Position numbers and translations under genes: made by a program
Part shown: positions 1 to 64,000 of the stretch, piece after piece
How positions within the stretch are numbered: the first letter of the stretch is position 1
Layout of the letters: each line of letters starts with the position of its first letter
Notes under the pieces: generated by a model
Told to the model about the DNA's origin: nothing
Database searches by the model: none
What the model saw: only the letters and a program-made list of their open reading frames with translations
NCBI GenBank assembly: GCA_964247055.1
Contig: OZ176059.1
Span: 3,472,001-3,536,000, forward strand
Reading direction: 5' to 3'
Length of the DNA stretch: 64,000 bases
Origin: Paragordius varius
Lineage: Eukaryota; Animalia; Nematomorpha

Positions 1-330
1 AAAAAATTAAATTTAAAATATTTGTTTATATTTTAAGTGTTGCCCGATTTTTTAAGACTGGGAAAGCAATAATATCCTATATTTATATATATGCACTTTT
101 TAGAGAATAAAATTTTACTGAGTGCCCCTAACTATCATGAGGGGGGGGGGGGTATACAGTCAAATTAAGATTTTAGGAAGGTTTTGTAATATTTAAATTG
201 AAATTTTTGTTAATTGAACAATTAAAGTAATATATCTATTTATGGTCAAAAATTTCAGTTTTATAGGAGATGACAACTGTTAACGTTCAGATAGTGTATT
301 TTTATATATCTGATATATATTAAATATTTA
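1..330 (+). repeat. Copy of a dispersed AT-rich repeat block (also at ~32040-32430 and ~36960-37300)
   Basis: Shared ordered motifs (a/c)tgggaaag(c/t)aata, tatgca, gagtgccc/gagtgcca...ggaggg, aattaaagta and rcaaaaat in the copies; each lies just after a right end of the CGGAC MITE family. Confidence 0.6.
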
Positions 331-540
331 TATAAAAATAGAAAAAAGTATAAATTAATTGGAAAAATATCATTTGGGTAAAATACATTATATATTGCTT
401 TTTATTTTGAAAAAAATTTGAATTTATTTGGTCCTTCAAGCCAAATTTCATGACAATAAGTAATTTACGAGTATTATTATATGTTTTGTTACTTATGCAA
501 TATTATTAGATTTATATTTATGCGTGACTCTCTAATTTAA

Positions 541-900
541 CCGTAGAACCTATTAATTATATGAAAAGCTTAGACCCACTTTATTGTTGACCACTTCACA
601 TTATTTTAGGCCGATTGGCAATACAACGTATAAGTAAAAAATAACAAAGGGTTTGAAATAAACATTTCCTATAGTTACACATTTAATTTGTTTATTAGTT
701 TATGGACAGAAGTTGTTTTATATCATACGTTACTATATAGCTAATTGGCCATGATTAATTTTGGCTTTAATAATGCAATTATAAAGATAAACTCCAAAAC
801 AGACCAGTCAAAGAATGTGCCAAATATTTAATTAACTTATTAAGTCATTTTATTTTCAGAAAGTTTTCATAAAATTAATAAAATCTCAATATATTTTATT
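541..900 (+). repeat. Long repeat unit, distal block A (adjacent to ZNF 3' end)
   Basis: cccactttattgttgaccacttcacattatttt...tttatggaca...atcatacg.tacta.atagctaattggcca recurs at ~13860, 35160, 46990 and 51530, and inverted at ~34520. Confidence 0.8.
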
Positions 901-934
901 TATAAAAAGATATGATATTATATACAAATAATAT

Positions 935-1291
935 TTATTTTTGTACATTTTTAATATATGGTTGGTAATAGTGCTTTTTTGAGTAAATTTTTTATTACAT
1001 GTCGGACAAGGATATTTAACTTGTTCATGAACAGGCTGAATGTGACAAGAGAGCCTTTTTGAGAAAATTCAGTTATACAAATAGGACATTCATGTTCAAT
1101 TTTTTTGTGTGCAGAGATGATGTGCCTAGCAAAATTGCTTTTATACGAAAATATCTTTGAACAAATCTTGCACGGATATTTAATGGGTTCATGAACAGAT
1201 TTATTATGAAAAATAACCCCGAAGGCGTTTTATATATTTTTTTATATTGCAAACATTCAGACATTTTTTCAAAGTTCGCTAGAGTATTCAT
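935..1291 (-). pseudogene. C2H2 zinc-finger gene remnant (about 4 fingers, frameshifted), copy A
   Basis: Frame-hopping translation gives YPCKICSKIFSYKSNFARHIISAH, ECPICITEFSQKGSL and YPCPTCNKKFTQKSTITNHI; homologous to 7385-8170 and 52251-53069. Confidence 0.85.
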
Positions 1292-1429
1292 TTTTTAGGC
1301 TTTGCATTATTAAACTTATTATGAATATTATTCTCATTTTTGCCATATAAGTACATCTTTTTCGAAATCAATTATTTTTTATATTTTTGATAGTCTTTTC
1401 AGCGAAAGGATAATTTATATTAACTAAAA

Positions 1430-3183
1430 TAGGTTTATATACATAATAATATTAAATATAAAGAAGATGGCTACTTATTATGTTATTAATAATACATACA
1501 ATAAATATTCATTTGTAATAGAAAAAAACTTTTAAAAAGATCATCATAGATTAATAACGAAAACATCTTTTTAGATAAATTTTATAAATAATTATTTAAT
1601 GTGATAAAATCTATTAAAAAATAATAATCGTTGACCTTGTGAACTAATTCTCAACTTCAACTAGAAGAAAGTCAAATTTTTAACCAAATTAAATTCAGCT
1701 ATACATAAATTTATAATTTACCCTACGTAAAATAAATCTGCGCATTTTAGGGTAGAATTTGTAACATATTGTGAGTTTTTAAAAAAAAATATATCTTTTT
1801 TTTACTTTATGTGAATAGTCAATATTTTTTTATTTAAAAAATAAGATAAGGTGCTTAAAGTTAAATTAAAATCTTCCTACATCATTTTGTATAGAACGTG
1901 TATTTATTTCAACATTTCGGCTGTTTAGTTATTTTATAAGTTTTATCAACTTGTTAATCTATGACTTGAATTCTTAGCTCAATATATTTTATAATATAAT
2001 TATTGGCATATGAAACATGAGTTGTTAGAACCTATAAATTAAAAAAATACTCAAACCATTAGTATATCATATATGTATGTAGTATGTTATTAGATATGAT
2101 TAAATTGACGCATTTTATATAGCCAATTTATATTCATTTTTTTGCCCATCAGTTTATGACATTTCTGTTTTATAACCAATTTTAGTTTTATTTTATGAGC
2201 GTGTAATAGTATTTATTTTGGAACACTTCTGGTATATGTTTTATGGAAATATATGTTTTATTCCCATATCTTGGTTACCCTTTTGTTTCATCAAAATTTC
2301 TTACCAAATTAGTGCTTTAGTTTACGGTATTCAGCTTAGTCATGATGGTTATTAATATGAATATAAATTTTAGAGAGGGTGATAAGTTAAAAATTTATTA
2401 CTGTTTTAAGAGGCCAAATTTTAACCTTGACTTTTATATAAGTTATATAACTGGAAATTTAGGGGATTAAGATATAACTTAATAACATTTGATTACTGTT
2501 ATTTTAAACTAGTAGTCATTTAACTTATAGTACAATGAAAAAAATTTGGATTTATAAAATTTATTCGTAACATGTTTTGTCAAACAATCTATCTTTACGC
2601 ATATATAAAATTATTTTAATAATTCTTACGTAAATGGGAAAATAATAATTTTTATATGTATGTTAATTTTTTTGGATGATATATTACAGAATATAACTTT
2701 AAGTGAAAATAAAGGCGCTATTTCAAATAATACTGTTGGAACACAATTATAAATAGAGGGGCGGATATAGATGGATAACACTCCTAAATTAATATTTAAA
2801 ATACAGATTTTTTTTAGGATAAAACACAAAAACATAAGGACAAATGTTTTTTAAAAGACAGCTGTACTTTTATAAACTAGATGTATTTTAAAATACCTCT
2901 TTGGTATAAACTATAAAGTAAAAGATGTCTATTAATTACACAATCAATTATGTAATATTATACACTTAACAAACTTATATAGGCAAAAATAAGGTTTAAG
3001 AATGGTTGTCTTTAAAAAATGTTTGTCATTATTTTAATTTTTTCTATTTATATTTTTTGTAAATAGATAGCTTTGTATAAACTTAATTCCTATATACAAT
3101 TATCTATAAGAAACCGCATATAATATAAGCGCATATATATTTTATAGAAAAAAGATAATTTAACTTTTGATGTGGTATATATT
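1430..3183 (+). repeat. Long repeat unit, proximal block X (paralogue of ~59990-61530)
   Basis: Colinear with 60158-61530, from cgttgaccttg...gaactaattctcaacttcaactagaagaaagtc to aaatagaggg.gc.gatata. Confidence 0.9.
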
Positions 3184-4993
3184 GGGCCTGCTGAATAAAA
3201 GCTAGTATATACTGAAAACTAGGTTTTTTCCAGTATATACTAGCTATGTATTGAATAAAAAAATATATTGCTTTTACTATCCAGTACGTACTATGTTTAC
3301 CAGCATTTACTGACAAATATCATTGAATAAAAATTGTATTTTTACAAATTTTACCTAGTAGTTACTGGTTTTTTTTAAGCTGGTAAATGGCAACATTTTA
3401 AACTATTATTTTTTTATTTAAAATAATATCGGTTATATTTTTATAAAATTTCTAAGATAAATGTTTTTTTAAATTACATGATTCATATTTAAATATTATT
3501 TGTTTTATTATTAATAATAATTTTTTTCCTTTTCTATTTTAAGCTTTGTGAGTTCAATTTGCAGAGATTATTACTTTTGTTAAAAAATATTGTTTTTTTT
3601 TCAAGAATGTCCACAATTATATAATTTTCTTCTATCATTTCATTTTTGTGTAAAATATTTGAGTTTATATACTTTATAATGACCTTAATTTTATTTTATG
3701 AACATTTAAATTATAAATATTTGAGTGAATATTTTTGAATGAACCTATTTTTTATATAAAAAACCACCGATTTATTCAAAATCGAGTTATGACTAAGATA
3801 AAATGACCTTTTCATATTTTGATTAAAAATTAAATATATCTTTAAGGAAACTAACTCCCAGGATGCAAATGGAGGTATTTAAAATATCATAAATCTAAAT
3901 TTTGTGTTAAGCTTTCTTCGAGATCCGGGATATCAAGCGAGTGCAGGACATGATTTTAATGTTCATAGTTCCACAATATGCAATACTATACCTAAAGTTA
4001 TGGACGAAATAGTATCAAATTCTCATCAATGGATAAAATTTCCCAAGTCATTTGAAGAGCTTAATATGGCGAATAAATTATGGCTATCCAAATATAAAAT
4101 GCCAACTGCTATTGGTTGCATTGATTGTTCACACTTTGAAATATAAAGACCTAAAGAAAATGTTGATGCCTATATAAATCAAAAGATGTACAATTTACAT
4201 GTAATGCCAATGAAGAAATTACATCCGTGGATGCACAATGGCCACGATTCAAGGATATGGCGAAACACGATTGTTCAGTCATATATGTGGAAACAAAATG
4301 TTCTGTTTGTTAGGTGTAATGATTATCCACTATTCTATCATCCTGGCTCCTAACCCCCTTCAAAAATATGATGATCGATAACGAGAAAAATTCAATAAAT
4401 TACATTGTTCTGAAAACCTTATCGAGCGTGTTTTCGGTCAGATGAACACCTGATTTCCTATACTTGGTAACGAAATTCGTATTAGAACGAATACCAAAAC
4501 TTATATTAACATGTTCCATATTACATAATGTATCCAAATATATTAACGAACCTCTAACAGATTTTGATAATAATTCATATTTTGATATTGAATATGTGGA
4601 GGGTTGAGAAGCAAACATTGGAACCCAGATACTCATGTCTGGCAAAATGAAACGATAGATTCAATTGATCAAATATTATTTTGATTTATTTTTTGTATAT
4701 TTATGAATAAATATGTATTAATAATTGCATTATTTAAAAAAATGGGTAGATAATCGATATTTAATTTTCCAAAAGTTACTTTCTATTTTCATATGAATTT
4801 TTCAAACGCATTTTATGAATGAAATCGAAAACTAATAAAAAAACAAAATGAAAATAAACATTTTACACATACTAAAGACTTAAGTACGTACATGATAGTA
4901 AGTACCTATTTTTATTCAATGTTTTTTCAAAAACTGGTACATACTAACAAGCACCTACAACCCAGTAGGTGCTTGTTTTTATACAGCAAGCCC
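3184..4993 (+). mobile_element. PIF/Harbinger DNA transposon (defective, 1810 bp)
   Basis: TIRs GGGCCTGCTGAATAAAA (3184) and reverse-complement GGGCTTGCTGTATAAAA (ends 4993); ATT on both flanks (3-bp TSD); internal HARBI1-like transposase. Confidence 0.9.
3845..4640 (+). pseudogene. Harbinger (HARBI1-like DDE) transposase, frameshifted
   Basis: QMEVF..LSFLRDPGYQ, AIGCIDCSHFEI, ITSVDAQWP-HDSRIWRNT and downstream LIERVFGQ match PIF/Harbinger transposase motifs. Confidence 0.85.
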
Positions 4994-5191
4994 ATTGTTT
5001 CATATTATTGGGTATTACGTTTGCTATATCTACATTCTTAAAGGACATTTTTCTTATATTTTTTCGCTAAAAACTATAAATATACTTAAAGAATTAAGTT
5101 AATGTTTGATTGCTATAATATAGAATCGTATCTAAGGTGTTAAATTAATATTAGTATTACACTTCCGAAATCGGTAAGTATAAAAAATAAC

Positions 5192-5226
<35 letters not shown>

Positions 5227-6126
5227 TGATAGGAAAATGTATCAAAATTAGGTGCTTTAGGTTTACCTTACAAGTGGTATAAGAAAGTTATTTATACTTT
5301 TGTGGTGCGTGCTCAATATCAGTAAATGGCAAAGCACATTTTGTAATAATTTTTTTTGGTGAAAACTATAAACTTCATTTCTAAAAATATCACTAAAATA
5401 TATCATAAACTAAAAAAATTTTAAAATTAGGCACAGATAGTCCCAAATTTTTACGCTTTCTAAAATGGGCTATCCCCCTAATATAAAGAAAAAATGCCGA
5501 GATTGCGCGATAATAATTTAAATATATGTTAAATTTTTAATAATAAAAATTATTATAAATGCAAAATTTTTCAAAAATCTAATATTTAGCACATCAAATT
5601 ATTTTTGAGGTATAATGGAAACAGTATAAAAGTATTTATATTATAAAAACACTATTTTCTACATAATTCGATGATGTTAAACATTTCTATCATGGCAGAA
5701 CTTTGATTAAAAGATCTGTTTATATTCAAGTTAAATATAAATTTTTAAAATCCCAGGAATTCGAAGCAAACAAATTTTTTATATTAAGATTCTCTACCTT
5801 TCGATATAGTATCACTAATTATAGAGATAATCTGTTATTAATATATCATAAAGCGTTTTTAAACCTCCATAAAATTATTTTAAGAAACGTGTAACAATTT
5901 TCGGACAAATTATATCAAATAAGAAACAAACCTATAATCCAAAAGCATGTATTTTATTGAAAATAGCAGAGCTGTATACCCTTACATTAATTAAATAGAT
6001 GGCCTATTTTTACATAATATGCATTGCAATTATTGATTTGTGTTAAAATAAATATTTATTCTTAGCAAGATATAAATATTCATATTATTTAAGTTTTATG
6101 AAATATAAGCATAACATATTTATCAT

Positions 6127-6130
<4 letters not shown>
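4994..6130 (+). repeat. Long repeat unit, blocks Y-Z (continuation of 1430-3183)
   Basis: Colinear with 61590-62480 and 48490-49300 (aaatggcaaa, agtcccaaatttt, ggaaacagtataaaag, aacaattttcggacaaattatatc, taaatagatggc). Confidence 0.9.
5195..5224. repeat. (TA)n microsatellite; others at ~6128-6163, 28776-28817, 31450-31482 and 44611-44635
   Basis: Direct inspection. Confidence 0.95.
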
Positions 6131-6164
<34 letters not shown>

Positions 6165-7139
6165 ATCTTTATAAATACCGTAAATAAATTTAGCAATGGC
6201 GAAGGCCTGTTTTGAATTTTTATCAATATGATGAAAACAGTTTTACACGCGATTTATATGTGAGTCTTATTAAAAAGTTTTGTTTATATTATTTGTAGAA
6301 ATCCGTGCATCTTTATGAATCCGTAAATAAATTTAGCAATGATGAAAAGCTTAAGGTCTGGAAGGCTTTAGCCAAGAAATGATCAATATTTAAATATTTA
6401 TAAAATATACTCATTTATTGTGTAAAAATAAATTATTACAAAATTATGTCAAATTAATTCGTTTCTCCGATCTACTCCTGTTTGATGGCTATTCGATATA
6501 AGAGCTGTCTGATCTTTCCTCATTATCTATGCTTTTATTGAAATATATATTACTGAATCCAAACCAAATTTAAAAATAATCGATAGTATTCCTGATGATA
6601 TTAGCATTTAAATGGTTTCAAGTGAGTATAAAAATTATTTATGACATATTCAAAATTCTTGAAAAAACGTTTCAGTAGTTAGTACAATGATTTTCTAAAT
6701 TTTCAGTTGAACTTACTAAACTTGAACTGACTACTATTTATTGCCTAAATATATAAAAATAAAGCACTAAAACATTATAAGCTTTAGTAAGCATTTGCCC
6801 GAAAAATATTTTTTGATACATGTCACAAAATTTCCATTAACTACAATATACATATATTAAATTTACTTTATTTAGGCTAATACAGTTTTCACATTCCAAA
6901 AATTTATCCTAGTTCTCGAGATATCGGCTTTTGTAATAACCTTAATCCTGAAAAAACCAGGATTAACAACTGGCTAATTCACATGGCCCTAAAGCCTCTT
7001 AATAATTTAATACCATAATAAATATTTTTAGCACTACGTCTATTTTCAATATATGCCTTTTAGGATGAAAAATTTTGAAGTATCTAAAATTGTGAAATAA
7101 ACCCACATTTTTGCCGCCATTTTTTCTTTAATTTTTTAA

Positions 7140-7384
7140 ACCGTAAATACACATTAAATTTAGTTATTAGTTTTATATCATACGCTACTATGTAGCTAAT
7201 TGGCCACTGTAATTGATTTTCAAGAATTTACAAAATTAAACTCCAGAATAGACCAGTCAATAAAAAGACAAATATTTATTTAATTATTAAGTAGTTTTTA
7301 ATACATTTTCCAAAAGGTCGCCATAAAATACGTAGAATCTCAAAATATTTTATATATAAAAAGATAAGATATCAACAAAAGATA
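7140..7384 (+). repeat. Long repeat unit, end of block A
   Basis: ttttatatcatacgctactatgtagctaattggcca...aaactccagaatagaccagtcaa matches 715-810. Confidence 0.8.
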
Positions 7385-8170
7385 TTTATTATGTACATTT
7401 TTAATATGCTTGGCAAGATTGCTTTTTTCGGTATATTCCTTCAAATCGGACATTCATGTTTAATTTTTTCGTGAACAGCATGCATGTGTGTTGCAAGAGA
7501 GCCTTTATGAGAAAAATCAGTTTTACATATCGGACATTGGTGTTTAATTTTCTCATGAACCGATTTAATGTGCTAAGCAAGATTTTCTTTTTGAGAAAAC
7601 CCATATTGGAACATGCGAATTTGACTTGTTCATGAACAGAACGAATATGTTTGGTCAAGCCGCTTTTATCCTTATAAATTTTATCACATTGAATACATCT
7701 ATTATCATTCTCCAATTTTTAAAAGTTTAAAGATTTAATAGGTTTTGTTTTGTTATCATCAAATAGATTGTTAATATCATTTAGGCTTATATCATTGGAA
7801 TCAATACTGTCGCACACCGGAGTAATTTTATTAATAGTTTTTGGTGATTTTTTCAGAGAAAGATCTAAAGGTTTAGTCTGTTCTCCTACCAAATCAATTA
7901 TTAGGGTATCTTTAGTATTTTCATCATTAGAATTATTATTTTGTAAGGTATTTTCGCTTTTATGTTCCCTTAAATAACAAAGGTTATGGAAAGAAGCGTT
8001 CAAAATTCTTCTTAAATCATCGTTTGTAAAATCTTCATTTTCCAATAAATCAAGAAATGAAGCCGGTTTAGCTGGATCATCAATATAGGTTTCTTGTTGA
8101 TTTTTTAGTTCTACTTTATAAAGTTTAGTATCGAGATCACACCAAAGTTTGTAAGTCGAATCGCCAAAAT
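7385..8170 (-). pseudogene. C2H2 zinc-finger gene with N-terminal domain and PLDLS motif, copy B (nonsense and frameshift lesions)
   Basis: After a ttttag acceptor: DFGDSTYKLWCDLDTKLYKVELKNQQETYIDDP...EDFTNDDLRRILNASF...TKPLDLSLKK...; then CIQCDKIYKDKSGLTKHIRSVH and three further, partly broken fingers. TAA at 7719-7721 where copy D has CAA. Confidence 0.9.
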
Positions 8171-8306
8171 CTAAAAATTTGTTTGATTTGATTATAATAT
8201 TTTATAAATGGTGAGACGAAATGACATACGTTAAAAAAGGTTTAAAATCAAGTTAACAGACATTAGTTAAATATCACTGAAACAGTAAAAATTGGAATTG
8301 CTTAAA

Positions 8307-8523
8307 CAGACAAAAAGATAAATATTTTTTATAAAAAGACAACTATAATTTTTTTAATATTAATTTTTTCAAAATAAATTATTTACTTACGTTGTGATAT
8401 ATATAAATGAATGCATTACCAATCGATATCTCTATATAATACTTTACAGATTAAAACATTCAATTATCATTTAAATAAATTTAAATAGTATAAGAATTTT
8501 TTTTATGTTTTACGTTTTGTCCG
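8307..8523. mobile_element. MITE family 1 (CGGAC...GTCCG TIR)
   Basis: cagacaaaaagataaat...aaaagacaa / tttacgttttgtccg. Confidence 0.65.
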
Positions 8524-9229
8524 TTTAATTTCAATTTTTACTGTAATATTTGAGAAATTTTGCAAATAACTTTAACATAAGCAACTGAAAAATAATAATT
8601 ATTTGTTATTAATATAAGGTTGCCTATCGCATATGGTAAAATATTTAAAATATGAACCCTAAAAATGACAAAACTATAAGATTAATTAAAATTTTAAAAT
8701 ATATAATATTTTTCTTAAAAAACCGGTTTTTTATTAAATTAAAAAAGTAAAATATAACTAGAATTATTATATAATCAGTTTATATAATATTACCAATAAA
8801 AATGTATATAAATTTTAATATAAAGTATTTTAGATTATTAATGATTGGTAATATAATAGATTATGATAATTTTAATTATATAATATTTTTTGATATTATT
8901 TTATGAATTTTAAATTAATTATTAATAACATAAACTATACATAAAATTAAAAATAATTAAAAAAATTACGAATTCCAAATCTAAAAAATAATCTTATAAT
9001 ACCATAGTTTTTTGAATTTAGTAATATACATATTATGTTACTATTTAAGATAATTTATATTAAATAAAATTACAAAAATATAATCCATTAATTGAACAAT
9101 TTAATTCAATTAATTTATAATATTTTTTAAAAATTAGAGATATAAATAAGGAAAATAAAATTAATAATTAATTTATATATAAAAATAATTTAAAATAATA
9201 TAATTAAAATATCATATAATGTATATTTA

Positions 9230-11100
9230 AATTAAAAATAAAAAATAAAAATTATACCCATTTTCCAAATAAATTTGAATATTTTTTCGAATAAATAAAA
9301 ACAGACAATTAATAAAAACCGTTTAAAAAGAAATCGTCTGTCGTTTCATTTAATACTTTTTCTATTATTTTGATGGTTTAAAACTTATAACTTTTGAAAT
9401 TAATATAAATACTTTATATTGCATTTATAAATAGTTAATTAATAACTAATTTTATTTTAAATTTACCAACCATATATATATATATATATATTAACAATTT
9501 TATCAGTTTTTATTGATAAATTATTTATTATTTAATTAAAAAAATATATTTTTTAATTATATTTATTAATTTTTTATTAAATCATTCTTGCATTTCTGAT
9601 ATCACACCTTTTTAAGAAGCAAGTAGTCAATTATATTTATTTACATATAAACCCCAAAAATAGGCGGGTAGAGTTTATTTAGATTTTATTATCCGCTTTA
9701 TATAAAATCAAATGATTCTTACTTTAAACCAGGAGTGGGCCGTGTTTGGGCCTTCAGAGACTTTGTGTGCGACCCGCGAATGGAATTCATAAATTGCAAA
9801 AACATGCTCATAAAATCTAGTAAAATTCATATTCCTAAGACGATTTTTTCTAAACCATTTTAAGAACGAGATGTATTTGTTATATTCATCTTTTAGTCAC
9901 ATATCTTATCAATATTTATTACGTGCCTAAATTAATTCAATATTCTAAAAAACAGCGTTTTGTTAAAATAAAATATAATTCAAGAAGAATAAGTATCTTA
10001 ACTTTTTCAGCAAAATTTAGGTCTCAAACATTATTTTAATTTGAATTATTAAAAAATCGTTTGCAAAAGATATTCCGTAAAATATAATATCATTCTATCA
10101 TATAATGAAAAGTGCTGTTTAATTTAAATTTTGTAAAAAAATTGTTTTATCATTTTAAAAATGGAATATTTTTATATCATAATAATAACTTTTCTTAGTT
10201 TATAGAATCTTCTAAGTAAAGAATATTTCAAATAAAATTATTATTATAAATTTTGTTGCAAAAGTAAAGTCTATATATGGTACAGAAATAGTCGACTTAA
10301 TTATTCAAATTTTGTGCTGTATATAAAAAGGCGAATTTTAGTGTTAGTTTTTAGTTTGTTTTAGATGATTTGGATTAGCGATGATTAAATATTTTATTTA
10401 TTTTAGCCAAAAATTTATAAAATTTATTAATATATAAAAAAATAACTTAGAATTAAATACATATTGGTATTAGTTTAGTAATATATATATGATAAATATG
10501 TTATGCTTATTAACCTCAAAAAATTAAAAATAAGTGAATATTTATACCTTGCAAAAAATAAATATTTATTTAAACACAGTTAGTATACTGTAACCCCTAC
10601 TACGGAGGAATTCTACATAAAAAATATGCCATTTGTTTAATAGGTGTAAGTAATATACGGCTCTGCTATTTACAATTTAAATTACATCCTAAATTTTGGA
10701 TTTTATAGGTATTTGTTATATGAAAACTCGTTTAAATTAATTTCATGGAAAAGGTATAAAAACGCTTTAAGATACATTAATAAAACTTTTTCTATATAAT
10801 TCAATAGTGATTTTTGAAAGATAAAGAATAATTAAAAAATTTGTTTACTATTGGAAATGTTTAAAAATTTATATCAAACTTGAAGAGATACAAATCTTTT
10901 AATCGAAGTTCTGCCGTGATAAAAATGTTTAGCATCATTGACTTATTTGGAAAAAGTGTTTTTATAATGTTAAAACACTTTACTGTTTCCATCAAACCTC
11001 AAAAAAATAGTATAAAGTACGCTTCAACAATTTGAAAATATATTTTTGATATACATTTTCATATAGATAATTTTAGTATTTACGGAATATCAGCATTTTT
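9230..11100 (-). repeat. Long repeat unit, inverted copy (blocks g-f-W-Z)
   Basis: tacccattttccaaat, aaatcgtctgtcgtttcattt, ttctgatatcacacctt, atttataccttgcaaa and aaatgtttagcatcat are reverse complements of blocks in 61900-63800. Confidence 0.85.
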
Positions 11101-11889
11101 GGGTATATTAGGGGAAACACATTTTCGAAGAGCATTATTTGGCACTTTCGGTTAAATTATTTTTTATTTTTATATTATGAGTTTATATTGCTAGAAAGTT
11201 ATTTATTATTGCCAAAAAGCATACAACAAAGAGAATTGATATTGGCTAAAAAAATAAATATTCTATCAGTGTTATTTAGTCATACTGTGGTTGAATATTT
11301 TTTATGATTAAATTAATTATTAATTTTTCTGTTTTTGTTAGCATATTACATATATAAATTAAAAATGATATTTAGGTTATTTTTTTGATTTAAACATTTT
11401 TTTAAATTATATATTTATTTTGATATAAATATTTATCAATAAATAATTTAATAATAATAAAATATTATTTCAGAAAAAAAATATATTATTAAATTGTAAT
11501 ATTTCTAAACTATTCCAATGTTTCATCAAATATTCATTACAAGACTAGTAAATTACATGATATTAAAATACATAAACGTTTTTATTAAATTAATAATTGG
11601 TAAAAATTATATAAATTGGATTTATTAATATTAATAAATGTACTTGTGTTTTGTATTTTAATTAAAAGAACACAACTTTTTGAGAAAATATTAAATTGTT
11701 TAAATTTTAAAATTTTAATTAAACTTTTATATATAGTTATGTTTTTAGTTTAATTTAGATTTACCAATCCAGCTATATAAGCGACTTTAGGCACCTTATA
11801 TTAATAATGATTATTTTATTTTATTTTTTAGTAAGTTGAAATCATTCACATGGCCCTAAGTCATTTCTTGGTCTGTAAAAATTTATTGC

Positions 11890-12910
11890 ATCATTTATAA
11901 TAATAATAATTACATTATATGATATTACTCTTTCGAGCGGTCATATCCGCAAACTATTTTGCCATAGAACCCTGGTTCAGTTTTGCCATGTCCCTCTTGA
12001 CTGTATCTATCCATCGCGTTTTAGAGCGCGCTTTTCCATCTTGCCTTTCACAATATAATCATCAATCTTTTTACCAATGTAATTAATATCTTTTCAACAT
12101 GTCCGAACCATCATCAACTTTAGTTTGATTTCCGTACTTCCTCTTCTGTAAACATTATTCACCTTGTCATTCCTCGTTACTCCGCACATCAATCTAAGCA
12201 TTCTCATTTCAGTAACCTCAAAGTGCCTCTCTTCTGATTTCTTTATTGCCCATGTCTGTGAGTTGTACATCATTGTTGGTTGTACAACAGCACTGTAAAT
12301 CTTACCTTTTACTTATAGGTCAATATTTTTTGCACAAAACACTTGAGATCTTTTTATAATTTAAACCTCTCTCCTATTTTGTCCCACGTGCCCATTGAAA
12401 TCACCACAAAATAGAATTTTTTTGTCTTTCGTTAATGAAGTCATTTCTGCCTCTAACAAATCCTAAAATTAATCTTTCTCCGGTTTAGTTAACCCTATCT
12501 GGGGGGCATAAACGCTAAAGATAGTAAAAACCCTCTTATTTAACAATAGGTCGACACTTATAATTCTACTGTCAGCACGTCTAACCTCAATTACTTGATT
12601 GGCAAATCTTGGGCACACTATTATGGCGACCCCACTGTAACCATCCGTAGAACCTGAATCAATCATTTTATAATTACCCTCTAACGTCTTAGTACCATTT
12701 CCACGGTATCTGGTCTCCTGAATGCCCAAAAATTTACTTTTTTTACCCTCATAGTTTCAACTAAATCATATAACTTACTTTTTAACGAACCAACATTTAT
12801 ACTGGCAAAACACATTCTACAACCTTCCTTATCCCTATTGGCCCCTACCTCCGTGCAGCGACTGGCCGGGTCTGGCCTGCACGCCTTACAAAAAACACTC
12901 ATAAAAAACA
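11890..12910 (-). mobile_element. RTE-clade LINE relic: APE N-half joined to post-RT C-terminus
   Basis: FASINVGSL, GIQETRY, GVAII, SVYAPQIG and GDFNGHVG (APE), then directly KGKIYSAVVQPTMMYNSQTWA...EMRMLRLMCGVTRNDK...RWIDTVKRDM. Confidence 0.9.
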
Positions 12911-13739
12911 AAAATACAATAAAGAAGAATAATATAGATGAAAATAAACACTAGATATATAGTAACTAATATGTAAAGCAACTAAAAAAGAATCAAGAAT
13001 TTTAACCAAAAATATAATAATAATCTATTAGGAATCACCTGATGGAATAATAACAATGACACCATAAATAATAATTTATTAGATAGTTGGCCATTATAAG
13101 AAAGTTTCACTTTCCTTAAAAAAAGGTTTAACTATAATAATATTCAGATCATTTAAGAATTATTATTAGGCCTGATAGCCAAAAATTAAATAATATTCTT
13201 TTGATGAATCAGGATTTTACTAACAATGAATAAGGTAGCTCAGTTACATTTTATATTTATAATATTTATAATAATTTTATCGATTTAAAAGAAACAAAAC
13301 TGCCACAATCAGTTAATAAAAAATATAAATTAAAATTATTAGAAATTTAAATTTATATGTTGTTCTATTAATATACATGCCATCTATTTAAAAATCATAT
13401 AAATTTTTTTGTTAATGATAAACATTCATCAACCACAATAACGAGAAGCTGATTTATTGCACAAAATATATTATTCATTTACTTATCTTTTCAACACATT
13501 AGATAATTAAAAAAATAGATATAACTGGATTTTATTTTATATTTTTGTTTCTATGTTTTTTTATAAATATTATACATTTATTTTATCATTAATTTTGCTT
13601 TAAGTAGTTTTATATATAAGTTTGTTTTATTTTTTCATGCTTTCTTTTTGAAAAATAGGCCATCGCACATAAATTACTGAATTATTTTAAGCTTATTTTT
13701 GAATTTCTATAAATATTTTATAGTTGTAGTTTATTAGTG

Positions 13740-14300
13740 CTTAGCGGTTTTTTTACTAGGCTAAACGTAATCTTTTGAAAAGTTCCTAAAAATTACGATG
13801 AAAAAGCGTTGGCTGATTAAACCGTAATTTTAAATGAAAAACTTTAGGTATATACAGTACCCTTTTTATTGTTGGCCACTTCATAATTTAAGGCCAAATG
13901 GCAATACAGTAACGTCGGAGTTAAAAACAACAAACGCTGTGCAATAAACATTTTTTCATATAATTACAACATGATTTATGTTTATTAGTTTATGGAAATT
14001 TTATCTTATTACATAAGCTACTGTATAACTAATTGTTCAACGATATAGTATGTATTGTACAGTTAAAATTAAAATTTAACGAACAAAACGCAAAATTTTT
14101 TTTAAAAGACAAAGCTTACATTTTAAAATTTTATTTATCCTATAAATATCATTATTTTTATTTACAAAAAACTCCAGTGCAAGCAGTCAAATAGCATGTA
14201 AAATATTTTATTAACGAAAATGCCTAACGTATCTAAGTAATAAATTATATCTCAATTTTTTTTTGCGAAAAATATAAATTGAATACAAAATTATATTTAA
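13740..14300 (+). repeat. Long repeat unit, block A plus a MITE-1 left end
   Basis: aaaaagcgt.ggctgattaaaccgta, tatacagtaccc...ttgttggccact, cgaacaaaacg (14080), aaaactccag; same order as 51460-52120. Confidence 0.8.
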
Positions 14301-14399
14301 GTGAAATGCTATGTGTAGATCATCTTAAATTTGATAAATGAATTTTTAATATATATTTTTATGACTGGTAAGAGTGCGTTTATGAGTCTAATTAGCAAT

Positions 14400-14640
14400 A
14401 CACCTTGTATGGATGTTTAAATTGTGAACAGATTCAATGTGTTAACCAAGTTGGACTTTTTTGGCATATCTCTTTTTACAAATAGGATATTCACGTTAAT
14501 TTATTCATTAACTGATTTCATGTGCCTTCCAAGATTTTCTTTTTGGGTATATTCATTTTAAGGACATTCTTGCTTATTTGTTCATGTATTGAAATAACAG
14601 GTTATTTTTATACCCCCCAATATTATACATTGTGAAATAT
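14400..14640 (-). pseudogene. C2H2 zinc-finger remnant, copy C
   Basis: ENLGRHMKSV..., EYPICKKRYAKKSNLV..HIESVH in shifting frames; same position relative to block A as the other copies. Confidence 0.7.
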
Positions 14641-14849
14641 AACTTTAAAAACGGGATATTAATTAATTGGAATACTATCACGAAGCTTCGAAAAAAATAT
14701 AACGCTGAGTTTTATTTTAAGAAAGATTTGCCTTTATTTGGTCCTTCAAGCCGAATTTCATGACAACATGTTACTTATGAGTATTATTATGTGTGTTGTA
14801 TCCAAATAAAAACTTTTTATATTTATGATAAAAATTGTAATGATGATAA

Positions 14850-16620
14850 CACTGTGCAACAAAATATGGGGTCAATTTTCTGGCCTCGATTTTCTAAATA
14901 TTTTCTGATTCCTTATTTGTGATCAGATTTGAATAAAAAATTTTTTTACTTTCCCAGCTCGTTTTCGAGATATGGGACTTTTTCCATATTTGGACATATC
15001 CAAAATTTTCTTGTTTGTAATTATTTTTCGCTATGTAAACAAATAATATGTGGCTTACATAAGTATTTTTACAAGAAATTACCAATTTATCTTCAAAATA
15101 AAAAAAAATTACTTAAAATATCCAATACTTTTTGTTTTAGGGGGCAAAAACCCTCAAAAATTGGGTAACTTAACATTTTTTCACACAAATATTTTTTATC
15201 AATTTATTAAATCAAAACAAACTTTATTATATGTTCTTGGATGTTAATAATGTTTGTTTAAATATAAATATCACTTTGTAATAGCTTTGTGGACTTTTAT
15301 TTTTAAAAATAAATTTAATTTTTACAGCTTTTTTGTTGCTTTTTTTATGTAAAAAATAATTTAAATTAGTCAGCTGTAAATACTAATTTCATTTTTTCAT
15401 CTGAAATTTTTAAATATTTCCTTCATTTTAATACACTCTATATCATCTTTTCATCAAGAATATTTTATTATATCAATATGTACAAAAAAAATATAATTCT
15501 AACCCAAGTAATATATATATATCTATATATATAGGGTGTCCAACAGATAAAAATATAGTTTGCCACATCTGTGGACAATACACAATAAAAACTAATCCGC
15601 TAAACATTACCATTTACATAAAAAAACTCTTTTTTTATATTTCAAACTTATTATGGGGGACCTCGATAAGAGTTGGGCCCCGAACATCGTATGTCGGACT
15701 TGTAGTAGTTTAGGAGCATGGTACCACAAAACCGGACCTGGACTCCCTTGGGGTATCCCTATGATATGGCGAGAGCCGAAATCTCATTCTGAACAAGATA
15801 TAAAGGATACTAATAAGTTAAGTGGCACCGAGGTAATATCCCTAATCAAAAAGTTGCATCTGTCAAAACGGTATTTTTAGAAAAAATAATAGAGCGCATT
15901 TTATAATTTATTTTAATTTACTTAAGCTGAAATGCGGTAAATATATAAGTTAAATTTTGTATTTATCTTTGAATAAGCTAAACATTTTTTTAATATATTA
16001 TTATATTAGGTCGTCCGAACTTGAGGACTCTTAATCGAAAGAATTTAACTGACATCAATATAACCAGTTTTCGGAATAGAGGAATAAATTTCCGAAAATA
16101 TTTTTCCGAAAACAGTTATTTATCATGGTGTCATGATATAATTGGCTTAATGCAGGAAATGAATTATCCATATGATTCATCACAATGGGTATTATTTCTA
16201 GACGCTTCTCAGGTATATAATATTTTACATCTTTAGGAAAGTTTGAAGGCATTTTTATTGGACCGTGCCGGAGAGCACAGGCCAATATTAATAGCATTCA
16301 GCCGAGTTTATAGGGAAACCTATGATAATTTTGAAAATATTTTTCAACTCCTCCGATACAACTTCCATTATTGGCATGTAACAGGGGATTATAAAGTTTC
16401 TAAAATTCTAATATTTTTATAGGTCATGGGACTGCTTTACGGAATACAGAAAGTATTTCCTAAATTCTTTTGTCCTTTGTGTAAATGGGACTCGCGGGAC
16501 ACCGATAACCATTACACAAAAAAAAAATTGGCCCGTCCGAACTTATGAAGTTGGGCCCAAGAATCAGACACTCAATTAGTGACCAAAGAGGAGAAAAGGG
16601 TCACCAGCTTTTGAAACCCT
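14850..16620 (+). mobile_element. Chapaev3-like (CMC) DNA transposon, 3'-truncated
   Basis: Begins TAA|CACTGTGCAACAAAA; subterminal gttttcgagatat motif; transposase downstream. No matching right terminus was found. Confidence 0.65.
15537..16550 (+). pseudogene. Intron-containing transposase of the WAPH/WREP family (probably Chapaev3-type)
   Basis: VCHICGQYT; GDLDKSWAPNIVCRTC...IPMIWREPKSH; WVLFLDASQ|ESLKAFLL; WHVTGDYK|VMGLLYGIQ; FCPLCKWDSRD..HY..NWPVR. GT-AG introns at 15871-16009, 16213-16236 and 16396-16422. The C-terminal half is missing. Confidence 0.85.
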
Positions 16621-16989
16621 TCAAAAAAACCTATCGAAACAATATAAATTTAATTTGCGATTATATATATATATGAATAAATAAATTATTATTTTATTTT
16701 TCTACATTTACTTTATTATTCTAGATTAGATTATCCGTGTCTTAAAATCTTTTGACCAAAATATATTCTAAATATTCACTCTAATAACTGATTATAATTA
16801 GGATTTGCATATAGTTCAATATAATACGATGAAATTATTTATTAATGGTATATTCTATTAGGCATATTCTTCAATTTTCTCTGCACAGTCGTCCATATTG
16901 AAAGCTAATCTATTAGCTGATGTGATATACAAATTGTTGCGATTGGGTACTTTGTCATGATAATATAACTACCTATTAATAAAATACTT

Positions 16990-17180
16990 TTATGTGGCAG
17001 ACGCCAAAATCGAATTGGTAAATAATTTTAAATACTTGGGCGATGTCATACATTGTCTAGGTGGAATAAACAAATCAGTTAAATATAGATCCCAACAGGT
17101 TGGGGTAAAATATCATTAACTTAAATTTATGCTTAAACATATATCAGCAAAAAACAAAGGTTGATTAGAGTTGTTGATAA
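16990..17180 (+). mobile_element. RTE LINE fragment (RT C-terminal region)
   Basis: KIELVNNFKYLGDVIHCLGG...SAKNKG resembles the RTE KFKYLG..I...K.KG segment. Confidence 0.7.
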
Positions 17181-17582
17181 GCGACAATAGTTTAAATTAA
17201 ATGAAACGTTAACGACAAAAAATAATTTAACTGAAGAGACGATAACCCAAATAAAATTTTTAAGAGTATATGGTTAAAATTATTAAAAATATAATTTAGT
17301 ATATGAGGGTTCTTTCCTTTGATTACCCTGTGGCATACGTACTGTTCCTTAAACAACTGAAATTTTATGGGTGATTAAACTATTTTAAAAAAGAATTCAT
17401 TTCCGAGTATCGTAAAACTTCATCAATAAGCTTCTTTAGATTGCACTCTTGACATACTTAACGTATTACTCTGAAATGCAAGCACATGATAATGATTTTT
17501 TTGATTCTTTGATTTTAGGGTTTTTTAAGCGTAGATTTCCCTACTCATTCGCATCCACACAAAATGTCTTGGAGTGCCGAAT

Positions 17583-17596
17583 GTTGGACAGCCCTG
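17583..17596. mobile_element. Isolated hAT (Charlie/Buster-like) right TIR
   Basis: gttggacagccctg is the reverse complement of CAGGGCTGTCCAAC, similar to 32480 CAGGGGTGGCCAAC. Confidence 0.45.
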
Positions 17597-17669
17597 ATCT
17601 CACATATATTCGTTATTTTTACTAAATCTCGGCGGATCAACATGTAGCGCTAAAGGACCAACTATAAAT

Positions 17670-18360
17670 ATTAACCACAGAAGTGTATAAATTTAAGCCC
17701 AAGCACATGTTTAAACCATTGCCTCAAATATGATAATATAATAACCAAAAGAGACAAAGTCATAGTAGAGACCTGATTAAAGATAACCTCCCATCTAATT
17801 TTAAGATCTTAAGTGAAAACGAAGCCATCGATTGGTCCAGACTACGCCCTGCCTGACCTCATTGTAACAAATGGCACTGATTGCTATATCATTGATCCCG
17901 TGCCGTTTGATAACAGGCTAGAATCATTCGAAACAGCGTTCAACAATAAAATAATGAAGTATAGCTGTATGGTTCAACAATTACAGGAAACATACAGCAA
18001 TACCCAAGTCATTCCAGTTATTGTAGGGTGCCTCGGCTCTTGGTAAAAACGATATTCTTTTTGAGAAAATCAAGTTCCGATACCCTACACAACTTAAGAA
18101 ATCAATAGTTATAAACACAATTAAATCATCCTCCGAGATGTACCACATGTTTATGAGCGGTCGAAATACCCTCATAAACCCAACAAATGCATCATTGTAA
18201 TATTTTTTATATATTTATTTTTTTTTATATATTTATTTTTATATATATATTAATATATTTTTTTCTTTCTTCTCCTAACTTCCCCATGCCCAATATTGTT
18301 GCGCAGCACTTTTCTTCATATATTCTAAATTGTATTTTTATATATATCAATAAATTATAT
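17670..18360 (+). mobile_element. 3' end of an R2-group (Utopia/NeSL-like) retroelement: CCHC remnant, restriction-like endonuclease and 3' UTR
   Basis: HV(L)NHC...LRP(.)DLIV...CYIID.VPFDNR..F..AFNNKIMKY...VIPVIVGCLGSW...YHMFMSG, stop at 18198-18200, AATAAA at 18349. Confidence 0.85.
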
Positions 18361-18419
18361 TATCTGTTAAAAAAGAACATTTTTAAATATACAATAAATA
18401 ATGTTATAGATTAACGAAA

Positions 18420-19400
18420 GAAAATATGATGAAAAATATTATAATTGTTTATTATTTATTTAAAAATTTTATGTCAAGTACGCATTGTTGATATATACGC
18501 AGGTCATTTATTATAGTATATCTAAAAAACCAAAATTGTATATTTTTTGTTCTTCTTATGTTTATTTCAATAAAAATTATATGCCGCGCATATTAGTGTT
18601 GAAAATATATATTATATTTATCATCTTTATGATCGGATATTTATTGAGTTCATATATAATAGGTTTTACATTAAAAATCAATATTATACAGACAAAGGTA
18701 AAATTATAAAGACATTTTTTTAGAATGACAGCCACAGCCGACTTTCTCGAAAACTTATTTTTCCTTATAAGCTATTCAATAACAATTGTAGAATATTAAA
18801 TTGATTGTGTTATACATCTCTATTTCAATATTTTACGAAAATCAATTTTAGTTTTCAGCATAAAATAATTATTTTTTCAGTTTTGTTATTGATCAGATTT
18901 TAACATAACATTTTATCTATTCAAAGTGAGTTTTGTTTAAATCAACTAAAAGAGGTTATTGTACATAACAATACTAAACATAAAAAAGATCATACTCCAG
19001 TCATAATATTAAAATTTAAGTTAATTTAATATATACAAATAATTTAAAATAAAATAATTAATTTTTATATGTGCCCAAAAATATTTCTTAAAATATAAAC
19101 CCATTCAGATATATTTGAATATATTTTTTTTCTAATAAAAAAAGCAATTAAAAAAACCGTTAAGAAATAAAATCGTCTGTAGGTTCATTTTATATTTCAA
19201 TTTTTGTTTTCAATTATTTTATGGTTTTAAAATATTTAAAAGAAATAATTTATGTTTTTTAACTAATAAATACCCTACATTTGATTTATTATTTGTCATT
19301 TAGTATAAAAAACTTTATAAATACATAAATTATATGCAATAAAAAATATTTTTTTAAATTATATTTTAAGAATATAAAATTGTTTTGACATAATATTTTA
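18420..19400 (-). repeat. Long repeat unit, inverted copy (blocks k-j-i-h-g)
   Basis: tgtcaagtacgcattgttgatatatacgcaggtca is the reverse complement of 21550-21595; aaaaccgtt...aatcgtctgt at 19150-19180. Confidence 0.8.
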
Positions 19401-19449
19401 TAATAAAATTATAGATTGTGCGAATATTGCCCTTTTTTAAAATAATTGT

Positions 19450-21610
19450 TTTACAAAATTATTCAATTTTAAACAAATTTTCAAGCATATAAGTTTAACA
19501 ATTTTTGATAAGCGAATAATAAATTAAATTTTAAAAAAAGTCATTGTGCAAATCTAATTCAAATTCTGAACCTTTCGAATTATCACTATTGAATTATATA
19601 AAAGTTTCATTAATATATCTTAAGGCGTTTTTATACCCTTTTCATAAAATTATTTTAAAAAACGGGTAACAATTTTCGGACAAATTATATCAAATAAAAA
19701 ATATACCTATAAAATCCTAAATTAGCATGTAATTTTTAAAAATAACAGAGCCGTATACCCTTACATTAATTAAATAGATGGCCTATTTTTACGAAAGTAT
19801 TTATTTAAAATAATAATTTTGTTAAAATAAATATTTATTTTTTGCAACGTATAAATATTCACTTTTTTTACTTTTATGAAGTTTATAAGCATAACATATT
19901 TATTATATATATATATTACTAATCTATTACCAATATGTCTATTATTCTAAATTTAATTTTATATATTAATAAATTATATCAATTTTTGTCTAAATATAAA
20001 TAAAAGTTTAATCATCTCTAAAACTAATCCAGATTTTCAAAAACTAACTAAGAAACTAACACAACTAAAACACGCCTCTGTATAATACCGGACAAAACTA
20101 AAATTTGATTCCTGTACCATATATAGACTTTTGCTTAAATTAATTTTATAATAATTTCATTTGGAATTTTTACTTAAAAATAAAATTGTATTTACTTTAA
20201 TAAATCATTAGCTTGATATAGTAAATGCATTTTTAATAAAAATATTATTATAAATATAAGTTATCCTAACACGCTATTCTTTAATGTAGAATAGGGTCCA
20301 AGTTATTCTTTACTAAATATTTTTTCCTAAATATTTTTTTTAATAAAATATAAAATTGTTTTTATTCGCGTATTTATCATTAAACTTGAGAGTTTGCTTA
20401 GATATATAAAAATATATTGACTGATTCGTAAAATATACAATTTAAAGAGGCAGTATCTATAACTTTATTTCAAAATATTACGCAAACAGCTTTCTATTTT
20501 GTAATTTATTATTTAAACAAATTATTTGATTTTTTTATCAAAAAAATAGACTTTATTGATTTTTCTGGCTTTTTTATGTCATTAAAAATAATTGATTGCT
20601 TTTTTTCAAAAAGGTATGATATCACAATTTGTAAAAAATGTTTAAAACAAATATATAAATAAATATATTTTAAAAGATAATTTTTTTAAAGAAACATTTT
20701 TTAATAAATAATTAATTATATATAAAATTTAAACTTAAAATTTAGCTTATATTTGCAAGTATTTATAAAGTTTTTTATACCAAATGAAAAATAACAAGTA
20801 AAGATATGGTATTTGTTAGTTAATAAATATAAATTATTTCATTTTAAATATTTTTAAACCATAAATTGGAAGCAAAAATACAAAAATTGAAACAGACGAT
20901 TTCATTATTTAACGGTTTTTTTAAATTGTCTGCTTTTTATTTATTCGTAAAAATTTTCAAATTTATTTGAAAAATGGGTATTTATATAAATAAATATATA
21001 ATATTTAATTATTTTATTTTAAATTATTTTTAAATATTAAATAAACTTTAAAGTCAAATTACATATATACTGAAAGTATAAGCCATCTTTTTTATGATTA
21101 TTCTGTTAGTATAATAAGTTAATTAAACATAACTCATTAATGTATAATTATGTAAGAATGTTAACTGACCACTAACAAATTATGTGACTGAAAAATTAAT
21201 TATTTATGCTAAAAACTAATTAAAACAAAATCTAGATTTTCATAAAATATTTGTTTTGAATGGCTAAATGTGAAATAGAGATATATAACACAATCAATTC
21301 TATATTCTACTAGTGTAGCACAAGAGCGTATAGAAAAAATTTGTTTTTGAAAAATCTGGTTGTCTATTAAAATAATTTGTCTTAATATGTATAAACTGTA
21401 TATATTAATTAATTTATAAAATATAAATTAAACAAATATCTGATCAATTATATAATTTAATATTTTCAAAACTAATAAGGGCATCATATAAATTTATTGA
21501 AATTTAACAAAAGATAAAGAAATAATTTACGATTTCGGATTAAATATACTATAATGAACGACCTGCGTATATATTAACAATGCGTACTGACATAAAATTT
21601 TTGATAAATA
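19450..21610 (+). repeat. Long repeat unit, forward copy (blocks Z-W-e-g-h-i-j-k)
   Basis: Colinear with 48950-50880. Confidence 0.9.
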
Positions 21611-22699
21611 ACACTAGTCGACAAATTTGGACATTTTTGAGCACCACCTCTCAAACTTTTAAATTATGACTAATTTCAGTGTTTGAAAACAGAATGTGAA
21701 AAAATTTTTGATCCCGCCAATCAGAATTTTGAAATATTATAGGTTTTTTTCAATTTTTTAAAAACAAGAGAAAATCGAGAGAAAATTAAATATAGCTTTA
21801 TAATAAAATGTTATTATATTATAAACTTAATATCATTTAATAAAGCGTTTTAAAATCTATCTTTTGAATATAAATATGTCATTTAAATATCAGAGAGAAA
21901 AAAATAGTACGGACTTAAACGTCAAAATTTAGTCTTTTTCTTTCAATTGAATTCTTAATACGTATAAAATTTAAAAAAATACTAAAAAAGGCATTCTATT
22001 TAAACCTTCGGCTTTTAGATAGGCTATATATTTTTTTGTTAGTTTTCGTTCTTTCGAGTAATTATTAGGCTTTTTTCTTGAGTTGGTTCTTACAAAAAAT
22101 CCTTTATTTATACCTAGTGGATATACTTTATTTTTAAAAATTATTGGTTGTTTTGTATTTTGAATTTCAGATGGATGTTGTGTAGCCACTTTTAGTAGAA
22201 TTTACTGTTATGGGGTTGGACCATTTGTATATACCTAATTTATATTCAATTTAATTGAAGAATTTATCTAACTTTATTCTGCAAATTGGTTAATTGGACA
22301 TGTCAATTTGCCATTTGCTTGCAAGTCTCTCTTATCCGACTTTACGATTACTTATTGTTATCTTTGCCATATCTGGCATAATTGGATCGCTTGGGGGATA
22401 TGCAGAGCTTGTGCAGCCGCCCGGATCTATCACACTATACATAAGCCCCTTTTAGATTTTTAATACTTTGGCTCTTAGCTTGTTTAGTATCTTATTTAAT
22501 GCCTAGAATTTTGTTATTCATGCATGGAATATTACTTGTATAGACTTGTTCGTTTGAATAAATATGTACACGAGGAATGATTGTTATTTTTGAATTAAAT
22601 ACAAATTAAAAATTAAATTTTGGAAAAATCCTATTGGTGGCCTCAATTTTCTTTTTTGTTTTGGCCTTTCCATGCCATTAAGTATCAGAAAATGCAAAA

Positions 22700-23300
22700 A
22701 TAATGGGTTGAGCAGTGTAAAATAAAAAATATGAATCTTTATTCAATAAATATTTGATTATAGAGTATCATAAATATAAATAAACACTAATGTTTAGGCC
22801 TATAATTTGATTCAAAATTAAATAAACTAAAAATTAAATCAATTGTTATCCTAAGTCCGACAGATATACTATAATGAATAACTTGCGGGTGAATTTATAT
22901 TGACGACATGATAAAAACTTCATAATTAATATTAAACAATTGTAATATTTTTAAATATATTTTCCTTCTTCAATCAAAAACATTATTTATCTTCCATTTA
23001 TAAGTGTACTTTTACATTATATTAAGGGTAATGTGGCCAAAAATTAAAAATAATTTGTTGAAGTATGAGGACTTCACAAACGATGATAAAAGGAGACTTA
23101 CTTATTATTTTGTTAAATTCAATATTTGTATATAACATTTTTTTGAATAATTTGAGAGCAAAATGATGTTAAATATTATTATTTAAAGTCTTAATTTTGA
23201 CATAGCCTAAGTCAAAATATATTTCGATATATTTGCCATCTATTTATGAAATCGGATAAATTGATTTAACATGGATAGAAAATATATATTTATAATATAA
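22700..23300 (+). repeat. Long repeat unit, forward copy (blocks k-m-n)
   Basis: atactataatgaa, gccaaaaattaaaa, cttacttatta and atttgccatctatttat match 50830-51200 and 46080-46320. Confidence 0.7.
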
Positions 23301-25569
23301 TTAACAATAAGTATGGTTGACTTTTTAAAAGATATAAAGAAAAAAAATAGCGGCGAAAAAGTTTGAGATGTTGTAAAAAAAATTGCATCATACTAAAAGG
23401 CATTTATTGAAAAGGCGCCCAGTGCTAAAAATATTTATTAAGGTATTAAATTATTAAGAGGCTTTGGAGTATGAAATTACCCCAAAATGATATATTAAAG
23501 AAATATTTATTTATAGCCAAAATTTTTAAATATTTAGAAAACTTTAACAGCCACATCGGCAATAATTTAGTATTATATATTTGAAAAATATTTAATGATT
23601 ATTATAAACTTTATGGATATATGAAAGTTGCTATTTTTAACCATGTAAAGAACAAATTTTTAGTTAAATAAATTAATATATATTTAGTTTATGGATTGTA
23701 TAATATACTTAAATGGGATTTAAATACGCCATCTATATAATGAGTTTTAAATATAACCGGCCTGCATTTGTTAAAAGAAAGAGGCTAAATTAATCTTTAA
23801 ATGGTTTGTCAAAATTAGAATTTTTCATAAATGTTACGTTATCCTTAGTATATTAAATATAAGCTTTTTTTATTTACGATGATGTTCATATACTGAAACA
23901 TTTATATTGAAAGTCGGACCAGAATACATCCTGGATCTTTATGTTGATTGTTTAATACATTCTAAATATATATGTATATATGAATTCAAATTTAAACGGC
24001 GTTTCCGGCCTACATAAATTTAAAATTATATTAATAAAGTTTAAATGTTAAAACTCTCTAGAAGGTCATATTTTTAATTAAACGTAAAATCTGATTGTTA
24101 TTATTAATACAACTTTGAGGTAATGTTCTATTTATAGATCATTAGATTGGAGGTGATGTTCTGATATTTAACTAAAAATGATATATTAAACGTTTTTTTC
24201 CTTTTCCACCAGCTTCAAGGTGGGCGACCTTATATGGTAATAGAAGAAGAAATTCCAATAATTTAAAAACAATATAATATATCTTTAAATATATCAACTC
24301 TAAATATGTAAAAAATGGAAATTGTCTTTTATATGAACAATGTGATTTGGTAAATACTCGGTTTAAGAAATAGACTCACTTGTTTAATTGGTGACCTATG
24401 CCATTTTAATGTAATTGTCAGTTTAATACTGGTTTAAACCCTTAGGCACTAAGAAATAAAATATAATATATTTGCTAGAAATATAATAATAAAATAAATT
24501 AAAAAATATTTTATTAAAGTGTGTTATATTTTAGATAGGATAGCATAAAAATTAATAAATATTTAACCAAATTGTATATAATATGACTAAACTAAGAAAA
24601 TGTTCGATCAATTAATAAGGTGTTTTTGAAAAAATACAGACACAAGAAATAAAAATATTAAAATGATATAATTTTAGATAACAGAAATATCTCATATTTT
24701 TGGAAAAATAAGTAAATAAATTACATATTTTATGAAATCAAAACATTTAACTTATTGCTTTTCCTTAGATATATCGTTTAAAAAATTTGAACGATTTCTT
24801 AAATAGATGACATGTATATTTCGTTTAAATTCTAATAATAAAATTTCTCTATAATTTTAATTTAAAATTTCTGCTTCACTAATTGTAACACTTGTTTCTT
24901 TTAAATCGATGAAAAAATTAGTATAAATATTTATTAAATAAAAACATAACTAAGTTACCTATATGGTTGTTAACAAAATCATATTCGTCTATGTCAGGAC
25001 TAGGGTTGTGCATTTGACTGCTTCAAAAAAGTCCGGTCAAACCATTTTGGTCATGACCACTTTTTACTTAACAAAATATCATGCGATATTGGATGGTGAA
25101 AATAATGTTCCAACCTTGCGTTTCACCAATAATGTCATGTTTTTTTTAAAAAGTTTGTATTATTATACATTTTTTATAATTATTTTCACAAATATTTTCA
25201 ATCGAATTTAATTAAGAAATTGTTTTCAAATAAATTTTACCACATGTTTGTGGCCTTTGAATCTTTAAATACATTTTTAATGGATATTTCAAATAAAATT
25301 ACCTAGTTTGTTTTACACTTCCTTCATCATTAAAATATCCAATTATAGGATGTTTTTCATTTTATTGGTTCACATATATAGAATAATTGCATATTTTGCA
25401 AAGTGCTTGATTGTATTGTTTTTCGAAATAACTAGATATGCTCAAATGCTAATGTTATAAGGAGTCAGGTTTGACAATTTTTAATATATTGTTAAATAAG
25501 CATATTTAAATATTTGATTTTTATTTTTTAAAAAATATAAAAAAACAATATATTAAAAAACGATAAAAT

Positions 25570-27486
25570 CTTTCTTTCTTCCAAAAAATTTTACAAGAGG
25601 ATGGAGGGCCATCAACGATCAATCTTATATTTTTTTCTATGTTTCTTATACATGCTACGAATATTTATATTTTTATGAACCAAACAATAGACTTATTATA
25701 ATCAGCCCGGGGAGGAGATAATGCATTACCAATAGAGCTTATTAAAAAACAAATATCCTCCCAGTCGGAATTTTCGTCGTGGGAGTCAAGAAGGTTATTA
25801 GAATTAGTGAAAGAAAAAGTAGTTTAATTTAAAGCAGAAATTTACTTTTTATTTGGTGGAAAAGAGTAATCCATGAAGTGGGTTCCTCATCAACACTCTC
25901 CTCCAGAATAGTGAAACGATTAGATAAAGAGACCTCATTTTTAGAAAAGTAATTAAAATAATTTTTGTTTACCGAATAATCACTGGGATTCTGAATATTG
26001 GAATTAATATCCGCACTGGAATTATTGCCTTCATGTCCCTTACCAATGATGTTTGAGATCCCAATCACTTTGGTAGGAGAAGAATTAACTGGAGAGCTGG
26101 GTGGATCAACAAAGTTTACTGAATGGGTTGGAGATGACTCGACAACCTTAGGCTTATTAGACGGATTGAATCGGAGGTTTGACAAACTTAACGGTTTGCT
26201 GTGAGGATGAGGAGGTAGATTATAAGACATTTTATGAGATAGTAGATGCGCTTGGGAAACGACAAGTCACACTCATCACATGCGTGAGGCATTTGGACAA
26301 TAAGAGGAGATTTGGACGCAAAAATGTACTCTTTCATATGTATGCTTGGGTCAATGAATAGATAAAACTTTGTTACAAGATTTGCATATATCAACTATTT
26401 TGATTAGTTATATATGGACCAGCTTAATATGACGTAGAAGAGACTGTCTCTGAGCAGTCCAGGATTTACAACGAAACTGATGATTACAAGATTTAAACGG
26501 GCAAACGAAGTAATTAGGTAAAGCTAAGTAAAAACTTAGGGTTATGTCTTGCAGGGTAGGTTGATGTGGCATCATCACCAATAGGTCGCCATCATTATCA
26601 TCATCATTATTATTTATCTTAAGCATTTTGTTGGCTGGATGGACAAAATCAAGGATGGTCTTGCGTTTGATGTTTGAGCTGGGCGATTTGGTTTGATTGA
26701 TAGTTGAGGGCACGCTGACATAAATTTGGGAACGGATTGCTGGGTATTGGTGTTCATAGAGAGAGCCAATATCAGATGTAGGAGCGGAGGACGGGTTGAC
26801 GCAGTATGATGGATGGCTTTGAGTATTGACCGTGGTGACAGAGGTATGGCAGAAGGTTGTCTTGCAGTATACTGGTTGATTATCAATTTTACTTATTGTA
26901 AGGGGAAACATGATTTGTATGTTGTTGGAGTTATAGATATGGTTGCTTGAAATAATTTCTAAAATAAATATAAACAAAATATAATATAAGGAGAAAATTT
27001 AGAATCAAAGGAATAGATAATAGAAATACATAAAAACCCCATCACATAATTTATATATAACCAAAAGGGGGCTGGGAATTCAGAGATACACGATTAAAAG
27101 TAAAAACAACATGCGATTTAAAGATAAAGAGAGGCTCGAATATCAAATAACAATAAGAAGATGGAGTAAATAAACAAAAACCGTTAAAAAACATGATGTA
27201 GAGCGAAATTTAAGCAAAGGAGTAAAAAAAGGGGGGAAGTATATAAAAACAGCCGTTAGAAAAAAGGTTAGGGAAAGCGCGAAATTTTAAAAAAAGGGGG
27301 TAAACAAAGAAACAATTAAGAGGGGCGCGAAAACCAAAGAGGGAGATTTAATAAGGCAGAAAAATTAAAAAACAAAGTACTAAGTACAAAAGATAATGAA
27401 TTAAAAGGGGGCAGTTATACATTTGCAAAAGTATAAAAAATGGCATGAGATCATGTTCAATTAATTTTATTAAGATTTTAAGGTAG
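25570..27486 (-). mobile_element. 5' half of a Utopia-type non-LTR retrotransposon inserted in U2 (degenerate, truncated before RT)
   Basis: Abuts the U2 5' piece; pyrimidine-rich 5' UTR; CPFKSCNHQFRCKSWTAQRQSLLRHIKLVH, CKSCNK and HACDECDLSF zinc fingers; YKKHRK..IRLIVDGP pre-RT motif. Confidence 0.8.
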
Positions 27487-27521
27487 ACACTTTGATCTTA
27501 GCCAAGAGGCCGAGAAGCGAT
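27487..27521 (-). ncRNA. U2: U2 snRNA 5' fragment (35 nt), interrupted
   Basis: Minus strand reads ATCGCTTCTCGGCCTCTTGGCTAAGATCAAAGTGT, the conserved U2 5' end, and stops within the GUAGUA branch-site recognition sequence. Confidence 0.95.
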
Positions 27522-27562
27522 AACCACATACAAATTTTCATTTTTCAATATAAATTTATTTA

Positions 27563-27583
27563 TTCCGCTAATTTTGGGCATTA
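27563..27583 (-). promoter_or_regulatory. Candidate snRNA proximal sequence element (PSE)
   Basis: TAATGCCCAAAATTAGCGGAA at -62 to -42 from U2 +1; position and first ten bases resemble the insect PSEA (TAATTCCCAA...). Confidence 0.55.
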
Positions 27584-27885
27584 TATCAAAAAAAATATTT
27601 TTGATTTGCAACGCTTATGGTTGAAACAAGCATTTTTTTAGCTATCGAATGATACCGAATACTCTATATATTGTTTGAAATACTATTATTTTGTAATTTT
27701 GTCAATTTTTTATCATCTTTTTCATAAACATGCTTTCTATTATCATTTTATCCATTTGTTTGATTTGTGTGTATTATCTTTCCCACATGTTAAATTATTC
27801 GAATACTAATATCCATATTCTTATTATATTATAATACAGAATTTAATAATTATTAGTACTGAATTTTATATAGTTGTCTTTTGGA

Positions 27886-28380
27886 CAATATTTAATAAAT
27901 CACGATCAATTCAATAAAATGCATAGCTAAAAACATTGGTTTTTTGTTCGAGCTGAATCGGTGTTTGCCATTCTAAAAGGATACTTGCTGGTGGCATTAT
28001 TAATTTTTTGTATTATAGAATATATATATGAATTCAACAATCAACCGTAAAATTCAATAAAATGGGTTAATTTGATAACTGATTCTTTTTTGATTGTTGA
28101 GTCTCAGGATTGTTATAATAATTTTATAAGTAAAAACATTGTCTTTTATTTGAGCCCTAAAATAGGTATCGATTCTAAAAAGAGAATTGCTCTAGGCATT
28201 AATTTCTTGTTTTAAAGATTTATTCTAAATGTATCATTTTATTTAACATCAATACTAAATCATGCAATATTTAATAAATCACGATCAATACAATTAAATA
28301 CATAGCTAAAAATATTGGTTTTTTGTTCGGTCTGAATTGATGTTTGGCATTCTATACTTGCTGGTCGCATTATTAATTAA
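27886..28380. repeat. Local direct duplication (~115-bp unit, ~380-bp period)
   Basis: caatatttaataaatcacgatcaat...tagctaaaaa.attggttttttgttcg...tacttgctggt.gcattattaatt at 27886 and 28266. Confidence 0.9.
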
Positions 28381-28559
28381 TTCGTTCCTAAGGTCTTCCT
28401 TTGCGATGTATAAAGTGGGGATATAAAAGATTATTATGATAGAAATGTATCAGAATTATATTAGTGAACTTGGTTGAAAAATATTTTTACACTTTTGATG
28501 TAACGGTTCATTATCACAGTATGTCAAATTTGCGCCCATTGTGTTAAAATTTTTTTTTA

Positions 28560-28773
28560 ATAAAGGTTACGGTTTATTTGTAAATATCAGTGAATTTTAT
28601 CATAAACTACTTATAAATAGACAAACAGAAATTTTAAATATTTTATTGTTTTGATGTAGACCCCGAAAGTCCCAAATTTTATCGCTCTTCATAAATAAGC
28701 TAATAATTTTAAAATAAACTCGAAAATGCTGAGATTAAATTACCGAGGTGATTAAAATGTTTAACATTATTAT

Positions 28774-28818
<45 letters not shown>

Positions 28819-30060
28819 ATGAGTTATCAAGATTTAAAAAGCATGGTGTTTTTTAAAAAATATTTGTCTATATTTTTACATGTCAATATTTATTCTCATT
28901 TTTATTTTGTTTGACGATATAAATATACGATAGAGCAGTTGATTAATTTGAAATTTTATGTCTAATGTTTGAAAATATTCATACGAAACAATGCCAAAAT
29001 ATATACAACTTATTTGTGTAAACTAAACTTTGGGGTTTTTCTCTCCTATGTGTGATCTTTGATTGTTTTTCTATAAACTAAAATCTTTGCCTTATTAACC
29101 CTTAGAATTTCATTTAAATAAATTAATTTATTATAATAGGTTTTTACAATGTGTTTGGGGTTTATGTTACACACTAATTTCATAAAATAAGCATTTTTAA
29201 GGCGGTTTTATTCAAGAAATTATACAGTAAAATATTAGGTCAATCAATTTCATTTATTGAATTAAGAGTTTAAAGCAGGGGGTCCAGCACAAATGGTGTG
29301 GTTCGCTTTAGCTTATTCCGACGAGCCGCATTTGAATATATGCGGGCATTCATAAAAATCTATTAGATTTCTAACATCAAACTTTAAAAAGAAAACGGAA
29401 TTTAACATTCTCGTTCTTGCTATTTTGATGCACCTATTTTGTAAAAAATTGTTTAAGGGATATCAATTAAACCAAAATTGTGTGAAAACATTTTTGCAAA
29501 TTATAAATACAAATTTTTTTCTGACCGCACTAAAAGTCTCAGATAGCTGCGGTTCCTTAACCTTGGTTTAAAAACATTTGATTTTTAAATTTAAAATGAA
29601 TATCTAAATAAATTTTTCTAACCATTTTTCTGGCCTTTTTTGTCATTTAAAATAAGTAACTGCTTCTCAAAAAGGTGTGATATCAGAATCGCAAATTAAA
29701 AAAATTTTTATTAAAAAAATATTTTTTTAAATTAAACATAATTATGTTTAATGAAAAATTAATAATTACATTAATAACTGATATAATTGTTAATAAATAT
29801 AGGTTGGTAATCTTAAAATAATATTATTAACTATTTTTAAATGTAATATAATATTTATATTAATTTTTAAAAATAATTGTTAAATCATCAAAATAGTAGA
29901 CAAAATATAAAATGAAACGACAGACGATTTATAACCGTTTTTATAAATTGTCTGCTTTTCATTTATTCGAAAAAATATTCAAATTTATTTGAAAAATGGG
30001 TATATTTTTATTTATTGATATAAATAAATATTTCAATTACTTTATTTTAAATTTTATTTC
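28560..30060 (+). repeat. Long repeat unit, forward copy (blocks Z, f, g)
   Basis: gaaagtcccaaatttt, ggcggttttatt, cgacgagccgcatttg, aaggtgtgatatcagaa and aaacgacagacgattt; colinear with 63000-63800. Confidence 0.9.
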
Positions 30061-31089
30061 AATTATTTCCTAAAAAAATTATTTTACAATTTTTTATTTT
30101 TTTAACAATTTAATTATTTTATAATATTTGATATAATTATATAATTTACATTTTTAATATCATTATTTTTCATTACTCGAATTTTTGAAAAAAAATACAA
30201 TATTTAAAATAAATTGTTAATTAATTGAATATATTTATTATTATATAAATTTTAATTATCTTAAATATTCATTAAATAAATTTTCTAATTTCAATAATGT
30301 ATTCCAAACTTATTAAACATCATTACTTGTATATAAAAATTCATAAAGGTTTTTATAATAAATTATTGGTAAATTTTATAAATTGGATCTAATATTAATA
30401 ACATAAATATATGATTTATTTCTCTAATACATTTTTTATTATATTTAAAATTAAAATCACTTTTCTTAAGAAAATGTTTATTTGTTATAACATTTTAAAT
30501 AATTAATTTCCATATAATATAGTTATTTTTAGTATTCATTGTGTTAAAAAAATATTAATCCAGCTTTATCGACTTTATGTAACCTTACATTAATAATGGA
30601 TTTTCATATTTAATTTTCAGTTAGTATAGTTAAAAGTTTATCTTTGCAAAGTTTCTCAAATATTACATTCAAATCGAAATTAACTGACCAAACGTAATAA
30701 TATAAAAACAAATATTTTTTCTATAATATGATTTGTAAACCTATTAATATTTATAACAAATTAAATTTATACCGTATATTGAGTATCCAAATAATAAAAT
30801 CACAAAACGTCCAAAATAATTCATCTCAACTAAAATGAATTTCTTTTCACCTTTTAACCGACACACAAAAGTGATAATATTATGTAAATTATAAAAATTG
30901 TATTTTTCAAAAATTTAAGTAAAGATAAAAATTAATAACTAATTTAATATATACAAATAAAATTAAAAATTAAAATATATAATAATATTAAAAATAAAAA
31001 ATTAAAACAAAATAATAAATATTTTATAATACTTTTAAAAATAAAAAATTAAAATAAAATAATTAAAATATTTCATAATATTAAAAACA

Positions 31090-31250
31090 TTAAATTTTTA
31101 AAATATACCCATTTTCCAAATTGAATATTTTTTCGAATAAATAAAAAGCAGACAATTGAAAAAACCGTTAATAAAATCTGTCGTTTCATTTTACATTTAA
31201 ATTATATTTTTTAGAAAGATTTTTTATAATATAAAACATTTTCAAATGAA
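31090..31250 (-). repeat. Long repeat unit, inverted block g
   Basis: tacccattttccaaat...gcagacaattgaaaaaaccgtt...ctgtcgtttcatttt. Confidence 0.8.
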
Positions 31251-31447
31251 AAAATATATTTCTTAATTAAAAAAATTTAATTTTTCTTCAATCTCAATTT
31301 AAGAGATAAATATTAATATCTTAGTATCGATTTTTATTTATTAATTTTATAAAATATAGTCAAATTAAAGACTATTGTTTTGGGTTGGTAAATTAGGAAA
31401 TCTAATATTTGCTATGTATATATTTAAATCTAAATTGCTTAATATTA

Positions 31448-31485
<38 letters not shown>

Positions 31486-31486
<1 letters not shown>

Positions 31487-31730
31487 CATTTAGAGTTCGA
31501 ATTCACCCTTGTACAATTTTTAATTCACCCTCAAACAATTATTCACCCTACTTTATTTTATATCAAAATATGAAATTCTGGATATTTAATGCTGAAAAAA
31601 TATTATACTTTGTAGTAAAAATATAGTTCATAGATGGATTACCATCCTGATAAAAAATATATTTAGGGTAAATTAGAATTGTTCAAGGGAGCATTTGAAT
31701 TGTTTAAGGGTAATTCCGAATTGTAAATGG
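31486..31730. mobile_element. MITE family 2 (CCATTT...AAATGG TIR with internal subrepeats)
   Basis: ccatttagagttcgaattcaccctt...aagggtaattccgaattgtaaatgg; attcaccct repeated three times. Confidence 0.7.
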
Positions 31731-32479
31731 TATATATAGTGTAAAAAGTTTAGGGTTTTGTCGTTAATAATCATTAAAAAGAAAAAATTAAAAAATAATT
31801 GTATAAAGGCGAAGTTTATTACACATTGATTCTTATAAAAGCTCTGTTTTTGATTAAATCACAAAGCATAAGATATAGCTTGGTACTATATAAAAAATAT
31901 TTTATATCAAACATTGATTTTTCCCAAATAAACTGTATAATTACAATTTAACCATATGATTGATTTATATCAATTTCCCCATTTTTCCACTAAATACGAT
32001 AAAAAGTATCCAAAATAACTAAATTTTAAATAAATAGTTGTCTTTATATATTTACGATTTGTCCGTATAATAACAATTTTTAGAAATGGGAAAGCAATAT
32101 TGTATGCCTATATATGTATATGCACCCTTTTATATATTTTTTCGGGAAGCAAATAGAGAGAATAATTTGAGTGCCAGTAACTTACGGAGGGGCTTAGCCC
32201 GCTAATATCCTAAGTTTTTTACATTTTTATTGAGATTTTGTTGAATGAATAATTAAAGTATTTATTTATAGATAAAAATATAAGTTATTTAAAAGACTTT
32301 AATAGCATCATAGGAATTGTGTTATTTTATATAATTGATAATCATATATAAATATTCAGAGAAGCAATAATTTTCCATTATTTATACCTTTTATAAATAA
32401 ATAATTGTTAAAATATATAAAGTTTATTTTCAAACCAAAATCCATACCGTTAGTAGGGGAACAAACCGATCCTTTAGAT

Positions 32480-33590
32480 CAGGGGTGGCCAACCTATTTT
32501 TCATTTGGGCTACTTTTTCGGGAGAAAATTTCACGCGGGTACGTATAAAAAGATTCATCACATAAATTTTATATTTCTATTTAAGGTTTGGAGTGACTAA
32601 CACTGGGCATTTTAAAATAAATATTACAGAAAATAATTTATTTTTGGGTAAATTATATATATAATATCAATTTTAAAAAATATATAATGGGGATTCAGAA
32701 ACCTCTGGTTGCCAACATCAGTGGACAAATACTAAATTTACATTATTTGATTTATTAAATTAACAATAAATAATTAACTGTACATCTTGCGACTGAAATG
32801 AAAAAAGTGTAGCTCTTAGCAATCTTTAAAATTTACCAGATTCTATGGATTACTTAGCCGGTTTAATACTGCTCAAGATTATCTTGAAAAATGCGTGCCG
32901 CAGTTTTGAGTCTAGTTAAATGTTGACATAGTTAACTAGTTAACACAGGGCTGTTTAAAGATCAGGACAATTTTTACCACAACTATATTTTTTTAACTGA
33001 CGAAAAAATATTTATACCCACAATTAAAAGATCTAGAAATGTTTCCGGATCTTGCTTTTTGTGGCAATATCTCAGAATTGCATTTAAATCAATTAAATAA
33101 CAGTGATTTAAAACATATTTATTGATTAGACGTCATCCGAAATGTTGCGTATAAAAATGTCGATGATATCGGAGAAAAGATTTTTCTTAATACATAAACT
33201 CGAATACATTTCCATTTTTTACCACTGTTTGAATATATGTTGAATGTTAAATTAAAATGTTCTGACATTTTAAAGTAATTTCGCTAGATTTGGATGTCGA
33301 TTAAAAACTAATCAGAGTTCGTTGACATTTGGAATTTCAGTTGAAAATTATCCTGATGTCATATAGACTAGATGTGGAAACACTTGACATTTCTTTAAAA
33401 AAAATTAAGAAGATTGAATACGCCATTTAAAAAGTTTTTTGAAATTGGGTTCATACAAATAAAGTCAGTGAATTCTCAGCCAAGATTCCAAAAGCGTGCT
33501 CTCTGTTTAGTTTTAATACATTAATGTAAAAACAGGTCGATTCACATAAATATAAAAGTTGAAAGTGCAGCAATTCTCCAAATATGTGGG
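32480..33590 (+). mobile_element. hAT (Buster/SPIN-like) transposon relic
   Basis: Left TIR CAGGGGTGGCCAAC; decayed frames with DLAF..DIS.LHLNQLN and PRFQK.AL resemble hAT transposase segments. Confidence 0.55.
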
Positions 33591-33818
33591 TATGTATTTT
33601 TATTTCAGTTAGCTAAATATAAAAATTTGTTAACAGGTAAAAAATTCTATGCAAAATTTTTTACATTTTTTATTTGGACTTATGAAACTCGTATAAAAAA
33701 TATTTTTATTGTCTTAAAATTTAAATCTCTTTATGAATAGTTTTGTGGAAATTCAATTTTAAGAAACATTAAAAACGTCTAATTTTATTATATATATATA
33801 ATAGTAATAGTAATTATA

Positions 33819-34009
33819 CGGACAAAATTCAAACATATTAGACAAATATTTTAAAAGAAATTTGTTTCTATTTAGATTAAAAAATATTAAAAGAGTATAT
33901 TAGATACCAATTATTAATTTTACAAATAAAATAGTTTATGCAAAAAACTTGAATAATAAAAGTATGATTGTCTTTCAAAAAAAATTAACTAAATTTTAAC
34001 GTTCTCCCG
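33819..34009. mobile_element. MITE family 1
   Basis: ta-cggacaaaa ... cgttctcccg-ta. Confidence 0.7.
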
Positions 34010-34250
34010 TATAATTTACGGTAAATGGATGGCTTATTTAATGCTTATTAAAGATACATTTTACATTAATTGATTATTAACTTCATATGGTATTTATTGC
34101 TAAGCGCAAAATATATTTTAAATAAAAATAGAGATTATTTAAATTTTAATATGGTATAAATTGTTTTATATAATTGGGTTCAAACGTTTGCTTTTTGTAC
34201 ACTTGTTTTTTCCCTCAATTGAATTTTTGCATAAAAAATCAACAAAATGA
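34010..34250 (+). repeat. Repeat block V (also ~39630-39900, ~48070-48330, inverted at ~56030-56240)
   Basis: taaatggatggcttatt...gcgcaaaatata...atggtataaa...ttgggttc..acgtttgctttttgtacac. Confidence 0.8.
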
Positions 34251-34499
34251 TTATATAATTATTAATCAATTCATTTTTTACAACTATGATGCCTTTTGCT
34301 TTTATACAAAGCTAATAATATTTAAATATTTATTAAATTATTAAAACAAGACTTATCATGGAATGTATTTTTTGCTATTTTTTGGTAAAAATTTATAGCA
34401 AAATTTATTGTTAATATCATTCATGTTTATATAATTAAAAAAATTTAATTTGCTTTATATTTTATAAGTTATATTTCCTAATAAACTAATTATTTATTT

Positions 34500-35330
34500 T
34501 TTCATTGTGTTTTTTATTCACACGTTACTATGGCCAGCCCAAAAACAATATGAAGCCAACAATAACGTGGGTACTGGGTATATTGTTTCTATATAACAAA
34601 TAGGCTTTTTAATTTAATCGGCGTGCCACGCTTTTTTAATGTAATTGTCAGCTTAAATTTAGTCTATTAAAGTTCTCATCCTAAATAATTGATTGATATG
34701 CTTTGCCAATAATATATATTTTATATAGCAATTTCACACACTGGGAGTTATATTTAAAAATTAGGTTTAAAAAGTATAGCGGTTTTATAAAATACATGTC
34801 TTTACACTTTCACGTTTTACCCGTAGAATTTCAATTTTATATGAGATATTATTATAGATTTGATTATATCTGGATATATGTCATTTCTATTTCTCATTTA
34901 TTGATTCTAAGTGTTTTGTTTATATAAAATGAATATTTTATAATATTATTAATTTTATAATCGTTTAGGTATTTAATATCAACTTTATTATTGTTTTTTA
35001 CACTCTATTCTTTAAAAAGTAGGCCTATAAAATTAAAACTATTTTTAAATTATTTTATTTAATGAATTTTTGAATTTTATAAAAATTTATCTCCCTTACG
35101 GTTTTTTAATCAAGTGTGAAACTTCTATTTATAATATATTAAAAACTTGGAGTATATACAGTACCCACTTTACTTCACAATATTTTAGAATTGGCACTAC
35201 AGTATTGTGTGAATAAAAAATAAAAAACGGTACGAGATGAATATTTTTTCTTATTAAATTCCAACATAAAATTTATTTCTTAATTTATGGACAAAATTGT
35301 TTTATATCATACACTACTATATTGCTTAAA
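34500..35330. repeat. Inverted pair of block A copies (minus at 34500-34680, plus at 35150-35330) around block l
   Basis: gtgggtactg...aatcggcgtgccacgcttttt versus tatacagtacccac; atctggatatatgtcatt lies between them. Confidence 0.75.
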
Positions 35331-36451
35331 AATGAAATAAATGGTTTTTTATAAAGTAGATGGCTCGTATTATTGATTGCACCTTATATTGAATAATAAA
35401 ATAAATGAATAAAAACACAAAGGTACAAAATAAAATAAAATTTGTTTCGTAAACATATTTATACATTTTATAATATATTTTTAAAAATTTTATTTTATAA
35501 CCTAATTAGTTCTAAATAACTAAGGTTTGGTGAAATCTTCCACCTGTTTGATCGAAAAATACTTTAATTTTTATTTCAATAAACAAAAATATCATCATAA
35601 AAATGGAATAATTCCGTTTTCATTATATAAGTAACCCTCTTATTTAAAAAAGGTGAAAAATATTTACATTATAATTGACTAATTATTTGAGGTAGTTTTG
35701 TATCCCAAAGCGATATATCATTATCGGACAAATATTACTACACTATTTGTAAACGCATTCCATTTTTTTAAAAAGTAAAAATAAAATTCTAAAGACACAT
35801 TGATATCAAATTTCTCACCATGTTTTTCTTTATGATAAAAATCAACAATTTCGTTCTCTGTTAATGAATAAGTAAACTGGTCTCCTATAAAAAAATTTAG
35901 CCATCCATTGGATAATTTTTGATTTTACCTTTTTTAAAATTATATAGGCATTAATTACATAATAAAATGTTTAATGTAATACAATGGGTAAATAACCTAA
36001 ATATTGTTTAAATTTTAATGTATATTGGTGAAATAATAAACTATATAGTTAATAATTGTAATTAAATAAATTATATATATTTTATCTTTATATTGCGTTT
36101 TTTTACTTTTTTTATTTTATGCCATTGTTGTTATTTTTAGTCATGGTTTGGTTTGTGGTAAAAGAATGAAAAGGTAAAATTCTAAGGTTTATTTTATTAA
36201 GAAGACAAAATTTTAACCTTCATTTTCGTAAAAGCTATGTTTGCAACTTAAGCGATAAGATAAAATTATGCATCATTTTGTTATAAATTTCTAATTATTT
36301 AGCTTCTCATAGAACCAAATAAAAAATATGAATTTATAAAAATTTGATTTTTGTAACATGAAAGGAATTCAAACAATCTAACATTTATACGAAAAAATAA
36401 TATTCAATAGCATTTAAATAGTTTTAACATAAAGTAAAAAATGAAAATATA

Positions 36452-36690
36452 CGGACAAAACATAAAATATAAGTACAAATTTTTATTTAAAAGTCAACCA
36501 TAATCTTTTAAACATTGATTTTCCCCAATCAACTGTATAGTTATAATTTATATAATAGTGTGGTTTAACGATTTACAATATCCCTATTTTTTAACCAAAA
36601 ACGTTAAAGAGTATTTGAAACAATTAAATTAAAAAAAGTATGTTTGTCTTTTAGAAAAATATATTTGTCTTTATATCTTTACGATTTCTC
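36452..36690. mobile_element. MITE family 1 (homologue at ~31880-32065)
   Basis: ta-cggacaaaacat ... ttgtctttatatctttacgattt. Confidence 0.65.
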
Positions 36691-36744
36691 TATATTTACA
36701 ATTTTTACAAATGGGAAAGTAATAATTGAATACCTAAATATATA

Positions 36745-36973
36745 CGGACAAAACGTAAAATTTTTTTTAAAGACAATCATACTTTATTAAGCTTCATTTT
36801 TGTCAATATAACTCATTGTTTTAAATTGCATATTATGGAATTGATATCTATACTGTGACACAATCAATAATATATTTTATAATTGTAATTATATTTTTTA
36901 TATGAGAATAATACAGATTTGAAAAAGTATGTTATCTTTTGGAAAAAATATTTATATTTTAACGTTTTGTCTG
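36745..36973. mobile_element. MITE family 1
   Basis: ta-cggacaaaacgt ... acgttttgtctg-ta. Confidence 0.75.
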
Positions 36974-39438
36974 TATAATTTCGGTTTTTTTGTATATGCA
37001 TTTTTATATAATATTACTGGAGCCAAAAAGAGAGAATAAGTTTTTATTGATAATTTACGGAGGAGCATAGCCGCTAATAACCTAGCTGGGTTCTGTGTTT
37101 TTAATTTAAATTTTGGTGATTTTAAAAATATATTTATTTATAGGCAAAAATTTATCTAGGTGACTTCAATACAATCATAGGAGAGGGTATTATTTTATAT
37201 AATTGATAAATATAATTTATAACTTTAAAAGTGAAAAAAATGCATATTAACTCTTATAAATAATGAATATTTAAAATACAGTAAGTTTATTTTCAGCTCA
37301 AAATCCACATATCTTATTATTAAATCAATATATATGCTATCAAATGAATGTTTTATGTTTTTATACGATGCCTAAAGCTGCCAGGTTAACATTTAAGTAA
37401 AATTTTTTGAGACAATATTTTTTCAATCTGGATTTTATTTTATATTACTATAGTTAAGATTTGCTTGAAAAATTTTAACAAGTAATATGGCAAAATATAT
37501 TTTATTTTAGTTAAATATAATTCTCTAACCTTTGGAAAACGAAATAGGAGATTCTGCATTTTTAACCATAGAAACTATGATAATCAGCAATGTTATTGAA
37601 AGTGATTGAATTCTTCAGATTGGAGCATATTATGGCAAAATTTGCGAAAAACCTATTCATATAAGTACTTCTTTAAGCGAAGATTTATCAATGATTTTCG
37701 TCTTAATCAAAAATTTTAAAACTCACTCTTAAGATTTCGTATCCATCCATAGGTTAAGATTACTAAATAAATAAAAAAAACATGACGATTTGGGAATCTA
37801 TCGTAGCAATAAAGAACCATGAAACAATGTGTGATAAATTTAGCTTTTCTTTCTCCTACTTATTAATTAGATGACATACATAAAACTCCAAATTATTAAA
37901 AAATAATAAATTCTGAGGGTTAATTAAACAATTTTATTAAATTTGTACTAATTATTAATTACACCGTATTCTTTAGAGTCTATTCTTGCGGTGACTCTTA
38001 GCTTTTATCATAAATAAGAAAATATAACTTTTGTAAATATAAAATATTCATTAACCTATGTAAAATTGGCACAACCAAATCTAAATGTATCATTTATTTA
38101 GGAGTGTTTTTATACTCTTTAGGTTGGTCCTTTAAGACTATATGTTCGTTCGCCGAGATTTGGCAAAAATAATTAATGTATTTGACAACAGGGATGTTCT
38201 TACATGCGAATGATTAAGGAATCCATAATTTGGAGAAAACGCCTATAAAATCCCAGTAGAAGAAGTGAATAAGTTATATCCTATTGGCAAAGAACTAGAA
38301 AAATCATTATATTATGCTTGCATTTAGAGCACAATGTTTGAAAACTAATAAAATATTCCTGAATTTCCATATATGTATCCAATGTAGCCGGCTGAATTTT
38401 TTAAGTCAAAAATGCGGCACGCGAAGCGATTTGTTTTGGACATCCCTGTGCTGATTATACCATTTCAAAATATTTATTTAATAACAAAAATCTAATTTTT
38501 AGCGAAATTTCGTTCATTACTTTCTTCCATTTTATGCATGATGATAACGGTATAGGCTATAAGATACTATTTTTTAATATAAATGAAGCTAAAACTATCA
38601 TCTCAAAATTTTGATTGCCTTTATTTTTAATTTAGATATAAAATGTAAATTACGAGTCACCCAATATAAAATATCGAACATAAGCGAAAAAAAATTTTAT
38701 CGAAGGCCTATGATATCTTATAGCATATTAAGCTTATGTATGAAAGATCATCGTTTAAAAAAGTATGGTGTATTTTTCCAAAAAAAAATATTTGTCTTTT
38801 AGTTTTCAAGTTTTGTTTTTATAATTATAATTTTTACTGTATTTAAAATTATTTAGATTTTCTAGACTCTCTCAAGATTTTGTAAAGTCATTTTCTAACA
38901 GAGGTTTACATTACAATCATATAATATAATTTAATAAATATTTGGCTCAATATTGTATTATAAGCTAATTATAAAAATTAAACTGCGTCCGAAATCGGGG
39001 GTTACAAATAACCTAATCTAATTTATATAATCTGCTAGAAAAATTTATGAATATTATTATAGCGCCTCCAATTAGGGCCCTTACGAGTGATATACAAAAT
39101 TTATTTTCACTTTTGTGCCAAGTGCTCCATGCCGGAAAATGGCAAAATTTGCGCGTATTTTTGTAATAAAATTTTTTGGTGAAAGCTCTGGATTCTTCAG
39201 TCCTTGTTGTGGATTCATCAGTTACACATAATTAATGCGGATTGTCAATGTAGGAATGGTATCAACATCTTGAGACAATTTATATTGAATTACCTATTTA
39301 ACTCGTATCCAAAATTTTCATAGTGGCTTATAAATTTAAATCTGTTTATTGATTAATTTGTCAATATCTAATACAATTTTAAGATTTATTAAGACTAATC
39401 TATAATTTAGATGATATTACACAGAAATCGAAATTATA

Positions 39439-39629
39439 CGGACAAAACAAAATATTAAACAAATATTTAAACGACATTAGTCTTTTTTATTTAAATTGAA
39501 AGTATGAAAAAGAGATTATATTAGACACCAATTATTTTAGAATTGTAATTAAAGTTTTTAGAAAAAACCTGGTTAATAAAGTATGGCTGTCTTTTAAAAA
39601 AATATACCTAAATTTTTAGGTTTTGCTCG
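39439..39629. mobile_element. MITE family 1 (paralogue of 33819-34009)
   Basis: ta-cggacaaaac ... gttttgctcg-ta. Confidence 0.7.
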
Positions 39630-40084
39630 TATAATTTAACTGTAAATAGATGGCTTATAAACTTTCGAATTTTTAATTAAGAATGAAAAATTTATCAGTA
39701 AAGTGCATAATACATTTTTTAGCGCAAATATATTTTAAAAAAATTAGAGATTAATTAACTTTGGATATGGTATAAAATGATTGATATTATTGGGTTCTTA
39801 CGTTTGCTTTTTGTACACCCGTTTTTTCCTGAATTAAAATTTTTGCCTATAATACTGTGAGAAAAAATTTAACATATTTTTTAATCATTATTCTCACATT
39901 TTAGTGTAATAAATTAACACCACAAGTCTAGATTATTTTAGTAATAATTTTTTATTGGATATATATAAGTAGCGTTGAATTTTATGGCCACAAAAAATTT
40001 TATCATGTTTCGAATAAAGTTCATGTTTTATTTATATTATGCACGTGATGTAATTTTCTAATTTCAATAAAAATTTAAATTGTA

Positions 40085-40332
40085 CGGACAAAACGTAAAA
40101 ATATAAAAAGAAATTTTTTTTTCTAAAAGACAATAATACTTTTCAAGCCTAAATTATCCTATTAATATGATTTAATTACAATTTTATAACATAAATTTGT
40201 TTAATCAATTTACATCTTTATTTCCTACTTTATAATTCGAAAGAATGAGTTATCATTATAAAAATTAAAATTTAAAATGTATGTTGTCTTTAAGAAAAAA
40301 ATAATTGTCTATATATTTTTACGTTTCGTCCG
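40085..40332. mobile_element. MITE family 1
   Basis: ta-cggacaaaacgtaaaaatata ... tatatttttacgtttcgtccg-ta. Confidence 0.8.
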
Positions 40333-41250
40333 TATAATTTCAATTTTTACTAACATCAGGGAAAAAATATCCTGATGAAATATATATTCTCATTATTATA
40401 TCAGTATGTGTTTTGGTTGGGTTTGCGAGTGAAAAGCTATTTGTACTTTTAAATTTTTTTGTTGAGAGTTTAATGCCTTATATCAAAAATATCACTAAAA
40501 TATATTAAAAAGTACACATAAAAAGCAAAACACTACTTTTGAAAGATGTAAAATTACAGATTGGATAAGTCTGATATGGGTTAGTTTTTTTTAAACAAAC
40601 GCAAAAAACTTTTTGCTTTACAAATTTTTCTAAAAAATAAATCTTTGTTAAAAATAGCAATATTGCATAATAATTAATTGTATTTTACGGTAATATAAGA
40701 TATGATGGCAATGTATTTTATCATATCAAGATTTGATTAAAGGTTTAGTTGCTTTTAAATTTAGGAAAATATTATAATATACAATTTATTATTGGTTTTC
40801 TAATAGCTTAGAGCCTATGTTGTCCGTAATGCTTCAAATTATCATGAAATAGGCTTTGACAAAAAATATTTAAAACAAAGTATCCAATTTTTATTATTTT
40901 TTAATGTTATAATCTGTGATATATTAATAACTTTCGCCAAATCTCGGGGCACAGAAATAACAAAGGATCAATGGAACTGTTAAAAACTTTTGAAGTGATT
41001 AAAAAAGACCCTTAAAGTGCAAATGGTATATTTGAATTTAGTTGTGTAATAATAAATTTGTTAATTGAAATATTATATACAGACAAAAATTTATATTGTC
41101 TATGAGAAAGCTAATAGCCGCTACGCAACCAGTTGCTAACATACACGGGATATAGTAAGACTGCAATATTATATATTTGAATTAATAATAATTAATAATA
41201 TGTACAATTTTTATTCCTGATTTTCCTAAATAAAATTCATTGATTTAAAC

Positions 41251-41264
41251 CAGTGGTTCCCAAC
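41251..41264. mobile_element. hAT-type left TIR (partner not found)
   Basis: CAGTGGTTCCCAAC is a typical Charlie-type terminus. Confidence 0.45.
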
Positions 41265-41823
41265 TATTTTTTATTCACCCTCCCCCCCAAAAAAAACATT
41301 TACTACCCCCCCCTTCGCGAAATAGATAAAAATGCAAAATTTATTTTAAATATTAAATCATGATATATGAGTACCTTGCCTCAATTATGAAAATTTTATT
41401 TTATATCGACAATTGATAATTTTGATATCCTGATTAATCAATTTGTGTGAATTTAAACTAAGACTGATCCTGTTCAGCATTAAGTTGATTCAAAAGGTAT
41501 TAAAATATATAGAACAGTTTGAGAAAATTTGTAAGACATATACAAGCTTTTATTCAAAATTTCTCGATATTAAAATTAGTAAAATAATTTTTATAGTTGA
41601 ATTCTATTTCAACTAATGACCTCTTTCACTTCTATTAGAAAAATGTTAACATCTTTAAATGGATTAACTGATAATAATGACTAAGAATTACACGTGTTTA
41701 TTTGTGTAAAAACAAGCAACGGGCATTAGAAATAAAAATACAGTAAAAAATCATATTATATGGAAGCACCATAAAAAATACAAATTTTTTTAACCATATT
41801 TACCAAATCCTTATATCCTATAT

Positions 41824-43942
41824 CACAGTGTGCAACAAATTAACTCAAGATATCATACCTAGCTTAATATAACCCTTGTGACATATACATCCTAAAAATA
41901 TAAGGATAAAAAAAATTGTCAATGCAGAAAACTTTTTTTTTCACTTTTTCCATATATGAATATATTCGGAAAAAATCAATTTATTTGCATAATACTTGAT
42001 CAAAAATTATAAAACTTAGATATCATATAAATAATATTAAATAAATATTATTTGCAAATTTTGGCTCAATATGAATGGATAGATTTAAAATAAACGTCAA
42101 TTTATTAAATCCAACTAAATTTAGCCCTTTATATCAGTAACATAAAAAATACTTGATGAAAATCAATATAATATGCGCCAAAATTTAAGTTAAACTTTAT
42201 ATTTTAATATAAATATTACTTATATATAATAAAAAATAAATTTTAACTAAGTTAAAAACTTTTGAAATTTTTTATTTTACTTAAATAAAATTAAATTTTT
42301 TTAATATCAACTGTAATATAATCATATCTAGTGATTACAAATATAACCATATTTTTTTTACCTGGATTTTTGAATTGTACATGATATTGACTGTTGTACC
42401 CTGATATGATGGTATATTTTATAATAATTATAGAAAAATATTGTGGAATTCAGATTACCAAGATATAAAAAACCAATGTAATCCATTGTGAAAATCATAT
42501 TTTTAAGAGAAACTTGCTAATCACAAGCAAACATCCACCAGAAAATTATATTTTGATACATTATGTTTATTGTGTAATAAATCTAATTCATTTAATCTTA
42601 ATCTAAAATTGTTTACTTGTTTTTGGCAAGGTCGCCAAAAATAAAACTTCTCCAAAGATTTCTATTTTTAGTTTTAATGTTGAGTTCAAGAATTGGTTTC
42701 TCTTAAATTACCCATTCTAATGTAAATAAAACTCCTCCATAGATTGCTATTTTTTATGTTGAGTTATGCCGGTATTTAGGCACACAATAATTTTAGGTTA
42801 ATACTTCAAATCAAAAATGTAAAATTTAAAAAAATCTTCTGAATACGGCCAGTTTTTTCTTGAATTATTTTTTAAAAAACGGTTTATAGCAAAAGAAAGT
42901 GTTAAGGAAGTGTACATCAGTTGTACCAAAACTTCGGCTCTAAAAGCTTATTTATGGCCCTGAATTATCAATTAAATTTTATATACTTATTTTAAATAAA
43001 TGTCTGCAAGTTTTTATAGTTATAGTATGTGCACGGTTCATGAGACAAGATTTTGCAGCCCTTTTAGTTTTTTGTTAAGTACCATTTCTTTAAATTCTTA
43101 TATTTAAATCTATTAAAAGGTGTTCAAAAACAAGTAAATTTTTGATTTAGAAAAATATAATATATGTATTAGATTTATTACACAATAAACATAATGAATC
43201 AAAATATAATTTTCTGGTGGATGTTTGCTTGTGATTAGCAAGTTTGTCTTTAAAATATGATTTTCACAATGGATTACATTGGTTTTTCAATGTTATATCT
43301 AAATTCCACAATATTTATCTATAATTATTATAAAATATACTATCATATCAGGGTAAAGCAACAGTCAATATCATCTACAATTCAAAAATCCAGGTAAAAA
43401 AATTCATATGGTTATATTTATAATCACCAGACATGATTATATTACAGTTGATATTAAAAAAATTTAATTTTATTTTAGTAAAATAAAAAATTTCAAAAAT
43501 TTTTAACCTACTTAAAATATTATTTTTATTATATATAATTAATATTTATATTAACATATAAAGTTAAACTTAAATTTTGGCGCATATTATATTGATTTTC
43601 ATCAAGTATTTTTTATGTTACTAATATAAAGGGCTAAATTTAGTTGGATTTAATAAATTGACGTTTATTTTAAATCTATCCATTCATATTGAGCCAAAAT
43701 TTGCAAAAAATATTTATTTAATATTATTTATATTATATATAAGTTTTATAATTTTTGATCTAGTATTATGCAAATAAATTGATTTTTTCCGAATATATCC
43801 ATATATGGAAAAAGTGAAAAAAAAGTTTTCTACATTGACAATTTTTTATACTTATATTTTTAGGATGTCTATGTCACAACGGTCATATTAAGCTTAATAT
43901 GATATCCTGAGAAAAAAAATACCCCCAATTTTGCACACTGTG
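41824..43942. mobile_element. Foldback-type non-autonomous element with ~800-bp TIRs
   Basis: CACAGTGTGCAA...TTGCACACTGTG; 41824-~42625 is the near-identical reverse complement of ~43125-43942, with a ~500-bp spacer. Confidence 0.9.
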
Positions 43943-43959
43943 TAATAATATGTTATGCT

Positions 43960-44520
43960 TAATATCATAAAAGTAAAAAGGTGAGCATTTATACCTTGTA
44001 AACAAATAATAATTTAAACACAGTTCGCTTTTACCCCTATGATAAATGTTTTAATAAAATATACAAATATGCCATCTATTTTATTAAATAGATGGCTCTA
44101 CTATTTTCGAAATACCATGCTAATTAGTTTATAGGCTTGTTTGTTATTTGAATTGTTACTCGTTTTTTCAATTATTACTGTGGGTATAAAAACACTTTAA
44201 GTTATTTAAAAAACCTTTTTATATAAATTTTGATAAACCTTTGGAACGCTTCAGAATTGGAATTAGAAAAATTCGTTTGCTTCCAAATTTTTGAGATTGT
44301 AAAAAATTTATATTTAACTTGGAAACAAACAGATCTTCTAATTGAAGTTCTGAGGAGAGAGAAATGTTTATCATCCTCGAATTTTTTGGAAAAAGTATTT
44401 TTTAATATTTTAAAGCACTTTTATACTGTTTTCATTATAAATTGTATCAAGTACGCTTCAAAAATGCTAAATATTAAATTTTTTATTGCCTATATTTTTT
44501 TATATTTTAAAAAATGAAAT
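43960..44520 (-). repeat. Long repeat unit, inverted block Z
   Basis: atttataccttgt, gccatctattt, gggtataaaaacacttt, ttttatactgttttc and aagtacgcttca are colinear with 10530-11040. Confidence 0.85.
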
Positions 44521-44561
44521 ACGTTTAAAATTAATATGATATTATTATCTGGGGACGGCAA

Positions 44562-45385
44562 TGTAAAGTATATATTGTATATCACAAGAACAACGCGTTA
44601 TATCATGATCTATATATATATATATATATATATATCTAAGATAATTAGGTTTAATGTATTCACATATATCAAGGTGAGATGTTTGCTTATATACAATTAT
44701 CTCAAGGTATAATAATAATATTCACAAGTGGTGGGGAGGTTATAATAATATAATAACAATAACAGATAAGTTAATAGGTTAATGTACTGATATATAACGA
44801 ATGTTGTGTGTTTAACCTAATCGTGTAATAACAGGTCTATTCAAATTAGCCTGTCAGTTACACTCGAACATCACTTCCCCCCTCCCCCCCTCTAACGAAA
44901 GCGGGCAGGTTTCTGCCGACTTCTTGTCGGGTACCGCCGTCCTTGTGTTTTAGCGGGGGAGTAGATAGTCTCAGGTTTCTGGGTATTATCATTATTTGGA
45001 CTTTCGGCTGTCGGAGTAATTGGTTCGATTTCGTCCCCTGAATTGATCGTGTTTGGTTGCGTTTCAGCGATTGTTCCATCATCCGTGGCAGTGGTTACCT
45101 CCTCCTCATTTGTGTTGCTGGCAGTGGTCGGCTGTGGTTGTGGTTGTTGTACTATTTGGTCAGCGTGTTTCCTCACAACTTTGTCTCGGTCCTTGTCCCA
45201 TACCTTGTATGAAAATAACCCTGTGCGGTCCGTAATCTCTCCGGCGCGCCACCCTGGACTTAATTCATTTTTAATCATTACCTGGTCATTAATGGCAAAC
45301 TGCCGTCGGGGGGCCGGTGCATCTAACAACCTCTCCCTACTATTTAACCAGGTTAAGGGCGTATGGGGGGTACGCTTAAACATTA
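44562..45385 (-). mobile_element. Gypsy/Ty3 LTR retrotransposon 3' fragment: integrase C-terminus, PPT and 3' LTR
   Basis: ORF 44892-45383 RRQFAINDQV...WRAGEI...GLFSYKV...RKHADQI...RYPTRSRQKPAR; purine tract 44874-44893; LTR TGATGT...TTTACA at 44873-44562. Confidence 0.85.
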
Positions 45386-45399
45386 TAAAAAACGATTAG

Positions 45400-47350
45400 A
45401 ACTAAATTTAGATAATAAAACAATCATTTTATAAAATTCAAATTTAACACCACTTTTCAATTCAAAGCGTCATATTTATTACGAAATATATTTTTGCGCA
45501 AATTTCGCTGTAAAAAAATATATTAATCAGCTTGGTGAGAAATCCTAAAAATCGGTTTTATTCATATTAAAGTAATAGTTTAAGGGAGGGGGTCAACACA
45601 AATGGCTTTGGGGGCCGCATTTTTTTAAAAATTACGACAAGCCGCATTTGGAATATATACCATTTAGAGTTTAAAAACGGTATAAAAACGCTCTAAGATA
45701 TACAAAAACTTTTTCTATATAAATCAAAAGTGAAAAACATTTTGACGGTTAATAATATTAAAAAACTTTGTTTGCTTTCAATTTAGGATTGTTAAAAAAT
45801 TTATATTTAACTGAACAGATCTTTAATCGAAGTTCTTAAGAAATGTTTATCATTGAATTATTTGGAAAAATTGTTTTTATAATATCTTTAAACACTTGTT
45901 TCTATAAAGTTCGCTTCAATGAATAAAATTAGATTTTTAAAAAAAGTTTGGTTATGAATATTTTTAGTAGCAAAATTAAACACCTTTTGAAAATTTTTAT
46001 CGCGCAATCCAGGCATTTTCGCGGGTTTTAAAAATCGTAACTCAAATTTAGTCTGGGGTATTTAGATACCCCAATTTGAATCGAAGTGTTAAGTGTAATG
46101 CTAGCCAAAAATTAAAATCATTTATTGAAAATTTTCCTAACAAAGAATAAAGTAAACTTACCTATATTTGTATTAAATTAATGGCGATATATAATTTAAT
46201 TTAAATCAAAAGCGAAACTAATCCCACAATTATGCATATTAATAATATGAATATTTTTGCAATATAAAGATTATTAATGTAAATATATATAGTATTTTAT
46301 TTGCCATCTATTTATAAAATCGGAGATATCATTTGTAAATAATAATTTCAAAATCTTCCGTTGTTTGATATTAAGCAGCCAACAAAAGCGAAAACTTAAG
46401 CTTGATTGCAGAAAATATATTTAATTGCTAATTAATGTCGAAATATAGTAAAAATTTCAATTATATATAACAAAACGTAGGATAAATATTTTTTAAAAGA
46501 ATTAAATACATAATACCAATTTAAATTAGGAGTTATATTTAAAAATCAGGTTTAAAAAAGTACAGCGGTCATATGAAATACATCTCTTTACACTTTCGAG
46601 TTTTGCCCGTATATAATTTTTTATAAGATATTATTATGGGTTAGATTATATCTGGATATATTTGATATTTCTCATATATTGTCTCTATGTTTTTGTTTAT
46701 AGTAAATAAATATTCATAATTTTTTATTTTTAATGCTATACTTAATAGTGTAAATATATAAAATTTACCTTTATCGCCAAAATGATTTCTAAATTATTTT
46801 ATTTATTTGAATATAAAGTTTAATGGAAATATTTTATAGTTTTAGTTTTTTGCTTAACGGTTTTTTTTAAACAAGGAAACCTAATCTTCTGAAAGATTTA
46901 AGCTGTTATTTATTTACATTGAAAAAGCGTGGCTTGCAGATTAAACCGTAGAGACTATTTGTTATATCAATATCAAACTTAGAGTATATCAGTACCCACT
47001 TTATTGTTGGCCACTTCACATTATTTTGGCCGATTTGCAATACAGTAACGTGTGAGTAAAAAATAACAACGGTGTGAAATAATGAATTTTTTTCTATAAA
47101 TACAACATTAATTTGCTTATTAATTTATGGACAAATTTGATTTAAATCATACGCTAATGTCTTGCTAATTGGCCAAAAATAAAGTGTGTTCTGTATATTT
47201 TTGTTTTAAGTATGCCAATTTCAGAATAGATCGGTTAAATAACGCACCAAATATTTAATTTGCTTAAATAATTTCAGAAGGCAAAACGCTCCCATTAAGT
47301 AATTGAATCTCAATATCTTTAATTAGCATCAATGATAAACTTAAAACAAA
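45400..47350. repeat. Mosaic of long-repeat blocks (e-f plus, Z minus, m-n-l-A plus) with a MITE-1 at ~46466-46609
   Basis: cacaaatggcttt...gacaagccgcatttg; aatcgaagttct; gccatctatttat; aaaaagcgtggc; cagtacccactttattgttggccacttcac. Confidence 0.8.
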
Positions 47351-47425
47351 ATTATATGTGAATTTTTATATGTATTATTTTATGTTATATTTGAATAAGT
47401 GTCATAATTATGTACATTTGGTATT

Positions 47426-47987
47426 CCATTTGCACTTCAATGTCCTAACATTTCATGTTGGTCTTGAACACTCTAAGTTGATCCTTGAATACAAGTTGGT
47501 CCTTTAACATTCCAATTTGGTCCTTTGATGTTTTTGTGTTGTTTTTAACTTCTATCATTCAAATCGTATATCATTCATCTAATGTATTGTTTTTAAACTA
47601 TTTTTCATTATTTATGATAAATTTTAAATCAAAATCTACTATTAATCATTGAAAAACCGTATATTTTTATTAATATCTCAAAATTATTATTGCTATTTAT
47701 AACATTTTAACACGTTATTAAAAAATTCTGGGTTATTAATTAAAATTTTTCATTAAAAAGTTAATAATTTTGTTCAATTGAAAAAAAATATTTTGAAACA
47801 AAAAAGTGGTTTTCAACATAATATTTTTATAATGAATAAATATATAAAAAATAAAGAAGTTATAAATAATTAAATCAAAAAAATAAATGCAAAAATTATG
47901 GTTAAATCAAATTTAAAAATTTTAAGGATCAACTTGAACTGTTCAAGGACCAACTTGAAATGTTCAAGGACCTTGAAGTGCAAATGG
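47426..47987. mobile_element. MITE family 2 (562 bp)
   Basis: ccatttgcacttcaatgtcc ... ggaccttgaagtgcaaatgg-ta, with ~20-bp subrepeats (gttcaaggaccaacttgaa) in both arms. Confidence 0.8.
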
Positions 47988-48469
47988 TATAGTTTACAAA
48001 ACCCGAATAAAAGTATTTCGTATTTTGAACAAAAAATATTTATCCCTAATTTTAACTTTTTTTCTTTATATTTACTGTAAATAGATGGCTTATTTAGTTA
48101 CCGATTAATTTAGATTAAAAATTATTGAATTAGTAACTTTATATTGTATTTATTGTTAATTTCAAATATTTCTCAAATAAAAATGGATATCATTTAACTT
48201 TTTATATGGTATAAATTATTTTATATTATTGGGTTCTTACGTTTGCTTTTTGTACACCCGTTTTTTCCTGAATTCAAATTTTTGCCTAAAATAGTGCTAA
48301 AAAAATTTAATATAATTTTTAATCAATTCATTCTCATATTTTCGCGTTATAAATTATTGCGATATGTCTAGTTTTTTTGGTAATCTTTCTATTAGATATT
48401 TTAGTTAATTCAGATTGCAACGTCCACAAATCCACAACCTGATGTATAGATTATTATGGTGCTTTTGTG

Positions 48470-51400
48470 TTTCCCTCACGAGTGATTTAACATATTTACA
48501 CTTTTGTAGTAAGTGAATATGAAATGGCAAAGTTTGCACACACTTTTACTTTTTTTTGCTAAAACTTGAATATAAAGAGCAAAAAATATTTTCAGAAAAA
48601 TTTTAATTTTTAGATGTGGGTTACGAAAGTCCCAAATTTTTTCGCTTAATATTGAGTACTTAAAATAAACGCAAAAATGCTAGGATTGCGGAATTTAAAA
48701 TATATGTTAAATTATAATGCTAAAAATATTTAAATAATATGCAAAAGTTTTCAAAAATCTAATTAACAAAATGTACATTATACTATTTTTGATGTATGGA
48801 AACAGTATAAAAGTTCTTTAAGATATTATAAAAACACTTTTTCCACATAATTTGATGATGCTAAACATTTCTATCACCTCAAAACTTCGATTAATCTGTT
48901 TCTTTAAGTTAAATATATTTTTTTAATAATCCAAAAAATTTGACAGCAACCAAAATTTTCTAATTAAAATTCTGAACCATTTGATATGTTTATCACCATA
49001 GAATTTTATAGTAAAAAGGTTTATTAATATATCTTAAAGTGTTTTTACCCTTTCGATAAAATTATTTTAAAAAGGGCAACAATTTTTGGACTCATAACAA
49101 AACCTATAAAATCCAAATTTAGCAATTTTATTTTGAAAATAGCAGAGCCATGAAATTAATTAAACAGATGGCATATTTTTTACAGTATAATAAAAATGCA
49201 ATCTATATGGGTTAAAATAAAGTAACAGTGTTTAAAAAAATACTTATTCTTTGCAAGGTATAAATATTCACCTTTTTTTACTTTTATCAAGTTATTTAGC
49301 ATAACATTTTTATCAAATATATATTACTAATCTACCAATATGTCAGTTTATGTCACAAGATATATATTTTCGGGTAAATACAATTAATTAATGTATTATG
49401 ATTATTTAAACTATTTCAATTTTACAAAAACGACTTAAGAAGCCTAATATAACCGGAACTCGCTTCTCTATATACAGCAATCATCATTTTATTTGGAATT
49501 TTTTTGTACTTAAAAAATAAAATAAAACATTTTTACAGTGAAAAATTATTAGTTGATAGAGAAAATGCATTTTTTTAATAAACAACATTCTTTTTATAAT
49601 ATTTAGTGTCGAAATTCCTAACACAGCGCTTTTCAATAAATATTTGCATAATGACTTTTTATAATTTACGTTATTATTCGCGTATAAAAAATTAATAAAC
49701 TTAAATTTTACTTGAGAAACAAATTTGTATAAAAATAAATTGACTAATTTCTTAAAATATACATTTATTTTAAAAAAAGGCAGTTTTATTCGCAAATCTA
49801 TAATTTTTTACAAAATATTATGATTATGCTCCTACTCATTTTTCTGGCTCTTTTATGTCATTAAAAATAATTGACAGCTTTTTTTAAAAAGGTATAATAC
49901 AATTTGTAAAAGATTTAAAACAAATATATTATATAATAAAAATAATATTTTTTAAGAAACATTTGTTAATAAATAATTAACTATTATAAAATCTAAATGA
50001 AAAGTGTAGCTTAATTTTTGCAAGTTTTTATAAAGATTCTAAAAATAATTGAAAAATATAAAGTTAATGTATGGTATTTATTGGTAAAAAAGTATATATT
50101 ATTTCATAAAAATTTATTTTTACCATAAATAATTGAAAAAAAAATTGAAATATATAATGAAACGACAGACGATTTCATTTCTTAATGGTTTTGAATTGTG
50201 TGCTTTCTATTTATTCGAAAAATTATTCAAATTCAATTAAAATATGGGTATTTATACGACTAATTTAAAAATATTATAAATTAAATTATTTTCAAATTAT
50301 TTGTAAATAATTTATTAACTTTTAATTTTAATAATAAAGGCTACTGGAATATATAAGCCATCTTTTTTATGTTTACTATTGTTATGTACAACCTCTTTAA
50401 GTTAATTTAAATAAAATCACTAGGATTGTATAAAAAGATATGTTAGAATGTTAACCCATTAATAACAAATTAGGTGACTGAAAAAATAGTTATTTTGATA
50501 TGCTAAAAACTTAAAACAAAATCTTGATTTTTGGCAAATAATTGTTTCAAATGGCAAAATGTGAAATAGTGATATATAACAATCACTATATTCTACTAGT
50601 GTTACTAATGAGCGTATAGAGGAAAAATTAGTATTCGAAGAAGTCTGGTTGTCTTTTAATTTGTCTTATTATGTTTTATTTGATATTAATTTTTATTTAT
50701 AAAATATGAATTCAACAAATATTTGATCAATTATATAACTAATATTTTCAACACTAATATGCGCGGCATATAATTATATTGAAATAAACAAAAGATAAAT
50801 AAAAAATTTATAATTCCGGATTTATAGAGATACTATAATGAATGACCTGCTATATATTAACAATGAGTATCTGACATAAAATTATTAAATAAATAATAAG
50901 CAATTATAATTTTTTTCAATATATTTTCTTTCATTTAATCTATACCATTATTTATCTATTTAAATTTTTATGATATATTTTGAGTCAATGATTAGCAAAA
51001 ATTAAAAATTATTTATTTAAAGATTTTACTAACGAAGATTAAAGCAAGCTTACTTATTATATTGTGGCTATATATAACTTATTTAAATAGTTCGAGAGCC
51101 ATACCAGTTCGATAATTAAGAATGTAAAAAATTAACAATTAAATATTATTATTAAATTTGATTAAATATTTTATTTCAATATATTTGCCATGCATTTATA
51201 AATTAGCATAAATCCATACTTTAAAATATAAACATTTATCAACCAATAAAAGCCGACTTAATATTAATATAAATTTAATCAAATATTTTCTGATCTTTGT
51301 CTAATTATGTAAGATATTCTTGCAGGTTATATTATATCTGGATATATGTCATTTTCTAATTTTTTATTTCTTTTTTTATGAAAATGTAATATTTTTGGTA

Positions 51401-52150
51401 AATTTGTAGTTTTTTTTAACAGTTCGAAGCGCAAGTAAAGGTTTAAGCTGATAATTACAATAAAAAGCGTGGCACGCCGATTAAACCGTAAAGCCTTTGT
51501 TATATTGAAAAAGAGTATATAAATAAATTCGCTTTATTGTTGCCCACCTCACATTATTTTTGGCCAATCGGTTGTACAGTAATGTGTGAAAAAACAACAA
51601 ACGATGTGAAATAAATATTTTTACCTATAAAATTCCAACATGATATTAATTTATTAAATTATGGAATTTTGTTTTATAAATAATTTAAATAAATAACTTT
51701 ATTTACGAAATTAGTATATTTATTTGAAATTTATTTTTTTATAAGTTATGGACTTTTTTTATATTATACGCTACTGTATAGCTAATGGGTCAACATCAAA
51801 GTGAGTACTGTACAGTAATTGAAAATATACGGACAAAACGTAATAATAAAAAAAACTAAAACAATCATACATTAAATTTTTTATTATAATTATTTTCAAA
51901 TTGGATAAAACATAATTGATTGTGTTACGAATTTAACTTTATAATCTGCTGTGTAAAACAATCAGTCAATTAAGAAAATCAAGATATTATAGTTATGGTT
52001 ATTTGTAAGAAATAATTGTCTTTATATTTTTACATTTTGTCGGTATAATTTCGATTTTTACTGTAATTCATTTTTTATCTACAAAAGAAAACTCCAAAAC
52101 AAAGCGATCAAATAGCATTTATTTTATTAACGATGCATTTTGCAATAAAC
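48470..52150 (+). repeat. Long repeat unit, most complete forward copy (blocks Y through A)
   Basis: Contains all marker blocks in order, ending at MITE-1 and the ZNF 3' end. Confidence 0.9.
51830..52043. mobile_element. MITE family 1, left of ZNF copy D
   Basis: ta-cggacaaaacgt ... acattttgtcgg-ta. Confidence 0.75.
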
Positions 52151-52250
52151 GTCTCATAAATTATATATCTCAATATGTTTGCGAAGTGGATATTTAAACA
52201 AAATTATATTTAATGCTACATAAAATATTATATGATGTTGAATAAAGTGT

Positions 52251-53069
52251 TCAATTATGTACATTTTTAATATGCTTGGCAAGATTGCTTTTTTCGGTAT
52301 ATTCCTTTTTACAAATCGGACATTCATGTTTAATTTTTTCGTGAACAGCATGCATGTGTGTTGCAAGAGAGCCTTTATGAGAAAAAATTTAGTTTTACAT
52401 ATCGGACATTGGTGTTTAATTTTCTCATGAACCGACTTAATGTGCTCAGTAAGAGAGCTTTTTTGAGAAAACATTTTCGAACAAATTTTGCACGGATATT
52501 TCACTTGTTCATGAATGGAACGAATATGTCTGGCTAAAATATGTTTATTTTTATAAATTTTATCACATTACATCGATACTCATTCTCTAATTTTTGAGTG
52601 TTTAAGGACTCACTAGGTTTTCCATTATTAATGTTATCATTAAATAAATTGTTAATATGATTCATGCTTATATAATTGGAATCTATATTTCGGCATACAG
52701 AAGTAATTTGTTTTATACTTTTTGGTGGTTTTTTCAGCGAAAGATCTAAAGGTTCCGTCTGTTCTCCTACCAAATCAATAATTAGGGTATCTTTGTTGGT
52801 TTTGGTATCATTTTTATTTTCATAGTCTAAATTATTATTTTGTTGAGTATTTTCGCTTTTATGTTCCCTTAAATAACAAAGGTTATGGAAAGAAGCGTTG
52901 AGAATTCTTCGTAAATCATCGTTTGTAAAATCTTCATTTTCCAATAAATTAATAAATGATGTCGGTTTAGATGGATCATCAATATATGTTTCTTGTTGAT
53001 TTTTAAGTTCTACTTTATAAAGTTTAGTATCGAGATCACACCAAAGTTTGTAGGTCGAATCGCCAAAAT
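52251..53069 (-). pseudogene. C2H2 zinc-finger gene with PLDLS motif, copy D (two frameshifts)
   Basis: DFGDSTYKLWCDLD...TEPLDLSLKK...; fingers CDKIYKNKHILARHIRSIH, CKICSKMFSQKSSLTEHIKSVH, CPICK..FSHKGSLATHMHAVH and CPICKKEYTEKSNLAKHIKNVH; TGA at 52251. Confidence 0.9.
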
Positions 53070-53278
53070 CTAAAATATATGTTTCATTTAATTATAAAAA
53101 ATAATTTATAAATGATGAAAAATCTACACTGTTCAAGAAAATGGTTTGAAAGTTAATAGACATAATTATAAATGATTATATAAATAATGATTAACTTTGC
53201 TAATATGAACTGTAATTAAACTTATTAAAAAACTAAATTAAATTATTTTTTCTTAATACGGTAAAAATTAATATTATA

Positions 53279-53496
53279 CCGACAAAACGTAATAAAGAAA
53301 AATATTTTTCCAAAAGACAACCATAATTTTTTAAAATCTTAATTTTTCCTCCATATATAAACGATGGTAAAATATCACATTGATTGTTTTAGTATATATC
53401 TACTTCACATCTTGGAATATTAAAAAAATAAGATTTAAAAAATATGGATGTTTTTTTAAAAAAAGTAATTTGTCTTTATATTTTTACGTTTGTCCG
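53279..53496. mobile_element. MITE family 1, right of ZNF copy D
   Basis: ta-ccgacaaaacgt ... tacgtttgtccg-ta. Confidence 0.8.
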
Positions 53497-54109
53497 TATA
53501 ATTTTAATTTTTTATGTATAAGGTTGAATAAAGTCGCTTATAAAGCTGGATTGTAAAAAATACAACTATTATGTGGAAGATTAATTTAAATATTAAAAAT
53601 TGTAACAAACAGCTTTAAAAAGCGGTGTTGTTTTAATTAAATTAGAAAAATGCTATATATAAAAAATAAACAATTTTCTTATATTTATCAATATTATTAG
53701 ATCTAAATATAATTTTACCAGTTATTTATTTGATAAAAACGTTAATAAATTTTAAAATTAAATAAATTTGATATATATTACTGTTTATTAATTATTAATA
53801 TAAATATTACAATTTACAAATATATATTTTTTCAAATTTAAATATTTTACTTTAAGAATTTAAAATTAAATATTATATATAATATAAAAAATTACAATTT
53901 CTGAAAAATCTTGAAATTTTTTTAATTTCTAATAAAATAAAATATGATTATACTTTAGAACAAGATAAGTTGAATTATTTTACACAAAAAATATAATATT
54001 AATAAAAAAATATATTTGAAATATTGTATAATTAATTTGATATATAAAATAATTTAAAGAAAATTATAGAATTATTTTATAATAATTATAAAAATATTAA
54101 ATTTACTAA

Positions 54110-55620
54110 TTTAATTATATACCCATTCTCCAAATAATTTTGAATATTATTGCGAATAAATGAAAAACAGACAATTAAAAAACCGTTAAAAAATGCAATC
54201 GTCTGTCGTTTTATTTTATATACTTAAATTTTTTTCAATTATTATTAGTTTAAAACATTTTAAAATGAAATATTATATTTTAACTGATAAATACCATATA
54301 TTTTCTTGATATTTTTTATTTACTTTGAAAAACTTTATAATCTAATAAATTTAAACACTATATAATTAATAATTTAAAATTGATAAATAATTTAATTATT
54401 TATTAAAAATAATAAATTTTATTAAAAAAATATTTTAAATTATAAATAATAATATTGTTTTAATTCATTTTAAAAATTATGATATCATACCTTATTAAAC
54501 AAGCAGTCAGTTTTTAGACATAAATTAGAAAATGGGCAAAGTTTATTTAAAGTTAATTTTTTTTGATAAAAAATCAAATTATTACTTTAAACCAGGATAA
54601 AAACATCTGAATAAAATCTTGGTAAAATTGATATTCCCAAAAAGATTTTTTCTAAATAAGTCCATCTTTCCAAATAATAAGAATGATAAATAATTGTTGC
54701 CTTCCGTTTTTTAAAGTTTTATGTATGAAATCTAATAAATTTTTATGAATGCTCGCATATATATATATATCTCAAATTTGGCTCGTCGGAATTAATTGCG
54801 GCCCGCAAAACCTACTTTAAACTCTTAGTTCCTGTAAATATAAAACTTGAATAAAACAGCCTTTTTAAAATAAAATATATTTCACAAAGTTAATTAATAA
54901 ATTTTTTAAATTTTTCAGAAATATTCAAATCTAAAAAACTATATTTTAGTTATAAATAAATATTGAAAAATTATTGTGAGAAATTTCGTAACAAATAATT
55001 ATGATCCTGTATTATATAGAAAAGTGGTGTTAAATTTAATAAAAAATTGTATATCGTTTTTTACAGTTTATATTGTACTATATCTTTTGATATAATAAAT
55101 ATACCAAATCAAGCAAACGACACTAGATGGAATAAATATAAAAGTAATGATAGTCTTTAAATTAACCTAAATTAAAATTTTGATTGGTTTTATTAAAAAC
55201 AGAGGCGAGCTTTAGTTGTGTAGTTTCTTAGTTCGTTTTTGAAAATTTGAATAAGTTTAAAGATTATTAAATATTTAAAGAATATTTATATTTAGCCAAA
55301 AATTTATATTTTAAGATGATTTAAATAGACATATCGCTAATAGTTTTGATGTATATATTAGATAAAAGTTTAATGGTTATTAACTTCTTAAAAGTTAGAA
55401 AAGGTACATATTTATACCTTGCAAAGAATAAATATTTATGAAAATACAGTAAGTTTATTTTTATTTCAAATACTTCTACAATATGTCACTTCTGAAATAA
55501 TATATGCTATCTGTTCTTGAATTTATAAGGTAATATAACGCCTATACTATGTTATTAATATACCATGCATTATTTTGGATATCATAAGATTTTGTTTATT
55601 ACTTAAATATTTTTCCGAAA
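54110..55620 (-). repeat. Long repeat unit, inverted copy (blocks g-f-W-Z)
   Basis: tacccattctccaaat, aatcgtctgtcgtttt, gatatcatacctt, ggctcgtcggaat and atttataccttgcaaagaataaatattt; colinear with 9230-10620. Confidence 0.85.
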
Positions 55621-56529
55621 ATTTCGTGTCTTAATTATATTCGATTAAAATGGAGAAATAATAATTTACTATTTCTTTTTTATTTATGGAAAATAAAAAT
55701 GGAAATATTTAACATATTAACAAATTTCATACAGTTTTTGAAATTAACAAAAACGCCTTAAATTAATTTATTAGAACATAACCTCTAAAATAGAAAATAA
55801 AAAGCAAATATTTTTCCAATATAAGCGTCAATGATATTAACAATAGGTTTTGCTGATAAATTTTGAAAAAAATAGCCAAAAGATACATTACATGATAATC
55901 TTGGCTTTTATTAATAAATATTTATTTATTATTGGCTTTATATATAAAAGCAAAAGGCATCATAATTTATTGTAAAAAATGATTTGATTTAAAATTAAAT
56001 AATCAATTTGTTGATTTTTTAAGCAAAAATTGAATTCGGGAAAAAATAAGTGTACAAAAAGCAAACGCTAGAACCTAATTATATTAAACAATTTATACCA
56101 TATTAAAATTTAAGTAATCTCTATTTTTATTTAGAATATATTTTGCGCTTAAAAATAAATACCATATAAAGTTAATAATCTATTTATGCTTAAAATATTT
56201 AATACTTGGATTAAATAAGCCATCTATTTACAAAATATTATATGAAAAAACGTTAAAATTTAGTTAATTTTTTTTAAAAGACAACCACACTCTATTTACC
56301 GGGTTTTTTCTATAAACTATTTAATTACAACTATAAAATTAATAATCGGAGTCTAATATACATCTCTTTTTCATACTTTGCAATTTAAATAATATTTGTT
56401 TAATATTTTTGTGTTTTGTCCGTATATTACTATATTATATATATAGTATGAATTACACGATTTTAAAGAATCTTAAAATTGGATATCCACAAAATTTATC
56501 ATAAAGAGATTCAAATTTTAAGACAATAT

Positions 56530-59060
56530 ACACTCATTTTTTTCCTCATATCCTTCATCACAAACTTATCCATTGCTAATACATCCTCCCTCATTTTCCA
56601 CATCATCTAAACCAATATCAGGGGTGAAACAAAATCAATCTAACTTGACAATCTGCACAAGACTCCCCATTCCCCTTCACAGCATAGCATTCACGGGACA
56701 TTGACTATAAAACTACAGTTTTTAAGGTCCAAAATTACAGCGATTTGTCTTTACGTATCGGTACATGGAATTCACGCGGTATCACCAACAAAATTGAAGT
56801 TATTATAGAAGAAATGGTAAAACTCGACATCTAGTGTATTAGGGATAGCAGAATCCGACATCCCAATAAACGGTCACATAGAATATGAAAATTACATTTT
56901 ATTGTACTCTGGTCATGATACCCTTAAACGAAACCGAGTGGTCCTAATAGTGATCAAATCACTTGCCAACACATCTGAAATTCATCACCTACTTCGATTG
57001 AACTCTTTTCCGCAACCATTAACGATATTCCATATCTATGCCCCTATTAACTCTAATAACGAAGAAAATCCCTAATTTACGAGGCCTCAGATATTAAGAA
57101 AGTTTTCAAAAAGGACATGATATTTGTATTGGGCGACTTTAACGCGATAGTAAGTAATGATAATACACATGAATCACTGGTAGGAAAGGACTGTGAAACA
57201 AAAACGACAGAGGAGACCGCCAATTTTGCAGCGAACATAAATTCTTTATCTCAAACTCTTTTTTACAACAACCTAAGCGAAGGCTATAAACATGGATTTC
57301 ACCTTGCAAGAGGCACAGAAACCAAATTGACTTTATTCTCGGTATGCAAAAATATAAATCTTCCTTTATGAACGTAAAAACCTACCCTGGTTCCGACTGC
57401 TATTCTGATCATAATCTCCTTGTAGCTAAACTAAAAATTAAAACAGTTCTCTCATGCAAACCAAGATTTCAGCATAAACCTAAATTAGATTTTTTTGCGA
57501 TCTCACCCGAGTTTCCTTTGTTACTAAACAGATTTAAAACACTCGAAATTGTCGATGACACCGATAATCTTTGGAATACAATACAAAATATCACTAGTAC
57601 TACAACCAGAGAATGCATCCCTATCCAAAATTCCCATATTAACAAAATTAGTCTATCACAAAAAAGTTTAGATTTAGCGCACAAACGGAGCCAAGCAAAA
57701 CGCATAATAACACGCAGAGTACAAATCACTTACCGCAGAGCTCCAAAAAAGCGCTCGGGAAGACAAAAACAATCACTACAATCAGCTGTGCTCAAAATTA
57801 GAAAACGCTGCTAAATATAACAACAACTACTTTGCTGAAGTAGATCTCATTACTCCACGAAGGTCTAAAATCTACAAAGGCCCAATGAGAAAGGAAGATG
57901 GAGATATCATCACAGACAAAAAAAACACTGGTGGAACAATGGGAACAATATGTATTAAAATTATACAGCTCCAGTCCATCAAACGCCGATAAAAACAGTA
58001 AAATCTATCAACATGACCCGTCGATAAGAAGAAACTAAATGGGCGCTGAACCATTCCCCAAACAACAAATCTGAGGCGTACAACGATATTCCAACCGAAC
58101 TCATTCTATTTATCCCAATTCATATCCTAACTGACTTATTCCAAAAGATATTTGCCCACGCCTCATACCCCCAAGACTGGTGCAAACTAATACTCATCCC
58201 CTCTTGAAAAAAGGCGATCCTAAATAATTTTACAACTATAGTGGTATAAGCATTGCCGGCAAAAATATATCATTTCACTATGCTGATGACACTATACTGC
58301 TGTAAAACTCAGTGGACAACCTAAAAAAACTTTTAACTGAATTCTCAAACGAATGTCAAAAATTTGGATTGACGATCAACTTTAAAAAAACTAAAATAAT
58401 AAATATAAACGTTCCTAACCACTATAACAACTTATCTTTTCACAACCAAGAAATAGAAGTAGTGTCCCAATACACTTACCTAGGCAGTCTTATAAATACA
58501 ACTAACAACAGCACCCCAGACATCAAAAGAAGAATAGGAATTGCTAAGACAAAAATGATAAAATATAATAAATTATGGTCATCACACGACATCAAACTTA
58601 AAACAAAAATCCGATTAGTTAAATCACTAATATTTCCCAGCATGCTATACGCATCCGAAAGTTGGACGATAAATAAGGTAAACGAAAAATACATTAACGC
58701 CTTCGAAATGTGGTGCTGGCGGAAGATACTACAAATCACCTGGAAAGACAAAATAAAGAACACCGTAATCCTTGACCAAATGAATCCCGTACACCTGATC
58801 GGCATGTGCCTCAAAATAAAATTATCATACTTTGGTCATATTACCAGAGCTAATGACTTGGAATTCCAACTAATGACAGGCAAAGTCGAAGGATCCAGGA
58901 AACTTGGATGCTGCAAGATGCGCTAGATCGAAAACCTAACTAAAGAAACCAATCTCTCTTTACAACAGTAACCATCACTCACTCACAATCGAATAAATTG
59001 GAGAAAATACACCTTCGAAACAGCAATAAATCGACAACGATCTTTGCTACAATAATAAGT
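56530..59060 (+). mobile_element. RTE (BovB-like) LINE, degenerate, with central RT deletion
   Basis: RIGTWNSRG, LGDFNA and YPGSDCYSDHNLL (APE); PQDW...IPL.KKGD jumps to HYADD; then YLGSLI, DIKRRIG and FEMWCWRKILQITW (ORF 58312-58926). Confidence 0.9.
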
Positions 59061-59069
59061 TAAGTCCTC

Positions 59070-60100
59070 ATGCTTTAACAAACTATTTTTAAATTTTTGG
59101 CTAACCATTGACCCTTAAGAACACTTTTAAATAGAAGGTAAATAATGTTATATTAATATTGACGAAAGAAAATTAAAAAAAATATTATAATTGTTTAATT
59201 TTTAAAAAATTTTTATTATAAGATTAATACCATGTCAACAATAATAATTATCCTGCAAGTCATTCCTTATAGTATATCTATAAACGGACTTAGGTTAACA
59301 TTTGATTTGATTCTTGGTTTATTTAATTTTAAATCAAATTATAGGCCGCGAACATTAGTGTTTATTTATATTTATGATTCTATATAACCAAATATTTATT
59401 GAATAAAGATTCGTATATTTTATTTTATAAGTCTTACATTAAAAATACATTTTAAACGATTTAAGAATTTGTAAAAGACAACCAGACTTTCCAAATATTT
59501 ATTTCATATAAGCTCTTTAATTACAATTATTGTATATAAAATTAATTTAGTAATATATTTCTCTATTACACATTCATTTTATACAATATTTAAATGAATA
59601 AAGATTTGTAGATTATGGTTGTTTTTAAATTTGTGTCTATTTTATATTTTACTGCATATAATTCATGAAACTCCCTTTTGACGCTATTGGTACCCACATA
59701 TTGTCAAAACACAACAAAGAAAAAAATATCTTTTTTTGCGTTTTAAATTGGTTTTAATATGGGGTAATGTTTTTTTAAAGATGTTGAAATATCTTAAATA
59801 TTTGAATAAAATATAATCAATTAATATTAGAAAATTAAAATAGTTATCAATTTATATAGTTAGCTTATGTTTTATTGAGTTTCCAATAAATAATAACAAT
59901 TTATTTTTCAATCATTTACTTTGTTAATGATCAGATTTTTTTACATTCCAAAATACTTTTGTTTGAATAAATTAAAATAGGCTATCATACATAACAATAC
60001 TAAACATAAAGAAGATGGCGTAATCCGATCATTCATCATCTTTTAAATTTTGATAAAAAATACTAAGATATCATAAAGCCATAAAAACAAATAATAAAAT
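59070..60100 (-). repeat. Long repeat unit, inverted copy (blocks m-k-j-h)
   Basis: tttttggctaaccattgac, gcaagtcatt..ttatagtatatct, aagacaaccagactt and cataaagaagatggc. Confidence 0.8.
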
Positions 60101-60157
60101 TTTAGGCAAAACTTTATATATATTTATTTGATGTAATAAATTTTAAAAAGTAATAAC

Positions 60158-63100
60158 CGTTGACCTTGCACTGAACTAATTCTCAACTTCAACTAGAAGA
60201 AAGTCAAATTTTTAACCAAATTTAATATAGCTATACATTATTTTATAATTTACTCTACGTAAAATACATCTGCGCATTATAGGGTGAAATTTGTAACATA
60301 ATGTTAGTTTTTAGAAAAAAATGTAGCTTTTTTTACTTTGTGTGAATAGTCAATATTTTTTTAAAGTTTAAAAAAATAAGATAAGTTGCTTAAAGTTAAA
60401 TTTAAAATCTTCCTACATCATTTTGTATAGAGCTGTGAATTTGATATTTAAAACATTTCGGCTCTTTAGTTATTATATAAATGTAATAAATTAATCCATG
60501 ACTAAAATTTTTAGCTCAATATATTTATAAATATAATTATTGGCATATGAAACATGAGTTGTTATATAAATTAAAAATACTCAAACCATTAGTTTAAGTA
60601 TTCTTTCTTATATATATGTAGTATGTAATTAGATATTATTATATTGATGCATTTTATATAACCAATTTATATTTATTTTTGTTCATTAGTTTATGACATT
60701 TCTGTTTTATAACTTTTAATTTAATTTTTCTAGCGTGTTAGGGTATTTAATTTGCAATACTTCTGATAAATGTTTTATGGAAATTATGTTGTATTGGCCA
60801 TATCTTGGTTACCCTTTTGTTACATTAGAATTCCTTACCAAAATAGTGCTTTAGTTTACGGCATTTTTGTTTAGTATAGTCTCTAATAATATGAATATAA
60901 ATTATAAAGAGGGGGAAAAGTTAAAAATTTATTACTGTTTTTATAAAAAAGGTCAAATTTAAACCTTGATTTTTGTAAGTTATTAATGGAAATTTAAAGT
61001 ATAATATAACTGGTAACATTCAATTTTTTTCGCATATTAAATCGTTTAAATTATAGTACCATGGAAAAATATGGATTTATAAAAATGTAATTTTTTTATT
61101 ATGGATTGAAATGAGATAATTTAACATTTTTACCGAAAACTCGTAATCAATTTAAATAATCTACATTGATGGGAAAGAAAAAAATTTATTATGTATTAAA
61201 TAATTTCGGATGATAATAATTTGACAGAATATAACTTTAAGCGAAAACATAAGGACTATTTTTATTAAATATTGCTGGAGAAAAAAAAGACAATACCAAA
61301 ATAGAGGGGCAGATATAACTACAGTCCTAATTAGATAAATAAATATTTAATTTTCAGTCAAATTCGGAATTATACAGATAAAACTAAAAAAACATAAGAA
61401 CAAATATACTCCGAGCACTATTTACATAAAGAGATGTATATGTGTTACACAATCAACTATGTATTATACAATTGCACAATTAAATAATTTATATAGGGAA
61501 AAATATGGTTTAAAAAAATTATGGTTATATTTTATAAAAAATATTTGTTATTATATCATGATTATTTATGGTTTAAGCCCCTACGAGTCATATAATAAAG
61601 TTATTTACACTTTTGAGTGATCCATATCAGAAAATGGCAAAATATGAGCACATTTTGTAATATTTTTTTGGTGAAAGTTAAATGTTTCATATCAAAAAAT
61701 CACTCAAATATATCATAAACTACATATAAAAAAAATAATATTTATTTAAAAAAAAAACTTATTTTTAGATGTGGGATTCGTAGTCCCAATTTTTTCACAG
61801 TTATATGAGCTAGTACTTAAAACAAACGCATAAATGCCGGAGTACGCGATAAAATTTTTCAATATATGTTAAATTTTGATACTAAAAATATTTATATAAT
61901 AATCCAATTTTTTTCCAAATTCTTATATTATTAGCAAAATTTTGTTGAAGCGTACTTCATACTATTTTTGAGGTATGATGGAAACCGTATAAAAGTGTTT
62001 TAAGATATTATAAAAAATTTTCTACATAATCTAATGATGCTAAACATTTCAATCACCTCAAAACGTCGATTAAAAGATCTCTTTGTCTTCAAGTTAAATA
62101 TAAATTTTAATAGAATCCCAATAATTTTAAAGCAAACAAACTTAATTAAAATAACTTTTTGAAATCTTTATCACTATTGAATTATATAAAATTTATTAAT
62201 ATATCTAAAAGCGTTTTTATACCCTTTCCATAAAATGAATATAAAAAACGATTAACAATTTTCGGACAAATTATATCAGATAACAAACAAACCTATAAAA
62301 TCCAAAATAATTTAGCATGTATTTTAAATTGAAAATAACAGAGTCGTCGTAAATAAACCTTTACATTAATTAAAGAGATGGCATATTTATGATAGGTAAA
62401 AAATATAACCTTGTCCAAATAAATATTTATTCTTTGCAAGGTATTAATATTCACCTTTTTTCCTTTTATAAAGTTAAAAAACATAATATATTTAATATAC
62501 TTACAAACTGTTGCGATACCTATTTAGGACCTGCTAAATATAAATTTTTGGCTAAGTATAAATATTTATATATATAACCATCTCTAAACTAATTCAATTT
62601 TACAAAAACTTACTAAGATACTAACACAACTGAAACTCGCTTCATAATACCGCACAAAATTTGAATAAATATGTCGTCTTATAGACTTCAACGAATTTTT
62701 AGTAATAATTTTTGGAATTTTTGTACCTAAAATTAATAAAAAATATGTTTTAAATCATTAGATTGATATAATAGATGCATTTTTAGAACCTTTATATAAT
62801 GTAAAAATCCTAACACATTACTTTTTAAATATATCAAAGCGTTATAATTATTTATTAGGATATATATTTTGCACAATGATTTTTTAACATTTTATAAAAC
62901 CAAAATACTGTATTTCACTGAATTTTGCTGAAATAGTCTAAAAAATTCATTAATTAATCAAAAAATATATTATTATCAATAAAGGCGGTTTTATTGAAGA
63001 ATTTAACATTTTTATTAGTAATTTAATAGTATAAAGAAGGGATATAAAGCACAAATGGCTTTGCGGCCGCATTTTTAGCTAACATATTTCGACGAGCCGC

Positions 63101-64000
63101 ATTTGGGATATATATATGCGGGCATTTATAAAAATCTATTAGATTTCAAACATAAAACTTCAAAAAGAAACCGTAATTTAACATTCTCCTTCTTGCAATT
63201 TCGATACACCTATTTAAAAAAGTTTAGGGTCAATTTTACAAAGTTGTGTAAAAATGTTTTTGCAAATTATGAATACCAACTTTTTCTGTGATCGTAGTAA
63301 AAGTCTCATATAGCCGAATGCGACCTTTGGTTTAAGAACATTTGATTTTTATATTTAAGATAAATTCTAAATAAACTTTTCCAAACAATTTTCTGGCTTT
63401 TTTTGTCATTAAAAATAATTAACTGCTTATCGAAAGGTGTGATATCAGAATTGCAAGAATGATTTAAAATAAATAAATATAATTAAATATATTTTCTGAA
63501 AAATAATTATCTTTAATAAAAATTTAAATAATTATATCAATAAAAATTGATAAAATTGGTAATAAATATAGGTTGGTAATTTTAAAATAAAAAATAGTTA
63601 TTGAAAATTACCTATTTTTAAATGTAATATAAACTATAATTATATTTTAAAAAATTATAATTGTTAAACCATCAAAATAATAGAAAAAGTATAAAAAGAA
63701 ACGACAGATGATTTCTTTTCAAACATTTTTTATTAATTGTCTGATTTTTATTTATTCGAAAAAATATTCAAATTTATTTGGAAATCGGTATATATTTATA
63801 ATTAGTTTATTGATATAATATTATATTTCAATTATATTATTTTAATTATTTCATGTATATATTTTTTTATTTAAATATTATGATTTTATTTAAATATTTT
63901 GATTATTTTATTTTAAATTATTTGTATATAAAACAAATAATTATTTTAATATTATTATTTAAAACTTAAATTTTGAAAAATAAATATACAATATTAGAAA
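60158..64000 (+). repeat. Long repeat unit, forward reference copy (blocks X-Y-Z-W-e-f-g), running off the window
   Basis: Colinear with 1627-6130 (minus the Harbinger element), 48470-50260 and 29200-30010. Confidence 0.9.

What the first reader, a model, noticed from the sequence alone, without database searches (positions are those of the whole stretch)
541..64000. An unnamed ~8-kb multi-block repeat unit, present in more than 12 rearranged copies, makes up most of the window
Seen: about 15 short conserved blocks recur in fixed order on both strands, separated by variable AT-rich spacers. Examples are agtcccaaatttt, ggaaacagtataaaag, taaatagatggc, cgacgagccgcatttg, ggtgtgatatcagaa, aaacgacagacgatttc and cagtacccactttattgttggcc. 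Some junctions look like small introns (GCAAG|GTATAA...AAG, 34 nt, 49258-49291; TTTTAG| at 48613 and 61768), and some blocks vary at third codon positions (KHFYHLKT: ttt/ttc, cat/cac, act/acg). Inference: this is either a dead multi-exon gene family or a giant non-autonomous element built from a captured gene. The same in-frame stops occur in several copies, which suggests amplification after coding function was lost. I recognise no transposase and no terminus for it.
Basis: partly seen in the sequence, partly recalled or inferred. Interest (0 to 1): 0.75.

Follow-up and report, generated by a model that had tools for sequence, protein, structure and literature searches.

The report
Duplication unit of zinc-finger gene cluster
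The recurring 6-8 kb multi-block repeat is the copy unit of a locally amplified zinc-finger gene family: one two-exon gene with its promoter, intron and old transposon-littered flanks. It is not a dead multi-exon gene or a giant transposon, and this scan has already described the gene family on other DNA.

Summary
The repeat is real. The seven named motifs recur in one fixed order on both strands, and the same block order recurs on a second contig.

The size claim is overstated. My block library covers 43% of the window, and 56% is repeated in any form. There are about 12 partial copies, and only three or four hold four or more blocks.

The unit is a-or-f / b / c / d / e. Block d is the large coding exon of a C2H2 zinc-finger gene with an orphan N-terminal domain and a PLDLS motif. 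Block c holds a conserved promoter and 5'UTR block ending ATG G|GT, which I read as a one-codon first exon, plus a roughly 1 kb intron.

Two of them sit inside fragments of small dispersed repeats: a foldback MITE arm and a ~235-bp repeat. I found no codon periodicity, no shared open frame and no splice support outside d.

The unit-specific blocks are confined to C10:3.46-3.61 Mb and C11:0.1-0.64 Mb. Copies abut head to tail, and several on both contigs share one inversion scar. This points to segmental duplication, not transposition. All copies in the window are broken, but intact ones exist elsewhere.

The scan has already found this PLDLS zinc-finger cluster on other DNA. New here are the unit anatomy and the gene model.

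The parts
59177..64000 (+). Reference unit, type A: a 59177-61545, b0 61553-61762, b-core 61763-62500, b-tail 62501-63010, c1 63015-63900, c2 (intron) from 63901. It runs on into L001 with d, e and f up to window-equivalent 67600.
   Evidence: The exon-1 start codon is lost here (ATCGG at about 63785).
51438..55439 (-). Near-complete unit on the minus strand: b-core/b-tail 55439-54846, c1 54792-54041 (exon-1 ATG at 54126), c2, d 53271-52269 (exon 2 starts at 53070; open for the first 178 codons, to 52537, then frameshifted), e 51963-51438.
47990..51230 (+). Truncated unit facing the previous one: m2 47990-48335, b-core 48608-49312, b-tail, c1 49837-50330 (ATG at 50244), then g 50331-51230. Block g is c1-downstream sequence joined to the reverse complement of the 5' part of a, i.e. 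an inversion scar.
7403..11079 (-). Minus-strand unit: b-core/b-tail 11079-10001, c1 9827-9153 (conserved promoter/5'UTR block 9352-9240, ATG at 9261), c2 8959-8312, d 8280-7403 (exon 2 starts at 8171, stop after 150 codons).
1419..7000 (+). Partial unit: a 1419-3032, b0 plus b-core 5256-6122, then (TA)n and module h 6123-7000. Positions 1523-6961 are 92.4% identical to C11:172990-178465.
575..1199 (-). Fragments of e (575-746) and of the finger array of d (956-1199).
13838..14542 (-). Fragments of e (13838-14153) and d (14413-14542).
18382..21611 (.). Inverted pair of truncated units: g and c1 on the minus strand (18382-19235), then b-core, b-tail, c1 and g on the plus strand (19549-21611, ATG at 20974).
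28486..31284 (.). b0, c1 and c2 on the plus strand (28486-30734, ATG at 29996), followed by an inverted c1 (30996-31284, ATG at 31112).
43945..47193 (-). b-core fragments (43945-44464, 45675-46031), a short c1 piece (45565-45659, plus strand), and e at 46803-47189. Block e contains a 204-bp element with 27-nt inverted ends at 46990-47016 and 47167-47193.
48570..48895 (+). 5' part of b-core. It matches one ~320-bp arm of a foldback MITE family that is dispersed over contigs C1-C8.
   Evidence: inverted arm pairs about 90 bp apart at eight or more loci; vestigial inner inverted repeat 48808-48872 / 48983-49047.
63050..63286 (+). Part of c1 that holds the motif cgacgagccgcatttg. It is a copy of a ~235-bp repeat dispersed across the genome.
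   Evidence: hits on C1, C2, C3, C4 and C10:746083 to query positions 36-272 only.

Best explanation
The window lies inside a cluster of roughly 150 kb on C10, with a sister cluster of roughly 540 kb on C11. The cluster was built by repeated segmental duplication, both tandem and inverted, of a 6-8 kb genomic segment.

The segment is one transcription unit plus its flanks.
- Blocks a or f, and b, are upstream DNA that already carried old transposon fragments.
- The end of c1 is a TATA-like element, a ~100-nt conserved promoter/5'UTR block, and a first exon ending ATG G|GT.
- Block c2 is an intron of about 0.95-1.3 kb.
- Block d is exon 2, of about 270-330 codons. It encodes an orphan 70-aa N-terminal domain, a PLDLS motif and 4-6 C2H2 fingers.
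- Block e is the 3' flank.

After an early burst of copying, the copies evolved by birth and death. The coding N-terminus stayed under purifying selection while the flanks drifted to 65-80% identity. The flanks therefore look like short conserved blocks in AT-rich spacers. Most copies, including all those in this window, then broke independently.

Shown here: block order, confinement to two regions, the open reading frame, the conserved ATG G|GT, and the shared inversion scar. Inferred: the promoter and splice assignment, unequal crossing-over as the copying mechanism, and a repressor function through CtBP docking.
For: Order and copy structure:
- Adjacency counts over 264 kb: d>e 15, c1>c2 13, c2>d 11, b-core>b-tail 11, b-tail>c1 9, b0>b-core 9.
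- Head-to-tail runs: a-b-c-d-e-f-b-c-d at 59177-72011, and e followed by a at 119477-122152.
- A c1 | inverted-a junction (block g) is spanned by contiguous alignments in the window and in L017, L018 and L019.

Confinement:
- All best genome hits of a, d, e and the promoter part of c1 lie in C10:3.46-3.61 Mb or C11:0.1-0.64 Mb.
- The protein search adds only C29 and two diverged copies, C2:15158121 and C11:1833387.
- The same method does show dispersed copies for the MITE arm in b.

Gene:
- Fingers are confirmed by Pfam (E = 3.6e-21).
- One search reports open frames up to 331 aa. Read here from the exon-2 start, three copies are open for 271-315 codons.
- ATGG|GTAT is conserved in 11 of 15 copies, 943-1278 nt upstream of a TTTTAG|AT acceptor in the matching phase, and in 6 of 7 promoter blocks in the window.
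- The period-3 signal occurs only in d.

Recent exchange:
- A 5.5-kb segment at 92.4% identity and a 1.9-kb segment at 97% identity are shared between C10 and C11.
Against: - The tree of 16 N-terminal copies is star-like. A burst from one source fits a transposon as well as a rapid array expansion.
- Copies lie in both orientations at irregular spacing.
- The genome search scores only the best 40 candidates, so weak copies elsewhere cannot be excluded.
- No transcript data support the start site or the splice.
Confidence: 0.75

Rival explanations
1. The unit is a large non-autonomous transposon that captured a zinc-finger gene. One possible form is a long-inverted-arm cassette, b-c1 ... c1-b. 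It would have spread by transposition with a strong local preference, or survived only in this repeat-rich region.
For: - Star-like tree.
- Copies on both strands.
- A recurrent quasi-palindromic module with inverted arms of about 2 kb (48570-50330 vs 55439-54041).
- A foldback MITE arm sits in every b block.
Against: - There are no common outer termini. Block b is preceded by a, f/m2 or other DNA, and followed by b-tail or by (TA)n plus h.
- No transposase lies within the unit.
- Unit-specific blocks are confined to two regions making up 0.6% of the genome, whereas MITEs of similar divergence are dispersed.
- Head-to-tail junctions are shared between copies.
Confidence: 0.12
2. One reading: the blocks in a, b and c are exons of a dead multi-exon gene, or of a second gene in the unit, that was amplified after it lost function.
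For: - Blocks richer in G+C stand out in AT-rich spacers.
- Strings resembling splice acceptors and donors (TTTTAG, G|GTATAA) flank b-core.
Against: - Period-3 SNR is 2.5 or less in a, b and c.
- The longest stop-free run in 18 copies of b is 96 codons, in differing frames and strands.
- Block a has no ORF above 53 aa.
- The motif region shows indels not divisible by three and changes at all codon positions.
- Two of the blocks lie in fragments of dispersed repeats.
Confidence: 0.05
3. The locus is a satellite-like higher-order repeat, a structural or centromere-adjacent array, in which the zinc-finger gene is only a passenger.
For: - The cluster on C10 ends at a 236-bp satellite (L008:6449 onward).
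- Neighbouring direct copies are spaced 5-8.5 kb apart.
Against: - There is no regular period, orientations are mixed, and identity between copies is only 65-85%.
- The coding N-terminus is much better conserved than the flanks, which points to selection on the gene.
Confidence: 0.05

Closest known systems
KRAB-ZNF clusters of mammals (e.g. human chromosome 19), built by tandem segmental duplication
   Same: There are dozens of clustered paralogues. Each has a conserved N-terminal module and a C-terminal C2H2 array in one large exon. Copies show birth-and-death decay, inverted and direct orientations, and transposons between genes.
   Different: The N-terminal domain is not KRAB: Pfam finds no match outside the fingers. 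The putative co-repressor link is a PLDLS peptide. The first exon codes only the start codon.
ZAD-ZnF clusters of insects and FiNZ-ZnF clusters of cyprinid fish
   Same: They are lineage-specific, locally amplified zinc-finger families with their own N-terminal domain.
   Different: There is no ZAD or FiNZ signature. The N-domain has no detectable relative and its fold could not be modelled.
Foldback (FB-like) elements and MITEs
   Same: The 5' half of b-core matches one arm of a dispersed foldback MITE. Block e holds a 204-bp element with 27-nt inverted ends.
   Different: These are passengers that were duplicated along with the unit. The unit itself has no defined ends and is not dispersed.

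Membership tests
Clustered, tandemly amplified C2H2 zinc-finger gene family (the kind that includes KRAB/ZAD/FiNZ clusters) | C-terminal array of classical C2H2 fingers | tested here: met
   PF00096 with 4 stretches, E = 3.6e-21 (L005 copy) and 1.5e-15 (L018 copy).
Clustered, tandemly amplified C2H2 zinc-finger gene family (the kind that includes KRAB/ZAD/FiNZ clusters) | Many paralogues physically clustered, with shared flanking DNA | tested here: met
   66 protein matches, nearly all in two regions. Flank order is conserved.
Clustered, tandemly amplified C2H2 zinc-finger gene family (the kind that includes KRAB/ZAD/FiNZ clusters) | Conserved family-specific N-terminal domain | tested here: met
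   69 columns among the first 80 residues are invariant in 8 copies. DNA conservation is 0.96 there, against 0.6-0.8 in the flanks.
KRAB, ZAD, SCAN, BTB or FiNZ zinc-finger families in the strict sense | N-terminal domain matches that family's profile | tested here: not met
   No Pfam hit outside the fingers at E up to 1. The word search finds finger-only matches. The best Atlas score is 0.75.
DNA transposon or Helitron, autonomous or not | Defined termini (inverted ends or TC...CTRR) shared by all copies | tested here: not met
   Copy ends differ and several alternative neighbours are found. Helitron ends were not searched separately, because no unit end could be defined.
DNA transposon or Helitron, autonomous or not | Dispersed genomic distribution | tested here: not met
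   Blocks a, d, e and the promoter part of c1 are found only in C10:3.46-3.61 Mb and C11:0.1-0.64 Mb among scored hits.
DNA transposon or Helitron, autonomous or not | Transposase or Rep-helicase in at least some copies | tested here: not met
   The only ORF in the unit is the zinc-finger gene. No family-by-family genome scan was run.
Multi-exon (pseudo)gene made of blocks a-c | Codon periodicity and shared reading frames in the blocks | tested here: not met
CtBP-recruiting repressors | PxDLS motif that binds CtBP | not testable with these tools
   The PLDLS string is present in the translated copies. Binding was not tested.

The most novel reading that the evidence does not exclude
The recurrent quasi-palindromic module may be functional rather than a scar. 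In it, a solo promoter plus first exon (b-c1-g) points at the 3' end of a complete gene (e-d-c-b). Convergent transcription from the solo promoters would make antisense or double-stranded RNA across the gene. That RNA would give the family self-regulation by small RNAs. The foldback-MITE arm in every unit could also drive the inversions.
Probability: 0.06. Interest if true: 0.6.

Novelty: new member of a known kind. Interest (0 to 1): 0.3.

Why it matters
The work turns a puzzling 'unnamed giant repeat' into an ordinary process: birth-and-death growth of a lineage-specific zinc-finger repressor-like family. It also gives the family a testable gene model, with a conserved promoter block, a one-codon first exon, a ~1 kb intron and a single coding exon. 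The model will help annotate the intact copies elsewhere in the genome. Finally, the case shows how old segmental duplicates in a very AT-rich genome can mimic exon-intron structure.

Tried and rejected
- Gap-length-multiple-of-3 test on pairwise alignments: no power. Block d scored 0.19, like the non-coding blocks.
- Hairpin in the conserved 5' block: not more stable than shuffles (z = -1.64) and nearly invariant, so covariation cannot be tested.
- AlphaFold2 on an 8-copy alignment: the N-domain has pLDDT below 50, so I ran no fold search.
- ESM Atlas: no lead.
- Rfam and tRNA scans of the window: nothing found.
- Genome search with the 236-bp satellite: not scored.
- Nematode SL1 pattern: absent. 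The organism stays unverified.
- The first MAFFT run timed out.
Full report
**Context.** The window is G000:C10:3472001-3536000, in a 110.6-Mb genome of 44 contigs. GC content is about 23%. There are no tRNA or Rfam hits and only six ORFs of 120 aa or more. This is eukaryotic, repeat-rich DNA, and it is not human. An earlier scan note calls the organism a horsehair worm. I could not verify that. The nematode SL1 leader is absent.

**Checking the observation.**
- They keep one order on both strands: m1>m2>m3, then m4>m5>m6, then m7.
- Self-BLAST puts 56% of the window in repeats at 65-92% identity.
- It also finds long colinear chains, for example 522-10587 against 46927-55457.
- I took the copy at 59177-67600 as reference; it runs past the window end into L001. 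Its blocks are a, b (b0, b-core, b-tail), c (c1, c2), d, e and f.
- The order a/f-b-c-d-e recurs in the adjoining 100 kb of C10 and in ten 10-kb samples of C11.
- Adjacency counts over 264 kb are strongly non-random: d>e 15, c1>c2 13, c2>d 11, b-core>b-tail 11.
- The block library covers 43% of the window in about 12 partial copies.
- So the unit is real and about 6-8 kb long, but it does not make up 'most' of the window.

**What the blocks are.**
- Block d holds the only convincing coding sequence. It encodes a highly conserved N-terminal region of about 70 aa, a PLDLS motif and 4-6 C2H2 fingers.
- The reading frame has no conserved ATG of its own and starts right after a TTTTAG acceptor.
- About 0.95-1.3 kb upstream, 11 of 15 copies keep a ~100-nt island. 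It is the best-conserved non-coding stretch, at 0.86-0.95 against a background of 0.75-0.8.
- That island ends ...TTTGGAAA ATG G|GTATA. The phase fits: G plus AT gives Asp, the first residue of the conserved domain. I therefore read it as promoter, 5'UTR and a one-codon first exon.
All protein searches used exon 2 alone, by reference.
- Six of the seven promoter blocks in the window keep ATGG|GTAT. The reference copy has lost it.

- Period-3 signal is absent from a, b and c, and present in d.
- Across 18 copies, b has no shared open frame. Block a has no ORF above 53 aa.
- The 'KHFYHLKT' stretch shows indels not divisible by three and changes at every codon position.
- The 5' 320 bp of b-core, which holds agtcccaaatttt and the TTTTAG at 48613/61768, matches one arm of a foldback MITE dispersed over C1-C8. 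A vestige of the inner inverted repeat remains.
- The part of c1 that holds cgacgagccgcatttg is a dispersed ~235-bp repeat.
- These transposon fragments predate the amplification and were copied along with the gene.

**How the unit spread.**
- Blocks a, d, e and the promoter part of c1 are found only in C10:3.46-3.61 Mb and C11:0.1-0.64 Mb. The exceptions are contig C29 and two diverged gene copies. The same search method readily shows dispersed copies for the MITE arm.
- Units abut head to tail, e followed by a or by f then b.
- A specific inversion scar is spanned by contiguous alignments in the window and in three C11 loci. In it, c1 is joined to the reverse complement of the 5' part of a; I call this block g.
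- Segments of 5.5 kb at 92.4% identity and 1.9 kb at 97% identity are shared between the two contigs.
- Copy ends are heterogeneous, and no transposase lies in the unit.
- Together this favours segmental duplication, by unequal exchange with inversions, over transposition.
- The star-like tree and the mixed orientations keep a transposon-like burst as a minority rival.

**State of the gene copies.**
- All copies of d in the window are broken.
- One search reports open frames of 270-331 aa around about ten of the matches elsewhere.
- Lesions in the first 520 nt are mostly private to each copy. One frameshift is shared by two copies.
- So the genes were amplified while functional and decayed afterwards, with occasional copying of dead genes.

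**Relation to earlier scan findings.** Earlier notes already describe this family as a PLDLS-C2H2 cluster of about 46-48 copies. They compare it to KRAB, ZAD and FiNZ families. My work agrees and adds three things: the anatomy of the duplication unit, the promoter and first-exon model, and the transposon origin of several 'blocks'.

**Dead ends on the N-terminal domain.** It has no relative in Pfam, in the word search or in the Atlas. It could not be folded with confidence.

**Verdict.** This is an ordinary kind of genome feature, a lineage-specific zinc-finger gene cluster, seen through its duplication unit. It is neither a new mobile element nor a dead multi-exon gene.

Noticed in passing
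L008:6449-10000 (C10:3612449 onward): A 236-bp satellite array, 92-95% identical between copies, starts where the unit copies on C10 stop. It may bound the cluster.
   Followed up: partly
window:47422-47991: A ~570-bp MITE with 25-nt inverted ends (92% match) plus subterminal repeats, inserted between block e and block m2 of one unit.
   Followed up: partly
window:41844-43911: A young inverted repeat: 782-bp arms at 92% identity around a ~500-bp spacer. It is unrelated to the unit.
   Followed up: no
window:57344-58926 (+), 44892-45383 (-), 25829-26977 (-): Retroelement remnants between units. They are a LINE-like reverse-transcriptase tail (weak RVT_1 hit), an ORF that looks by eye like an integrase C-terminus, and ORFs that look by eye like non-LTR ORF1. 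The last two have no Pfam support.
   Followed up: partly
G000:C29:95-472 vs C11:641603-641980: The small contig C29 gives scores identical to a C11 copy of the gene. This is likely assembly redundancy or a haplotig.
   Followed up: no
G000:C2:15158121-15158411 and C11:1833387-1833632: Two diverged copies of the N-terminal domain (67-70% identical) lie outside the clusters, without detectable unit flanks. They are candidate progenitors or older paralogues. They could not be fetched.
   Followed up: no
window:59469-59627 (block a, nt 292-450): A ~150-bp stretch of block a also hits C1 and C9. This is another small dispersed repeat embedded in the unit.
   Followed up: no
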